A DNA stretch of 64,000 nt from Microbacterium sp. Lineage in GTDB: Bacteria > Actinomycetota > Actinomycetes > Actinomycetales > Microbacteriaceae. The position numbers were made by a program, and so were the translations under genes. A model generated the notes under the pieces. That model was not told the origin of the DNA, made no database searches, and worked only from the letters and a program-made list of their open reading frames with translations. This document shows positions 1 to 64,000 of the stretch, one piece after another (the first letter of the stretch is position 1; each line of letters starts with the position of its first letter). The DNA lies in contig JAPSKH010000002.1 of NCBI GenBank assembly GCA_031177765.1, positions 9,900-73,899 on the forward strand, written 5' to 3'.

Positions 1-217
1 GCAGGCGGGCGCCCTGCTCGACGACCCCGACGACGTCGCCGCCCGCGCGGTACGGCTGGTCCTGCACGGCGAGGTCGAGGCGGTGGACGGATCGGTCGTC
101 GCCGCGGAGGCGGCTTCGCTGTGCCTCCACGGCGATTCGCCGTCCGCGGTCGCCATGGCCCGTGCTGTTCGTGCGGCGCTGGACGCCGCCGGTGTGCGGG
201 TGCGAGCGCCATGGTGA
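1..217 (+). CDS. pxpA: 5-oxoprolinase subunit A (LamB/YcsF family), 3' part only
   Basis: Frame 2 reads ...GEVEAVDGS...SLCLHGDSPSAVAMARAVRAAL...W*, the typical LamB/YcsF C-terminus; stop overlaps the next gene. Confidence 0.85.
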   Translation, partial: QAGALLDDPDDVAARAVRLVLHGEVEAVDGSVVAAEAASLCLHGDSPSAVAMARAVRAALDAAGVRVRAPW

Positions 218-1767
218 CGGCGCGCGTCCTCCCCATGGGCGAGCGCGCGTTCCTGCTCGAGGTCGCATCGCTCGACGAGGTGCTGGCGGTGCACGCCGCG
301 CTCGGCGCCGACCGCCCGAGCGGCGTCATCGACGTCGTGCCCGCCGCGAGAACGGTCCTCGTCCGCTTCGATCCGGATGTGCTCGCGCCGTCCGCGGCGC
401 GCGCCTGGGCGACGGATGCGGCATCGGCGGCTGCGCCGGGCGACAGCGCCCACGGCCCGACGGTCGAGCTCGGGATCGTCTACGACGGCGCGGACCTGTC
501 CGACACCGCCGGTCTGCTCGGCGTGGACGTCGACGAGCTGGTCCGCCGTCACTGCGGCATCGAGTGGACCGTCGCCTTCACCGGTTTCGCACCCGGATTC
601 GGGTACCTCGTCAGCGCGGAGTGGCCCTTCGACGTGCCCCGGCTGGAATCGCCGCGCACGCGGGTGCCGGCGGGCGCGGTGGGCCTGGCGGCCGGCTTCA
701 CCGGCGCGTATCCGCGCGAGACGCCGGGCGGGTGGCGTCTGATCGGCACCACGTCCGCCCGGCTGTTCGATCCGGATGCCGCATCCCCGGCGCTGCTCGC
801 TCCCGGTATGCGCGTCCGCTTCCGCCCGACCGGACCCGCGGAGGTGCAGGCCCGGCCTGTCGCCGCCGCCGCAGGCGGGATCGGCCCGGCCGCGGCGGGA
901 GGCATCCGGGTCGTCGAGCCGGGACTTCTGGCCACCGTCCAGGATCTGGGGCGCCCGGGTGCGGCGTCGGTCGGGGTCGCGTCATCGGGAGCGCTCGACC
1001 GGACGGCTCTGCGCACCGCGAACCGGCTGCTCGGCAACACCGAGGGCGCGGCGGCGATCGAGGTGACGATGGGCGGCTTCCGTGCCGTCGCGGACGCCGA
1101 CGTGTGGGTCGCGGTCGCAGGCGCGTGGGGACCGGTGCGGATCGGCGGCCGTGAGGTCGACCCGTACGTCGCCCACGAATGGCCGGAAGGCACGGAGCTG
1201 CAGCTCGACTGGTTCACGCACGGCGCGCGCGCCTACGTCGCGGTGCGCGGGGGGCTGGACGCACCGGTCGTGCTCGGGTCGCGCGCGACCGACTCGCTCG
1301 CGGGGCTGGGCGCCGCGGCGCTGCGTGCCGGCGACGCCATCGGGGTGCGCGGCGAGTCGGCCGGACCCGTGCCGGTCGCGCCCCCGAGCGCCTGGGGTGC
1401 GCCGCAGGACGACGAGATCGAGCTCGACCTCGCCCCCGGCCCGCGCGCCGATTGGTTCACGGCGGAGGCCCTGGCGACGCTGTTCGACACGGTGTGGACG
1501 GTGTCGGGCGCGGCGGACCGGGTGGGGGTCCGCCTCGACGGTCCCGCGCTGCCGCGGGCACGGCCCGCCGAGCTGCCGAGCGAGGGGATGGTGCCCGGAG
1601 CGCTGCAGGTGCCGCCGAGCGGTCGCCCCACGGTGCTGCTGGCGGATGGCCCGGTCACCGGCGGCTATCCGGTCATCGCGGTCGTGGCGGATGCCTCGCT
1701 CGATGCGCTGGGTCAGGCCAGGCCCGGTACGCGCGTGCGCTTCCGCCACGCGCGACCGGTCGGCTAG
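211..1767 (+). CDS. pxpB: Fused 5-oxoprolinase subunits B+C (PxpB-PxpC, allophanate hydrolase subunit 1+2 like)
   Basis: GFAPGFGYL and YPRETPGGWRLIG (PxpB) followed by TVQDLGR, DRVGVRL, GPVTGGYP (PxpC); ATG 211 overlaps pxpA stop. Confidence 0.85.
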   Translation: MVTARVLPMGERAFLLEVASLDEVLAVHAALGADRPSGVIDVVPAARTVLVRFDPDVLAPSAARAWATDAASAAAPGDSAHGPTVELGIVYDGADLSDTAGLLGVDVDELVRRHCGIEWTVAFTGFAPGFGYLVSAEWPFDVPRLESPRTRVPAGAVGLAAGFTGAYPRETPGGWRLIGTTSARLFDPDAASPALLAPGMRVRFRPTGPAEVQARPVAAAAGGIGPAAAGGIRVVEPGLLATVQDLGRPGAASVGVASSGALDRTALRTANRLLGNTEGAAAIEVTMGGFRAVADADVWVAVAGAWGPVRIGGREVDPYVAHEWPEGTELQLDWFTHGARAYVAVRGGLDAPVVLGSRATDSLAGLGAAALRAGDAIGVRGESAGPVPVAPPSAWGAPQDDEIELDLAPGPRADWFTAEALATLFDTVWTVSGAADRVGVRLDGPALPRARPAELPSEGMVPGALQVPPSGRPTVLLADGPVTGGYPVIAVVADASLDALGQARPGTRVRFRHARPVG

Positions 1768-1809
1768 CGCACCCGCGGGAGGTCGGTGCCCGCGCCACGG
1801 GGGATCCGG

Positions 1810-4443
1810 TCACCAGGCCGACAGCGCCTCGGCGACCTTCGCGTGCTGCGCCTCGGGCAGGGCCAGGTGGACCGATTCGGCGACCGAGAGCTCGGCGCCT
1901 GCCGCTTCGCCGGCCGCGACGGATTCCGGGTCGCGGCCCCGGAGGATCTCCAGGTACGGCGTGTGCACGGTGAAGGCCTCGACGTCGAAGATGCCGATGC
2001 GGCGTCGGATCTCGCCCGCCGCCACGGCGAGCGCCGCCGCGCGCCATGCCTCGCCGTGCGCGGCCGCGACGGCGCAGACGCCCTCGAGCCCGTAGGCGAC
2101 GCCCTCGTCGTAATGGAGCCCGACCGAGATCAGCAGCGTCTGGACGAACTCCTCCTCGGCCTCCTCGATGTGCCCGAGCTGGAAGTTCAGGCGCGCCCGC
2201 AGATTCCCGGCGACAGAGGTCGTGAACAGATCGCCGCGCGACTGGGCGATGTCGGTGGCCCGTCCGAAGTGGGCCAGGGCGTCATCGGTCGCGCCGCGCA
2301 CCCACGCGAGCCGCCCGAGCGAGACCTCGGTGATCGCCTCGGCCCACGCGTTGCCGAGCTCGTGGAGTGCGCGCACCGCTTCGTGCAGCTCCGCCTCGGC
2401 CCTGTCGGCGTCGAGCTCGGTCAGCTGCACGCGAGCGGTCGCCCGTGCGGCGAGCGCCATGGCGGCGGCATCCCGGTCCCCGCTCTCGGTGAACAGCCGC
2501 ACGCATTCACCCAGTCCCGCGACCACCTGCTCGCTGGGCCGCTGCCACATCTCGCCCCACAGGGCGAGGAACCACGCGACGGCCCGGGTGTGGGCGGTGA
2601 TGGGATGCTGATGCTGCTTGTCGAGCAGCTCGAGCATCCACAGGCGCACCTCGGCGAAGAAGCCGGAGATCCACCAGTAGATGAGCAGGCACCACGCGAA
2701 GTCGCCCGCGTCGTCGAGACGGTCGGTGTAGACGAGGTGTCGTACCGCCGCGCGCAGGTTGGGCAGCTCCAGTCCCAGGCGCATGACCGCCTCCTGCTGC
2801 CCGGCGCCGCTGAGGAGAGGAGCGACCTCGCGGACCATCCCGCGGTAGTAGTCCGCGTGCGCGTGGCGCACCGCATCCGCGTCGCCGCGCGTCTTCAGCT
2901 GCCCGATCGCGTACTCGCGCACGATCGCCAGCAGCGAGAACACCCGCCGATCGCCGATCTCGTTCTGCTTGACCAGCGACGCGTCCACCAGCGCGGCGAG
3001 GGCGTCGATGGCCTCGCCGTCCCACGAGCGGCCGGCGCCGATCGCCTCGACGGCCTCGAGCGTGAAGCGGGTCGCGAACACGCCGAGGTCCACCAGGAGG
3101 TCGCGCTGCTCCTGCGGCAGCAGGCTGACGCTCCAGTCGATGGTGGCCCGCATGGTGCGGTGCCGCTCGGGGAGGTCCCGTACGGCGGCCGTCAGCAGCG
3201 GCAGACTCTGTTCCAGCCGCTTCGCGATGCCCGCAGGGGTGAGGATCCGCACCTTGGCCGCCGCCAGCTCGATCGCCAGCGGCAGCCCCTCGAGGGTGCG
3301 GCAGATGTCGGCGAGGTCGCGGGCGTTGTGCTCGGTCACGTCGAACGCGGGGTCGATCGCCTGCGCGCGGTCGACGAAGAGCGCCACCGCGGCCGATCGC
3401 CGTGTCGGGTCGAGGTTCGCCGGCGAGTGGTCGACCGGCGTGGTGAGCGGGGGCACGTCGTACACGCGCTCGCCGCGGATCCGCAGAACGACGCGGCTGG
3501 TGACCAGGAAGGTGGCGGTCGGGGCGACGGTGTACAGCCGGACCAGCACCGGGGCGGCTGCGACGATCTGCTCGAAGTTGTCCAGGACGATCAGCACCCG
3601 CCGGTCCGTCAGCGCGTGCGCGATGCGCTCCTCCAGCGCGGCTTCGCCGTTGTCGCGGATGCCGAGGTAGTAGGCGATCGTCGGCAGCAGCAGCCCCGGC
3701 TCGAGCACGCCCTCGAGCATCACGAAGTACACGCCGTCGGGGAACAGGTCGCCGCACGCCCGCGCCGTCTCGATCGCCAGACGGCTCTTGCCGATCCCCC
3801 CGGGGCCGATGAGGCTCACGACACGGTCGGTGCCGCGCGCGAGAAGGGTGCGCACCGCGGTGACGTCGTCGTCGCGGCCGAACGTCGTGGTGAAGGGGAC
3901 CGGGACGCGGCCGAGCAGCGACGCGCCCGGGACGTCCAGCTCCGGTTCGTCCACGAGGCGCGACTCGTCGAATCGCTCGGCGAGGAGGGTCGCGAGGTCG
4001 CCGAGGACCTGCTCCTCCAGAGCTGCGGCGCTGTCGAAGTAGAGATAGGCGGCGTTGTCGTCGGCCTGGATGCGCCTGATGAGGGCCTTCAGCCGCTCAT
4101 CGCGGTCCTCGGTCGAGCGGATGTAGATGAGTTTGGGCATCGACCGGGGGGCGAGATTGTACTCGTCCTCCAGTCCCGACACCTCCTCGCCCGGGGCGAC
4201 CCATCCGTAGCTGGAGCCGTAGATGCCCACGAAGATGTCGCTCTGCGCGAGGTAGGAGCGGTACAGCTCGCGAGGCGCGTGAGGCCTCGCGCCGAGCTCG
4301 AACATCACCGGTGCCAGGCGCAGCCGCTCGATGGCGGCCTTGACCGCCGCGCGCTCCTCGGCGAGCTCGCGCAGCGTCGAACTCACGAACACCCGGATCC
4401 GCTGATCGGGAGTGCGGATCACGGGGTGTCGCACCCCAGTCAT
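1810..4443 (-). CDS. DUF4062 domain + STAND (NB-ARC-like) ATPase + TPR-like repeats
   Basis: N-terminal RVFVSST...ER...SDIFVGIYGSSYGW...EY (DUF4062); Walker A GPGGIGKS, Walker B LIVLDNFE, LVTSR, GLPLAIELAAA; helical C-terminus. Start chosen at ATG 4443. Confidence 0.85.
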   Translation of the reverse strand: MTGVRHPVIRTPDQRIRVFVSSTLRELAEERAAVKAAIERLRLAPVMFELGARPHAPRELYRSYLAQSDIFVGIYGSSYGWVAPGEEVSGLEDEYNLAPRSMPKLIYIRSTEDRDERLKALIRRIQADDNAAYLYFDSAAALEEQVLGDLATLLAERFDESRLVDEPELDVPGASLLGRVPVPFTTTFGRDDDVTAVRTLLARGTDRVVSLIGPGGIGKSRLAIETARACGDLFPDGVYFVMLEGVLEPGLLLPTIAYYLGIRDNGEAALEERIAHALTDRRVLIVLDNFEQIVAAAPVLVRLYTVAPTATFLVTSRVVLRIRGERVYDVPPLTTPVDHSPANLDPTRRSAAVALFVDRAQAIDPAFDVTEHNARDLADICRTLEGLPLAIELAAAKVRILTPAGIAKRLEQSLPLLTAAVRDLPERHRTMRATIDWSVSLLPQEQRDLLVDLGVFATRFTLEAVEAIGAGRSWDGEAIDALAALVDASLVKQNEIGDRRVFSLLAIVREYAIGQLKTRGDADAVRHAHADYYRGMVREVAPLLSGAGQQEAVMRLGLELPNLRAAVRHLVYTDRLDDAGDFAWCLLIYWWISGFFAEVRLWMLELLDKQHQHPITAHTRAVAWFLALWGEMWQRPSEQVVAGLGECVRLFTESGDRDAAAMALAARATARVQLTELDADRAEAELHEAVRALHELGNAWAEAITEVSLGRLAWVRGATDDALAHFGRATDIAQSRGDLFTTSVAGNLRARLNFQLGHIEEAEEEFVQTLLISVGLHYDEGVAYGLEGVCAVAAAHGEAWRAAALAVAAGEIRRRIGIFDVEAFTVHTPYLEILRGRDPESVAAGEAAGAELSVAESVHLALPEAQHAKVAEALSAW

Positions 4444-4510
4444 GTGCACATCATGGACCCTCGGCGCCTTTCCCGCCACGGTCGGTACGATGAAACCCCG
4501 GATCCGCGGC

Positions 4511-4539
4511 GTTATACCGCAGCATCCGAGACTCGTCAA
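4511..4539 (-). promoter_or_regulatory. Candidate sigma-A promoter for the DUF4062-STAND gene
   Basis: Minus strand TTGACG-N17-TATAAC; the -10 lacks the final T. Confidence 0.4.
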
Positions 4540-4548
4540 GAATCCGAG

Positions 4549-4577
4549 TGGACACGGCGAGTCGTGAAGCGTATAGT
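4549..4577 (+). promoter_or_regulatory. Candidate sigma-A promoter of rpoBC
   Basis: TGGACA-N17-TATAGT, ~165 nt upstream of rpoB start. Confidence 0.7.
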
Positions 4578-4740
4578 GGGTCCTTGCGCTCCTGGATTCC
4601 CCCTGCCCTCATATGGTGGTCGGCTGTGCCCGCGCCCCTTCGCCTGATCGCGAAGCGTGCCGCGCGTGCTTCGGGGACGACTGAGCACTCCACCTGACGA
4701 CAAGGAAACGAGCCCCTACGGGCCCACGGAGGTAATCCCC

Positions 4741-8241
<3,501 letters not shown>

Positions 8242-8283
8242 GCCCGGCCGGTCCGATAAAGAATTTCCGACACAGGAGAACTA

Positions 8284-12153
<3,870 letters not shown>

Positions 12154-12162
12154 GTCGCACGA

Positions 12163-12194
12163 CGAAGGGCCCCGGCTTCGGCCGGGGCCCTTCG
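12163..12194. terminator. Hairpin terminator between convergent rpoC and DUF3618 gene
   Basis: Perfect 14-bp stem CGAAGGGCCCCGGC / GCCGGGGCCCTTCG with TTCG loop. Confidence 0.8.
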
Positions 12195-12216
12195 CGTTCG
12201 TCCGGGATGCCTCACG

Positions 12217-12819
12217 TCAGAACTGCTGCGTCCCGCTTTCGGATCCGCCGCTCTCGGTGACGTTCCCCTTCACCCGCTCGGCGGTGTGCTGGGCCTCGTC
12301 CTTGACCGTCTGCGCGGAGGACGCCGCCGCGTCCTTGACCTGCGCCATGGCGTCCTGCGCCGGCTCCTTCAGGCTCTGGGCCACTTCCTGGGCCGTGTCC
12401 TTCGCCTTGTCGACGAGCGGCTGCGCCTGCTCGCGGAGGTTCGATCCGAGACGGCGCTCCGCATTCGACGTCGGGATGAGGCTCGCGGCGAGGAAACCGA
12501 GTCCGGCTGCGACCAGCCCGACGACCAGGGGTGCGCCCTGCGTGGTCTCCTTCGCCTTGTGCGGCAGGTTCTTCACCGCGTCGCCGGCGTCCGAGAGCGC
12601 GCTTCCGGCCGAGTGGCCCATCGACGATGCCGAGTGGCCCATGTCGTCCGCCACGCCCATGACACGCTGCTTGACTCCTCCGAAGCGCTCACGCAGACGC
12701 GTCTTCTGGCGCTCCATGATCTTCGGCGGCGACACCTTGTCCGCCAGTGCGTCCACATCGCGGCCCAGTTCGCCGCGCGTGCTCTCGATGTCGGCGCGGA
12801 TCTGCTCAGGGGTGCTCAT
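12217..12819 (-). CDS. DUF3618 domain protein (helical repeats, one hydrophobic segment)
   Basis: N-terminus TPEQIRADIESTRGELGRDVDALADKVSP; PLVVGLVAAGLGFLAASLIP segment. Confidence 0.8.
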   Translation of the reverse strand: MSTPEQIRADIESTRGELGRDVDALADKVSPPKIMERQKTRLRERFGGVKQRVMGVADDMGHSASSMGHSAGSALSDAGDAVKNLPHKAKETTQGAPLVVGLVAAGLGFLAASLIPTSNAERRLGSNLREQAQPLVDKAKDTAQEVAQSLKEPAQDAMAQVKDAAASSAQTVKDEAQHTAERVKGNVTESGGSESGTQQF

Positions 12820-13232
12820 TTGTTCTCCTCATTCCTCTTGAGTGCGTCCGGGATCTCCTTCACGGTCTCGACCGTGCGTGGTGCGCCGCGCACGGTCTTC
12901 AGGCGCGAGCGGCCGACCGCGAACAGGATCGCGGCGACGATGCCCCAGATGACCGCGACGATGACCGCCGACCATCCCCAGCCGACGAGCAGCCCCAGCG
13001 CCCACCACAGGGCGATGGAAAGGAACAGCACAGCCATCGAGGCGGCGTAGCCGGCGCCGCCGATCATGCCCGCGCCCGCACCCGCCTTCTTCGCGGAGTC
13101 GGTGACCTCGGCCTTGGCGAGCTCCAGCTCCTTCCGCATCAGCGTGGACAGGTCGCGGGTCACCTCGCCGACCAGCTCGCCGAGTGACGTGTCCGCCGCC
13201 TTCTGCTGCGACGGTGTCGGCATGTCGGTCAT
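12816..13232 (-). CDS. Holin-X / YqjE-like (Phage_holin_3_6) membrane protein
   Basis: SLGELVGEVTRDLSTLMRKELELAKAE, two TM helices, PRTVETVKE; 4-bp overlaps on both sides. Confidence 0.85.
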   Translation of the reverse strand: MTDMPTPSQQKAADTSLGELVGEVTRDLSTLMRKELELAKAEVTDSAKKAGAGAGMIGGAGYAASMAVLFLSIALWWALGLLVGWGWSAVIVAVIWGIVAAILFAVGRSRLKTVRGAPRTVETVKEIPDALKRNEENK

Positions 13233-14116
13233 CGCTGGGCCTCACCGCTCGGCGACCACTCGCCGCTCGCGGGCTCGTCGGCGTCGGCGATGCTCTCGCG
13301 TCCGCCGGTGGCGTTCGTCCCGGACTCCGTGCCCAGCGGCTCCGCCGCCAGGGCGTCGCCGATGGGGGCGTCGCCGGCGCCCACGCCCGGCATCGCGCCG
13401 GCAGCGCCGGTCGTGCCGATGCCGGCGTCGTCGTAGGCTCCGCCGCCTGCCATGCCCGCGCCCGCAACTCCGGCCGTCGTCATCCCGGCGCCGGCTGCGC
13501 CCGTGGTGCCCACGCCCGTCGCGCCGCTCTCGCTGCCCATGCCCGTGGCCACGCCCATCCCGGTCGTGCCGGTCGTGTAGCCGACGCCCGTCGTGCCGCC
13601 GCCCGTGCCGCCCGTGGACCCCGAGTCGCCCGCCGGCATCATCGCGCGCGTCAGACGGCCGGCCACGATGCCGAGGACCGCCGCGCCCGCCAGGAACGCC
13701 CCGGTGTGCCGACGCGCGAACCCGCGGAGCTCGCGGACCAGATCGGCCGGCTCGCGCTCGTCGAGCCAGGACGCGACCTGACGGGTCTGGTCGCCGACCC
13801 TGCGGACGAGTCCGGCCGCCATCCCGTCGGTGTTGCCGGCGTCGGCCATGCCGGCCAGGTCATCCGCGGTGGAACGGATCGCCTGCGCCGCGCGACGCTG
13901 CTGATTGGAAGCCTGATCCGACAACTGCATCCGGGTCTCGTGCAGGAAGCCGCGCGCGGCGCTCTTGGCCTCGTGTGCGACATTCCCCGCTTCTTCGCCG
14001 GCCACGCCGGCGACGTGCATCGCACCGGCGTCGACCTCCGCGACGGTGTCCTTCGCGCGCTCCTTGAGCCCCTCGCCGCCGCCGCCCGATGTCGAGCTCT
14101 GTTCGTATGCAGACAT
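13229..14116 (-). CDS. Hypothetical protein, ElaB/YqjD-like helical region plus Gly/Thr-rich tail
   Basis: FARRHTGAFLAGAAVLGIVAGRLTR segment; AAGGA RBS before ATG 14116; first gene of a three-gene operon. Confidence 0.7.
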   Translation of the reverse strand: MSAYEQSSTSGGGGEGLKERAKDTVAEVDAGAMHVAGVAGEEAGNVAHEAKSAARGFLHETRMQLSDQASNQQRRAAQAIRSTADDLAGMADAGNTDGMAAGLVRRVGDQTRQVASWLDEREPADLVRELRGFARRHTGAFLAGAAVLGIVAGRLTRAMMPAGDSGSTGGTGGGTTGVGYTTGTTGMGVATGMGSESGATGVGTTGAAGAGMTTAGVAGAGMAGGGAYDDAGIGTTGAAGAMPGVGAGDAPIGDALAAEPLGTESGTNATGGRESIADADEPASGEWSPSGEAQR

Positions 14117-14340
14117 GCTCATCCTTCGCTCTCTCGTGCCTTCTCCTCCCCGCGGATCCGGGTCGTCCGGGGTGCGGGAGGACATCTACCGTGCGTCGAA
14201 TGAAGGTTCCGTGCCGAGGGGGTCGCGCCTCGGGAACCGGACGGGTATCCTGTGCCGCCGACGCGCTCCTCGCGGCATCCAGCGCGCCGCTGCGCGGCAT
14301 CGCCGGCGTGCGGCTTACCGTGTAGGCGGAGGTCGGGGAG

Positions 14341-14955
14341 ATGGCGCGCATCGGGGGTCGCAACTCGTGGATCGCCGTGCCCGTGGGCGTGATCTGCGCG
14401 GTCATCGTCGGAGCCCTGGTGTGGCTGTCGCTGCCCATGCTGCCGGTGACGGTCGCCTGGGTCGGAGACACCCTGCGGGGCGCCACGGCCGCGCAGACGC
14501 CGCCCGAGGACCGGGAGACGCCGGCCCAGCGGGCCGCCGCTGACGGCGCCATCGACTGCCGGACGCTCTATCCCGACGACCTGTGGAACGAGCTCACCTG
14601 GCGCGCAGGGTCGCTCCTCGGCCAGAGCGTCGATGCGCCGGCCACCGAGGTCACGGCGCTCGCGGACGCCCTGTCGCCGCAGGTCCTCGTCAGGTGCGAC
14701 TGGCGCGCAGACGGAGGCAGCATCGTCACGACGCTGTCGCGCGTGAGCGCCGAGGCGCGCACCATCGCCGACGCGGCGCTGCGCGCTCACGGGTTCGCCT
14801 GCACCGCGGACGGCGAGGGGCTGGTGTGCACGCGGACGCACGGCGACGTCGTCGAGGAGCACACGCTGCGCGGCGACCTGTGGCTGGCCACGGCTGAGGA
14901 GGGGTGGCATCCCGAGGATTACGGCAAGCGTCTGGATCGGAACGTGTGGGGCTGA
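14341..14955 (+). CDS. Membrane-anchored hypothetical protein with four Cys in the soluble domain
   Basis: GGGGAG RBS, N-terminal TM helix, host-like codon usage. Confidence 0.7.
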   Translation: MARIGGRNSWIAVPVGVICAVIVGALVWLSLPMLPVTVAWVGDTLRGATAAQTPPEDRETPAQRAAADGAIDCRTLYPDDLWNELTWRAGSLLGQSVDAPATEVTALADALSPQVLVRCDWRADGGSIVTTLSRVSAEARTIADAALRAHGFACTADGEGLVCTRTHGDVVEEHTLRGDLWLATAEEGWHPEDYGKRLDRNVWG

Positions 14956-15079
14956 GGGTCCGGGATGCCCGCCGTCAGCCGCGCGGTGCGCGGAAACGCG
15001 GCACGCCTCCCGGACGCGGGACGCCGCGGGGACTACCCTCGCACTGCGGGGCGCGCGCCCCGCGTGAGGAGTGCCTGCG

Positions 15080-16063
15080 ATGAGTGACCCCAAGTCGTCC
15101 TACGGCGAACCCGTCGAAGAGCCCCGGCACGTCGACGACGTGGTCGGACGCGCCAACGAGGGCCTCGCCGAGGCGGAGGCCGCCCGGCGCGAGCCGTCCG
15201 TCGACGCCGCGCCGGCCGAGCGGACATCGGACGCGGATGCCGCACGCACGCCGGATGCCCCCGCCGAGACCTCCGCCGCCACGACGGCGCCCGAGGCCCC
15301 GGCGCACGAGCCCGACCCTTGGGACTCGCCCGAGGCGCAGGCCCTCGACTACCGTGCGACGCCGTCCGACGCGGGCGACAGCTCCTCCGACACGGCCGTG
15401 TACACGCCGGCGGGCGACGACACGCGCACCACGGCGGACGCCCCTGCCGTCACCCCCAGCGAGCCGGTGGCCGGGACGCCTTCCCACGCCGCCCCGCAGC
15501 CGATCTTCGTCCAGGCGCCCGAGCCGCCCCACCCGCGGGGCAACCGCGGCGCAGCGGGCGCGATCGGCCTGCTCGCCGCGCTCGCGTTCGCGGTCCTCTA
15601 CTTCGCGGCGTGGCTCGGGTTCGGAGCCCTCGCGGGCGACGTGACCGGAGAGAACCTCGGATCCACGGCGCTGCAGGCGCTCGCCACGTGGTCGCTGTGG
15701 GTTCCCGTCGTGGTCTTCTTCCTCGCCTTCTGGGTGCTCGGCGCCATCATCAACCGCGGCCGCTGGGGCGCCTGGGTGATCCTCGGGCTCCTGGTGGGCG
15801 TCGCCGCCTACGGCGGGCATCTGCTCGGCGCGCTCTTCCAGGCGCCGTTCTGGTCGCTGACGGCCAGTGAAGGCGCCGCGCTCGTGGAGGAGCAGCTGCT
15901 GGCGCCCCTCGCGATCGCCGCGTTCGTCATCGGACGGGAGCTCACGATCTGGTTCGGCGCGTGGGTGGCTGCGCGCGGACGTCGCGTGACCGAGCTGAAC
16001 ATCGAAGCCCAGCGCGAGTACGAGCGCACCCTCGAGGCCGGTCCGCAGCTGGTTCGGCCGTAA
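15080..16063 (+). CDS. Membrane protein, disordered acidic N-terminus and ~4 TM helices
   Basis: GAGGAG RBS; hydrophobic C-terminal half; stop overlaps next ATG. Confidence 0.75.
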   Translation: MSDPKSSYGEPVEEPRHVDDVVGRANEGLAEAEAARREPSVDAAPAERTSDADAARTPDAPAETSAATTAPEAPAHEPDPWDSPEAQALDYRATPSDAGDSSSDTAVYTPAGDDTRTTADAPAVTPSEPVAGTPSHAAPQPIFVQAPEPPHPRGNRGAAGAIGLLAALAFAVLYFAAWLGFGALAGDVTGENLGSTALQALATWSLWVPVVVFFLAFWVLGAIINRGRWGAWVILGLLVGVAAYGGHLLGALFQAPFWSLTASEGAALVEEQLLAPLAIAAFVIGRELTIWFGAWVAARGRRVTELNIEAQREYERTLEAGPQLVRP

Positions 16064-16611
16064 TGTCCGAGGCGCCGGAGGGCAGCGGCGGTCCCGTCCG
16101 CCCCGTCACGGCGCTCGTCTTCGCGACCGCAGGGTACTTCGCTCTGCTCGTCTTCGGGCTCGGCATGACGAGCCTGGTCCTCGGTGAGGATGTGATCGCG
16201 ACACGCGGACTCGGGCAGGTGCCCGGCGTCGCCGCCGTGACGCTGTCGACTCTCTCGTTCGTCGCCGGACTGTGGGCGGCCGTCCGACGTGCAGGTCAGC
16301 CCCCGGCGGCCGACGGTCTGGCCGGCGCCGAGGGACCGCCTTCCCCGACGCGGTCCCAGCCGTCGTACGGGGGCGCCGCCTGGACGGCGCTCGCGGCCTT
16401 CCTGGGCTATCTCGCCGGGGTGTGGTTCGGCGCTGTCGCGACCGGAGCGGGAGTGGCCGTCGCCTCCGCGGTCGCGGGGCGGCTCGCGACGACGTGGTTC
16501 GGTCTGGTCATCGCGGCCGCGGCGTTCGTGGCGGCGTGGTCCGCCATCGCGCTCGTGCGCACCCACGCCCGCCGCCCGCGGTGGCCGTGGGAGGACGAAT
16601 TCGACGAGTGA
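16063..16611 (+). CDS. Four-TM hypothetical membrane protein (DUF6121-like)
   Basis: TAATG overlap; four hydrophobic helices; C-terminal RPRWPWEDEFDE. Confidence 0.7.
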   Translation: MSEAPEGSGGPVRPVTALVFATAGYFALLVFGLGMTSLVLGEDVIATRGLGQVPGVAAVTLSTLSFVAGLWAAVRRAGQPPAADGLAGAEGPPSPTRSQPSYGGAAWTALAAFLGYLAGVWFGAVATGAGVAVASAVAGRLATTWFGLVIAAAAFVAAWSAIALVRTHARRPRWPWEDEFDE

Positions 16612-16691
16612 GAACGGGCAATCGACCCTGATCTCGGACTTTCTCCCGCGCCTGCCCCGTCCGAGCTCGCCGGGAAGGGCATGATGGGGGT

Positions 16692-17357
16692 GTGGAGCGG
16701 TCGCTCGAGACCCAGGTCAGCCAGGCGGTGGACGCCTGGCTGGCGTGGCTGCCGCGGTGGGAGCCCGCCACGCACCGCGGACGGGTCGCGCCGTGCCGGC
16801 GCTGCTTCGGGTCGCCGGTGCTGTCGTCGGCGGGGCTCGGTGCCGACGTGCCGCACGGCGTGCAGCACGGCCTGTCAACACGGATCAAGACGATCATCGA
16901 TCGTGCCGTCGCGGACTACACGGCCATGAACCTGCCGATGCTGCAGGCCGAGCTGGACCAGCAGGCGGCTCGCAACCGGGCGCGCAGCTACCGGCCCGCG
17001 GAAGGCCTCGAGCCGGAGTTCGAGGGCCTGCCGCTGGATCCCGAGCCGACTCCCGGAGCGCCGTTCCTGTTCACCATCGCGGGGCTCGCGGAGGAGGCGG
17101 ATGCCGACGTGCCGGCGCTGCCGCCGCTGACCGACGAGGCGAAGGCGGCGCTGCGCCAGGAGGTGGGCCTGGCCGACGACTACGCGAACATGATCGGACG
17201 TGAGGTGTGCGCGATCCTGCTGCACCATCGCCTGCGGATCCAGGCCGCCGTCGCCGAGTTCGTCGAGCCGCAGATCGAGGCGATGCTCGCCGAGCTCACG
17301 CAGTCTCTCGATGCGCCTTTCGATCCCCATGATCCGCGCGATCGGCTCGACGGCTGA
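16692..17357 (+). CDS. Conserved-looking hypothetical protein with CxxC and HxxxH
   Basis: Host-like codon usage; THRGRVAPCRRC and HGVQH. Confidence 0.75.
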   Translation: MERSLETQVSQAVDAWLAWLPRWEPATHRGRVAPCRRCFGSPVLSSAGLGADVPHGVQHGLSTRIKTIIDRAVADYTAMNLPMLQAELDQQAARNRARSYRPAEGLEPEFEGLPLDPEPTPGAPFLFTIAGLAEEADADVPALPPLTDEAKAALRQEVGLADDYANMIGREVCAILLHHRLRIQAAVAEFVEPQIEAMLAELTQSLDAPFDPHDPRDRLDG

Positions 17358-17401
17358 TGCGGCGCGGCGGTCCACAGGCGGCGGGGCCGCACAGCGGTCT
17401 T

Positions 17402-17410
17402 TGCTAGCAT
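17402..17410 (+). promoter_or_regulatory. Candidate extended -10 promoter of the kinase-to-EssC operon
   Basis: TGcTAGCAT (TGnTAnnnT) in an AT-richer spacer ~60 nt before the kinase start. Confidence 0.4.
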
Positions 17411-17472
17411 GGCCAGGTTTATTGCGCTCTCGATGAGAGTTGTGCTCGGCATGCGACCTGCGGGGAGGTGAG

Positions 17473-18612
17473 GTGGCCGCACGGCTTCCCTCTGCGCCAC
17501 CCATCCTGCCGGGACTGGCGTACATCCGGCCTCTCGGATCGGGCGGCTTCGCCGATGTCTTCCTCTACGAGCAGGACATGCCGCGTCGCAACGTCGCGGT
17601 GAAGGTGATGCCCAGCGACGTGCGGGATCCGGAGCTCCGGCGCATGTTCAACGCCGAGGCGGACGTGCTGGCGCACCTCTCGGCGCATCCCTCCATCGTG
17701 ACCGTCTACCAGGCCAGCATCTCGGCCGACGGGCGTCCCTACATCGTGATGGAGTACTGCCCCGGATCACTCGCGCAGCGCTACCGGGTCGAGCGCATCC
17801 CCGTCGACGAGGTGCTCACCATCGGCGTGCGCATGGCCAGCGCGCTGGAATCGGCTCATCGCGCCGGGCTCGTGCACCGCGACGTCAAACCCAGCAACAT
17901 CCTCGTCACCACCTTCGGCACGCCGGTGCTCGCCGACTTCGGCATCTCGTCGTCGCTCCTGCGGCAGTCGCCCGACGAGGTGCTGGCGATGTCGATCCCG
18001 TGGAGTGCGCCGGAGGTGATCGCCGAGCAGACCGCCGGCACCGTGGCCAGCGAGGTGTGGAGCCTCGGCGCGACCGTGTACTCGCTGCTTGCCGGGCACA
18101 GCCCGTTCGAGCGGCGAGAGCGAGGACAGAACTCCAAGGAGCTGCTGCGCCGGCGGATCGCGCGCGCCGCCTACGTCGACATCCCGCGTCATGACGTTCC
18201 CCCGTCGCTGCAGCGCGTGCTGGCGACCGCGATGAGCCGCGACCCCGCGCGCCGCCAGCCATCGGCGCGCGCATTCGCAGAGGCGCTGCGCGAGGTGCAG
18301 GCCGAGCTCGGGCTGTCGCCGACGCCCATCGAGGTGCCGGACGTGGACTGGACGCCGGCATCCGGTCCGGTGGACTTCTCAGACGCGGCGCTGCGGGGAC
18401 CCGCGCGCTCGCGGATCGAGCGCGAGACGACCCGCAAGCGGCCGGTCGGCGCAGGCGTGGCGGCGCTCGTGCGCGACGAGGACACCGACATCTCCGCGCC
18501 CTCGCGCGCCCGGACGCGTGTGCTGCCCTGGGTCGTGGGCGTCGGCGCCGGCGTGGTGGCAGGGGGCGCGATCGCCGTCGCCGCGCTGCTGGCCGCGGGG
18601 GCCCTGGGATGA
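17473..18612 (+). CDS. Hanks-type Ser/Thr protein kinase with C-terminal TM anchor
   Basis: LGSGGFADV, VAVK, HRDVKPSN, DFG, SAPE, SEVWSLG; terminal hydrophobic helix. Confidence 0.95.
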   Translation: MAARLPSAPPILPGLAYIRPLGSGGFADVFLYEQDMPRRNVAVKVMPSDVRDPELRRMFNAEADVLAHLSAHPSIVTVYQASISADGRPYIVMEYCPGSLAQRYRVERIPVDEVLTIGVRMASALESAHRAGLVHRDVKPSNILVTTFGTPVLADFGISSSLLRQSPDEVLAMSIPWSAPEVIAEQTAGTVASEVWSLGATVYSLLAGHSPFERRERGQNSKELLRRRIARAAYVDIPRHDVPPSLQRVLATAMSRDPARRQPSARAFAEALREVQAELGLSPTPIEVPDVDWTPASGPVDFSDAALRGPARSRIERETTRKRPVGAGVAALVRDEDTDISAPSRARTRVLPWVVGVGAGVVAGGAIAVAALLAAGALG

Positions 18613-21600
18613 GGCGCAGCACCCTCGGCGGACTGGTCGCCGGCGGCGTGGCCGTCGCGCTCGTCGTGGGCGTCAGCGTGGTGTGGCCGGGACTGGACGC
18701 CCAGGAGACCCCTGAGGTCGACGCCGCCGTGTGGGCCCTGCAGACCGGTGAGGGCCGCCGTTACGCCCGGGTGAACACCGCGGTCGGAGAGCTCGACACC
18801 GTCCGCAGCATCAGCAACCCCGATCAGGTGGTCCAGACCGCGGATGCCGCCTACGTGTTCAGCGACAGCTACAGCAAGGTCACGCGGATCGACGAGGCGA
18901 TGCCGGTGGACCTCGACGAGGAGATGCTGCAGGCGTCGCCGTCCACGCCGCCGGGCACCGTGGAGGTCGTCACAGCGGGGGACCACGTCGCCTACCTGAC
19001 CGACGCGGGGGCGGTGTACGCCGGACTCCTCTCGTCCGGCGCCCCCGCGCAGCTGGACCCGTTCCCCTCCGACGACGAGGATGCGCCGCAATACGCCGCC
19101 GAGGCGATCGCGGTCGACGATCGGGGCATGCTGTTCAGCTACTCCCGCGAGGACGGCTCCGTGCTGCGCTACGACATCCGCGAGTCGGCGGTGCGCGGCC
19201 GGGATCCGCTGGAGGCCGAAGGCCTCGCCGCTCCGGCGATCACGGCGGCAGGCGACACGTGGGCGGTCGTGGACACCGAGGACGGCGACGTGTGGCTGCG
19301 CGGCGCCGACGGTGCGGCATCCGCCCCCACCACCGGCACCGTCGTCGTGGGGGAGCCGGACGCCCGGGGCGCCGATGTGTACCTGGCCGACGAGACCGGC
19401 CTCGTCCGCGTGCCGGTGGACGGGTCCGGGATGGACGTCGAGGTGGGGGGCACCGCCGGCGCGGTGCTCGGGACGCCCGCGGAGCCGGTGAACCACGACG
19501 GCGAGACCTTCGCGGCCTGGCTGCCGCAGGGCGAGACCGGCGGCGTGCTGTGGCGCTCGGGCAGCGCCGAGACGGTGCCGCTGGATTACGGCGGCGAGGC
19601 GATGCCCGACGAGCGCCGCCCGGTGTTCGTCGCGGGCGGGTCGACCCTGATCCTCAACGAGACCCGGTCGGGGTGGGCGTGGTCCCTGCCCGACGGCGCG
19701 CTCATCGCGTCGAGCCAGGACTGGTCGCTCGATGACCGCACGAACCCGGACGCCGTGCCCAGCCAGGAGCAGCTGCAGGTGGTGCTCGACCCGAAGCCGC
19801 CGATCGCCGAGCCCGACGCCTTCGGCGTGCGGGCGGGGGCCCTGGCATCCCTGCCGGTGCTCATGAACGACCACGATCCGAACGAGGACGTGCTCGCCAT
19901 CGACCCCGCCTCCGTGACGGGACTGGATCCCGGGTTCGGCACCGTCACGATCACCGACGACGGTCAGCGGTTCGCGGTGCGGGTCGCGCCGGGCGCGACC
20001 GGCTCGGCGTCGTTCTCATACGCGGTCACCGACGGCACGACCGCCGGCGGACTGGTGTCGGAGCCGACCACGGTCACCGTGACCGTCGTGGAACCGGACG
20101 CCAACGCGGCGCCGGAGTGGTGCGGGGTCGACCGCTGCCTCGTGGAGTGGCCCGAGCCGCAGGTCGCCAGGGGCGGCACCGTCACCGTGCCCGTGCTGCC
20201 GGGATGGGTCGACCCCCAGGGAGACCCGCTCCTGCTGCTGGGAGTCCAGAACGTCACCGGGACCGGCAGCGTCGCCGCCACCCCCGGCGGCGACGTCGTC
20301 TACCAGCACAGCGACTCCGGCGACTCCGGCGACGAGGTGGTGGAACTGGCGGTCACGGTGGCCGATACGCACGGCGCCACAGCGACGAAGTCGCTCATGG
20401 TGACGGTGTCATCCCAGCCGCAGCTGGCGGCGCAGTCGTTCGCCGTCGTCGACACCGTCGGCTCGGGCATCACGGTCGACGTCGCCGACCATGTCACCGG
20501 GACGGCGGGCATGCTCACGCTGGACTCGGTGCGGGTGCTCGATGACGCCGCGGCGACCGCGACCATCGCGGGCGGGTCGACGTCCTTCGATTTCTCGGCG
20601 CGGGAGGCGGGAACCTTCCGGGTCGACTTCACGGTCACCGACGGCACCTCCGAGGCGACCGGCACGGCCCGCATCACGCTGCTGCCCGCCGATGCCCCGG
20701 CGCAGCTGGCGACCTCGCCCGTCGTCGCGTTCGTGCGTCCGCAGGAGGATGCCACGCTCGAGGTCTTCGACGCCGTCTCGAACCCCACGCGGCGGGTGCT
20801 GCTGCTCAGCGATGTGGTGGCGACGGCGGAAGAGGGCGCCACGCTGTCGGTCGATGCGGTGGGGCAGAACCACCTGCGGGTGTCCGGCTCCACGGCGGAC
20901 GGGGCACCGGGGCGTCTGGGCACCGTCTCGTACGTGGTCAGCGACGGAACCGAGGACGAGGGCGCCCGGGTGGAGGGGCAGGCGACGGTGTACCTGCTCC
21001 CGCCCGCTCCCGAGCTGGCGCCCATCGCCGTCGACGACGCCGTCGTCGTGCGCGCCGGCGCACAGATCGACATCCCGGTGCTGGTCAACGACATCTCGCC
21101 GGCGGGCGGGCGGCCGGCGCTCAACCCCGAGGCGGTGACGTCCTCGACCGGTGCGGCGCTGGCGTTCGCGTCCGGCGACGTGCTGCGCTACCTCGCCCCC
21201 GACGAACCCGGCGAGTACGCCGTCGAGTACGGGGTGTTCACGACGGGCTCGCCCTCGCTCGCCGACACGGCGCAGGTGCGCGTGCGGGTCATCGACGACG
21301 AGGCCAACCGCGCCCCGACGGCCGACACCCTGGAGGGGCGCGTGCTGAGCGGGCAGTCGGCGACCATCGACTTCGACGGCTTCGGCATGGATCCCGACGG
21401 CGACGTCGTGACGCTCGACCGCATCGTCGAGCAGCCCGAGCGCGGAGCGGCGACCATCTCGGCCGACGGCACCTCGATCGTGTACACGAGCGTCCCGGGC
21501 GACGCCGGCCAGGTCTCGTTCCGGTACCGCGTGGTGGACGCGCTGGGCGAGACGGGTGAGGGGACGGTCCGCGTCGGCGTCCTGGACGGCGAGGCCAATC

Positions 21601-24566
21601 CGAGTCCGGTCACCTTCACCGACTACGTCCAGGTGCAGGCGGGCGCCGACAACACCATCCGCGTGAGCCCGCTGTCGAACGACATCGATCCGACGCTGGG
21701 AACGCTGCGGATCACCGACATCCGACCGGACCTTCCCGAGACGCTCGTCGACGGCAGCGACAACCCCGAGTTCGCGCGCCTGTCCGAGCGCATCGTCTCT
21801 GTCGACGACACGACGGTGGTGGTCGCGGCGGGCGAGGAGCCGGCGACGATGTCGTTCCTGTACGACGTCGAGTCGTCCTCGGGCAACACCGGCCGGGGCC
21901 TGATCGTGGTCAAGGCGGTGCGAGAGAGCGTGCCCGACTACCCGATCGTGTCCGACACGATCCTCACGGTCGAGACGCGCGAGGACTTCCCGCGCGGCGT
22001 GGACGTCGTCGCCGGGAAGGTGATGTGGTCCGGCGGTGACGTGTCGGATCTCGAGGTGTCCCTGTGGGGCGACCCCGAGGACGTCACGGTGACAGGGACC
22101 CGCCTTCGGGGTGAGCTGCCTGCGAGGACCCGGCTCATCCCCTTCGCCGTGACCGGCGAGGGCACCTCCGGCCAGGTCACCTCGTACGGCTTCCTGAAGG
22201 TCCCCGGCGACGACGACGTCGCGTTGACGATGCGCGCGGGCGCGACGCCCCCGACCGTGGACGAGCTCGATTCGGTGACGTTCGACCTCGCGGGCCTGGT
22301 CGCCCGTCCGCGCGGCTCCCAGCTGGAGGTGGGCGCAGACGTGCGGGCGTCGGGAGCGCGTCCCGAGGCCGCGTGCGCGGTGGTCTCCGACACGACGGTC
22401 CGCTACGACGCCGGCGCCGGAGCGCCGTGGGTGGACGCGTGCCAGGTGCCGGTGCGACTGGCGGGGACGGACGACTGGACCTATCTGTCGGTGCCGGTCA
22501 TCGTCCATCCCCGCGATCCGCAGCCCGAGCTGCGGCCGGCATCCATCACCGTCGGGCCCGGCGAGACGGCGACGTTCGACCTGCGCAACATGACGACGTG
22601 GCAGCTGCGCGAGGACTGGAGCGGCATCCGCTACGGCATCGAGCACGGCGGCAGCGCATTCGAGGTCGCCCAGGAGGGGTCGATCGTGACCGTCACGGGC
22701 GCCGACCGCGCCGTGCCGGGTGCGGAGGAGGCGGTGGTGGTGTCGGCACCGAGTCACACCGCCGTCGCGCCGGCGCGGCTGCTCCTGCGCGTGGGCGCGG
22801 CGCCGTCGACGCTGCCGCAGGGCGGGTCGGTCGTGCAGCAGTGCTCGCAGTCCTCGGGATCGTCGTGCACGATCGACGTCATCGGCGGGAGCGGCGAGGT
22901 CAATCCGCTGCCGCGCACGCCCCTGGAGGTGGTGGCCGTCCGGCCGACCGGCGCATGCGTGGGCGTGAGCTTCCACGTGGCATCCGGCTCCGCCGTCACC
23001 GCGTCCTGGGCGAGGGATGCCCCCGGCGCGACGTGCAGCGCGACCTTCTCGGTGCGCGACGCGCAGGGACGTGTCACCAGCTCCGAGCGCGACGGGCGGC
23101 TGCTGCTGGATCTGCTCGGCTTCCCCAAGTCGCCCGCCAGCATCGTCCAGACCGGCTACGCCGACGGATCGGTCACGCTCCGGGTCGATCCCGGCGAGGC
23201 CCGGCTGGCATACCCGTCCCTCGCCGGCTTCGTCGTGCGCACCGGCGGCGCCGAGGTGGCCCGGTGCTCGGCGGACGGGACGTGTCCGCCGATCGCCGCG
23301 CCCAACGGCGACCAGCGCACGTACGAGGCGTGGGCCGTCAACGCCGTCGGGGAGTCGCGCGCGAGCGTGCGGACGGTCGCGTGGGCCTATGACGCGCCGG
23401 GCGCACCGGCGAGCGTCGAATGGGAGCCCGTCGTCACGTCCGACGGCGCCGGCGGCATCATCTCGCTGTCGATCGAGGGCGTCGACGCCTCGGAGACGGG
23501 CATCCTCGAGATCTCCAGTCCGTCGGGCGAGACCGTCCGCGTCCCGGTCGGGCGCAACGACGAGCGCGTCGAGGTCCGCAGCTTCCGCGTCGGGGCGAAC
23601 GTCCCCACACCGGTCACCATCACGCCGTATTCGCGCTTCTCGCTGCCGCCGGGGCTCGGCGGTCAGCCGTCCGGACAGTCCGTCACGGTCAACGCCCACG
23701 GGGTGGGGGCGCCGCTGAACGTCACGCTGTCCCTGACCTCGCGCTCGACCGGCAACAATCAGTCCACGGTGGAGGCCGTGGCGACGGCGCAGCAGAACGG
23801 CATGGGGTCCGAGCTGCGGTACGACATCGTGCCCTACGACCAGCGGTTCCGCTGCGACCCTGTGGTGGGAGGCGACCGTGCCTCGTTCCCCGGGCTGGCC
23901 GACGGCGAGGAGTATCGCTTCGTCGTCTGCGTCGAGTCGTGGTACGAGGGAACCGCGTTCGGCAGCAGCGGCGCCGAGGCGAGCGTGCGGGCCACCCAGA
24001 GCGGCGCCGCGCCGCAGGGGTACACGTTCGTGGTCGACCGTCAGCCGCTGATCGAGGGGCAGCAGGCGCGCTGGCGCATCACGCGCGACCCGCAGTCGAG
24101 CGAGAACCCGCCGCGCAACAACGAGGTGCACTTCGAGAACTGGGGACCCGGTTCGACCATCTATGACCGCAACCCGGAGATCAGGGTGTTCTACCGGCAC
24201 CGGCTGTGGGGCACCGAGTCGGCACGGGCTCCGGTCACCCCGGCCCCCGGCAGCGCGCCGTATCAGGTGCAGGCGCGCTGGTCGATCGACGGCTGCACCG
24301 CCGGCAGCACGCTGCAGCGCGGCTCGTCGTCGAGCAACGGCGAGGGCACCGTCACCTGGTCGGATGCCCGCATCCGGTTCTACGACGCCAGCGGCGCGCA
24401 GCTGCCGTACACGGCCGGCTCGTGGACGGTGCCGGCGGGAGCCGCGAGCGTTGAGGGCGTGGAGGTGACCGTGTCGTGGAACGCGGCGTGGAACCTGGCG
24501 CCCGCGACACAGCAGCTGAGCGCCACATGCGACCCCGGGACGCCGCCGACGCAGCCGGCACCCTGA
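18609..24566 (+). CDS. Giant surface protein with Ig/cadherin-like (Big_9-type) and FN3-like repeats
   Basis: N-terminal signal/anchor; repeats PIAEPD/PIAVDD/PVTFTD with VLxNDxDP and DPDGD motifs; FN3-like YEAWAVNAVGES and GLADGEEYRFVV; 1985 aa. Confidence 0.9.
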   Translation: MRRSTLGGLVAGGVAVALVVGVSVVWPGLDAQETPEVDAAVWALQTGEGRRYARVNTAVGELDTVRSISNPDQVVQTADAAYVFSDSYSKVTRIDEAMPVDLDEEMLQASPSTPPGTVEVVTAGDHVAYLTDAGAVYAGLLSSGAPAQLDPFPSDDEDAPQYAAEAIAVDDRGMLFSYSREDGSVLRYDIRESAVRGRDPLEAEGLAAPAITAAGDTWAVVDTEDGDVWLRGADGAASAPTTGTVVVGEPDARGADVYLADETGLVRVPVDGSGMDVEVGGTAGAVLGTPAEPVNHDGETFAAWLPQGETGGVLWRSGSAETVPLDYGGEAMPDERRPVFVAGGSTLILNETRSGWAWSLPDGALIASSQDWSLDDRTNPDAVPSQEQLQVVLDPKPPIAEPDAFGVRAGALASLPVLMNDHDPNEDVLAIDPASVTGLDPGFGTVTITDDGQRFAVRVAPGATGSASFSYAVTDGTTAGGLVSEPTTVTVTVVEPDANAAPEWCGVDRCLVEWPEPQVARGGTVTVPVLPGWVDPQGDPLLLLGVQNVTGTGSVAATPGGDVVYQHSDSGDSGDEVVELAVTVADTHGATATKSLMVTVSSQPQLAAQSFAVVDTVGSGITVDVADHVTGTAGMLTLDSVRVLDDAAATATIAGGSTSFDFSAREAGTFRVDFTVTDGTSEATGTARITLLPADAPAQLATSPVVAFVRPQEDATLEVFDAVSNPTRRVLLLSDVVATAEEGATLSVDAVGQNHLRVSGSTADGAPGRLGTVSYVVSDGTEDEGARVEGQATVYLLPPAPELAPIAVDDAVVVRAGAQIDIPVLVNDISPAGGRPALNPEAVTSSTGAALAFASGDVLRYLAPDEPGEYAVEYGVFTTGSPSLADTAQVRVRVIDDEANRAPTADTLEGRVLSGQSATIDFDGFGMDPDGDVVTLDRIVEQPERGAATISADGTSIVYTSVPGDAGQVSFRYRVVDALGETGEGTVRVGVLDGEANPSPVTFTDYVQVQAGADNTIRVSPLSNDIDPTLGTLRITDIRPDLPETLVDGSDNPEFARLSERIVSVDDTTVVVAAGEEPATMSFLYDVESSSGNTGRGLIVVKAVRESVPDYPIVSDTILTVETREDFPRGVDVVAGKVMWSGGDVSDLEVSLWGDPEDVTVTGTRLRGELPARTRLIPFAVTGEGTSGQVTSYGFLKVPGDDDVALTMRAGATPPTVDELDSVTFDLAGLVARPRGSQLEVGADVRASGARPEAACAVVSDTTVRYDAGAGAPWVDACQVPVRLAGTDDWTYLSVPVIVHPRDPQPELRPASITVGPGETATFDLRNMTTWQLREDWSGIRYGIEHGGSAFEVAQEGSIVTVTGADRAVPGAEEAVVVSAPSHTAVAPARLLLRVGAAPSTLPQGGSVVQQCSQSSGSSCTIDVIGGSGEVNPLPRTPLEVVAVRPTGACVGVSFHVASGSAVTASWARDAPGATCSATFSVRDAQGRVTSSERDGRLLLDLLGFPKSPASIVQTGYADGSVTLRVDPGEARLAYPSLAGFVVRTGGAEVARCSADGTCPPIAAPNGDQRTYEAWAVNAVGESRASVRTVAWAYDAPGAPASVEWEPVVTSDGAGGIISLSIEGVDASETGILEISSPSGETVRVPVGRNDERVEVRSFRVGANVPTPVTITPYSRFSLPPGLGGQPSGQSVTVNAHGVGAPLNVTLSLTSRSTGNNQSTVEAVATAQQNGMGSELRYDIVPYDQRFRCDPVVGGDRASFPGLADGEEYRFVVCVESWYEGTAFGSSGAEASVRATQSGAAPQGYTFVVDRQPLIEGQQARWRITRDPQSSENPPRNNEVHFENWGPGSTIYDRNPEIRVFYRHRLWGTESARAPVTPAPGSAPYQVQARWSIDGCTAGSTLQRGSSSSNGEGTVTWSDARIRFYDASGAQLPYTAGSWTVPAGAASVEGVEVTVSWNAAWNLAPATQQLSATCDPGTPPTQPAP

Positions 24567-24598
24567 CCACCGAGCATCCCCAGAAGCGAAGGACACAC

Positions 24599-25564
24599 AT
24601 GAGCATCACGCAGGAGCAGGCCGACTGGTTCGCGCAGACGTTCGGCCAGATCGCCGACAACGTCGAGCGCGCCGTGCTCGGCAAGCGCCACGTCGTGGAG
24701 CTCGTCCTCACCGCGATGCTCAGCGACGGCCACGTGCTCCTGGAGGACGTCCCCGGGACGGGCAAGACCTCGCTCGCGCGAGCGATGGCGCAGTCGGTGC
24801 AGGGCACCAACACGCGCATCCAGTTCACGCCCGACCTGCTTCCCAGCGACATCACGGGTCTGAGCGTCTACGACCAGAAGGAGGGGGTGTTCGAGTTCCA
24901 CTCCGGCCCCATCTTCGCCAACATCGTCCTCGCCGACGAGATCAACCGCGCGAGCCCGAAGACCCAGTCGGCGCTGCTGGAGGTCATGGAAGAGGGGCGC
25001 GTCACGATCGACGGCGTGACCCGGCCGGTCGGCGTGCCGTTCCTCGTGCTCGCGACGCAGAACCCGGTGGAGCAGGCCGGCACCTACCGGCTTCCCGAAG
25101 CGCAGCTGGACCGCTTCATGATGCGCACGTCGCTCGGCTATCCCGATCACGCCGCCACCGTCCGCATCCTCGACGGCGCCGCCATCGCGACCGCCGAGCT
25201 GGCGCCGGTCATCACGCCTCAGGCGCTGGTGGGGATGGCCGACATCGCGGCCCAGGTGTACGTCGACGCGCTCGTGCTCGACTACATCGCGCGGCTCGTG
25301 GACGGCACGCGGGCGGCGGACGAGGTGCGGCTGGGCGTCAGCATCCGCGGCGCCCTCGCCCTCACCCGGGCCACCCGCACACGCGCGATCGCGCAGGGCC
25401 GCACCTACGCGACCCCCGACGACGTGAAGGCGCTCGCGGTGCCCGTGCTCTCGCACCGGCTGATCCTGCACCCCGAGGCGGAGTTCGATGGGGTGACCCC
25501 CGAGACGGTCGTCGGTCAGGTGCTCCTCGACGTCGCACCGCCCAGCAGGCGCGAGGCCGTATGA
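24599..25564 (+). CDS. MoxR-family AAA+ ATPase
   Basis: DVPGTGKT, RIQFTPDLLPSD, LADEINRASPKTQSALLE, ATQNP, LPEAQLDRF. Confidence 0.95.
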   Translation: MSITQEQADWFAQTFGQIADNVERAVLGKRHVVELVLTAMLSDGHVLLEDVPGTGKTSLARAMAQSVQGTNTRIQFTPDLLPSDITGLSVYDQKEGVFEFHSGPIFANIVLADEINRASPKTQSALLEVMEEGRVTIDGVTRPVGVPFLVLATQNPVEQAGTYRLPEAQLDRFMMRTSLGYPDHAATVRILDGAAIATAELAPVITPQALVGMADIAAQVYVDALVLDYIARLVDGTRAADEVRLGVSIRGALALTRATRTRAIAQGRTYATPDDVKALAVPVLSHRLILHPEAEFDGVTPETVVGQVLLDVAPPSRREAV

Positions 25565-26934
25565 CGACCACCGAGTCGCGCCTCACCCGCACCGTCGCCT
25601 CCACCGGGACCGCCGGGCGCACGCACGTCACCTCGACGAGCGTGGCACCGTCGGGACGCGGCCGCGCTCTGGTGCGCGCCGCGGTGTGGGCGGCGGAGGC
25701 TTCGCGGGCAGCCGGCTCGGCGGTGAGGACCGCGGTGGAATGGACGGCCGGAACCGTCCGGCCCGCCGGCGTGCTCGTGGTGCTCGCCGCGACGGTGGGC
25801 CTCGGGCTCGGGATGCTGTTCGGCTGGGTGGAGTGGATGGTCGCCGGCGCGGCATCCCTCATCCTCCTCGTCGCGGCGGTGCCGTTCCTGTTCGGGGCGC
25901 GCGCATACGAGGTCGGCCTGTCGCTCGCGCACGAACGCGTGGTGGCCGGCGAGGACGTCACCGGCGACGTGGTGGTCCGCAACGACGGCCGCCGCATCGC
26001 GCTGCCGGGGCGCATCGACATCCCCGTCGGAGCCGGCCTGGTGGAGTTCGGCGTTCCGCTGCTGCGCCCGGGCCACACGGTGTCGCAGCCGCTGGAGATC
26101 CCGGGGCTCCGCCGCGGCGTCGTGACGGTCGGGCCCGCCACGACCGTTCGGAGCGACCCCGTGGGCCTGCTGCGGCGCGAGCACGCGTTCGAGGACGTCC
26201 ACGAGGTCTTCGTGCACCCGCGCACGACGGTGCTTCCCTCCACCAGCGCCGGGCTGATCCGCGACCTCGAGGGAAGCCCCACACGCCGGCTCGTCGACGC
26301 CGACATCTCGTTTCACGCCATCCGCGAGTACGCCCCCGGCGACTCCCGCCGCCAGATCCACTGGCGCTCCACGGCCAAGACCGGCCGGCTCATGGTGCGC
26401 CAGTACGAGGAGTCCCGCCGCTCGCGCATGGCCGTCGTGCTCGGCGCGTCCGAGGGCGAGTACGCCGACGCGGACGAGTTCGAGCTCGCGGTCTCCTGCG
26501 CGGCATCCCTCGGGCTGCGTGCCGTGCATGACGCCCGCGACGTGCAGATCGTCACCGGATCCGAGATCCCCCGCGTCGTGCGCGGCCGCCTGCGCGCCAT
26601 CCGGCACATCCCCGCCGCCGCCCCGCGTCCGATGCTCGACGGCTTCAGCGGCGTCGAGCTCCTCGAGAGCACCATGCCGGTCACCGAGGTGTGCCGGCTG
26701 ACCGCGGAGTCGGGGGAGCGGCTGTCGATCGCGTTCGTGGTGGTCGGTTCGCGTGTCACCCTCACCCAGCTGCAGCAGGCCGCGCTCGCGTTCGCCGCCG
26801 ACACCGCGGTGGTCGGGGTGATCTGCGACGAGAGCGCGCATCCGCGGCTGCAGCCGCTCTCGGGTCTGACGGTCCTGACGGTGGGCACCCTGGACGACCT
26901 GACGGGTCTGCTGCTGCGGGGAGCGACGTCGTGA
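25561..26934 (+). CDS. DUF58 domain protein with two N-terminal TM helices
   Basis: FHAIREYAPGDSRRQIHWRSTAKTGRLMVRQYE signature; follows MoxR. Confidence 0.92.
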   Translation: MTTTESRLTRTVASTGTAGRTHVTSTSVAPSGRGRALVRAAVWAAEASRAAGSAVRTAVEWTAGTVRPAGVLVVLAATVGLGLGMLFGWVEWMVAGAASLILLVAAVPFLFGARAYEVGLSLAHERVVAGEDVTGDVVVRNDGRRIALPGRIDIPVGAGLVEFGVPLLRPGHTVSQPLEIPGLRRGVVTVGPATTVRSDPVGLLRREHAFEDVHEVFVHPRTTVLPSTSAGLIRDLEGSPTRRLVDADISFHAIREYAPGDSRRQIHWRSTAKTGRLMVRQYEESRRSRMAVVLGASEGEYADADEFELAVSCAASLGLRAVHDARDVQIVTGSEIPRVVRGRLRAIRHIPAAAPRPMLDGFSGVELLESTMPVTEVCRLTAESGERLSIAFVVVGSRVTLTQLQQAALAFAADTAVVGVICDESAHPRLQPLSGLTVLTVGTLDDLTGLLLRGATS

Positions 26935-29447
26935 GGCGGGCCACGGATGCCGTGAACCCGCGCCGGAGGCCGCTGCGCCTCGTGCCGCGGATCGTCGCCG
27001 GAACCGCGTTCACCGTCGTGATCGTCGCGGTCGCCGCCATCGCGGCGTGGCCGATCTACCGCTCCGGCAGCTACCTGCTGCTCGTCGGCTCCGCCGTGCT
27101 CGCGGCAGCGGCCATCGCCGCCACCGGGTGGCTCCGCCGCTGGAGCGCGTGGATCGTCGCGGCGGCCCTCGCCGTCGGGATGCTGCTGCTCGGGGTGCCG
27201 CTCGCCGTGCCGTCGCGACTGGGCGGCCCCGCGGAGCTGACGCGCGGACTGGGGGAGCTCGCGAGCGGTGTGGTGCTCGGGTGGAAGGATCTCGTCACCG
27301 TCGAGCTGCCGGTCGGCTCCTACCGCAACCTTCTCGTTCCGGCCCTCGTCGTCTTCCTCGTCGGCGCGTGCGCCCTGCTGCTCCTCGCGTGGCGGGATGA
27401 CCGCGCGGCGTACCTCGCCGTGCCCGTGGGCCTTGCCATGGTCTCCTTCGGGCTCTTCTTCGGGCGCACCACGGTCAGCGCCCCGCTCAGCGTCGGACCG
27501 GTCACCCTGCACGCCCCGGTCGAGACGGCCGTCGGTGCGACGGCGCTCCTGTCGGGGGTGCTGTGGCTGGCGTGGCGCACGCACGACGAGCGCGCCCGGG
27601 CACTGCAGCGGGCGGCGGTCTCCAGCGGCGTCCGCGTCTCGCGCCGTCCTTCGAGCACGGATCGTCGGCGCACCGCACTGGGAGCAGCCATGACGGTCGG
27701 GGCCGTCGCGCTCGCTGTCGCGATCGTGCCGTTCGCCGCCCGCGGCGCCGAGCGCGACGTGCTGCGCTCGGCCGTCGGCCCGGACATCGACCTGTCGGCC
27801 GAAGTCAGTCCGCTCTCGCGCTACCGGTCGCTGTTCGCCGACGACCGCGCCGAGGATGTGCTGTTCACCGTCGAGGCGACGCGCGGCGCTGCGCTGCCCG
27901 AGCGGGTGCGCATCGCCACCCTCGACGCCTACGACGGCGAAGTGATCCGCGCCGGAGGAGACGGCGCGGCCGAGGCGGGGCGCTTCGTCCGCGTGCCGTC
28001 CGCACTGGATGCCGGGCCCGGCCGGGAGGTCGCGGCGCGCTTCGAGATCGAGTCGTGGAGCGGCATCTGGATGCCCACGGCCGGCCGCCTCGAGACGGCG
28101 GCGTTCGAGGGGGACCGGTCGAGGTCACTCGCGGACGGCTTCTACTACAACGCCGAGGCCTCCGCGGGAGTGCAGACCGCCGGCGGCGGCCTGCGCGACG
28201 GCGACGCCTACGTCCTCTCCGGCGTCGAGGCGGGAGCCGGCGACCTGACCCAGGCGGACGCGCCCGGCGAGACCTCGGGCGACGACATCGCCCCCGAGAA
28301 CCTCCGCCGGTGGATGGACGCGCATGCGACGGGGTCCGACGGAGCAGCGCTTTCCGCGCTGGTGTCGCTCCTGCGCGAACGGGGATACCTCAGCCACGGC
28401 CTGACCGAGGGCGAGGCGCCTCCGGTGTGGACGACCGCGCTGGCCGACTACTCGTTCCAGCCCAGCGCCTCGGGGCACTCGGTCGCCCGCGTGGACGCGA
28501 TGTTCGCACGACTGCTCGAGCGCGAGAGCGACCCGCGGGCGGAGGCGACGGGCAACTACGTCGCCGCCGTCGGCGACGACGAGCAGTTCGCCGTCGCCGT
28601 CGCCTTGATGGCCCGCGAACTGGGGTTCCCCTCGCGCGTCGTGCTCGGTGCGCGGCTGACCAGTGCCGACCCGCAGCTGCCCACGTGTCGCGAGGGACAG
28701 TGCCGTGCGCAGGACCTGGCCGCATGGACGGAGGTGCAGTCGGCGGACGGGCAGTGGCTGGCGATCGACGTCACGCCGCAGTACGCGACCTCGCCGAGCC
28801 TCGAGGTGACCGAGCAGCGCGACCCCGAGAACGTCACCGAGGTGCGGCCGGATGCCGTCGAAGAAGTGGTCCCTCCCGACCCGACGCAGGAGGACACCGC
28901 GTCCGACGACAGTCGCGAGGAGGAGGCCGGTCTCGACCTGGCCTGGCTCTGGCCCGCGCTGCGCGTCGCCGGGATCGTGACCCTGGTGCTCCTGCTGGCG
29001 CTCGGACCGTTCGCCGTCGTCCTCGCAGCGAAGGCCCTGCGCCGCCGGGCGCGCCGTCACGCCCCGTCCGCCGCCGCGCGCATCGCCGGCGGGTGGGAGG
29101 AGTACGTCGACGCAGCGATCGACGCCGGCCGCGACGCGCCCCGAGCGGCGACGCGCACCGAGCTCGCGGCGGCCTTCGACACCCCGGCAGGAGCGCGGCT
29201 CGCCCGCGAAGCCGACCGCGCCGTGTTCTCGCACGCGGATGTCGCCGACGACCAGGCCGAGACGTTCTGGGCGTCCGTCGACGAGGAGCGGCGCGCGCTG
29301 CGCTCGGAGCGTGGGTTCTGGCGAGGACTCGCCACGACCGTATCGTTGAGATCATTGGTCCGACCGTTGGCGCCTGCGAAAGGCGTCCGAACGCGAATCG
29401 TCGAGAGGGGGAGACGACGGGCTGTGCCTGTTCGTCCGATGCCATGA
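26931..29447 (+). CDS. Multi-TM transglutaminase-like protein (TgpA-like architecture, probably non-catalytic)
   Basis: ~7 N-terminal TM helices; VGDDEQFAVAVALMARELGFPSRVVLG, AWTEV, WLAIDVTP; further TM near C-terminus. Confidence 0.88.
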   Translation: MRRATDAVNPRRRPLRLVPRIVAGTAFTVVIVAVAAIAAWPIYRSGSYLLLVGSAVLAAAAIAATGWLRRWSAWIVAAALAVGMLLLGVPLAVPSRLGGPAELTRGLGELASGVVLGWKDLVTVELPVGSYRNLLVPALVVFLVGACALLLLAWRDDRAAYLAVPVGLAMVSFGLFFGRTTVSAPLSVGPVTLHAPVETAVGATALLSGVLWLAWRTHDERARALQRAAVSSGVRVSRRPSSTDRRRTALGAAMTVGAVALAVAIVPFAARGAERDVLRSAVGPDIDLSAEVSPLSRYRSLFADDRAEDVLFTVEATRGAALPERVRIATLDAYDGEVIRAGGDGAAEAGRFVRVPSALDAGPGREVAARFEIESWSGIWMPTAGRLETAAFEGDRSRSLADGFYYNAEASAGVQTAGGGLRDGDAYVLSGVEAGAGDLTQADAPGETSGDDIAPENLRRWMDAHATGSDGAALSALVSLLRERGYLSHGLTEGEAPPVWTTALADYSFQPSASGHSVARVDAMFARLLERESDPRAEATGNYVAAVGDDEQFAVAVALMARELGFPSRVVLGARLTSADPQLPTCREGQCRAQDLAAWTEVQSADGQWLAIDVTPQYATSPSLEVTEQRDPENVTEVRPDAVEEVVPPDPTQEDTASDDSREEEAGLDLAWLWPALRVAGIVTLVLLLALGPFAVVLAAKALRRRARRHAPSAAARIAGGWEEYVDAAIDAGRDAPRAATRTELAAAFDTPAGARLAREADRAVFSHADVADDQAETFWASVDEERRALRSERGFWRGLATTVSLRSLVRPLAPAKGVRTRIVERGRRRAVPVRPMP

Positions 29448-31021
29448 CCGCCACCGATGCCTCCGCGGCCGTCCTCGGGCCGCTGATCAGTCTGCTGCTG
29501 TTCGCCGGGTTCTACGTCTGGATGGCGCTCGCGCTGGCCGCCGTCTTCCGCAAGTCCGGTGCGGAGCCGTGGAAGGCGTGGGTCCCCGTGCTCAACTACG
29601 TCGTGCTGCTGCAGCTGGCGGGCCTGTCGCCGTGGCTGCTGCTGTTCGCCCTGGTGCCGTTCGGGCTCGTGGTGGTGCTCGGCATCGCGATCTACCGCAT
29701 CAGCGTCGCCTTCGGCTACGGCGCCGGACTCACCGTGCTCGGCGTCATCCTGCTGCCGGCGTGGGCCTCGGTGATCGGGTTCGGCAGTGCCCGGTGGGTC
29801 GGCCGCGAGGAGGCCGAACCCGGTCCGCGGCGCTCCGCGGCGCCGGCGTCGGCGCCCGCGCTGCCGTCCCTCCCGCCGTTCCGCGGCCCGCAGGATACGT
29901 TCGGCGTCGCCCCGTCCACGCCGGAATCCACGTTCGGCGGCGTGTCGCAGCCCTCGTACGGCGTCACGTCGGCGTTCGCGCCACTGACGACGTCCGAGTC
30001 ATCCCCTTCGGCGCCGCCGACCACGCCGTTCTTCGCCCCCGCCCCGTCCCCGGTCCCTCCCGCCGCTCCGACCTACAGCCCAGGCTCGCCGGTCCGGCGG
30101 ACGCCGACGGCGCCGGATGCCGAGCCCGCCGTGGCCGGCTCATGGATGGCGCCGGCCGGCGGATGGAACCCGCCGCCGCTCCCGGACGACGAGGACGACC
30201 CCGTCGAGGCGGAGCCGCGCGAGCAGCAGCGCACGGTCGCGCCCGAGGCGCCGTTCCCGGCGTCGCGTTCGCGCCGCACCGATGCCGCGGCGGAGGGCCA
30301 CGATGAGACGGTCCCCGCAAGCGACGTATGGCGGGGGTTCGAGGCGTCGGACGCCACGGGTGAGGTGACCGGCGCGATCCCCGGAGCGCCGGCGCCGATC
30401 TCCGCCGTGGCGACGCCGGCCGCGGAGCACACGTCGGCTCCGTCCACGCCGCCGGTCACGCCTGTCCCGCCGCCGCCCATGCCCTCGGACGAGCCGGACC
30501 CGTGGGTTCCGTCGCGGTCGCCGATGAACGACCGCGACGCGTTCCCGGAGGCGTCGGCACCGGTGTCGGCCGTCGCCGGGGCGCCCAGCGCTGGAGGCCC
30601 CATGGCCGCCCGGTCGTCGGTGTCGGCCTTCCACGCGCAGCCCGAGATCCCCGACAGCGCGATCGAGGAGACCGTGATCGCGCGCCGCCGCCGCACGCAT
30701 TGGTCGCTCATTCCGCCCACCGGCAACCCGGTCGACATCGGGGCCGAGACCGTGATCCTCGGCCGCAAGCCCTCGCCCGACCCGCAGTTCCCGGGAGCGC
30801 AGCTCATCTCGATCCAGGACGGCACGGTGTCCAAGACGCACGCGCGCCTGCAGCTGCGTGACGACCGCTGGTACGTCACCGACCTCGACTCGACGAACGG
30901 GGTGCTCTTCGCCACCCTGATGGGAACCGAGGTCGAGGCGCCCCGTGGCGTCGAGGTCGAGGCGGGCGACCGGTTCCTGCTGGGTGACGCCGAGATCCGG
31001 CTGCAGCGGAGCGACACGTGA
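29444..31021 (+). CDS. DUF5684-like membrane domain + Pro-rich linker + FHA domain
   Basis: VFRKSGAEPWKAWVPVLN N-terminal membrane domain; FHA motifs ILGRKP, SKTHA, DLDSTNG; ATGA overlap. Confidence 0.88.
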   Translation: MTATDASAAVLGPLISLLLFAGFYVWMALALAAVFRKSGAEPWKAWVPVLNYVVLLQLAGLSPWLLLFALVPFGLVVVLGIAIYRISVAFGYGAGLTVLGVILLPAWASVIGFGSARWVGREEAEPGPRRSAAPASAPALPSLPPFRGPQDTFGVAPSTPESTFGGVSQPSYGVTSAFAPLTTSESSPSAPPTTPFFAPAPSPVPPAAPTYSPGSPVRRTPTAPDAEPAVAGSWMAPAGGWNPPPLPDDEDDPVEAEPREQQRTVAPEAPFPASRSRRTDAAAEGHDETVPASDVWRGFEASDATGEVTGAIPGAPAPISAVATPAAEHTSAPSTPPVTPVPPPPMPSDEPDPWVPSRSPMNDRDAFPEASAPVSAVAGAPSAGGPMAARSSVSAFHAQPEIPDSAIEETVIARRRRTHWSLIPPTGNPVDIGAETVILGRKPSPDPQFPGAQLISIQDGTVSKTHARLQLRDDRWYVTDLDSTNGVLFATLMGTEVEAPRGVEVEAGDRFLLGDAEIRLQRSDT

Positions 31022-31779
31022 CCGGGGCCGGTCACGAACACACACCCCCGACCGCTCGCACCGACTTCTCCGCGCGCGCCGCGGACGAGGGGACTCCCGA
31101 CGACGCGACGGTGATCTCCACCCGGCGGTCCGCCGAGACGACGCCGGACGATGCGACGCCGGACGACGCCACGCCGGACGACGCCACCATTCTCGTGTCG
31201 CGGTCAGGGCGCTTCCCGGATGCCGCACGCGCATCGCCTCCCGGCTCGGCGGCGCCTCCTCCGGGACCGCGCCGGACCGCGTCCTCCCCCGACTCCGCGG
31301 CGACGCCCGACGATGCGACCGTGGTCGCACCGCGGCGTGGCGAGCGGGCGGCAGCTCTCCAGCCGGACGACCCGGACGATCGGACGGCCATCGCAGGGCG
31401 GCGCGCGCCCGAGCCTGCGCGAGGCCCCGTCGCCGGTCCGGCGGCCGGCGCGGAGACCGACGAGACACAGCTGCGAGGCGTTCGCCGCCGTCAGCCGACG
31501 GCGCCGGCCGCTGCCGACGAGGGAGCCGGTCGCACCGCCTACGTGCCCGACGCCGACGGGGTGACGGGCCGCCGGCCGCCTCGCAGACCCACGGCCGTCG
31601 TCGCACCCCGGACGATCGCGCCCGCGCCGCGAGCCGACGTCGCGTCGCTCCCGGCCGATCTCGCGCGCGTGCACCGCCGGCACCGTGCACGCCGCCGCCG
31701 CACCGTCGTCGCGATGGCGTCCGTCGCCGTCGTCGCGCTCGCGGCGGCTGTCGCCGGCGTCCTGCTCCTGCTGATCTGA
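31018..31779 (+). CDS. Disordered TPDDAT-repeat protein with C-terminal TM anchor
   Basis: GTGA overlap with upstream gene; five TPDDAT units; Arg-rich stretch then terminal hydrophobic helix. Confidence 0.75.
   Translation: MTGAGHEHTPPTARTDFSARAADEGTPDDATVISTRRSAETTPDDATPDDATPDDATILVSRSGRFPDAARASPPGSAAPPPGPRRTASSPDSAATPDDATVVAPRRGERAAALQPDDPDDRTAIAGRRAPEPARGPVAGPAAGAETDETQLRGVRRRQPTAPAAADEGAGRTAYVPDADGVTGRRPPRRPTAVVAPRTIAPAPRADVASLPADLARVHRRHRARRRRTVVAMASVAVVALAAAVAGVLLLLI
31141..31185 (+). repeat. Three tandem 15-bp repeats encoding TPDDA
   Basis: acgccggacgatgcg acgccggacgacgcc acgccggacgacgcc. Confidence 0.9.
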
Positions 31780-31795
31780 ACCCCCCGAGGATGCG

Positions 31796-33103
31796 ATGAC
31801 CCCGCTCGATGCTGTGCCCGACGACGCGCTGGACGCCGACCCTGCGTACGCCGCGCGGCTGGGCCTCGTCTCCGCCGGCGCCGGCATCCGGTCGCTCGCC
31901 TTCGCGATCGACGCCGCGATCTGGGCGGTGGCGGCCGCTCCGGCTGCCGTCGGCGCCGTGATGGTCGTGACCGGCGACGTGTCGGTCCTCGCCGTCGTCC
32001 TCCTCGCCGTGGGCTGCGCGCTGACGACCGTGCTCGGCCTGATCCAGCTGATCACCCACGGGCGACGAGGCGTCACCGCGGGCAAGGCGGCTCTGCGCCT
32101 GCGTTCCATCAGCGCGACGAACCTCGGCGCCCCGGGCTTCTGGCGCGTCGTCCTGCGCGCGCTGGTGCTGTGGGCCAGCGGCATCCTGCCCCTGCTGGGC
32201 CCCGCCGTGATGTTCGCGTCGAGCCTGTGGGATCCGCAGCGACGCGGACGCAGCATCCTCGACCGCGTCGGAGGATGCTGGGTGATCGACGCCCGCGCGG
32301 GACTGGATCCCTTCGACGCCAAGGCGCTGCGGCACGCCCGCCGCGCCGCGCGCGGTCGTCCGGAGCAGAGCGAGGAGCTGCCGTCCATGGCGACCGGCGT
32401 CGACGGCGACTCCGCGCTGCGCATCCCCGACGCACGATCGCGGGCGGGCGTCGTGGGGCCGGGGACCACGGGCGCACAGTGGCAGCGGCTGACCGACGCA
32501 GACCACGCCGAGCTCATCGCGGAGGTGCCCGGGCACCGGGCAGCAGAGCCCGCGTTCGCGCCGGCCGTCGCCCCCGTGCCCACCGCCGTGGCTCCCGCTC
32601 CCGCCGTGCCATCCCTGCCCGCTGCCGCCGCGGCACCCGTCCCCGCTCCCGCCGGGCCCTCCGTCCCCGCTCCCGCCGCGGCATCCGCCCCCGCCGCGGC
32701 ATCCGCCCCCGCTCCCGCCGAGGTGATCCAGGCCGCCGGTGCGGTGCCCCCCGGCGGCAGCCGCCGGGCGCAGGCGATGGTGCGCTTCGACGACGGCTCC
32801 GTGGTCCGGGTGCCGGTGCTCGGGCTGATCGGCCGCGATCCCGAGCCGGCCGCCGGCGAGCAGGTGGACGCGCTGGTGCGCCTGGAGGATCCCGAGCGCC
32901 TGCTGTCGAAGACGCACGCGGCCTTCGGGCAGGATGCCGAGGGCGTGTGGATCGCCGACAGGGGGTCCCGCAACGGCACGCAGCTGGTCTCGCCCGGCGG
33001 CGATGTCGTCGACGTCGGCGCGCGTGCCGTGGTCCCCGTGGGGTGGTCGGTGCAGGTGGGCGGCAGATCGTTCGAGCTGGTTGCGAGAGGTGCTGATTCG
33101 TGA
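31796..33103 (+). CDS. RDD-family membrane domain + Ala/Pro linker + FHA domain
   Basis: RSLAFAID, TAGKAALRLR, RSILDRVGG (RDD); LIGRDP, SKTHA, DRGSRNGT (FHA). Confidence 0.9.
   Translation: MTPLDAVPDDALDADPAYAARLGLVSAGAGIRSLAFAIDAAIWAVAAAPAAVGAVMVVTGDVSVLAVVLLAVGCALTTVLGLIQLITHGRRGVTAGKAALRLRSISATNLGAPGFWRVVLRALVLWASGILPLLGPAVMFASSLWDPQRRGRSILDRVGGCWVIDARAGLDPFDAKALRHARRAARGRPEQSEELPSMATGVDGDSALRIPDARSRAGVVGPGTTGAQWQRLTDADHAELIAEVPGHRAAEPAFAPAVAPVPTAVAPAPAVPSLPAAAAAPVPAPAGPSVPAPAAASAPAAASAPAPAEVIQAAGAVPPGGSRRAQAMVRFDDGSVVRVPVLGLIGRDPEPAAGEQVDALVRLEDPERLLSKTHAAFGQDAEGVWIADRGSRNGTQLVSPGGDVVDVGARAVVPVGWSVQVGGRSFELVARGADS
32672..32707 (+). repeat. Two tandem 18-bp repeats (PAAASA) in the linker
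   Basis: cccgccgcggcatccgcc x2. Confidence 0.85.
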
Positions 33104-36100
33104 AGCTGAAGCTGAGCCTGCGTCGTGGCGCGGGGTCGTCCGTCGACGTCCTCGTCACCGCCGACTCGACCGCGACGGTGCAGGACGTCGCGCGCGCCCT
33201 CGCCGAGGGTGACGCCCTGGCCGCCCCCGGCGCCGTCAACGCCAGCGACACGCCGACGCTGCTCGTGGCCTCGCCCGCCGGTCAGCCGGTGCATCTCGAT
33301 CCCGCCACACCCATCGGCGACGCTCCCATCGGCTCCGGTTTCGACGCCTCCGTCGTGCCGGCCGCAGCCGGTGGATCGGGCAGCGCCGCGACGGCGGCGG
33401 TCATGCGGATCCACAGCGGTCCCGATGCCGGCCGGACCGTGCCGCTGGCGGCGGGCTCGACCGTGATCGGGCGCGTGTCACCGGCGCAGGTGCTGCTGGA
33501 CGATCCGCTGGTGTCCAAGCGGCACGCCCGCGTCGACGTCGATCAGGGCATCGAGCTGGTCGATCTCAACTCCGCCAACGGACTGGTCGTGGACGGCGGA
33601 CTCGTGCAGCGCGTCCGCGTGCTGCCCGGCCAGCGGATCACGATCGGCGCCACCGAGGTCTCGTTCGCGCTGGTGCCGCGCACGGCGACGGACGAGTCGC
33701 TCGTGCTCGAGCGCGGCGGCGCCCTGATGTTCAACCGGTCGCCGCGCGTCGAGGACCGCTACGCCGGTCAGGAGTTCCGGCACCCGATCATCCCCAATGA
33801 GGCCGACCCGCGCATCTTCCCATGGCCCATGATCATGGCCCCGGTGCTGCTGGGCTTCGCGATGTTCGCGATGACGCAGCGACCGACGTCGCTGCTGATC
33901 GTCGCCATGGCGCCGCTGATGATGCTCGGCAACTTCATCGGCCAGCGCACCCAGCAGGGCAAGAAGCTCAAGCTCGAGATCGAGACGTTCGAGGCGCAGC
34001 TGGACGAGCTCGAGGAGACCCTCGAGCGCGAGGAGGGGATCGAGCGGGAGCGCCGAAGGGCCGAGGCGCCGGCGACGGCCACGATCTACGAGAACGCGAT
34101 GTCGCTCGGGCCGCTGCTGTGGACGAGGCGACCCGAGCACTGGAACTTCCTCGGGCTCCGCCTGGGCGTCGGCTCCGCCGCGAGCCGCAACACCGTCCAG
34201 GAGCCGACCGATCAGCGCGGCATCGCGCAGTACGCGCAGGAGGTCCGTCGCATCCGCGACCGCTTCGCGCGGATCGACGACGTGCCGGTGATCGAGCTGC
34301 TGCCATCGGCGGGGGCGATCGGCATCGCCGGCCCGCGCGAGCTCGCCGCGGACGTCGTCCGTGGCCTCGGCGTGCAGCTGTTCGGCCTGCACGCGCCCAA
34401 CGAGGTGGTCACCGCCGCCATCATCGACCCCGCCTGGACCGGCGACATGGAGTGGATGAAGTGGCTGCCGCACACCACGAGCCCGCGCTCGCCCTTCGCG
34501 GAGATGGCGCTCGCCGACAGCCAGTCCGCCGGCACGGCGCTGCTGAACGGCCTCGAGGAGGCGATCCTCGAGCGGCTGTCGGGCTCGGCGACGCGTCGCG
34601 GCCCGCTTTCGGCGAAGGATGCCTCCATGGCGCTGGGCAAGCACGTGGGCGAGGCAGCCGGCAGCACCGCCACGGTGGGCGACGTCTCGCTCGTGCTGTT
34701 CGTCACGCACGACGCACCGGTGGACCGGCCGCGCCTGACGCAGGTGATCGAGCGCGGACCGGACGCGGGTGTCTACACCGTCTTCGTCGCTCCCACGGTG
34801 GAGTCCCTCCCGGCCGCGTGCCGGACGTACATCGACGTCTCCGGCGGTCTGGACGAGGCGATGGTGGGCTGGGTGCGTGCCGGCGACCGTGCCGAGAGCG
34901 TCGAGATCGAGGGCGTCTCCCGCGACTACGCCGAGATCTTCGCCAAGCGCCTGGCGCCCGTGGTGGACTCCAGCTCGGTCGCGGCCGACTCGTCGGATCT
35001 TCCCGCGAGCGTCTCGCTCCTGCGCCTGATCGGCACCGACATGGCCTCCGAGCCCCAGGCGGCGATCGAGCGCTGGGCGCAGAACAACTCGATCATCGAC
35101 CGCTCGCGGGGGCCGCGGCCGCGGCTGAAGCGCGCGGGCACGCTCAAGGCCTACATCGGGCAGGGAAGCCCCGACGCGATGTCTCTGGATCTGCGCACGC
35201 AGGGCCCGCACGCCCTCGTAGGCGGTACGACCGGATCGGGCAAGTCCGAGTTCCTGCAGGCCTGGGTCCTGGGAATGGCCGCCGAGTACAGTCCGGACCG
35301 CGTGACGTTCCTGTTCGTGGACTACAAGGGCGGCTCGGCGTTCGCGGACTGCGTGGAGCTTCCGCACTGCGTGGGCCTGGTGACCGACCTGAGCCCGCAT
35401 CTGGTGCGGCGCGCGCTCACGAGCCTGCGGGCGGAGCTCCATCACCGTGAGCACCTGTTCAACCGCAAGAAGGCCAAGGACCTGCTCGAGCTCGAGAAGC
35501 GGCAGGACCCCGAGACGCCCCCGGCCCTCGTGCTCGTCATCGACGAGTTCGCGGCGCTGGCCACCGAAGTGCCGGAGTTCGTCGACGGCGTCGTCGACAT
35601 CGCCCAGCGCGGCCGGTCACTCGGCATCCACCTCATCATGGCCACGCAGCGGCCCGCAGGCGTCATCAAGGACAACCTGCGCGCCAACACCAATCTGCGC
35701 GTGGCCTTGAGGATGGCCGACGCCGCCGACTCGAACGACGTCGTGGGCGACGTCGTGGCCTCCACCTTCGATCCGTCGCTGCCCGGGCGCGGCATCGCCA
35801 AGACCGGCCCCGGGCGCCTCGTCCCCTTCCAGTCCGGCTACGCCGGCGGCTGGACCACCGACGAGCCCGACCGGGCGCAGGTGCGCGTGGCGGAGCTGCG
35901 CTTCGGGTCGGTGACCCTGTGGGAGTCCGACAGCGAGGGGGAGTCGGACACCCACGACGAGGATCTCGGGCCCAACGACCAGAAGCGGCTGGTCGCCAAC
36001 CTCGTGCGTGCCGCGGCCGATGCCCGCATCCCGGCGCCGCGCCGGCCATGGCTCGACGACCTCGCGGCCACGATCGATCTGCGCGACCTGCCGCTGGACG

Positions 36101-37590
36101 GCGGCGACGAGGTCATCCCGATCGGTCTCGCCGACATCCCGCAGCGGCAGCTGCAGGAGGCGGTGTACTTCCGTCCCGACACCGACGGCCACATGCTGGT
36201 CTACGGCACGAGCGGCGCCGGCAAGAGCGTGGCGCTGCGCACGATCGCCATCGCGTCCGGCGCGCGTCCGCAGCTGGGACGGGTCGCGGTGTACGGCATC
36301 GACTTCGGCACGGGTGCGCTGCGCTCGCTCGAGACGATGCCGCACGTGGGCTCGGTCGTCGCCGGCGACGACGTCGAGCGCGTGCAGCGCCTGCTTCGCA
36401 CGCTCCGCGGCGTGCTGGACGACCGTGCCAAGCGATTCTCCGCGGTCAACGCCGCGACGCTCACCGAGTACCGGCGGATCACCGGTGACCTGACCGAGAC
36501 GCGCATCATCCTGCTGCTGGACGGCTTCGGCATGTTCAAGCAGGACTGGGAGACCGTCTCGGCGCGCGCGTCGTACTACGCGATCTTCATGCGCCTGCTG
36601 GGGGAGGGGCGGCCGCTCGGGGTCCACGTCGTGGCCACGGCCGATCGCTACGGCGCCGTTCCGACGGCGGTGAGCGCCAACGTGACCAAGCGCATCGTGC
36701 TGCGCATGTCGGACGAGGGGTCGTACTCGATCCTCGGCGTCGCCAAGGACGTGCTCAATGAGCGCAGCGCTCCCGGCCGCGCGATCGTCGACGGCTTCGA
36801 GACGCAGGTGGCGGTCATGGGCGGAACCACGAATGTGGCCGAGCAGAACGCGGCGGCCGAGGCGTTCGCGGCGTCGCTGCGGGCCGCCGGGGCGGTCGAG
36901 GCCAAGAACATCGGGTCGCTTCCGACCGAGCTCGACCCCGCCGAGCTTCCCGCCAGGGTGGACGGGTTCCCTGTCCTGGGCATCGGCGACGACACGCTCG
37001 GGCCCAAGGGATTCGAGCCGATCGGCACGTTCGTCGTGGCGGGGCCGCCGCAGAGCGGCAAGACCACGGCGCTGCGGGCCATCGTGTCGTCCCTCGAGCG
37101 CTTCGATCCCGAGGTCGAGCTGTTCCACGTCGGCGGCCGCCGGGCGGCGCTGCGCGAGGGGCGTTCCTGGCGGCGCTCGGTCTCGGCGATCGAAGACGTG
37201 CGGGCGCTGGCGAAGGAGCTCAAGGAGATCGTCGCCGACGAGACGATCACCAAGCGCATCGCGATCGTCGTGGAGAACATCACCGAGTTCAGCGACACCG
37301 ATGCCGAGCGACCGCTGAAGGAGCTGTTCCAGGCGGTCAACCGCAGCGACCACTTCCTGGTCGCCGACGGCGACGTGTCGCAGCTCAGCAGCGGGTTCGG
37401 GCTCATCGGGGAGCTGAAGGCCGGGCGCAAGGGCATCGCGCTGCGACCGGACACCTACGACGGCGACTCGCTGTTCAAGGTGCAGTTCCCGAAGGTCCAG
37501 CGGCACGAGTTCCCGGCCGGACGCGGCCTCTTCGTCGAGAACGGGCGATTCGTCACGGTGCAGCTGCCGCTCATGAACGGTCGCCTCTAG
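33100..37590 (+). CDS. FtsK/SpoIIIE-family type VII secretion coupling ATPase (EssC/EccC-like) with N-terminal FHA domain
   Basis: FHA (VIGR, SKRHA, DLNSANG), two TM helices, coiled coil, three P-loops GTTGSGKS / GTSGAGKS / GPPQSGKT; GPHALVGG, FVDYKGG, VIDEF, GRSLGIHLIMATQRP. Confidence 0.93.
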   Translation: MKLKLSLRRGAGSSVDVLVTADSTATVQDVARALAEGDALAAPGAVNASDTPTLLVASPAGQPVHLDPATPIGDAPIGSGFDASVVPAAAGGSGSAATAAVMRIHSGPDAGRTVPLAAGSTVIGRVSPAQVLLDDPLVSKRHARVDVDQGIELVDLNSANGLVVDGGLVQRVRVLPGQRITIGATEVSFALVPRTATDESLVLERGGALMFNRSPRVEDRYAGQEFRHPIIPNEADPRIFPWPMIMAPVLLGFAMFAMTQRPTSLLIVAMAPLMMLGNFIGQRTQQGKKLKLEIETFEAQLDELEETLEREEGIERERRRAEAPATATIYENAMSLGPLLWTRRPEHWNFLGLRLGVGSAASRNTVQEPTDQRGIAQYAQEVRRIRDRFARIDDVPVIELLPSAGAIGIAGPRELAADVVRGLGVQLFGLHAPNEVVTAAIIDPAWTGDMEWMKWLPHTTSPRSPFAEMALADSQSAGTALLNGLEEAILERLSGSATRRGPLSAKDASMALGKHVGEAAGSTATVGDVSLVLFVTHDAPVDRPRLTQVIERGPDAGVYTVFVAPTVESLPAACRTYIDVSGGLDEAMVGWVRAGDRAESVEIEGVSRDYAEIFAKRLAPVVDSSSVAADSSDLPASVSLLRLIGTDMASEPQAAIERWAQNNSIIDRSRGPRPRLKRAGTLKAYIGQGSPDAMSLDLRTQGPHALVGGTTGSGKSEFLQAWVLGMAAEYSPDRVTFLFVDYKGGSAFADCVELPHCVGLVTDLSPHLVRRALTSLRAELHHREHLFNRKKAKDLLELEKRQDPETPPALVLVIDEFAALATEVPEFVDGVVDIAQRGRSLGIHLIMATQRPAGVIKDNLRANTNLRVALRMADAADSNDVVGDVVASTFDPSLPGRGIAKTGPGRLVPFQSGYAGGWTTDEPDRAQVRVAELRFGSVTLWESDSEGESDTHDEDLGPNDQKRLVANLVRAAADARIPAPRRPWLDDLAATIDLRDLPLDGGDEVIPIGLADIPQRQLQEAVYFRPDTDGHMLVYGTSGAGKSVALRTIAIASGARPQLGRVAVYGIDFGTGALRSLETMPHVGSVVAGDDVERVQRLLRTLRGVLDDRAKRFSAVNAATLTEYRRITGDLTETRIILLLDGFGMFKQDWETVSARASYYAIFMRLLGEGRPLGVHVVATADRYGAVPTAVSANVTKRIVLRMSDEGSYSILGVAKDVLNERSAPGRAIVDGFETQVAVMGGTTNVAEQNAAAEAFAASLRAAGAVEAKNIGSLPTELDPAELPARVDGFPVLGIGDDTLGPKGFEPIGTFVVAGPPQSGKTTALRAIVSSLERFDPEVELFHVGGRRAALREGRSWRRSVSAIEDVRALAKELKEIVADETITKRIAIVVENITEFSDTDAERPLKELFQAVNRSDHFLVADGDVSQLSSGFGLIGELKAGRKGIALRPDTYDGDSLFKVQFPKVQRHEFPAGRGLFVENGRFVTVQLPLMNGRL

Positions 37591-37724
37591 CCTGCCGCGC
37601 GAGAGGACGACCATGCCGCGATCCCCTTCCGGGGTGGGGCTCGGTGCGGTGAGAGCTGGAAGTCGTCGCGATGAGTGTCGGCGTGCAGGATCTCGGCGCC
37701 GCCGGCTCGCAGGGAGGAGGGGCG

Positions 37725-37744
37725 CATGGGGAATGATCCCCATG
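37725..37744. promoter_or_regulatory. Palindromic operator candidate upstream of the WXG100-like gene
   Basis: CATGGGGA-ATGA-TCCCCATG perfect inverted repeat; TACCGT (-10-like) at 37766-37771. Confidence 0.6.
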
Positions 37745-37815
37745 GGCCGATTCGGGCGGATCCGTTACCGTGAATCTCGGCCGGGGGTTCCGGTCCCACT
37801 GACGAAGGAGATGTG

Positions 37816-38103
37816 ATGGCGGATTTCAAGGCTTCGTACGGCGAGATGGAGGCCATGGCCGGCAAGCTCGACACCGGTCGCGAGGAGATCGGCGACGTGC
37901 TGCGTCGCCTGAAGAGCGACGTGGACCGTCTGCTGGGTGACGACTTCAAGACGCAGCACGCGTCCGGCAAGTTCGGCGAGGGCTACACCGAGCTGACCAC
38001 GGGTCTGGAGAAGGCCATCGAGGGCATCTCCGACATGGGCGAGTCGCTGCGCAAGATGATGCAGGCGATCAAGGACACCGACCAGGCGCTGGCCGGCAAC
38101 TGA
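37816..38103 (+). CDS. WXG100-family type VII secretion substrate (FKT in place of WXG)
   Basis: 95 aa, helix-turn-helix pattern, central DDFKTQHASGKF, C-terminal IKDTDQALA; AAGGAG RBS; directly after EssC-like gene. Confidence 0.82.
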   Translation: MADFKASYGEMEAMAGKLDTGREEIGDVLRRLKSDVDRLLGDDFKTQHASGKFGEGYTELTTGLEKAIEGISDMGESLRKMMQAIKDTDQALAGN

Positions 38104-38169
38104 CCTGTCCGACTCGAGGGGTGGGAGGCTGCGGCTTCCCGCCTCTCGGCGTCCTGAGGAGTGGACCCG

Positions 38170-38496
38170 ATGACCGACGTGTACGTGAAGGTCGATCACC
38201 TGAATCGCCTGAACGGTTCGCTCAAGCAGATCCTCGTGGAGTTCGAGGACGCGGCGAAGAACACCGACGCCCTGCAGGACCTGATCGGGCGGCCCGACGG
38301 GCGGAGCGGACTCCGCGACCGCACGCATGACTTCGAGGGCGGCTGGGACGACCGGCGCAACGCCCTCATCGACAAGCTCAGGAACGTCCAGGTGGCGATC
38401 GAGGAGACCTGCAAGGGCTGGCAGGACTTCGACCTCGAACTGTCCCGCAATCTCTCCCTCGAGGAGAACGCGGGCGATACGCTGCCCACGCGCTAG
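38170..38496 (+). CDS. Second small helical WXG100-like partner protein
   Basis: 108 aa amphipathic helices; FEGGWDDRR; C-terminal WQDFDLEL; GAGGAG RBS. Confidence 0.7.
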   Translation: MTDVYVKVDHLNRLNGSLKQILVEFEDAAKNTDALQDLIGRPDGRSGLRDRTHDFEGGWDDRRNALIDKLRNVQVAIEETCKGWQDFDLELSRNLSLEENAGDTLPTR

Positions 38497-38504
38497 GAGA
38501 CGTG

Positions 38505-39854
38505 ATGGCGATCTACACCAACAAGAACCACCGCGTCCATGTGATCGAGGGCAATGCCCAGGGGATCATCCAGCGCGGTCAGCAGATCGAGGACCTGGGC
38601 GAGCAGATGATCGGCGCGGCCGGCGTGCTGTCCGCCATCGCCGACGGCGCCTCGGAGGAGAAGGGACGCTCGATCGAGCGCATCCGCGACGAGGTGGGCG
38701 AGACGCACGCCGAGCTGAAGCTCGCCGGCGAGCGGTACAAGCCGACCGGCACGGCGATGAAGGAGTACGGCTCGTCGCTCGAAGGCGTGCAGGTGGCGCT
38801 GAAGTCGCTGGTGACCGAGATCGAGACGGCGAAAGCGCAGCTGGACGCCAAGATCGAGGCGGCGCAGAGCGCGCAGGCGGCCGCCGATGCCTCCGCCGAC
38901 TACGACCCGGAGGACTCCGCCGCCAAGGGCAGCCACCGGGCCGACGCGTGGCAGGCCCGCGACGCCGGGATCGCCGCGGACAACGCGCGGATCCATTTCG
39001 ACGACCTCCTGGACGACTTCGACTCCCAATGGGACACGTGGGATGCGGCGTACGATCTCGCCCTCGGGCGGATCAACCAGGCGACGACGGGCAACATCAC
39101 CGACGAGTGGACCGACGATCTGGCCGGCGTCGCGGAGATCGTCGTGGACGTGCTCTCGGTCGTCGGCTTCGTCGTCGCGATCGCCGCGATCGTCATCGGC
39201 GGCCCGATCCTCGCGATCGTCGGCGCCGTCATCGGCGTCATCGCCCTGATCGCGACGGCGTTCCTGTACTTCAAGGGGCGCAAGGGCTTCGATGAGCTGA
39301 TGTGGTCCATCGTCGGCGTCCTCCCGTTCGGGAAGCTCGGCTCGTTGTTCAAGGCGGGGCAGCGGATGCAGGCGCTGAAGTTCCTGACCGGCCCGGTCGC
39401 CGAGATCGCCGAGAACATCAGGACGCTCCGGTCGGTCCGCGGACTGGTGAACGGGATCGCGACCGGAACCGGCAACGGCCTCGGCAACGTCGCGCGATCG
39501 GGTCTGGCCTCGCGGGTCGCCGACACGTTCGCGGGCATCCGATGGGGCGACATCACCTCCCGGAGCACCGCGGTCAACAATCTGCTTCGCGGCGGCAGCG
39601 GCGGGTGGTCGGCGAACATCCTCAGCGAGCTGGGAACGTACACCTCGCACCATCAGAACGTGATCCGGACCGTGTCCGGCCCGAACGGCCTGGTCGACGG
39701 GCTGTCCGAGCTGCCGAACATCGGTCAGCAGATCTTCAACGCCGGCGACATGGGCATCAAGACCTACGCGTCGGGCAACGACACGTGGGGGGTCATGAGC
39801 GGACTGTTCACCAGCAACCCCGCCGATTCCTGGCGTGAACAGCTCGCCCGGTAG
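38505..39854 (+). CDS. Putative type VII-secreted effector with helical N-terminus and central hydrophobic hairpin
   Basis: WXG/LXG-like helical N-terminus and coiled coil; ~48-aa hydrophobic stretch; IVGVLPFGKLG; Gly/Asn-rich C-terminus. Confidence 0.72.
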   Translation: MAIYTNKNHRVHVIEGNAQGIIQRGQQIEDLGEQMIGAAGVLSAIADGASEEKGRSIERIRDEVGETHAELKLAGERYKPTGTAMKEYGSSLEGVQVALKSLVTEIETAKAQLDAKIEAAQSAQAAADASADYDPEDSAAKGSHRADAWQARDAGIAADNARIHFDDLLDDFDSQWDTWDAAYDLALGRINQATTGNITDEWTDDLAGVAEIVVDVLSVVGFVVAIAAIVIGGPILAIVGAVIGVIALIATAFLYFKGRKGFDELMWSIVGVLPFGKLGSLFKAGQRMQALKFLTGPVAEIAENIRTLRSVRGLVNGIATGTGNGLGNVARSGLASRVADTFAGIRWGDITSRSTAVNNLLRGGSGGWSANILSELGTYTSHHQNVIRTVSGPNGLVDGLSELPNIGQQIFNAGDMGIKTYASGNDTWGVMSGLFTSNPADSWREQLAR

Positions 39855-39864
39855 CGTGGGAGCG

Positions 39865-40458
39865 ATGGATCACGCAGCTTCACCGGTGCCGCCGTATCGC
39901 CTGATCGTCCCGGACGGGTGGGAGGAGCTGCCCGCGGACCGCGCGGGAGTGGACGCGCTCATCCGGCGCAGCTCCGCGGTGCTGCGCGCACAGCACCGTC
40001 CTGATCTCGACGCCGGACTGCGCTCCATGCTCGAGGCGGCCTACCGCAAGATGAAGCAGGGTCGCGCGTTCGCCATCTACGTGCAGACCAGCGCGAACGA
40101 GATGCCGGTGCCGATGTCGATCACCGCGTCGGTCGTCTCCGGGCAGTTCGGCGGCACGCTCGACCGACAGGTGGCATCGCTGTTCCGCGAGCGGAACGCC
40201 CAGTTCCTGCGCGACGACCGCACCATCGTCCGGTGGGAGACGGCGGTCGACGTCAAGGCGGGCCCCGAGGCGGGGCGTGCCCACTCGGTCGACTACCTCA
40301 TCCCGGTCCCCGGGCGCGAGCGGCGCGACGCGCTGCAGTTCACCACCGTCATCCCCTTGCCCGGCGATGTCGGCGACGTGGGCGACGTGGTGTCCGCCCT
40401 GGTCGAGCTCAGCGATCTCGTGATCAGCACCTTCACCTGGAAGCCCGAGGCGGCGTGA
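39865..40458 (+). CDS. Hypothetical protein, candidate effector chaperone/immunity
   Basis: Directly downstream of effector; YRLIVPDGW start, DYLIPVPG, ISTFTW end. Confidence 0.7.
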   Translation: MDHAASPVPPYRLIVPDGWEELPADRAGVDALIRRSSAVLRAQHRPDLDAGLRSMLEAAYRKMKQGRAFAIYVQTSANEMPVPMSITASVVSGQFGGTLDRQVASLFRERNAQFLRDDRTIVRWETAVDVKAGPEAGRAHSVDYLIPVPGRERRDALQFTTVIPLPGDVGDVGDVVSALVELSDLVISTFTWKPEAA

Positions 40459-41000
40459 TGCACTACCGCGTCGACTACGACCCCGACGTGTGGGTGCCGG
40501 CTCCCGTCGGAGACGACGTGACGTGGCTCGACGACGTCGTCGCTCGGTACGAGAGCCGACTGGGGTCCGTCGAGCCCGAGCTCGCCGATCGGCTCCGTGC
40601 GTTCGCCGAGATCTGCCGCGCAGCCCGCACGGACGAGACCGACGAGCTGTTCCTGTTCTGCCCGCTGGAGCTCATGCCGGTTCTGGGCCTGCTCGCCCTG
40701 CGCGTGGAGCGTACGGACGAGCCGATCGATCTGGACCGGGCCGTCGCGGACGACGCGACGGCGATGCTCGAACCCACCGTCGAGACGGTGAACAGCCCCG
40801 CGTGGGGCGAGGGTCGCCGTGCGGCGGTCATCACCGCATCCTCGCGAGAGGGTGCTGCCGCCGGCCGCATCAACTACGCCTTCGAGCGGGAGGGGACCGT
40901 GCTGCTGGCGACCGCGATCGCTGACCGCGTCACGTACGCGGCCGCCATGCTGCCCTTCGCCGATCGGCTGATCGGCGCCGTCGAGCTGGAGACGACGTGA
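40458..41000 (+). CDS. Hypothetical protein, candidate effector chaperone/immunity
   Basis: TGATG overlap; YRVDYDPDVW start; host-like codon usage. Confidence 0.7.
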   Translation: MHYRVDYDPDVWVPAPVGDDVTWLDDVVARYESRLGSVEPELADRLRAFAEICRAARTDETDELFLFCPLELMPVLGLLALRVERTDEPIDLDRAVADDATAMLEPTVETVNSPAWGEGRRAAVITASSREGAAAGRINYAFEREGTVLLATAIADRVTYAAAMLPFADRLIGAVELETT

Positions 41001-41857
41001 CCCCCCGCGACAAGGCCGTCCAGACGGCGGAGACCATGGCACTGGACACGGGCCGGTCGGCGCGTTCGATCGCGCGCGATCTGCAGGATGTCGCCCTGCG
41101 CACCCTCGACGAGCGCACCGCGCAGCGGCTCGCTCTGGTGGACCGCGAGTTCGACCGGGCGGCGTCCGGGCTGGAGCGCGGCCTCTCGGCCGCCGCGGCG
41201 TCGGAACCTCGGAAGCGACGCCTGACGCCCCTCCCCGACACCCTCGGGATGCTCGCGGCAGGCTTCGGCGCCGCATCGGCGATGGGCGCCGGTCGCGTCG
41301 CCCCCTCGTCGCCCGTGAGCGAGCTGCCGATCGTGGGTCCGACCGTCCTGGTGTGCGCGTCGATCGCCGCCGTGGCGATCCTCACTGGCGCCGTCATCGC
41401 CAGGCGCGAGAGCTCGACCTCCTCGCCGCGTGCGGTGATGCTGTGGCTGACGCTCATCTGGTCCGCGATCGCTGCGGTGGCGATGTTCGTCCGGTTCGCG
41501 ACGGAGGGCGTGACGGCCGTCGCGATCGCCGGATCGGTCGCGATGGTCGCCGTCGCGATCCTCAGCCTTCTGCTGGCGCTGGGCGCACAGAGGCGTGCGG
41601 GCACGCACTCCGAGCCCGACGAGCCGACCCCCGCGGGGGCGCGCCTGCGCAACGAGCTGATCAGCGCCGGGGAGAACGCGCAGGACAGCGCGCACGCGGC
41701 GCTGGCGGAGCTCGACGAGAACCAGCGCGAGATCTTCGTCGACGCCTACGCCGCCGGCATCGCGGCCGTCATCGCGCGCCGTGCGCTCCCGGCACCGACC
41801 GTGAAGCGGCTGCGCACGCTGGACTGGGCGGCCGCGCGATACGACGTGTCATCCTGA
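40997..41857 (+). CDS. Membrane protein (3-4 TM), candidate immunity protein
   Basis: GTGA overlap; central hydrophobic helices; last gene of the effector unit. Confidence 0.68.
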   Translation: MTPRDKAVQTAETMALDTGRSARSIARDLQDVALRTLDERTAQRLALVDREFDRAASGLERGLSAAAASEPRKRRLTPLPDTLGMLAAGFGAASAMGAGRVAPSSPVSELPIVGPTVLVCASIAAVAILTGAVIARRESSTSSPRAVMLWLTLIWSAIAAVAMFVRFATEGVTAVAIAGSVAMVAVAILSLLLALGAQRRAGTHSEPDEPTPAGARLRNELISAGENAQDSAHAALAELDENQREIFVDAYAAGIAAVIARRALPAPTVKRLRTLDWAAARYDVSS

Positions 41858-41958
41858 CGGGCGAGGAAACGGTGTCGCCGTGACGCAACCGCCGCGGTGG
41901 CCGGCGGCATCGGGATCGCCCGGGCGCGCCGACGCGGCTGACGGCAGCAGGCGTCCGT

Positions 41959-41987
41959 TTGCCCGCCCCGCCAAACGCACGTATCAT
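41959..41987 (+). promoter_or_regulatory. Candidate sigma-A promoter of the str operon
   Basis: TTGCCC-N17-TATCAT ~260 nt upstream of rpsL. Confidence 0.6.
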
Positions 41988-42245
41988 TGATCGGGTGTGC
42001 GCTCACGCGCGCCGTCCGCCGTGCCCCGGTGCGAATCGGGGAACACGGGCGGTCGAGCGAGTGTTCACTTCTCAGGGAACGGCCTGCGAACAGGCCACCC
42101 CCACGGCATATCCACCACGAACGCTCGTCACCATCATGTCGCGCAGGTGGATCCGCGTGAGCCCGCAGCGTCACGGATCGCAAGATCCGTCCTCGGCGGG
42201 GGAGACCACGATCGCTGTCACCGTGCAGCACAACTAGGAGAGAAC

Positions 42246-42614
42246 GTGCCAACCATTCAGCAGTTGGTTCGCAAGGGTCGCTCGCCCAAGGTCTCGAAGA
42301 CCAAGGCGCCCGCCCTGAAGGCGAACCCGCAGCAGGCGGGGGTCTGCACCCGCGTCTACACGACCACGCCCAAGAAGCCGAACTCGGCCATGCGCAAGGT
42401 CGCCCGTGTCAAGCTCCGCAACGGCACCGAGGTCACCGCCTACATCCCCGGCGAGGGCCACAACCTGCAGGAGCACTCGCTCGTGCTCGTGCGCGGCGGC
42501 CGTGTGAAGGACCTCCCGGGTGTCCGCTACAAGATCGTCCGAGGCGCGCTCGACACGCAGGCCGTGAAGAACCGCAAGCAGGCCCGTAGCCGCTACGGCG
42601 CGAAGAAGGGTTGA
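42246..42614 (+). CDS. rpsL: 30S ribosomal protein S12
   Basis: [30 protein letters not shown]; GTG start after AGGAG. Confidence 0.99.
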
Positions 42615-42619
42615 TCTAG

Positions 42620-43090
42620 ATGCCTCGCAAGGGACCCGCCCCCAAGCGCCCCGTGGTCAACGACCCGGTCTACGGCGCACCCGTCGTCACGCAGCTGGTG
42701 AACAAGATCCTCGTCGACGGCAAGAAGTCGCTCGCCGAGTCGATCGTGTACGGCGCCCTCCGCGGCGTCGAGGCGAAGAACGGCCAGGACGCCGTCGCCA
42801 CGCTGAAGAAGGCGCTCGACAACGTGCGCCCCACGCTCGAGGTCAAGAGCCGCCGCGTCGGTGGTTCGACCTACCAGGTGCCGGTCGAGGTCAAGCCTCA
42901 CCGCGCCAACACGCTCGCCCTCCGCTGGCTCGTCAGCTACGCCAAGGGCCGTCGCGAGAAGACGATGACCGAGCGCCTCCAGAACGAGATCCTGGATGCC
43001 TCGAACGGCCTCGGTGCCGCGGTCAAGCGCCGTGAGGACACCCACAAGATGGCCGAGTCGAACCGCGCCTTCGCGCACTACCGCTGGTAA
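42620..43090 (+). CDS. rpsG: 30S ribosomal protein S7
   Basis: [30 protein letters not shown]. Confidence 0.99.
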
Positions 43091-43098
43091 CAGCCATC

Positions 43099-43143
43099 GG
43101 GCGCTCCGTCTCGCTCGACGCACTCGAGCGAGACGGAGCGCCC
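43099..43143. repeat. Perfect 20-bp inverted repeat between rpsG and fusA
   Basis: GGGCGCTCCGTCTCGCTCGA-cgcac-TCGAGCGAGACGGAGCGCCC. Confidence 0.85.
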
Positions 43144-43177
43144 ACCCAGACCACCTCCAACAGGTAAGGAAGACCCC

Positions 43178-45292
43178 GTGGCACAAGACGTGCTCACCGA
43201 CCTCAACAAGGTCCGCAACATCGGCATCATGGCGCACATCGATGCCGGCAAGACGACGACGACCGAGCGCATCCTCTTCTACACGGGCGTCAACCACAAG
43301 ATCGGCGAGACGCACGACGGCGCTGCCACCACCGACTGGATGGAGCAGGAGCAGGAGCGCGGCATCACCATCACCTCGGCTGCCGTCACCTGCTTCTGGG
43401 AGGGCAACCAGATCAACATCATCGACACGCCCGGCCACGTGGACTTCACCGTCGAGGTGGAGCGCTCGCTGCGCGTGCTCGATGGCGCCGTCGCCGTCTT
43501 CGACGGCAAGGAGGGCGTGGAGCCCCAGTCCGAGACGGTGTGGCGCCAGGCCGACAAGTACGACGTCCCGCGCATCTGCTTCGTCAACAAGATGGACAAG
43601 CTGGGCGCCGACTTCTACTTCACCGTCGACACGATCATCTCGCGCCTGAAGGCGAAGCCCCTCGTGCTGCAGATCCCGATCGGCGTCGAGAACGACTTCG
43701 TCGGCGTCATCGACCTCATCTACCAGCGCGCCCTCGTGTGGCCCGGCGACGCCAAGGGCGACGTGACGATGGGTGCCAAGTACGAGATCCAGGAGATCCC
43801 GGCCGACCTCGTCGACAAGGCCGCCGAGTGGCGCGAGAAGCTGCTCGAGACCGTCGCGGAGTCCGACGACGCGCTGCTGGAGAAGTACTTCGGCGGCGAG
43901 GAGCTCACCCCCGAGGAGATCAAGGGCGCGATCCGCAAGCTCACGATCGCCGGTGAGGTCTTCCCGGTCCTGTGCGGCTCGGCGTTCAAGAACCGCGGCG
44001 TGCAGCCCATGCTCGACGCGGTCGTGGACTACCTGCCCTCGCCTCTGGACGTGCCCGCCATCGAGGCGCACGACCCGAAGGACGAAGAGAAGATCATCGA
44101 GCGTCACGCCGACCGCGACGAGCCGTTCGCGGCCCTGGCGTTCAAGATCGTGTCGCACCCGTTCTTCGGTCGCCTCACCTACATCCGCGTCTACTCGGGT
44201 CACCTCGAGTCCGGCGCGCAGGTCGTCAACGCGACCAAGGGCAAGAAGGAGCGCATCGGGAAGATCTTCCAGATGCACGCCAACAAGGAGAACCCGGTCG
44301 ACTCGGTGACCGCCGGCCACATCTACGCGGTGATCGGCCTGAAGGACACGACCACCGGTGACACCCTGTCGGATGCCTCGAACCAGGTCGTCCTGGAGTC
44401 GATGACGTTCCCCGAGCCCGTCATCGAGGTCGCGATCGAGCCCAAGACCAAGGCCGACCAGGAGAAGCTGGGTCTTGCGATCCAGAAGCTGGCCGAGGAG
44501 GACCCGACGTTCCGCGTGGAGCAGAACGCCGAGACCGGCCAGACGGTCATCAAGGGCATGGGCGAGCTGCACCTCGACATCCTCGTGGACCGCATGAAGC
44601 GCGAGTTCAAGGTCGAGGCGAACGTCGGAAAGCCGCAGGTGGCGTACCGCGAGACGATCCGCAAGACCGTCGAGCGCCACGACTACACGCACAAGAAGCA
44701 GACCGGTGGTTCCGGCCAGTTCGCGAAGATCCAGTTCGCGCTCGAGCCGCTCGAGGTCACGGCCGACAAGACCTACGAGTTCGAGAGCAAGGTCACCGGC
44801 GGTCGCATCCCGCGCGAGTACATCGAGCCGACGAACCAGGGCTTCCAGGACGCCATGCAGGTCGGCGTGCTCGCCGGCTACCCGATGGTGGGCGTCAAGG
44901 CGACCCTCATCGACGGTGCGTCGCACGATGTGGACTCGTCCGAGATGGCGTTCAAGATCGCCGGCTCGATGGGCTTCAAGGAGGCCGTCCGCAAGGCGAA
45001 CCCCGTGCTCCTCGAGCCGCTCATGGCGGTCGAGGTGCGTACTCCCGAGGAGTACATGGGCGACGTCATCGGCGACCTGAACTCCCGTCGCGGTCAGATC
45101 CAGTCGATGGAGGACGCCGCCGGCGTCAAGGTGGTGCGTGCGCTCGTGCCGCTGTCCGAGATGTTCGGCTACATCGGCGACCTGCGCTCGAAGACCTCGG
45201 GCCGCGCGGTGTACTCGATGGAGTTCGACAGCTACGCCGAGGTCCCTCGTGCCGTGGCCGACGAGATCGTCCAGAAGAACAAGGGCGAGTGA
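43178..45292 (+). CDS. fusA: Elongation factor G
   Basis: [26 protein letters not shown]. Confidence 0.99.
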
Positions 45293-45298
45293 TCGCTC

Positions 45299-45331
45299 CG
45301 GATGCCGGGGGCACCGCGCCCCCGGCATCCG
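45299..45331. repeat. Perfect 14-bp hairpin after fusA built from GGATGCC/GGCATCC arms
   Basis: CGGATGCCGGGGGC-accgc-GCCCCCGGCATCCG. Confidence 0.8.
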
Positions 45332-45495
45332 CTCCACAACTCAATATCGGTAGTCCAGTAGGCGGCCGAGCCGCCGGAGCGAGACTCACACCGAACCACC
45401 AGAACCCTCTCCACTAAGCTGAGAGACATCCCCGTAGACGACCGGTCGCAAACCAGTGCCCGGAACTTCTACACGACCGTCCTGAGGAGGACCCA

Positions 45496-46689
45496 GTGGC
45501 TAAGGCCAAGTTCGAGCGGACCAAGCCGCACGTGAACATCGGAACGATCGGTCACGTCGACCACGGCAAGACCACGCTCACCGCCGCGATCTCGAAGGTG
45601 CTCGCCGACAAGTACCCGTCGGCCACCAACGTGCAGCGCGACTTCGCGTCGATCGACTCGGCTCCCGAGGAGCGTCAGCGCGGCATCACGATCAACATCT
45701 CGCACGTCGAGTACGAGACCCCCAAGCGTCACTACGCACACGTCGACGCCCCGGGTCACGCCGACTACATCAAGAACATGATCACCGGTGCCGCCCAGAT
45801 GGACGGCGCGATCCTCGTCGTCGCGGCCACTGACGGCCCGATGGCGCAGACGCGTGAGCACGTTCTGCTCGCCAAGCAGGTCGGCGTCCCCTACCTGCTC
45901 GTCGCGCTGAACAAGGCCGACATGGTCGACGACGAGGAGATCCTGGAGCTCGTCGAGCTCGAGGTCCGCGAGCTCCTGTCGTCGCAGGACTTCGACGGCG
46001 ACAACGCGCCGGTCGTCCGCGTCTCGGGCCTGAAGGCTCTCGAGGGCGACGAGAAGTGGACGCAGTCGATCCTCGACCTCATGGAGGCCGTGGACTCGTC
46101 GATCCCCGACCCGGTGCGTGACAAGGACAAGCCGTTCCTCATGCCGATCGAGGACGTCTTCACCATCACCGGTCGTGGCACGGTCGTCACCGGCCGCGCC
46201 GAGCGCGGTACCCTCGCGCTGAACTCCGAGGTCGAGATCGTGGGTCTGCGCCCGACGCAGAAGACGATCGTCACGGGTATCGAGATGTTCCACAAGCAGC
46301 TCGACGAGGCGTGGGCCGGCGAGAACTGTGGTCTGCTCCTGCGCGGCACCAAGCGTGACGACGTCGAGCGCGGCCAGGTCGTCGTCAAGCCCGGCTCGGT
46401 CACCCCGCACACCAACTTCGAGGGCACGGCGTACATCCTGTCCAAGGAGGAGGGCGGCCGTCACAACCCGTTCTTCACGAACTACCGTCCGCAGTTCTAC
46501 TTCCGCACCACCGACGTCACCGGCGTCATCACGCTGCCCGAGGGCACCGAGATGGTCATGCCCGGCGACACCACCGACATGACGGTCGAGCTGATCCAGC
46601 CGATCGCCATGGAGGAGGGCCTCGGCTTCGCGATCCGTGAGGGTGGCCGCACCGTCGGCGCCGGCACGGTCACGAAGATCCTGAAGTAA
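45496..46689 (+). CDS. tuf: Elongation factor Tu
   Basis: [26 protein letters not shown]. Confidence 0.99.
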
Positions 46690-46707
46690 GTCTCCGCGAC
46701 AGCGTCA

Positions 46708-46739
46708 GAGGGGTCGGGCTCGCAAGAGCCCGGCCCCTT
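46708..46739 (+). terminator. Hairpin terminator after tuf
   Basis: GAGGGGTCGGGCTC-GCAA-GAGCCCGGCCCCTT. Confidence 0.75.
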
Positions 46740-46815
46740 CGTCTGTCACGCGCACGGCGAGATGCGACGAGGCTGGGAAGCCGCCGAGCATACCGGCGTC
46801 GCGACACGCCCGAGT

Positions 46816-46844
46816 TTGCGACACGCCCGGGCGGCACGTAGACT
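46816..46844 (+). promoter_or_regulatory. Candidate sigma-A promoter of the S10 operon
   Basis: TTGCGA-N17-TAGACT, overlapped by tandem GCGACACGCCC repeats. Confidence 0.65.
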
Positions 46845-47195
46845 AGTGAGGTTCCACATTCCGGTGCCCCTTGTGGCGTGCGCCGGATCACTGCCAGGGC
46901 AGTGCATAGGCAGCGCGAAAGCGCGGAGACCTAGGCCGCGGGCAGCAGAACCACCACATCTCAAATCCCTCCAGCGCGGAACACGTTCCGCGCGCGGTCG
47001 GACAGCGGATGCCGGGAGCGGCGCTTCGGCGCGGCATCCGGATTGACATCAGAACAGCGGTGCAGCATCCCTCGACAAGCTCGGGAACCGAGCGGCCGCG
47101 AGGAAGAAGTGCCATGGCGCGCGAGCGCCACCGGGCGTCCAATGCCCCCGGGCCGACCGGGACGGTAAGACGCGAGAAAGAGAGTGAGCAGACAA

Positions 47196-47504
47196 ATGGC
47201 GGGACAGAAGATCCGCATTCGCCTGAAGTCGTACGACCACGAGGTCATCGACTCCTCGGCGCGGAAGATCGTCGACACCGTGACCCGTGCGGGCGCGACC
47301 GTCGTCGGACCCGTGCCCCTTCCGACGGAGAAGAACGTGATCCCCGTGATCCGTTCCCCCCACAAGTACAAGGACAGCCGCGAGCACTTCGAGATGCGCA
47401 CCCACAAGCGTCTGATCGACATCGTCGACCCGACGCCCAAGGCCGTCGACTCGCTGATGCGCCTTGACCTGCCGGCCGACGTCAACATCGAGATCAAGCT
47501 CTGA
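47196..47504 (+). CDS. rpsJ: 30S ribosomal protein S10
   Basis: [36 protein letters not shown]. Confidence 0.99.
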
Positions 47505-47515
47505 GGACGACGACC

Positions 47516-48175
47516 ATGGCACACATCAACGAAAAGGTTTCCAAGGGCCTCCTGGGCACCAAGCTCGGCATGACCCAGGTGTGGGACGACAACGGCAAGC
47601 TCGTCCCCGTCACGGTCATCGAGATCGCGCCGAACGTGGTCACCCAGGTCCGCACGCCCGAGAAGGACGGCTACAGCGCCGTGCAGATCGCGGCCGGCCC
47701 GATCGACCCCCGCAAGGTGAACAAGCCCCTCACGGCCCACTTCGAGGCCGCCGGTGTCACCCCGCGTCGTCACCTCACCGAGATCCGCACCGCGGACGCT
47801 GCTGACTACTCACTCGGTCAGGAGCTGACGGTGGACGGCACGTTCGAGGCCGGCCAGCTGGTCGACGTCGTCGGCACCAGCAAGGGCAAGGGCACCGCCG
47901 GTGTCATGAAGCGCCACAACTTCAAGGGCGTCTCCGCCTCGCACGGTGCGCACCGCAACCACCGCAAGCCCGGCTCGATCGGCGCCTCGTCGACGCCGAG
48001 CCGCGTCTTCAAGGGCATGCGCATGGCCGGCCGCATGGGCGGCGAGCGCGTGACCGTCCTCAACCTCACGGTGCACGCCATCGACGCCGAGAAGGGCCTG
48101 CTGCTCGTCAAGGGCGCCGTCCCCGGCGCGCGCGGCCGCACCGTCTACGTCCGCAACGCAGTGAAGGGTGCCTGA
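47516..48175 (+). CDS. rplC: 50S ribosomal protein L3
   Basis: [23 protein letters not shown]. Confidence 0.99.
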
Positions 48176-48180
48176 TCTCC

Positions 48181-48843
48181 ATGGCTGACTCGACTCTCGC
48201 GCTCGACGTCGTGAAGGCAGACGGCAACAAGGCCGGCTCGGTCGAGCTGCCCGCCGCGCTGTTCGACGTCAAGACGAACATCCCGCTGATCCACCAGGTC
48301 GTCGTCGCGCAGCGCGCGGCGGCTCGCCAGGGCACGCACTCGACCAAGCGTCGCGGCGAGGTCTCCGGCGCCGGCCGCAAGCCCTTCAAGCAGAAGGGCA
48401 CGGGTAACGCCCGTCAGGGCTCGATCCGCGCGCCGCACATGACCGGCGGTGGCATCGTGCACGGCCCCAAGCCGCGCAGCTACTCGCAGCGCACGCCCAA
48501 GAAGATGATCGCGGCCGCCCTGCTCGGCGCGCTCAGCGACCGCACCCGCGGCGAGCGTCTCCACATCGTGGAGTCGTTCGGCATCGACGGCGCCCCCTCG
48601 ACCAAGGCCGCCGCCGCGGTCCTGGCCGCCCTCGGCGCGACCAAGAACGTCCTGGTCGTGGTCGACCGCACCGACGACCTCAGCATCCTGAGCGTGCGCA
48701 ACCTCGCGTACGTGCACGTGCTGACGTTCGACCAGCTGAACGCCTACGACGTGCTCGTCTCGGACGACATCGTCTTCACCAAGGCCGCCTACGACGCCTT
48801 CGTCGCGTCGAAGTCCGGCGCCACCGAGGAGGTCTCGGCATGA
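48181..48843 (+). CDS. rplD: 50S ribosomal protein L4
   Basis: [25 protein letters not shown]. Confidence 0.99.
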
Positions 48844-49145
48844 GCACCATCGCCGTCAACAAGGACCCGCGCGACATCATCCTGAAGCCGGTCGTGTCGG
48901 AGAAGAGCTACGGGCTCATCGACGAGGGCAAGTACACCTTCCTCGTGGACCCGCGCGCTTCGAAGACCGAGATCAAGCTCGCCATCGAGAAGATCTTCGG
49001 CGTCAAGGTCGCGTCGGTGAACACCATCAACCGCGTGGGCAAGGCCCGTCGCACCCGCTTCGGCACCGGCAAGCGCAAGGACACCAAGCGCGCCATCGTG
49101 ACCCTGAAGTCGGGCACCATCGACATCTTCACGGCAGTCGGCTGA
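48840..49145 (+). CDS. rplW: 50S ribosomal protein L23
   Basis: [30 protein letters not shown]. Confidence 0.99.
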
Positions 49146-49171
49146 CGGTCGGGACGAAGGACGAGAGAACT

Positions 49172-50011
<840 letters not shown>

Positions 50012-50023
50012 GAGTAGAGGAAG

Positions 50024-50305
50024 ATGCCTCGCAGCCTTAAGAAGGGCCCCTTCGTCGACGAGCACCTGCTTCGCAAGGTCTCCTCGCAGAACGAAGCCGG
50101 CACCAAGAACGTCATCAAGACCTGGTCACGTCGCTCGATGATCGTCCCGGCCATGCTGGGCCACACGATCGCCGTGCACGACGGTCGCAAGCACATCCCC
50201 GTGTTCGTGACCGAGACCATGGTCGGCCACAAGCTGGGCGAGTTCGCGCCCACCCGCACCTTCCGCGGTCACGTGAAGGACGACAAGAAGGGCCGTCGCC
50301 GCTGA
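50024..50305 (+). CDS. rpsS: 30S ribosomal protein S19
   Basis: [25 protein letters not shown]. Confidence 0.99.
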
Positions 50306-50330
50306 CGCGGTGACGCAAGAGGAGACAGAA

Positions 50331-50750
50331 ATGGTGGAGTCCATCGCACGCGTGCGACACATCCGCGTGACCCCTCAGAAGGCTCGTCGCGTCGTCGCGC
50401 TCATCAAGGGCAAGCAGGCTGAGGAGGCCCTGGCCATCCTCAAGTTCGCGCCGCAGGGTGCGAGCGAGCCGATCTACAAGCTGGTCGCCTCGGCGATCGC
50501 GAACGCTCGCGTGAAGTCCGACAAGGACGGCGAGTACCTGGACGAGCAGGACCTGTACGTGAAGAACGCGTACGTCGACGAGGGCACGACGCTCAAGCGT
50601 TTCCAGCCCCGCGCCCAGGGCCGCGCGTTCCAGATCAAGAAGCGCACCAGCCACATCACGGTCGTGCTGTCGACCCCGGAGGTGGCCGAGACGGCCGCTG
50701 CCTCGACGAGCTCGGCAACCGGTAACAAGAGCAAGAAGGCGAGCAAGTAA
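50331..50750 (+). CDS. rplV: 50S ribosomal protein L22
   Basis: [23 protein letters not shown]; ATG after GAGGAG. Confidence 0.98.
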
Positions 50751-51493
50751 TGGGACAGAAAGTCAGCCCGTACGGCTTCCGCCTCGGCATCACCACGGAC
50801 CACGTGTCGCGGTGGTTCTCGGACTCGACGAAGCCGGGCCAGCGCTACGCCGACTACGTCGCCGAGGACATCAAGATCCGCAAGCTCCTGCAGTCGAACC
50901 TCGACCGCGCGGGCGTGAGCCGCATCGAGATCGAGCGCACGCGTGACCGCGTCCGCGTCGACATCCACACGGCCCGTCCCGGCATCGTGATCGGCCGCCG
51001 CGGCGCCGAGGCCGAGCGCATCCGCACCGACCTCGAGAAGCTGACCGGCAAGCAGATCCAGCTGAACATCCTCGAGGTGAAGAACCCCGAGGCCGACGCG
51101 CAGCTCGTCGCGCAGGGCGTCGCCGAGCAGCTCACCGCACGTGTGGCTTTCCGCCGCGCGATGCGCAAGGGTCTGCAGGGCGCGCAGCGCGCCGGCGCCA
51201 AGGGCGTCCGCATCCAGGTCTCCGGCCGCCTCGGCGGCGCCGAGATGAGCCGCTCGGAGTTCTACCGCGAGGGTCGTGTGCCGCTGCACACGCTGCGCGC
51301 GAACATCGACTACGGCTTCTACGAGGCGAAGACCACCTTCGGCCGCATCGGCGTGAAGGTGTGGATCTACAAGGGCGACCTGACCAACAAGGAGCTCGCG
51401 CGCGAGCAGGCCAACCAGAAGCCGGCGCGTGAGCGCGGCGACCGCCGCCCGCGTCGCAACGAGGCCCCCGTGGCAGAAGGAGCGTCGGCGTAA
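50750..51493 (+). CDS. rpsC: 30S ribosomal protein S3
   Basis: [31 protein letters not shown]. Confidence 0.99.
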
Positions 51494-51912
51494 TGCTCAT
51501 CCCCCGCAAGGTCAAGTACCGCAAGCAGCACCACCCCAAGCGCGACGGCCAGGCCACCGGCGGCACGAAGGTCTCCTTCGGCGAGTTCGGCATCCAGGCC
51601 CTCACGCCCGCGTACGTGACGAACCGTCAGATCGAGTCCGCTCGTATCGCGATGACCCGTCACATCAAGCGAGGCGGCAAGGTGTGGATCAACATCTACC
51701 CCGACCGCCCGCTCACCAAGAAGCCCGCCGAGACCCGCATGGGTTCGGGTAAGGGCTCGCCGGAGTGGTGGGTCGCGAACGTCAAGCCGGGTCGCGTCCT
51801 CTTCGAGGTCGCCGGCGTCAACGAGCAGCTGGCTCGCGAGGCGCTGACCCGTGCCATCCACAAGCTGCCTCTCAAGGCACGCATCATCAAGCGCGAGGAG
51901 GGCGACGCGTAA
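51493..51912 (+). CDS. rplP: 50S ribosomal protein L16
   Basis: [21 protein letters not shown]. Confidence 0.99.
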
Positions 51913-52226
51913 TGGCGATCGGCACCAAGACGCTCGCCACGAGCGAGCTCGACACGTTCGAAGACCAGCGTCTCGTCGAGGAGCTGCGCAAGGCCAAGGA
52001 AGAGCTGTTCAACCTGCGCTTCCAGTCGGCCACCGGCCAGCTCGAGAGCCACGGCCGCATCCGTGCGGTCAAGCGCGACATCGCGCGGCTCTACACCGTG
52101 ATCCGCGAGCGCGAGCTCGGCATCCGTGCCACGCCCGCTCCGCTGGAGACGGCGACGAAGGCGAAGAAGAGCAAGGCCAAGAAGGCGGATGCCGCTGACG
52201 AGGCCGCGAAGGAAGAGGCCGAGTGA
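51912..52226 (+). CDS. rpmC: 50S ribosomal protein L29 (C-terminal extension)
   Basis: [26 protein letters not shown]. Confidence 0.98.
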
Positions 52227-52558
52227 TGGCTGCAACCAAGAAGGCCGCGGACGCGGTCGAGACCAAGGGACACGAGTCCGCCGAGCACGACGTGCGCGAC
52301 GCCGACGCCCGTGGCTACCGCAAGGCGCGCCGCGGCTACGTCGTGAGCGACAAGATGGACAAGACCATCGTCGTCGAGGTCGAGGACCGCGTGAAGCACC
52401 CGCTGTACGGCAAGGTCATCCGCCGCACCTCCAAGGTCAAGGCGCACGACGAGGACAACACCGCCGGCATCGGCGACCTCGTCCTCATCAACGAGACCCG
52501 CCCGCTGAGCGCCACCAAGCGCTGGCGTCTGGTGGAGATTCTGGAGAAGGCCAAGTGA
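52226..52558 (+). CDS. rpsQ: 30S ribosomal protein S17
   Basis: [31 protein letters not shown]. Confidence 0.98.
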
Positions 52559-52923
52559 TTCAGAACGAGTCCCGCCTCAAGGTCGCCGACAACACCGGTG
52601 CCAAGGAGCTGCTCACGATCCGCGTGCTCGGCGGCTCCAACCGTCGCTACGCCGGCCTGGGCGACATCATCGTCGCGACGGTCAAGGACGCGATCCCCGG
52701 CGGCAACGTCAAGAAGGGCGACGTCGTCAAGGCGGTCGTCGTCCGCACGGTCAAGCAGACCCGTCGTCCCGACGGCTCTTACATCAAGTTCGACGAGAAC
52801 GCCGCCGTCATCCTGAAGAACGACGGGGAGCCCCGCGGCACCCGCATCTTCGGGCCGGTCGGCCGTGAGCTTCGCGACAAGAAGTTCATGAAGATCGTCT
52901 CGCTCGCCCCGGAGGTCATCTGA
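52555..52923 (+). CDS. rplN: 50S ribosomal protein L14
   Basis: (M)[24 protein letters not shown]. Confidence 0.99.
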
Positions 52924-52925
52924 TC

Positions 52926-53285
52926 ATGGCGAAGATCAAGAAGGGCGACCTGGTTCAGGTCATCTCGGGCGCCAAGCCCGAGCGCGGCGGCGACCGCGGC
53001 AAGCAGGGCAAGGTCCTCGAGGTCCTTGCCGAGCAGAACCGCGTCATCGTCGAGGGCGTGAACTACGTCACCAAGCACAACCGCGTGGGCCAGTCCCAGC
53101 GCGGCACCAAGACGGGCGGCATCGAGACGATGGAAGCCCCGATCCACATCTCCAACGTCGCCCTCGTCGACCCCTCGACCAAGAAGCCGACCCGCGTCGG
53201 CCACCGCGTCGAGGAGCAGGTCAAGGACGGCGTCAAGCGCACGGTCCGCGTGCGCTACGCGAAGAAGTCAGGCAAGGACCTCTGA
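52926..53285 (+). CDS. rplX: 50S ribosomal protein L24
   Basis: [22 protein letters not shown]. Confidence 0.99.
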
Positions 53286-53287
53286 AT

Positions 53288-53878
53288 ATGAGCACCGCCA
53301 CTGCCGTGGAGGCTGGCAAGATCCAGCCCCGCCTGAAGCAGAAGTACAAGGCCGAGATCCAGCAGAAGCTGCAGGACGAGTTCGGCTACCGCAACGTCAT
53401 GCAGATCCCCGGCCTGGTCAAGGTCGTGGTGAACACCGGTGTCGGCGAGGCCGCTCGCGACAGCAAGGTGATCGAGGGCGCGGTCGACGACCTCACCAAG
53501 ATCACCGGCCAGAAGCCGGTCGTGACCAAGGCTCGCAAGTCGATCGCGCAGTTCAAGCTGCGTGAGGGGCAGCCCATCGGCGCGCACGTCACCCTCCGCG
53601 GCGACCGTGCCTGGGAGTTCCTGGACCGCCTGGTCAACCTCGCGCTGCCCCGCATCCGCGACTTCCGCGGCCTGTCGGCCAAGCAGTTCGACGGTCACGG
53701 CAACTACACGTTCGGTCTCCAGGAGCAGTCGGTGTTCCACGAGATCAACCAGGACCGGATCGACCGCGTGCGCGGGTTCGACATCACGATCGTGACGTCG
53801 GCCACCACCGACGACGAGGGACGCGCGCTCCTGCGCCACCTCGGCTTCCCGTTCCGTTCGGACGACGCTCAGGCGTGA
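53288..53878 (+). CDS. rplE: 50S ribosomal protein L5
   Basis: [23 protein letters not shown]. Confidence 0.99.
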
Positions 53879-53967
53879 CACAGCGCCGGGCCGCCCGGCC
53901 CGGCATCCACCACAGGTCGGCGTTCTTGTAAAGGGCGTCGAAACCTGGTGAACGAAGGAAACAATCC

Positions 53968-54366
53968 ATGACAATGACAGACCCGGTCGCAGACATGCTG
54001 ACCCGTCTGCGCAACGCGAACTCGGCGCACCACGACTCCGTGTCGCTGCCGAGCTCGAAGCTCAAGACCCACATCGCCGAGATCCTCAAGCAGGAGGGCT
54101 ACATCTCCGACTGGGCCGTCTCGGACGCCCGCGTCGGCCAGACCCTCACGCTGACGCTCAAGTACGGCCCGAACCGCGAGCGGTCGATCGCCGGTATCAA
54201 GCGCGTCTCCAAGCCCGGCCTCCGCGTGTACGCGAAGTCCAACGAGATCCCGCGGGTTCTCGGCGGGCTCGGCGTCGCGATCCTGTCCACCTCCTCCGGT
54301 CTCCTCACGGACCGCCAGGCAGAGCAGAAGGGCGTGGGTGGGGAAGTCCTCGCCTACGTGTGGTGA
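53968..54366 (+). CDS. rpsH: 30S ribosomal protein S8
   Basis: [32 protein letters not shown]. Confidence 0.99.
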
Positions 54367-54372
54367 TCTGAC

Positions 54373-54909
54373 ATGTCGCGTATCGGTCGTCTTCCGATCG
54401 ACATCCCCGCCGGTGTGACCGTCACGGTCAACGGCCAGGATGTCGCCGTCAAGGGCCCCAAGGGCGAGCTGTCGCTCACCGTGGCCCGTCCCATCGAGGT
54501 CAAGGTCGAGGAGAACCAGGTTCTGGTGACCCGTCCCGACGACGAGCGCGAGTCGCGCTCGCTGCACGGCCTGACCCGCACGCTCATCAACAACAACATC
54601 ATCGGTGTCACCCAGGGCTACTCCAAGGGCCTCGAGGTCGTCGGCACGGGTTACCGCGTGGCGCAGAGGGGCGGCTCGGTCGAGTTCGCGCTCGGCTTCT
54701 CGCACCCGGTGCTGGTCGACCCGCCCGCCGGGATCACCTTCACGGTCGAGGGCAACAACAGGCTCACCGTGAGCGGCATCGACAAGCAGGCCGTCGGCGA
54801 GGCGGCTGCCAACATCCGCAAGATCCGCAAGCCCGAGCCGTACAAGGGCAAGGGTGTGCGCTACGCCGGCGAGGTCGTCCGGCGCAAGGCCGGAAAGGCT
54901 GGTAAGTAA
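54373..54909 (+). CDS. rplF: 50S ribosomal protein L6
   Basis: [20 protein letters not shown]. Confidence 0.99.
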
Positions 54910-54911
54910 CC

Positions 54912-55271
54912 ATGGCCGTGAAGTCGAAGTCCGACGCGCGCGCGCGTCGTCACGCCCGCCTTCGCAAGAAGGTCGTCGGCACCCCCGAGCGTCCCCGCCT
55001 GGTCGTCACCCGTTCGTCGCGCCACGTGTTCGTGCAGCTCGTGGACGACAGCAAGGGCCACACGCTGGCCTCGGCGTCGACCCTCGAAACCGATCTGCGT
55101 ACGACCGACGCGGACAAGACCGCCAAGGCCCGTAAGGTCGGCGAGCTGCTCGCCGAGCGCGCGAAGGCCGCCGGCGTCTCGGCCGCCGTGTTCGACCGCG
55201 GCGGCAACCGCTACGCGGGCCGTGTCGCGGCGATCGCCGAGGGCGCCCGCGAGGGAGGTCTGAACCTGTGA
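54912..55271 (+). CDS. rplR: 50S ribosomal protein L18
   Basis: [22 protein letters not shown]. Confidence 0.99.
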
Positions 55272-55954
55272 GCGAAATCAAGGAGAACAACGTGACCGAG
55301 CAGGCTGCTGCCGAGGCTCCGGCCGAGGCGGCCACCGCGCCCGCTGAGCGCGAGCGCGAGCCGCGTCGCGGCGGTCGCGAGCGCAACCCGAACCGTGAGC
55401 GCGGCGGGCGTGACCGAAACGAGAGCCAGTTCCTCGAGCGTGTCGTGACCATCAACCGCGTGTCGAAGGTCGTCAAGGGCGGCCGTCGCTTCAGCTTCAC
55501 CGCGCTCGTCGTCGTCGGCGACGGCAACGGTGTGGTCGGCGTCGGCTACGGCAAGGCCCGCGAGGTGCCGCTGGCGATCTCGAAGGGCGTCGAGGAGGCC
55601 AAGCGCAACTTCTTCCGCGTGCCCCGTGCCGGCTCGACCATCCCGCACCCGGTGCAGGGTGAGGCCGCCGCCGGTGTGGTGCTGCTGCGCCCGGCCGCTG
55701 CGGGTACCGGTGTCATCGCCGGTGGTCCCGTGCGTGCCGTGCTGGAGTGCGCCGGCATCCACGACGTGCTGTCGAAGTCGCTCGGCTCGTCCAACACGAT
55801 CAACATCGTCCACGCGACGGTGGAGGCGCTGAAGCAGCTCGAGGAGCCGCGTGCGGTCGCCGCGCGTCGTGGCCTCGACTTCGACCAGGTCGCCCCCGCG
55901 CGTCTCGTCCGTGCCGAGGCTGAGGCCGCGGCCGCTGCGAAGGCAGGTGTCTGA
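55268..55954 (+). CDS. rpsE: 30S ribosomal protein S5
   Basis: [24 protein letters not shown]. Confidence 0.99.
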
Positions 55955-56139
55955 TGGCTGCGCGTCTGAAGGTCACGCAGATCAAGTCCAAGGTGAGCGA
56001 GAAGCAGAACCAGCGCGACACGCTGCGTTCGCTGGGTCTCAAGCGGATCGGCGACTCCGTCGTCCGCCCCGACGACGCGCAGACGCGCGGTTACGTCAAG
56101 ACCGTCGCGCACCTCGTCAAGGTTGAGGAGATCGACTGA
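55954..56139 (+). CDS. rpmD: 50S ribosomal protein L30
   Basis: [24 protein letters not shown]. Confidence 0.98.
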
Positions 56140-56732
56140 TGGCTGACAAGGCCGAGAAGACGACCGAAGAGGTCGTCGAGAAGAAGGCTCCGGCCAAGAA
56201 GCCGGCTGCCAAGAAGGCTCCCGCCAAGAAGGATGCCGAGAAGAAGGACGCGCCCGTGTCGCGTCCGGGCGTGCTGAAGGTCCACCACCTGCGTCCGGTC
56301 CCCGGCGCCAACACCGCCAAGACCCGCGTGGGTCGCGGTGAGGGCTCGAAGGGCAAGACCGCCGGCCGTGGCACCAAGGGCACGAAGGCCCGCTACCAGG
56401 TCCGCGCCGGCTTCGAGGGCGGCCAGATGCCGCTGCACATGCGCACCCCGAAGCTGCGCGGGTTCAAGAACCCGTTCCGCGTCGAGTACCAGGTCGTGAA
56501 CCTGGACAAGCTCGCGGAGCTGTACCCGGCCGGTGGCGACGTCACCGTGAGCGACCTGGTCGCCAAGGGTGCGGTGCGCAAGAACGAGAAGGTCAAGGTG
56601 CTCGGCACCGGAGACATCTCGGTGAAGCTGAACGTGTCGGTCGACAAGGTCTCGGGTTCCGCCGAGCAGAAGATCGTCGCCGCCGGCGGCACCGTGACGG
56701 CCGTCCAGGCCGTGGAGAGCCCGGTCGAGTAA
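56139..56732 (+). CDS. rplO: 50S ribosomal protein L15 (Lys/Ala/Pro-rich N-terminal extension)
   Basis: [25 protein letters not shown]. Confidence 0.98.
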
Positions 56733-56834
56733 TCGTCTACACAGTGGGGGTCGGAGCTTGCTCCGGCCCCCTCTGGGTTACCCTGGACGTCGGCATGTCG
56801 TCGTGCATGCCGGCATCCCTCTGGAGGAGTCCTC

Positions 56835-58160
56835 TTGTTCAGCGCCATCGCGCGGGTCTTCCGCACCCCTGACCTGCGGCGGAAGATCGCATTCACCCTG
56901 GCGATCATCGCCCTGTACCGGTTCGGCGCCCACGTGCCCGCGCCGTTCGTCGACTTCCCGAACGTGCAGTCCTGCCTCGACCAGAGCGGCAGCACCGAGG
57001 GGCTGCTGTCGCTGGTCAACCTGTTCTCGGGCGGCGCGCTGCTGCAGCTGTCGATCTTCGCGCTCGGCGTCATGCCGTACATCACCGCGACGATCATCGT
57101 CCAGCTGCTGCGCGTGGTGATCCCGCACTTCGAGAGCCTCTACAAAGAGGGCCAGGCGGGCCAGGCCAAGCTGACGCAGTACACGCGATACCTCACCATC
57201 GCCCTGGCGCTCCTCCAGTCCACCACGCTGGTCACCGTCGCCCGCAGCGGACAGCTGTTCGGCGTGACCGGCATCCCCGAGTGCGAGCAGCTGCTCACCA
57301 ACGACGTGTGGTGGGCGCAGCTGCTCATGATCATCACCATGACCGCCGGCACGGGCCTCATCATGTGGTTCGCCGAGCTGGTCACCGAGCGCGGCATCGG
57401 CAACGGCATGTCGCTGCTCATCTTCACCTCCATCGCGGCGACCTTCCCGGCGGCGATGGGCTCCATCTGGGCGGCCCGCGGCTTCGAGGTGTTCCTCCTC
57501 GTGCTCGCCGTCGGCATCGTCGTCGTCGCCCTCGTGGTGTTCGTCGAGCAGTCGCAGCGCCGCATCCCGGTCCAGTACGCCAAGCGCATGGTCGGCCGCC
57601 GCACGTATGGCGGCACCAACACGTACATCCCGATCAAGGTCAACATGGCCGGCGTCGTGCCGGTGATCTTCGCGTCGTCGCTGCTGTACATCCCCGCGCT
57701 CATCGCGCAGTTCAACATGCAGCCCGGCGCCGGCAACGAGATCCCCGGCTGGGTCGCGTGGATCCAGACGTACTTCACCAACGGCGACCACCCCATCTAC
57801 ATGGCGGTGTACTTCCTGCTGATCGTCGGCTTCACCTACTTCTACGTCGCGATCACGTTCAACCCGGTCGAGGTCGCCGACAACATGAAGAAGTACGGCG
57901 GCTTCATCCCCGGCATCCGCGCGGGCCGGCCGACCGCCGAGTACCTCGACTACGTGCTCACCCGCATCACGCTGCCGGGCTCGCTCTACCTCGGTCTCAT
58001 CGCCCTCCTGCCGCTCATCGCCCTGGCGACGGTCGGTGCGAACCAGAACTTCCCGTTCGGCGGCGCGTCGATCCTCATCATCGTGGGCGTCGGCCTCGAG
58101 ACGGTGAAGCAGATCGACGCGCAGCTGCAGCAGCGCCACTACGAAGGACTTCTCCGATGA
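56835..58160 (+). CDS. secY: Preprotein translocase subunit SecY
   Basis: SIFALGVMPYITA, GIGNGMSL, GGFIPGIRAG; TTG start after GGAGGAG. Confidence 0.99.
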   Translation: MFSAIARVFRTPDLRRKIAFTLAIIALYRFGAHVPAPFVDFPNVQSCLDQSGSTEGLLSLVNLFSGGALLQLSIFALGVMPYITATIIVQLLRVVIPHFESLYKEGQAGQAKLTQYTRYLTIALALLQSTTLVTVARSGQLFGVTGIPECEQLLTNDVWWAQLLMIITMTAGTGLIMWFAELVTERGIGNGMSLLIFTSIAATFPAAMGSIWAARGFEVFLLVLAVGIVVVALVVFVEQSQRRIPVQYAKRMVGRRTYGGTNTYIPIKVNMAGVVPVIFASSLLYIPALIAQFNMQPGAGNEIPGWVAWIQTYFTNGDHPIYMAVYFLLIVGFTYFYVAITFNPVEVADNMKKYGGFIPGIRAGRPTAEYLDYVLTRITLPGSLYLGLIALLPLIALATVGANQNFPFGGASILIIVGVGLETVKQIDAQLQQRHYEGLLR

Positions 58161-58750
58161 CCCGTCTCCTCATCGTCGGGCCGCAGGGCTCCGGCAAGGG
58201 CACGCAGGGCGTCCGCATCGCCCAGGCCTTCGGCATCCCGGCGATCTCGACCGGCGACGTGTTCCGTGCGGCGGTCGCCGACGGGTCGCCGCTGGGGAAG
58301 CAGGTCAAGGCCGTGATCGACGCCGGGTCGCTCGTCTCGGACGAGCTGACCGGCGCCGTCGTCCGCGAGCGGCTGTCGCAGCAGGATGCCGCCGACGGGT
58401 TCCTGCTCGACGGGTACCCGCGCAACATCGCGCAGGTCGGCAACCTCGACGAGTTCCTCGAGGGTCGCCAGGAGTCCCTGGACGCGGTGATCGAGCTCGA
58501 CGTCCCGCGGGACGAGAGCATCGCGCGCCTCACGCGACGGGCCGCCGAGCAGGGACGCGCCGACGACACCGAGGAGGTCATCGCGAACCGCCTCGCCATC
58601 TACGAGCGCGAGACCGCGCCGATCCTCGAGGTGTACCGCACCCGTGGTCTGTTGGACCGCATCGACGGCGTCGGCTCGCTCGACGAGATCACGGCCCGCA
58701 TCATCGCGGCGCTCGAGGCGCGCGGGCTCGTCCGCGCCGCCACGGTCTGA
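58157..58750 (+). CDS. adk: Adenylate kinase
   Basis: GPQGSGKGTQ, ISTGD, FLLDGYPR, RADD; ATGA overlap. Confidence 0.98.
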   Translation: MTRLLIVGPQGSGKGTQGVRIAQAFGIPAISTGDVFRAAVADGSPLGKQVKAVIDAGSLVSDELTGAVVRERLSQQDAADGFLLDGYPRNIAQVGNLDEFLEGRQESLDAVIELDVPRDESIARLTRRAAEQGRADDTEEVIANRLAIYERETAPILEVYRTRGLLDRIDGVGSLDEITARIIAALEARGLVRAATV

Positions 58751-58754
58751 TCCC

Positions 58755-59594
58755 GTGTCGCTGCGCCGCTCCATCTACAAGTCGCCCGCCCAGCTGCGGG
58801 CGATGGTCGAACCCGGACTGATCACCGCCGCCGCGCTGGACGCGGTGCGCGACCTCATCGCTCCCGGCGTGACGACGGCGGAACTGGATGCCGCGGCATC
58901 CGCCGTCATCACCGGCCGGGGGGCGAAGTCGAACTTCCAGATGGTGCGCGGCTACCGTCACACCATCTGCGCTTCGGTCAACGAGCAGGTCGTCCACGGC
59001 ATCCCGGGCGATCGTGCGCTCCAGCCGGGCGACATCCTCTCGATCGACGCCGGTGCCGAGTACAAGGGCTGGAACGGCGACTCGGCGTTCACGGTGGTCC
59101 TGCCCGACCCGGCGCGCCCGGGGATCGTGGCCGAGCGCGAGCAGCTCTCGCGCGTGACCGAGGGATCGCTGTGGGCCGGCATCGCGGCGCTCGCCCGCGC
59201 AAGGCACATCGGCGAGGTGGGCGCTGCCATCGAGGACCACATCGAGGCGCACGCGCCCGACGGCGGCTACGGGATCCTCCGCGAGTACGTCGGGCACGGC
59301 ATCGGCCGGAAGATGCACGAGTCGCCGTCGGTCTTCAACTACCGCGTCAGCGACCCCGGACCCGAGGTGCGACCGGGGCTCGTGCTGGCCATCGAGCCGA
59401 TGGTCGTGATCGGCGACCAGGCGACCTTCGTCGAGGACGACGGCTGGACGGTCTCCACCCTCGACGGCACGGCGGGTTCACACTGGGAGCACAGCGTCGC
59501 GGTGCACGATGACGGAATCTGGGTGCTCACGGCGCCCGACGGCGGCGCGGCGGGACTGGCGCCCTTCGGGGTCACGCCCCGCGAGATCGCATAG
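58755..59594 (+). CDS. map: Methionine aminopeptidase type I
   Basis: SVNEQVVHGIP, GHGIG..MHE, IEPM, HWEH. Confidence 0.97.
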   Translation: MSLRRSIYKSPAQLRAMVEPGLITAAALDAVRDLIAPGVTTAELDAAASAVITGRGAKSNFQMVRGYRHTICASVNEQVVHGIPGDRALQPGDILSIDAGAEYKGWNGDSAFTVVLPDPARPGIVAEREQLSRVTEGSLWAGIAALARARHIGEVGAAIEDHIEAHAPDGGYGILREYVGHGIGRKMHESPSVFNYRVSDPGPEVRPGLVLAIEPMVVIGDQATFVEDDGWTVSTLDGTAGSHWEHSVAVHDDGIWVLTAPDGGAAGLAPFGVTPREIA

Positions 59595-59612
59595 CGGAGG
59601 AGGGTCCGGGAA

Positions 59613-60302
59613 ATGGCTCAGGGCACGCGCAAGGTCAACTGGTTCGCGATCTGGGTGAGTGTCGCCGTCGTGGTGGCTCTCGTGATCGTCACGGTCCTCG
59701 TGGTCACGCTCAACAACGAGGCGGAGAACCCCGGGCCGGGGGAGACGCCGGCGGCGTCGAACATCGATCCGGAGACCGGTGCGATCCTCGTCGGCGACGG
59801 CGAGGACCGTCTGGACACCTACATCGACTTCATGTGCCCGGTATGCGGACAGTTCGAGCAGATCTACGGACCGGCCATCGAGGGACTGGTCGACGACGGC
59901 GCCATCACGCTCGGCATCCACCCGATCTCGATCCTCGACCGCCAGTCGCAGGGCACGGAGTTCTCCACGCGCGCCGCGAACGCGATGTACTGCGTGGCCG
60001 AATCGGATCCGGATGCCTCGCTGCCGTTCCTCCAGGCGATGTTCCAGAGCCAGCCCGCCGAAGGGACCGCCGGCCTCGCGAACGAGGAGATCCTCGCCAT
60101 CGCCGAGGGTGTGGGCGTGACCGGCATCGACGCGTGCGTGAACGACGGCGAGTACGAGCGGTTCGTCGCGGCGATGACCGAGAAGACCCCGATCCAGCCC
60201 GGCATGGAGGGCATCGCGACGCCGACCATCGCGGTCAACGGCGAGGCGATCGCCAACCGCGACCTGCCCGAGCCCGACCAGCTCGCCACCCTGTTCGAGT
60301 AA
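59613..60302 (+). CDS. Membrane-anchored DsbA-like thioredoxin-fold protein
   Basis: N-terminal TM; YIDFMCPVC; TPTIAVNG cis-Pro loop. Confidence 0.9.
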   Translation: MAQGTRKVNWFAIWVSVAVVVALVIVTVLVVTLNNEAENPGPGETPAASNIDPETGAILVGDGEDRLDTYIDFMCPVCGQFEQIYGPAIEGLVDDGAITLGIHPISILDRQSQGTEFSTRAANAMYCVAESDPDASLPFLQAMFQSQPAEGTAGLANEEILAIAEGVGVTGIDACVNDGEYERFVAAMTEKTPIQPGMEGIATPTIAVNGEAIANRDLPEPDQLATLFE

Positions 60303-60324
60303 GGCGCCTCCCGCGGCGGCGCAT

Positions 60325-60353
60325 TTGCCGCGGCATCCGTTATCACGTATGCT
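60325..60353 (+). promoter_or_regulatory. Candidate sigma-A promoter of infA/alpha operon
   Basis: TTGCCG-N17-TATGCT. Confidence 0.6.
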
Positions 60354-60446
60354 TGTTCTTTGGTGCGTTGCGCCCTCATCGGCGTGTCGCCGCACCGAAT
60401 CCCACCCACCGCAGACCGACCGGTCCGCACAACTGTAAGCGAGCGT

Positions 60447-60668
60447 ATGGCGAAGAAAGACGGTGTCATCGAGATCGAGGGCGTCGTGTCCGAGGCGCTG
60501 CCCAACGCGATGTTCCGCGTCGAGCTCACCAACGGACACAAGGTGCTCGCCACGATCTCGGGCAAGATGCGGCAGAACTACATCCGCATCATCCCCGAGG
60601 ACCGCGTGGTCGTGGAGCTCTCTCCCTACGACCTGACCCGCGGCCGCATCGTCTACCGCTACCGCTAG
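60447..60668 (+). CDS. infA: Translation initiation factor IF-1
   Basis: [32 protein letters not shown]. Confidence 0.99.
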
Positions 60669-60734
60669 ACCGGTCGAGAAGTAACGCCCCACGTGTGCCA
60701 CGCGTGCCCGGCGAAGACAGCGAACAGGAAAATC

Positions 60735-60851
60735 ATGAAGGTCAACCCCTCCGTCAAGCCCATCTGCGACCACTGCAAGATCATCCGCCGCCACGGCCGC
60801 GTCATGGTGATCTGCAAGAGCAACCCGCGTCACAAGCAGCGCCAGGGCTGA
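60735..60851 (+). CDS. rpmJ: 50S ribosomal protein L36 (Zn-binding form; not in the ORF track)
   Basis: Translated by hand: [38 protein letters not shown]. Confidence 0.98.
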
Positions 60852-60998
60852 TCGGATGCCGCGCGCTGACGCGGCCCTCAGACTCACAACTCAATACACA
60901 TCAGGCAGCATCAGAACCTCTTCGGAGGGGACACCTCGGGGCGGAGGCCCGGGCACCGATGCTGCTCCACACCTCCACGACACTCCTAGGAGAGCCGC

Positions 60999-61379
60999 AT
61001 GGCACGTCTCGCCGGCGTCGACATCCCGCGCGACAAGCGCGTGGTCATCGCCCTGACCTACATCTACGGCATCGGCCGTACCCGCTCGATCGAGATCCTC
61101 AAGGCGACCGAGATCGACGAGAACATCCGCGTCAAGGACCTCGACGACGACCAGCTCGTCGCGCTCCGCGACTACATCGAGGCCAACTACAAGGTCGAGG
61201 GTGACCTCCGCCGTGAGGTGGCCGCCGACATCCGCCGCAAGGTCGAGATCGGCTCGTACGAGGGCCTGCGCCACCGCCGCGGCCTGCCCGTGCGCGGCCA
61301 GCGCACCAAGACGAACGCGCGCACCCGCAAGGGCCCGAAGCGCACCGTCGCCGGCAAGAAGAAGGCCGGCCGCAAGTAA
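60999..61379 (+). CDS. rpsM: 30S ribosomal protein S13
   Basis: [28 protein letters not shown]. Confidence 0.99.
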
Positions 61380-61415
61380 TCGGCTCGCGCACACAGGTTT
61401 AGGAGAGCAAAAGCA

Positions 61416-61814
61416 ATGGCACAGGCCAAGTCCGCTGCGCGCAAGCCGCGCCGCAAGGAGAAGAAGAACATCGCCGTGGGTCAGGCCCACATCAAGTCGA
61501 CGTTCAACAACACGATCGTCTCGATCACCGACCCGTCCGGCGCCGTCATCAGCTGGGCGTCGTCGGGTGGCGTGGGCTTCAAGGGCTCGCGCAAGTCCAC
61601 GCCGTACGCCGCCGGCATGGCCGCGGAGTCCGCTGCCCGTCAGGCGCAGGAGCACGGCGTGAAGAAGGTCGACGTCTTCGTGAAGGGCCCCGGCTCGGGT
61701 CGCGAGACGGCGATCCGCTCGCTGACCGCCGCGGGCCTCGAGGTGGGCTCGATCCAGGACGTGACGCCGCAGGCCCACAACGGCTGCCGTCCGCCCAAGC
61801 GTCGCCGCGTCTGA
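61416..61814 (+). CDS. rpsK: 30S ribosomal protein S11
   Basis: [29 protein letters not shown]. Confidence 0.99.
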
Positions 61815-61986
61815 CATCCTCACTGCCGCGCGCGGTCCGCTCGCATCCTCCGGGATGGCCGAGCGGGCCGCGCAGCGGCCGTCCCGGAACACACGGACGC
61901 CGCGCTTCGCGGCGTCCCGGATACAACTCAACACCTCACTCACCGCACGTGTCATATAGCGGGCACGTGATCGAAAGGAACACATA

Positions 61987-62976
61987 GTGCTCATCGCACA
62001 GCGTCCCACTCTGACCGAGGAGAAGATCGGGGAGTTCCGCAGCCGCTTCGTCATCGAGCCGCTGGAGCCCGGCTTCGGCTACACGATCGGCAACGCGCTG
62101 CGTCGCAGCCTCCTGTCGTCCATCCCCGGTGCAGCAGTGACGTCGATCCGCATCGACGGCGTCCTCCACGAGTTCAGCACCATCCCGGGTGTCAAGGAGG
62201 ATGTCACCGAGATCATCCTCAACATCAAGCAGCTGGTCGTCTCCAGCGAGCGCGACGAGCCCATCACCGCGTACCTGCGCAAGACCGGCGCCGGTGAGGT
62301 CACCGCCGCCGACATCTCCGCTCCCGCCGGTGTCGAGGTGCACAACCCCGAGCTGGTCATCGCGACGCTCAACGACACCGCCCGGTTCGAGCTCGAGCTC
62401 ACGATCGAGCGCGGTCGCGGCTACGTCTCGGCGACGCAGAACCGCAACGAGTACGCCGAGGCCGGCCAGATCCCGGTCGACTCGATCTACTCGCCCGTGC
62501 TGAAGGTCAGCTACCGTGTCGACGCCACCCGCGCCGGTGAGCGCACCGACTTCGACAAGCTCGTCCTCGACGTCGAGACCAAGCCCTCGATCGCCCCGCG
62601 CGACGCCGTCGCGTCGGCCGGTCGTACCCTGACCGAGCTGTTCGGCCTCGCCCGCGAGCTCAACGTCGAGGCCGAGGGCATCGAGATCGGCCCCGCGCCG
62701 GTCGAGACGGTCCTCTCGAACGAGCTGTCGATGCCGATCGAGGACCTGGACCTGTCGGTCCGCTCGTACAACTGCCTCAAGCGCGAGGGCATCAACACCG
62801 TTTCGGAGCTCGTCGCCCTCTCGGAGACGCAGCTGATGAACATCCGCAACTTCGGTCAGAAGTCGGTCGACGAGGTGCGTGACAAGCTCACGTCGCTCGG
62901 CCTGTCGCTGAAGGACTCGGTCCCCGGGTTCGACGGCGCGCACTTCTACGGCGGCTACGACGACGAGAACGTCTGA
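61987..62976 (+). CDS. rpoA: DNA-directed RNA polymerase subunit alpha
   Basis: [35 protein letters not shown]. Confidence 0.99.
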
Positions 62977-63042
62977 GCCGACCGGACGCCGGGTCACCGG
63001 CATCCGTCCACCGACCGACTTTTCCCACTGGAGTAATCAAGA

Positions 63043-63642
63043 ATGCCCAAGCCCACGAAGGGACCCCGCCTCGGAGGCGGCCCCGCCCACGAGCGCCTGC
63101 TGCTTGCGAACCTCGCCGCGGCCCTGTTCACGCACAAGTCGATCAAGACGACCGAGACCAAGGCCAAGCGCCTGCGTCCGCTCGCCGAGCGCCTCATCAC
63201 CTTCGCCAAGCGTGGCGACCTGCACGCGCGTCGTCGTGTGCTGTCGGTCATCGGTGACAAGGAAGTCGTGCACGTCCTGTTCACCGAGATCGCGCCCCTC
63301 GTCGCGGACCGCGACGGCGGCTACACTCGCATCACCAAGGTCGGCAACCGCAAGGGCGACAACGCGCCGATGGCCGTGATCGAGCTCGTTCTCGAGCCGG
63401 TCACCCCGAAGGCGAAGTCGACCCGGAAGTCCGCCGCGGCCGCTGCTCCGGCAGCTGCCGCCGAGGAGCCGGCCGCCGAGACGACCGCTGAGGAGTCGAG
63501 CGTGAGCGAAGAGCCGATCGAGGACACCACCGCCGAGGAGTCGGCGACCGCCGGCGGCGCCGAGTCGCAGGAGGAAGGCGAGGCCGCCCAGGCTGCCGCC
63601 GAGGAGGCCGTCGAGGCCCCCGCCGAGGAGAAGTCCGAGTAA
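63043..63642 (+). CDS. rplQ: 50S ribosomal protein L17 (long acidic C-terminal extension)
   Basis: [28 protein letters not shown]. Confidence 0.99.
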
Positions 63643-63705
63643 CGGGGCGCCGGGCGTCGCAGCCCGGCCGGTCGCGGCTCGCGCCGCGGCATCCCTTGCA
63701 CCGCG

Positions 63706-63735
63706 AGACCCGCGGCCCTTCGGGGCCGCGGGTCT
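63706..63735. terminator. Hairpin terminator between convergent rplQ and acyltransferase gene
   Basis: AGACCCGCGGCCC-TTCG-GGGCCGCGGGTCT. Confidence 0.8.
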
Positions 63736-63776
63736 TCGCGTTCGCGGCTGGTCTCCCGCGATGGAGTCGCTGCGGA

Positions 63777-64000
63777 TCAGCCGTGACGGGGCGCCGGTGT
63801 CGCTGACCCACCCGGCTTCGGGTCGAGATCGATGCCGAGGTGCTCCTCGACGCTGCGCAGGAAGTTCTTCTTGCGCTCCAGTCGCTCCCGCTCGGCGGCG
63901 TCGACCGCGTCGGCGACGGTCTCGGCGAAGATGCGCCCGCCCTGGGCGCCCGGGTGGACCTGGTCTCCGGCGAGCAGATCGGTGCGCGTGCCGATCGCGC
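63777..64000 (-). CDS. 3' end of an SGNH-domain protein (probably AT3-SGNH acyltransferase), partial
   Basis: Minus strand ...TDLLAGDQVHPGAQGGRIFAETV...RHG*; DxxHP is the SGNH block V motif. Confidence 0.65.
   Translation of the reverse strand, partial: AIGTRTDLLAGDQVHPGAQGGRIFAETVADAVDAAERERLERKKNFLRSVEEHLGIDLDPKPGGSATPAPRHG

Follow-up and report, generated by a model that had tools for sequence, protein, structure and literature searches.

An Esr/PFNA-type gene block joined to the genes for a type VII ATPase with FHA domain and its substrates in Microbacterium sp.

The window is a stretch of 64,000 nucleotides from Microbacterium sp. (assembly GCA_031177765.1, contig JAPSKH010000002.1, positions 9,900 to 73,899). 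Domains of the island ORFs were assigned using Pfam and NCBIfam models (Table 1). Nine + strand genes, from 17473 to 37590, are linked by six 4-bp stop/start overlaps (ATGA or GTGA) and by gaps of 32 and 16 bp. The overlaps lie at 18609 (kinase/Ig protein), 25561 (MoxR/DUF58), 26931 (DUF58/TGase-like), 29444 (TGase-like/DUF5684-FHA), 31018 (DUF5684-FHA/253-aa protein) and 33100 (RDD-FHA/EssC). The 32-bp gap separates the Ig gene from the MoxR gene, whose ATG is at 24599, and the 16-bp gap separates the genes of the 253-aa and RDD-FHA proteins. The region 3' of EssC contains a WXG100 gene, a gene for a small helical protein and that of the 449-aa LXG-like substrate, and then three coupled genes which are tied by further 4-bp overlaps at 40455 and 40997. 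The original prediction had described the layout of the nine genes and had named kinase, Ig giant, MoxR, DUF58, TGase, FHA and EssC-like domains; the coordinates bear out the former and the Pfam and NCBIfam matches the latter. It had also proposed two WXG100-like substrates of ~100 AA, of which the first (37813-38103) is matched by WXG100 models, whereas the second (38161-38496) is matched by none.

Table 1. Features of the island, with positions in the window.
Feature	Position	Strand	Supporting match or observation
Ser/Thr protein kinase (EsrE / TsdD / Pkb2-like)	17473..18612	+	Pkinase 1.8e-42
1985-aa surface protein (EsrA / TsdI / FN3-like)	18609..24566	+	Big_9, Cadherin_5, Cadherin_4
MoxR-family AAA+ ATPase	24599..25564	+	AAA_3 3.9e-62, AAA_lid_2, bpMoxR 1.1e-10
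DUF58 (vWA-like) membrane protein	25561..26934	+	DUF58 1.5e-11
TgpA-like polytopic membrane protein with transglutaminase core (EsrD / Tgm-like)	26931..29447	+	TgpA_N and Transglut_core
Protein with DUF5684 membrane domain and, after a long disordered linker, a C-terminal FHA (EsrG-like output)	29444..31021	+	DUF5684 1.4e-12, FHA 2.9e-10
253-aa disordered protein with C-terminal TM (TsdH-like)	31018..31779	+	TM at 235-253
RDD (3 TM) and C-terminal FHA membrane protein	31796..33103	+	RDD 1.4e-09, FHA
EssC/EccC-type ATPase (TsdC-like)	33100..37590	+	TIGR03928 2.1e-160; FtsK_SpoIIIE; FHA
WXG100 substrate (EsxA/TsdA-like)	37816..38103	+	WXG100 1.4e-11; TIGR03930
108-aa helical protein	38170..38496	+	precedes LXG-like gene in at least 34/60 loci
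449-aa LXG/T7SS_signal-like substrate	38505..39854	+	present in 51/60 loci
Soluble protein, first of three coupled genes	39865-40458	+	TM prediction
Soluble protein, second of three coupled genes	40455-41000	+	TM prediction
3-TM protein, third of three coupled genes	40997-41857	+	TM prediction

The kinase has the motifs VAVK, HRDVK, DFG and APE, and to judge by these it is an active membrane Ser/Thr kinase. Its TM helix (residues 354-372 of 379) forms the extreme C-terminus and an ectodomain is absent. The giant protein consists of an N-terminal signal or anchor, a beta-propeller (~30-370), Ig/cadherin-like repeats (~400-1200) and an uncharacterised C-terminal region of ~785 AA; TM prediction gave no C-terminal TM. 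An AF2 model of its residues 26-420 is all-beta (pLDDT 71.7), and all of the 50 top matches in a Foldseek search against the PDB were beta-propellers. As modelled, the protein bears an EsrA-type N-terminal beta-propeller sensor domain. The MoxR protein contains Walker A (GTGKT) and Walker B (LADE) motifs. Its DUF58 neighbour lacks the MIDAS Asp, which is found at that position in 0 of 19 aligned copies. The active-site regions of the TGase-like protein read GDDEQFA, AAWTEV and IDVTP, the catalytic Cys and His being missing, and among the best 150 50%-identity cluster representatives of the subfamily none has Cys/His at the catalytic positions. Read from these residues, the TGase-like protein is a pseudo-enzyme, a new detail which applies to the whole subfamily.

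Three proteins of the island carry an FHA domain. In the DUF5684 protein, the motif EETVIARRR (T410) immediately precedes the FHA domain on its N-terminal side and is kept in 19 of 19 orthologues examined. The 253-aa protein encoded next gave no family match in Pfam or NCBIfam and contains four D-D-x-T-[VIA]-[VIL]-x-x-R-[RS] repeats; its equivalents in two related loci (L002 and L024) have the same architecture and motif. The island holds 5 copies of the threonine motif compared to 0.22 in shuffles, for a motif defined after the sequence was seen. The conserved motif D-x-T-V-I-x-R-R is repeated in a single-TM disordered protein and also occurs directly before one FHA domain, which is a further new detail, and the 253-aa protein is a candidate multi-phosphothreonine scaffold. 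The RDD-FHA gene is a near-constant neighbour of this EssC clade, being the gene immediately before EssC in almost all of 80 related loci, and the FHA residues GR, SxxH and NG of its product are invariant (19 sequences).

The ATPase matches the EssC model TIGR03928 with 536 bits, which is under the model's cut-off of 778 bits. It comprises an N-terminal beta-grasp-like domain (1-88), an FHA domain (97-194), 2 TM and three FtsK_SpoIIIE P-loop domains, with Walker A in all three and a DE Walker B in D1 only. In the AF2 model (pLDDT 83.5) the FHA domain resembles 6i2q_B (Z 16.5) and FHA domains of the GarA/FhaA type (Z 15-16.5); its pThr-binding residues do not vary among 31 orthologues. The 108-aa helical protein, matched by no Pfam or NCBIfam family including the WXG100 models, is probably a Lap/AesA-like partner of the LXG-like gene which it precedes. 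The 449-aa protein has a hydrophobic hairpin in its centre, and its C-terminus is rich in Gly, Asn and Ser. The ESM-Atlas clusters nearest to it (score 0.98) bear the name 'LXG domain of WXG superfamily' and PF21725 is found in 14-29% of their members, which we take as a lead only to its LXG identity. The three coupled genes at the 3' end, also without family matches in Pfam and NCBIfam, are candidate chaperone and immunity genes; in at least 26 loci, the first of them comes after the LXG-like gene.

Models for EccB, EccD, YukD, YukC, EssA and mycosin matched no island ORF, in agreement with the earlier statement that the window has no recognisable T7SSa or T7SSb core. The whole-genome search which had been suggested found no EccB, EccD or YukD in the window's own genome, a MAG of 72.6% completeness. 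Relatives were represented by 45 sampled genomes with ≥ 90% completeness and a full-length orthologue of this EssC, and about 42 of them have no T7SSa or T7SSb membrane part. The exceptions are G134, the only one with EccB/EccD, and G059 and G140, the only ones with YukC; in each, the canonical part adjoins a separate, more distant ATPase. These results support assignment of the ATPase to a type VII system which is neither T7SSa nor T7SSb. To that extent the proposed distinct variant stands, but it is not new: the idea of an EsaA-like rod and a real kinase is that of T7SSd, proposed in Olsenella and Bifidobacterium by Garrett, Higginson and Palmer in 2024 (doi 10.1101/2024.01.30.577966).

T7SSd and the island have in common a WXG100 protein (TsdA), an ATPase whose FHA has kept its pThr site (TsdC), a Ser/Thr kinase (TsdD), a protein with one TM and a disordered part in the cytoplasm (TsdH; here the TsdH-like 253-aa protein) and a giant Ig-like secreted protein (TsdI), and neither has a free-standing ubiquitin-like protein. 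Unlike in T7SSd, the giant of the island has an N-terminal propeller and no C-terminal TM, the kinase has no extracytoplasmic region, and the ATPase begins with the beta-grasp-like domain, which may substitute for the missing TsxB. MoxR, DUF58, TGase-like, RDD-FHA and DUF5684-FHA proteins are present in the island but absent from the published T7SSd list.

The block of kinase, giant Ig protein, MoxR, DUF58 and transglutaminase-like protein matches the Esr (epibiont sensing and response) pathway, a threat-sensing pathway linked to Esx (Wang, Colautti ... Mougous, bioRxiv 2026-09-09, PMC13622651), and is equally that of the bifidobacterial PFNA operon, pkb2-fn3-aaa-atp-duf58-tgm-prpC-hyp-fha (PMC8430577, PMC6803598). 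With PFNA, the island shares the order kinase, giant Ig/FN3 protein, MoxR-type AAA ATPase, DUF58, transglutaminase-like protein and then an FHA gene; it lacks prpC and its operon continues into a type VII ATPase and substrates. In the PFNA literature, the operon is taken for a sensor of host cytokines and secretion is not mentioned (PMC8430577, PMC6803598), as had been anticipated. Esr loci number 3502 in the preprint, of which 40% adjoin esx, and EsrG-EccC fusions exist (PMC13622651). The closest cases are these fusions and Esr2 of Schaalia odontolytica F0309. Shared features are a giant Sec-type protein that carries Ig repeats and an N-terminal beta-propeller, together with MoxR, vWA/DUF58 and transglutaminase-like proteins, a Ser/Thr kinase and an output protein with FHA. 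Also shared are integration in an esx operon, FHA fused to the ATPase, and substrates with non-canonical hairpin motifs. The island differs in having three FHA proteins, DUF5684 and RDD membrane domains and a multi-Thr single-TM protein, in lacking a phosphatase, and in its effector, which is LXG-like with a hydrophobic hairpin and not an AesB-type Gly-rich IDR; the motifs GYNVP or GYVNP were not seen in it. The TGase-like protein of the island lacks Cys and His, hence the covalent anchoring considered in the preprint (PMC13622651) cannot apply here as written. As the arrangement is already contained in the 2024 and 2026 papers, the locus is another example of it rather than a new machine.

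To go by the citation of the Aravind group's work in PMC13622651, MoxR-vWA-beta-propeller ternary conflict systems (Pfam bpMoxR, PF20030) likewise couple a MoxR and vWA pair to a beta-propeller sensor and kinase/FHA signalling; in the island, the propeller is carried by an extracellular Ig rod, and a secretion ATPase would take the place of a toxin/nuclease effector as the output. The FHA domain with a nearby candidate phospho-acceptor threonine motif recalls the self-binding of GarA in the GarA/OdhI threonine-phosphorylation switches, and a membrane kinase which would control a secretion machine via an FHA protein recalls T6SS TagH/Fha1-PpkA. Both likenesses are functional and orthology is not claimed.

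Block and secretion genes separate in both directions. The rpoC-rpsL slot, whose contents vary in combination among related genomes, holds the block without RDD-FHA, EssC or WXG in G118 (same genus, 100% complete), and RDD-FHA, EssC and substrates without the block in L010, L011 and L018. In Agromyces and in other Microbacterium, the ATPase occurs without the block, and L088 reads rpoC-EssC-substrates with nothing else beside EssC. The linkage, predicted to be conserved, does recur in other genomes: the adjacency is found in several separate EssC lineages with differing gene orders, and the EssC tree implies at least 5 changes of it. Genomes carry 2-3 blocks (EsrA-like giants), mostly away from any EssC; the window's own genome has a second one on contig C22, without EssC or WXG. 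Every checked genome without an adjacent module has modules elsewhere, so some module may always be needed in trans.

We consider it likely that the locus consists of two separable units, an Esr/PFNA-type sensor and phospho-relay and a T7SSd-like Esx system, whose ATPase would be gated post-translationally. The first unit (17473-31021, perhaps to 31779) would comprise the propeller-tipped Ig rod, MoxR with its MIDAS-less DUF58/vWA partner, the TGase-like pseudo-enzyme, which probably anchors the rod non-covalently at the membrane, the kinase and the membrane FHA output protein. The second (31796-41857) would comprise RDD-FHA, the EssC/EccC ATPase with its phosphothreonine-competent FHA, WXG100, the Lap-like/LXG-like pair and the accessory genes. 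A surface signal sensed by propeller and rod would reach the kinase by way of MoxR, vWA and the TGase-like protein, and the kinase would phosphorylate the D-x-T-V-I-x-R-R threonines, i.e., T410 of the DUF5684 protein and the four sites of the 253-aa protein. These marks would be read by the FHA domains of DUF5684-FHA, RDD-FHA and EssC, and assembly of the ATPase or its choice of substrate would be gated after translation. Against the sensor-relay reading counts that domain models detected no PP2C phosphatase (EsrF) among the island ORFs. Among many Microbacterium species the propeller shares 65-83% identity, and it is fairly conserved within the genus; this is less variable than PMC13622651 describes for an arms-race sensor, which also counts against that reading.

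The original prediction, in line with the T7SSd proposal, gave the kinase, the Ig giant, MoxR-DUF58 and the TGase-like, RDD and DUF5684 proteins a role in the structure or assembly of the secretion machine, with the rod serving as a conduit like EsaA, the kinase taking the place of EssB and MoxR-DUF58 being the assembly chaperone. The translational coupling of nine genes, the failure to find EccB, EccD, YukC and EssA in the own genome and in ~42/45 complete genomes with this EssC, the status of TsdD and TsdI as core T7SSd parts, TsdI being likened to EsaA (doi 10.1101/2024.01.30.577966), and the modules elsewhere in genomes without an adjacent one would fit such a role. The idea that the missing envelope parts come from the block is nevertheless not borne out and appears unlikely: it stands alone in G118 and on C22, EssC loci such as L088 have substrates only, most blocks lie away from EssC, and the rod has a sensor-type propeller and no C-terminal TM. 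Moreover, after deletion of the Esx-linked esrA2 in S. odontolytica, export of EsxA/EsxB was near wild type and just AesA/AesB was abolished (PMC13622651). Somewhat less probable still is an independent surface system, i.e., an adhesin or a receptor of host or environmental signals as proposed for PFNA, which became a neighbour merely via the shared variable rpoC-rpsL slot. Solitary blocks, the varying slot combinations and host cytokine binding without a link to secretion in PFNA (PMC8430577) agree with this; however, block, RDD-FHA and EssC form one overlapping operon in the window's clade, the adjacency recurs in separate EssC lineages, kinase, threonine motifs and three intact FHA domains (one on the ATPase) would form a coherent relay, and a functional link is reported in PMC13622651. 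A canonical core serving the secretion unit from the unassembled 27% of the MAG is very improbable: EccB and EccD do occur in 14/150 and 27/150 Microbacteriaceae genomes and G118 has an EccC-EccD pair on another contig, but parts in the 45 relatives are confined to G134, G059 and G140, beside more distant ATPases, and G033 (same genus, 100% complete, with this EssC) has no EccB, EccD or YukC. The arrangement itself, in which a surface-sensing and threonine-phosphorylation module of Esr/PFNA type is joined to a type VII ATPase with FHA domain and to the substrates of this ATPase, is real and conserved.

Nine genes on the + strand follow each other closely between 17473 and 37590; six of their junctions are 4-bp ATGA/GTGA overlaps and the two gaps measure 32 and 16 bp. 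According to Pfam and NCBIfam, they encode, in this order, a kinase with a C-terminal transmembrane (TM) helix, a giant protein of 1985 AA with Big_9/cadherin-type Ig repeats, MoxR (AAA_3), DUF58, a transglutaminase-like (TGase-like) protein with TgpA_N and Transglut_core, a DUF5684 protein with an FHA domain, a 253-AA protein of no family, an RDD protein with an FHA domain and an ATPase of the EssC/EccC type, termed EssC here. The gene order and tight coupling claimed in the original prediction were thus confirmed. After EssC, a gap of 225 bp is followed by six genes: one for a WXG100 protein, one for a helical protein of 108 AA, one for a protein of 449 AA, and three coupled genes, two of which have 4-bp overlaps. 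The genes from the kinase to DUF5684-FHA are called the block or module, those from RDD-FHA onwards the secretion genes. The island is bounded by rpoB-rpoC and by rpsL-rpsG-fusA-tuf with the S10 operon, and the interval between rpoC and the kinase holds DUF3618 and holin-X genes plus four small genes of no family. A promoter and terminator scan of the island gave nothing beyond chance. The sequence stems from a high-GC actinobacterium, whose MAG (2.2 Mb, 74 contigs) has a completeness of 72.6%.

Coordinates of features in the window (plain numbers) and of loci in other contigs or genomes (genome:contig:position)
Feature	Position	Strand	Remark
rpoB-rpoC	4657-12153		
rpoC-rpsL slot	12153-42620		
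DUF3618 and actinobacterial holin-X (Phage_holin_3_6)	12217-13232	-	directly after rpoC; pair kept in G118
4-TM membrane protein, disordered N-terminus, no family	15071-16063		single-copy in 124/150 family genomes
~165-AA 4-TM protein, no family	~16063-16611		conserved acidic P-R/K-W-P-W-E tail (PRWPWE end in the window)
Island	17473-41857	+	
Giant protein	18609-24566	+	
Giant protein, residues ~1200-1985	22209-24563	+	~785 AA, no Pfam match
253-AA protein	31018-31779	+	
EssC	33100-37590	+	
WXG100 protein	37816-38103	+	
108-AA protein	38170-38496	+	
449-AA protein	38505-39854	+	
rpsL-rpsG-fusA-tuf and S10 operon	from ~42000		
Second module of the window's own genome (L103)	G000:C22:8000-18331		cut by contig end
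YukC and YukD beside EssC	G036:C20:173357-178510		
YukC and YukD beside EssC	G059:C1:271911-277144		
YukC and YukD beside EssC	G140:C1:1022629-1028312		
EccC-like ATPase adjoining EccD (L104)	G118:C3:521052-526278		similarly in G148, G070, G067, G032, G117, G124
Mycosin-model S8 protease	G088:C1:517103-517969		
Mycosin-model S8 protease	G019:C1:1052481-1053356		
Mycosin-model S8 protease	G006:C1:2240177-2241301		
Mycosin-model S8 protease	G033:C1:1133123-1134010		
~1000-AA open frame	G128:C23:65575-70464		
~1000-AA open frame	G049:C17:138195-143371		
~1000-AA open frame	G077:C1:2591518-2595933		
~1000-AA open frame	G088:C4:170982-176335		

EccB, EccD and MycP are absent from the island, and EccB, EccD and YukD were not found in the window's own genome. 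Because this MAG is incomplete, 150 Microbacteriaceae genomes, each ≥ 90% complete, were sampled for comparison. The T7SSb parts tested were EssB/YukC, EssA and EsaB/YukD. Full-length EssC orthologues, defined as spanning query residues 1 to ~1492 with ≥ 43% identity, occur in ~45 of the 150 genomes. EccB was found in 14 genomes, EccD in 27 (25 over the cut-off) and YukC/EssB in three. Genomes carrying this EssC are among them only once for EccB/EccD (G134) and twice for YukC (G059 and G140), and in all three the canonical part adjoins a separate, more distant ATPase. Searches of five complete genomes returned no EssA, and in the EccE search (PF11203) the positive controls themselves gave no match. 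The core-part searches in the own genome and in the sample thus delineate an ATPase clade for which no membrane parts of T7SSa or T7SSb are recognisable, in line with what had been proposed from the window alone.

Three further observations concern canonical parts elsewhere in the family. S8 proteases resembling mycosins reached 235-264 bits at a cut-off of 278.75; they lie in the eno/ppx housekeeping region, far from EssC and the secretion genes, and were rejected as secretion mycosins. In three genomes, YukC (E 1e-57 to 1e-63) and YukD are found beside an EssC of 33-34% identity, a T7SSb-like set which is unusual within Actinomycetota. In seven genomes, an EccC-like ATPase (~30% identity) adjoins EccD with no EccB match, which suggests that the family has yet another reduced form of T7SS.

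The original prediction regarded the block as supplier of the missing envelope parts. This was not upheld, since block and secretion genes occur without each other. In G118, a 100% complete genome of the same genus, the same rpoC-rpsL slot contains counterparts of the kinase (80% identical), the giant protein (71%), MoxR (92%), DUF58 (81%), the TGase-like protein (70%) and DUF5684-FHA (48%), directly followed by rpsL, rpsG and fusA; RDD-FHA, EssC and WXG are all absent from the slot, and the sole EccC-like gene of this genome is on another contig, adjoining EccD. Conversely, in the Microbacterium locus L010 (EssC 80% identical) the slot holds DUF5684-FHA, RDD-FHA, EssC and substrates without the block, and in the Agromyces loci L011 and L018 only RDD-FHA, EssC and substrates. 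Among 80 related loci, the gene immediately upstream of EssC is nearly always RDD-FHA. Those for MoxR, DUF58 and the TGase-like protein lie within 10 kb of EssC in some lineages only and in differing orders, so the proposed co-occurrence does recur, with this restriction. In a tree of EssC from 60 loci, at least five changes are needed to account for module adjacency. Genomes without an adjacent module encode two to three EsrA-like proteins of ~2000 AA elsewhere, and a second module (MoxR-DUF58-TGase-like-FHA-kinase) is present in the own genome, with no EssC-like match within C22:8000-18331; a genome-wide search for the EssC class returned one match, the window's copy. Taken together, the separate occurrences, the tree and the extra copies identify the block as a multi-copy, mobile cassette, and its fusion to the secretion genes in the window as one of several independent joinings. 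Module and secretion genes are thus separable cassettes recombining in one rpoC-rpsL slot. Such separability is more in keeping with a regulatory sensor than with a supply of absent envelope parts; some module may be needed in trans.

Many family genomes also have an open frame of ~1000 AA, 2-4 kb from a TgpA-like gene, with one P-loop domain 45-53% identical to EssC domain 1. This frame may encode a short ATPase of the EccC type that accompanies other module copies.

The locus belongs to a recently described kind of system and is real, conserved and coherent. The epibiont sensing and response (Esr) pathway consists of EsrA, MoxR, vWA, the transglutaminase-like EsrD, a kinase, a phosphatase and the FHA output EsrG (Wang et al., September 2026 preprint, PMC13622651). 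There, 40% of 3502 Esr loci adjoin esx genes, EsrG-EccC fusions occur, and deletion of the Esx-linked esrA2 left export of EsxA/EsxB near wild type and abolished that of AesA/AesB (PMC13622651). The giant protein matches the EsrA-type secreted filament with Ig-like repeats and a terminal beta-propeller; MoxR (AAA_3 and bpMoxR) and DUF58 match the AAA+ and vWA-type pair, except that the MIDAS Asp is absent here; the TGase-like protein matches the membrane protein EsrD, except for the missing Cys and His; and EsrE and EsrG find their counterparts in the kinase and in DUF5684-FHA, RDD-FHA and FHA-EssC. No PP2C or other phosphatase domain resembling EsrF was found in any ORF between 12217 and 41857. 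A phosphatase is named for Esr1 only (esrF1; PMC13622651), and Esr2-type loci may not require one.

T7SSd of Actinomycetota lacks a ubiquitin-like component; its parts are a WXG100 protein, a kinase, an FHA-ATPase whose pThr site is intact, a disordered protein with one TM helix and a giant of Ig-like type, described as 'akin to EsaA' (Garrett, Higginson and Palmer 2024, doi 10.1101/2024.01.30.577966). Since T7SSd had already been defined with an EsaA-like giant, the EsaA-like role originally assigned to the Ig rod comes close to a published proposal. TsdA (WXG100, 1.4e-11), a TsdC-type FHA keeping the pThr consensus (fold Z 16.5) and the kinase TsdD are all matched, and TsdH is matched by the 253-AA protein, by architecture only. 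The giant protein shares the Sec signal and Ig repeats of TsdI; it differs in that no C-terminal TM helix is predicted and in having an N-terminal propeller, which is undescribed for TsdI. Finally, the bifidobacterial PFNA operon has the order pkb2-fn3-aaa-duf58-tgm-(prpC)-(hyp)-fha (PMC8430577), and the window shows the same order, with the FHA gene after tgm and prpC absent. No mention of PFNA was found in the text of the Esr preprint (PMC13622651), nor were the terms type VII, WXG or FtsK in the PFNA review (PMC8430577). PFNA (bifidobacteria), T7SSd (gene-neighbourhood work) and Esr (Schaalia genetics) appear to describe the same module without cross-citation. For type VII systems gated by a sensor, the locus offers a clean and compact example from Microbacterium.

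The giant protein begins with a hydrophobic signal or anchor. Residues 26-420 gave an all-beta AF2 model (pLDDT 71.7, 20-row alignment), for which the top 50 PDB matches in Foldseek were all beta-propellers, among them YVTN, Pizza/NHL, WD40 and the PknD sensor domain. The Big_9/cadherin repeats cover residues ~400-1200; should the propeller be distal, contact with the membrane complex would fall to the remainder up to the C-terminus. MoxR (AAA_3 3.9e-62, bpMoxR 1.1e-10) has intact Walker motifs, DUF58 (1.5e-11) lacks the MIDAS Asp in every copy aligned, and the Ser/Thr kinase appears active, judging from the complete set of catalytic motifs in its Pkinase domain.

At the expected Cys, His and Asp positions, the TGase-like protein reads GDDEQFA, AAWTEV and IDVTP. 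Asp replaces the catalytic Cys in all Microbacteriaceae copies examined, including the second copy of the own genome, and the catalytic His is also lost in the window's subfamily. None of the 150 best cluster representatives at 50% identity (149 at E ≤ 1e-30) has Cys or His at the catalytic positions. Membership in EsrD is therefore one of fold and family, not of enzyme activity. A Cys-His-Asp mechanism is thus impossible for the 'transglutaminases' of this subfamily, and how the sensor rod is anchored has to be explained differently: covalent anchoring by this protein is unlikely in this locus, and it may instead hold the rod non-covalently.

The ATPase is an FHA-bearing, triple P-loop protein with 88-90% identity to EssC of several Microbacterium species; Microbacterium kyungheense DSM 105492 and Microbacterium sp. 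Root180, at 88-89%, carry the operon as well. It scored 536 bits with the EssC model TIGR03928, which is below the cut-off of 778, and 331 and 322 bits with EccCa and EccCb. The pThr-binding residues GR, SxxH and NG are invariant in the FHA domain of EssC (31 orthologues) and in RDD-FHA, and the modelled EssC domain resembles GarA/FhaA-type domains with Z 15-16.5. Residues 1-88 are modelled by AF2 as strand-strand-helix-strand-strand (pLDDT ~90) and could be the ubiquitin-like element otherwise absent from T7SSd. Comparison with six YukD/EccD-Ubl sequences gave an hhalign probability of 0.5%, a profile search of PDB sequences gave no match for this domain, and the result list of the structure search was filled by FHA matches. 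For EssC residues 1-310 with RDD-FHA, complex prediction using paired 19-row alignments returned 'no answer' (score 0.00).

The 253-AA protein is disordered, with one TM helix at its end, and contains four units D-D-x-T-[VIA]-[VIL]-x-x-R-[RS], their threonines being T31, T57, T101 and T123. The same motif, EETVIARRR (T410), precedes the FHA domain of the DUF5684 protein by ~20 residues. The island has five occurrences compared to 0.22 in shuffled sequences, using a pattern written after the sequence had been seen. The motif is kept in 19 of 19 DUF5684-FHA orthologues and repeated in the otherwise unalignable 253-AA equivalents of two related loci (L002 and L024). Given this conservation, the motif threonines are likely to be targets of the kinase and ligands of FHA domains, so that a phospho-switch becomes directly testable.

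We propose that a surface signal would be received by the propeller and rod of the giant protein and relayed to the membrane kinase by MoxR, vWA and the pseudo-TGase, by analogy with the Esr preprint and MoxR-vWA-propeller systems. The kinase would phosphorylate the motif threonines, and three FHA domains, including that of the ATPase, would read them, gating assembly or substrate choice post-translationally; this latter part is suggested by the conserved motifs and intact FHA sites. A more specific combination appears rather unlikely as a whole. It holds that FHA-EssC in Microbacteriaceae works without a dedicated channel partner of known family, and that the kinase would multi-phosphorylate the 253-AA protein at its D-x-T-V-I-x-R-R repeats and DUF5684-FHA at T410. 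The FHA domains of EssC, RDD-FHA and DUF5684-FHA would then cluster on this scaffold like a zipper, leading to ATPase oligomerisation, with the catalytically dead TGase-like protein holding the sensor rod non-covalently and the N-terminal beta-grasp of EssC replacing the 'missing' ubiquitin-like TsxB of T7SSd.

Of the two ~100-AA proteins predicted to be WXG100-like substrates, the first is indeed a WXG100 protein (Pfam 1.4e-11), and the second, of 108 AA, matched no WXG100 model. The latter directly precedes the 449-AA protein, and the pair recurs in most related loci. The 449-AA protein has a central hydrophobic hairpin and shows similarity to LXG/T7SS_signal-domain proteins of actinobacteria (Atlas score 0.98), which is no more than a lead; the AesB-type motif (GYNVP or GYVNP) is absent from it.

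The two 4-TM proteins encoded upstream of the kinase were considered as the real T7SS core and ruled out, both being kept in G118, which lacks this ATPase; the larger one, moreover, occurs in 124 of 150 family genomes, compared to ~45 with this EssC. Both are residents of the rpoC-rpsL slot. This slot is variable in Microbacteriaceae (window, L010, L011, L018 and L101/L102); relatives have there either one of the two gene sets, sensor block or secretion genes, or both together, flanked at differing points by the same small resident genes.
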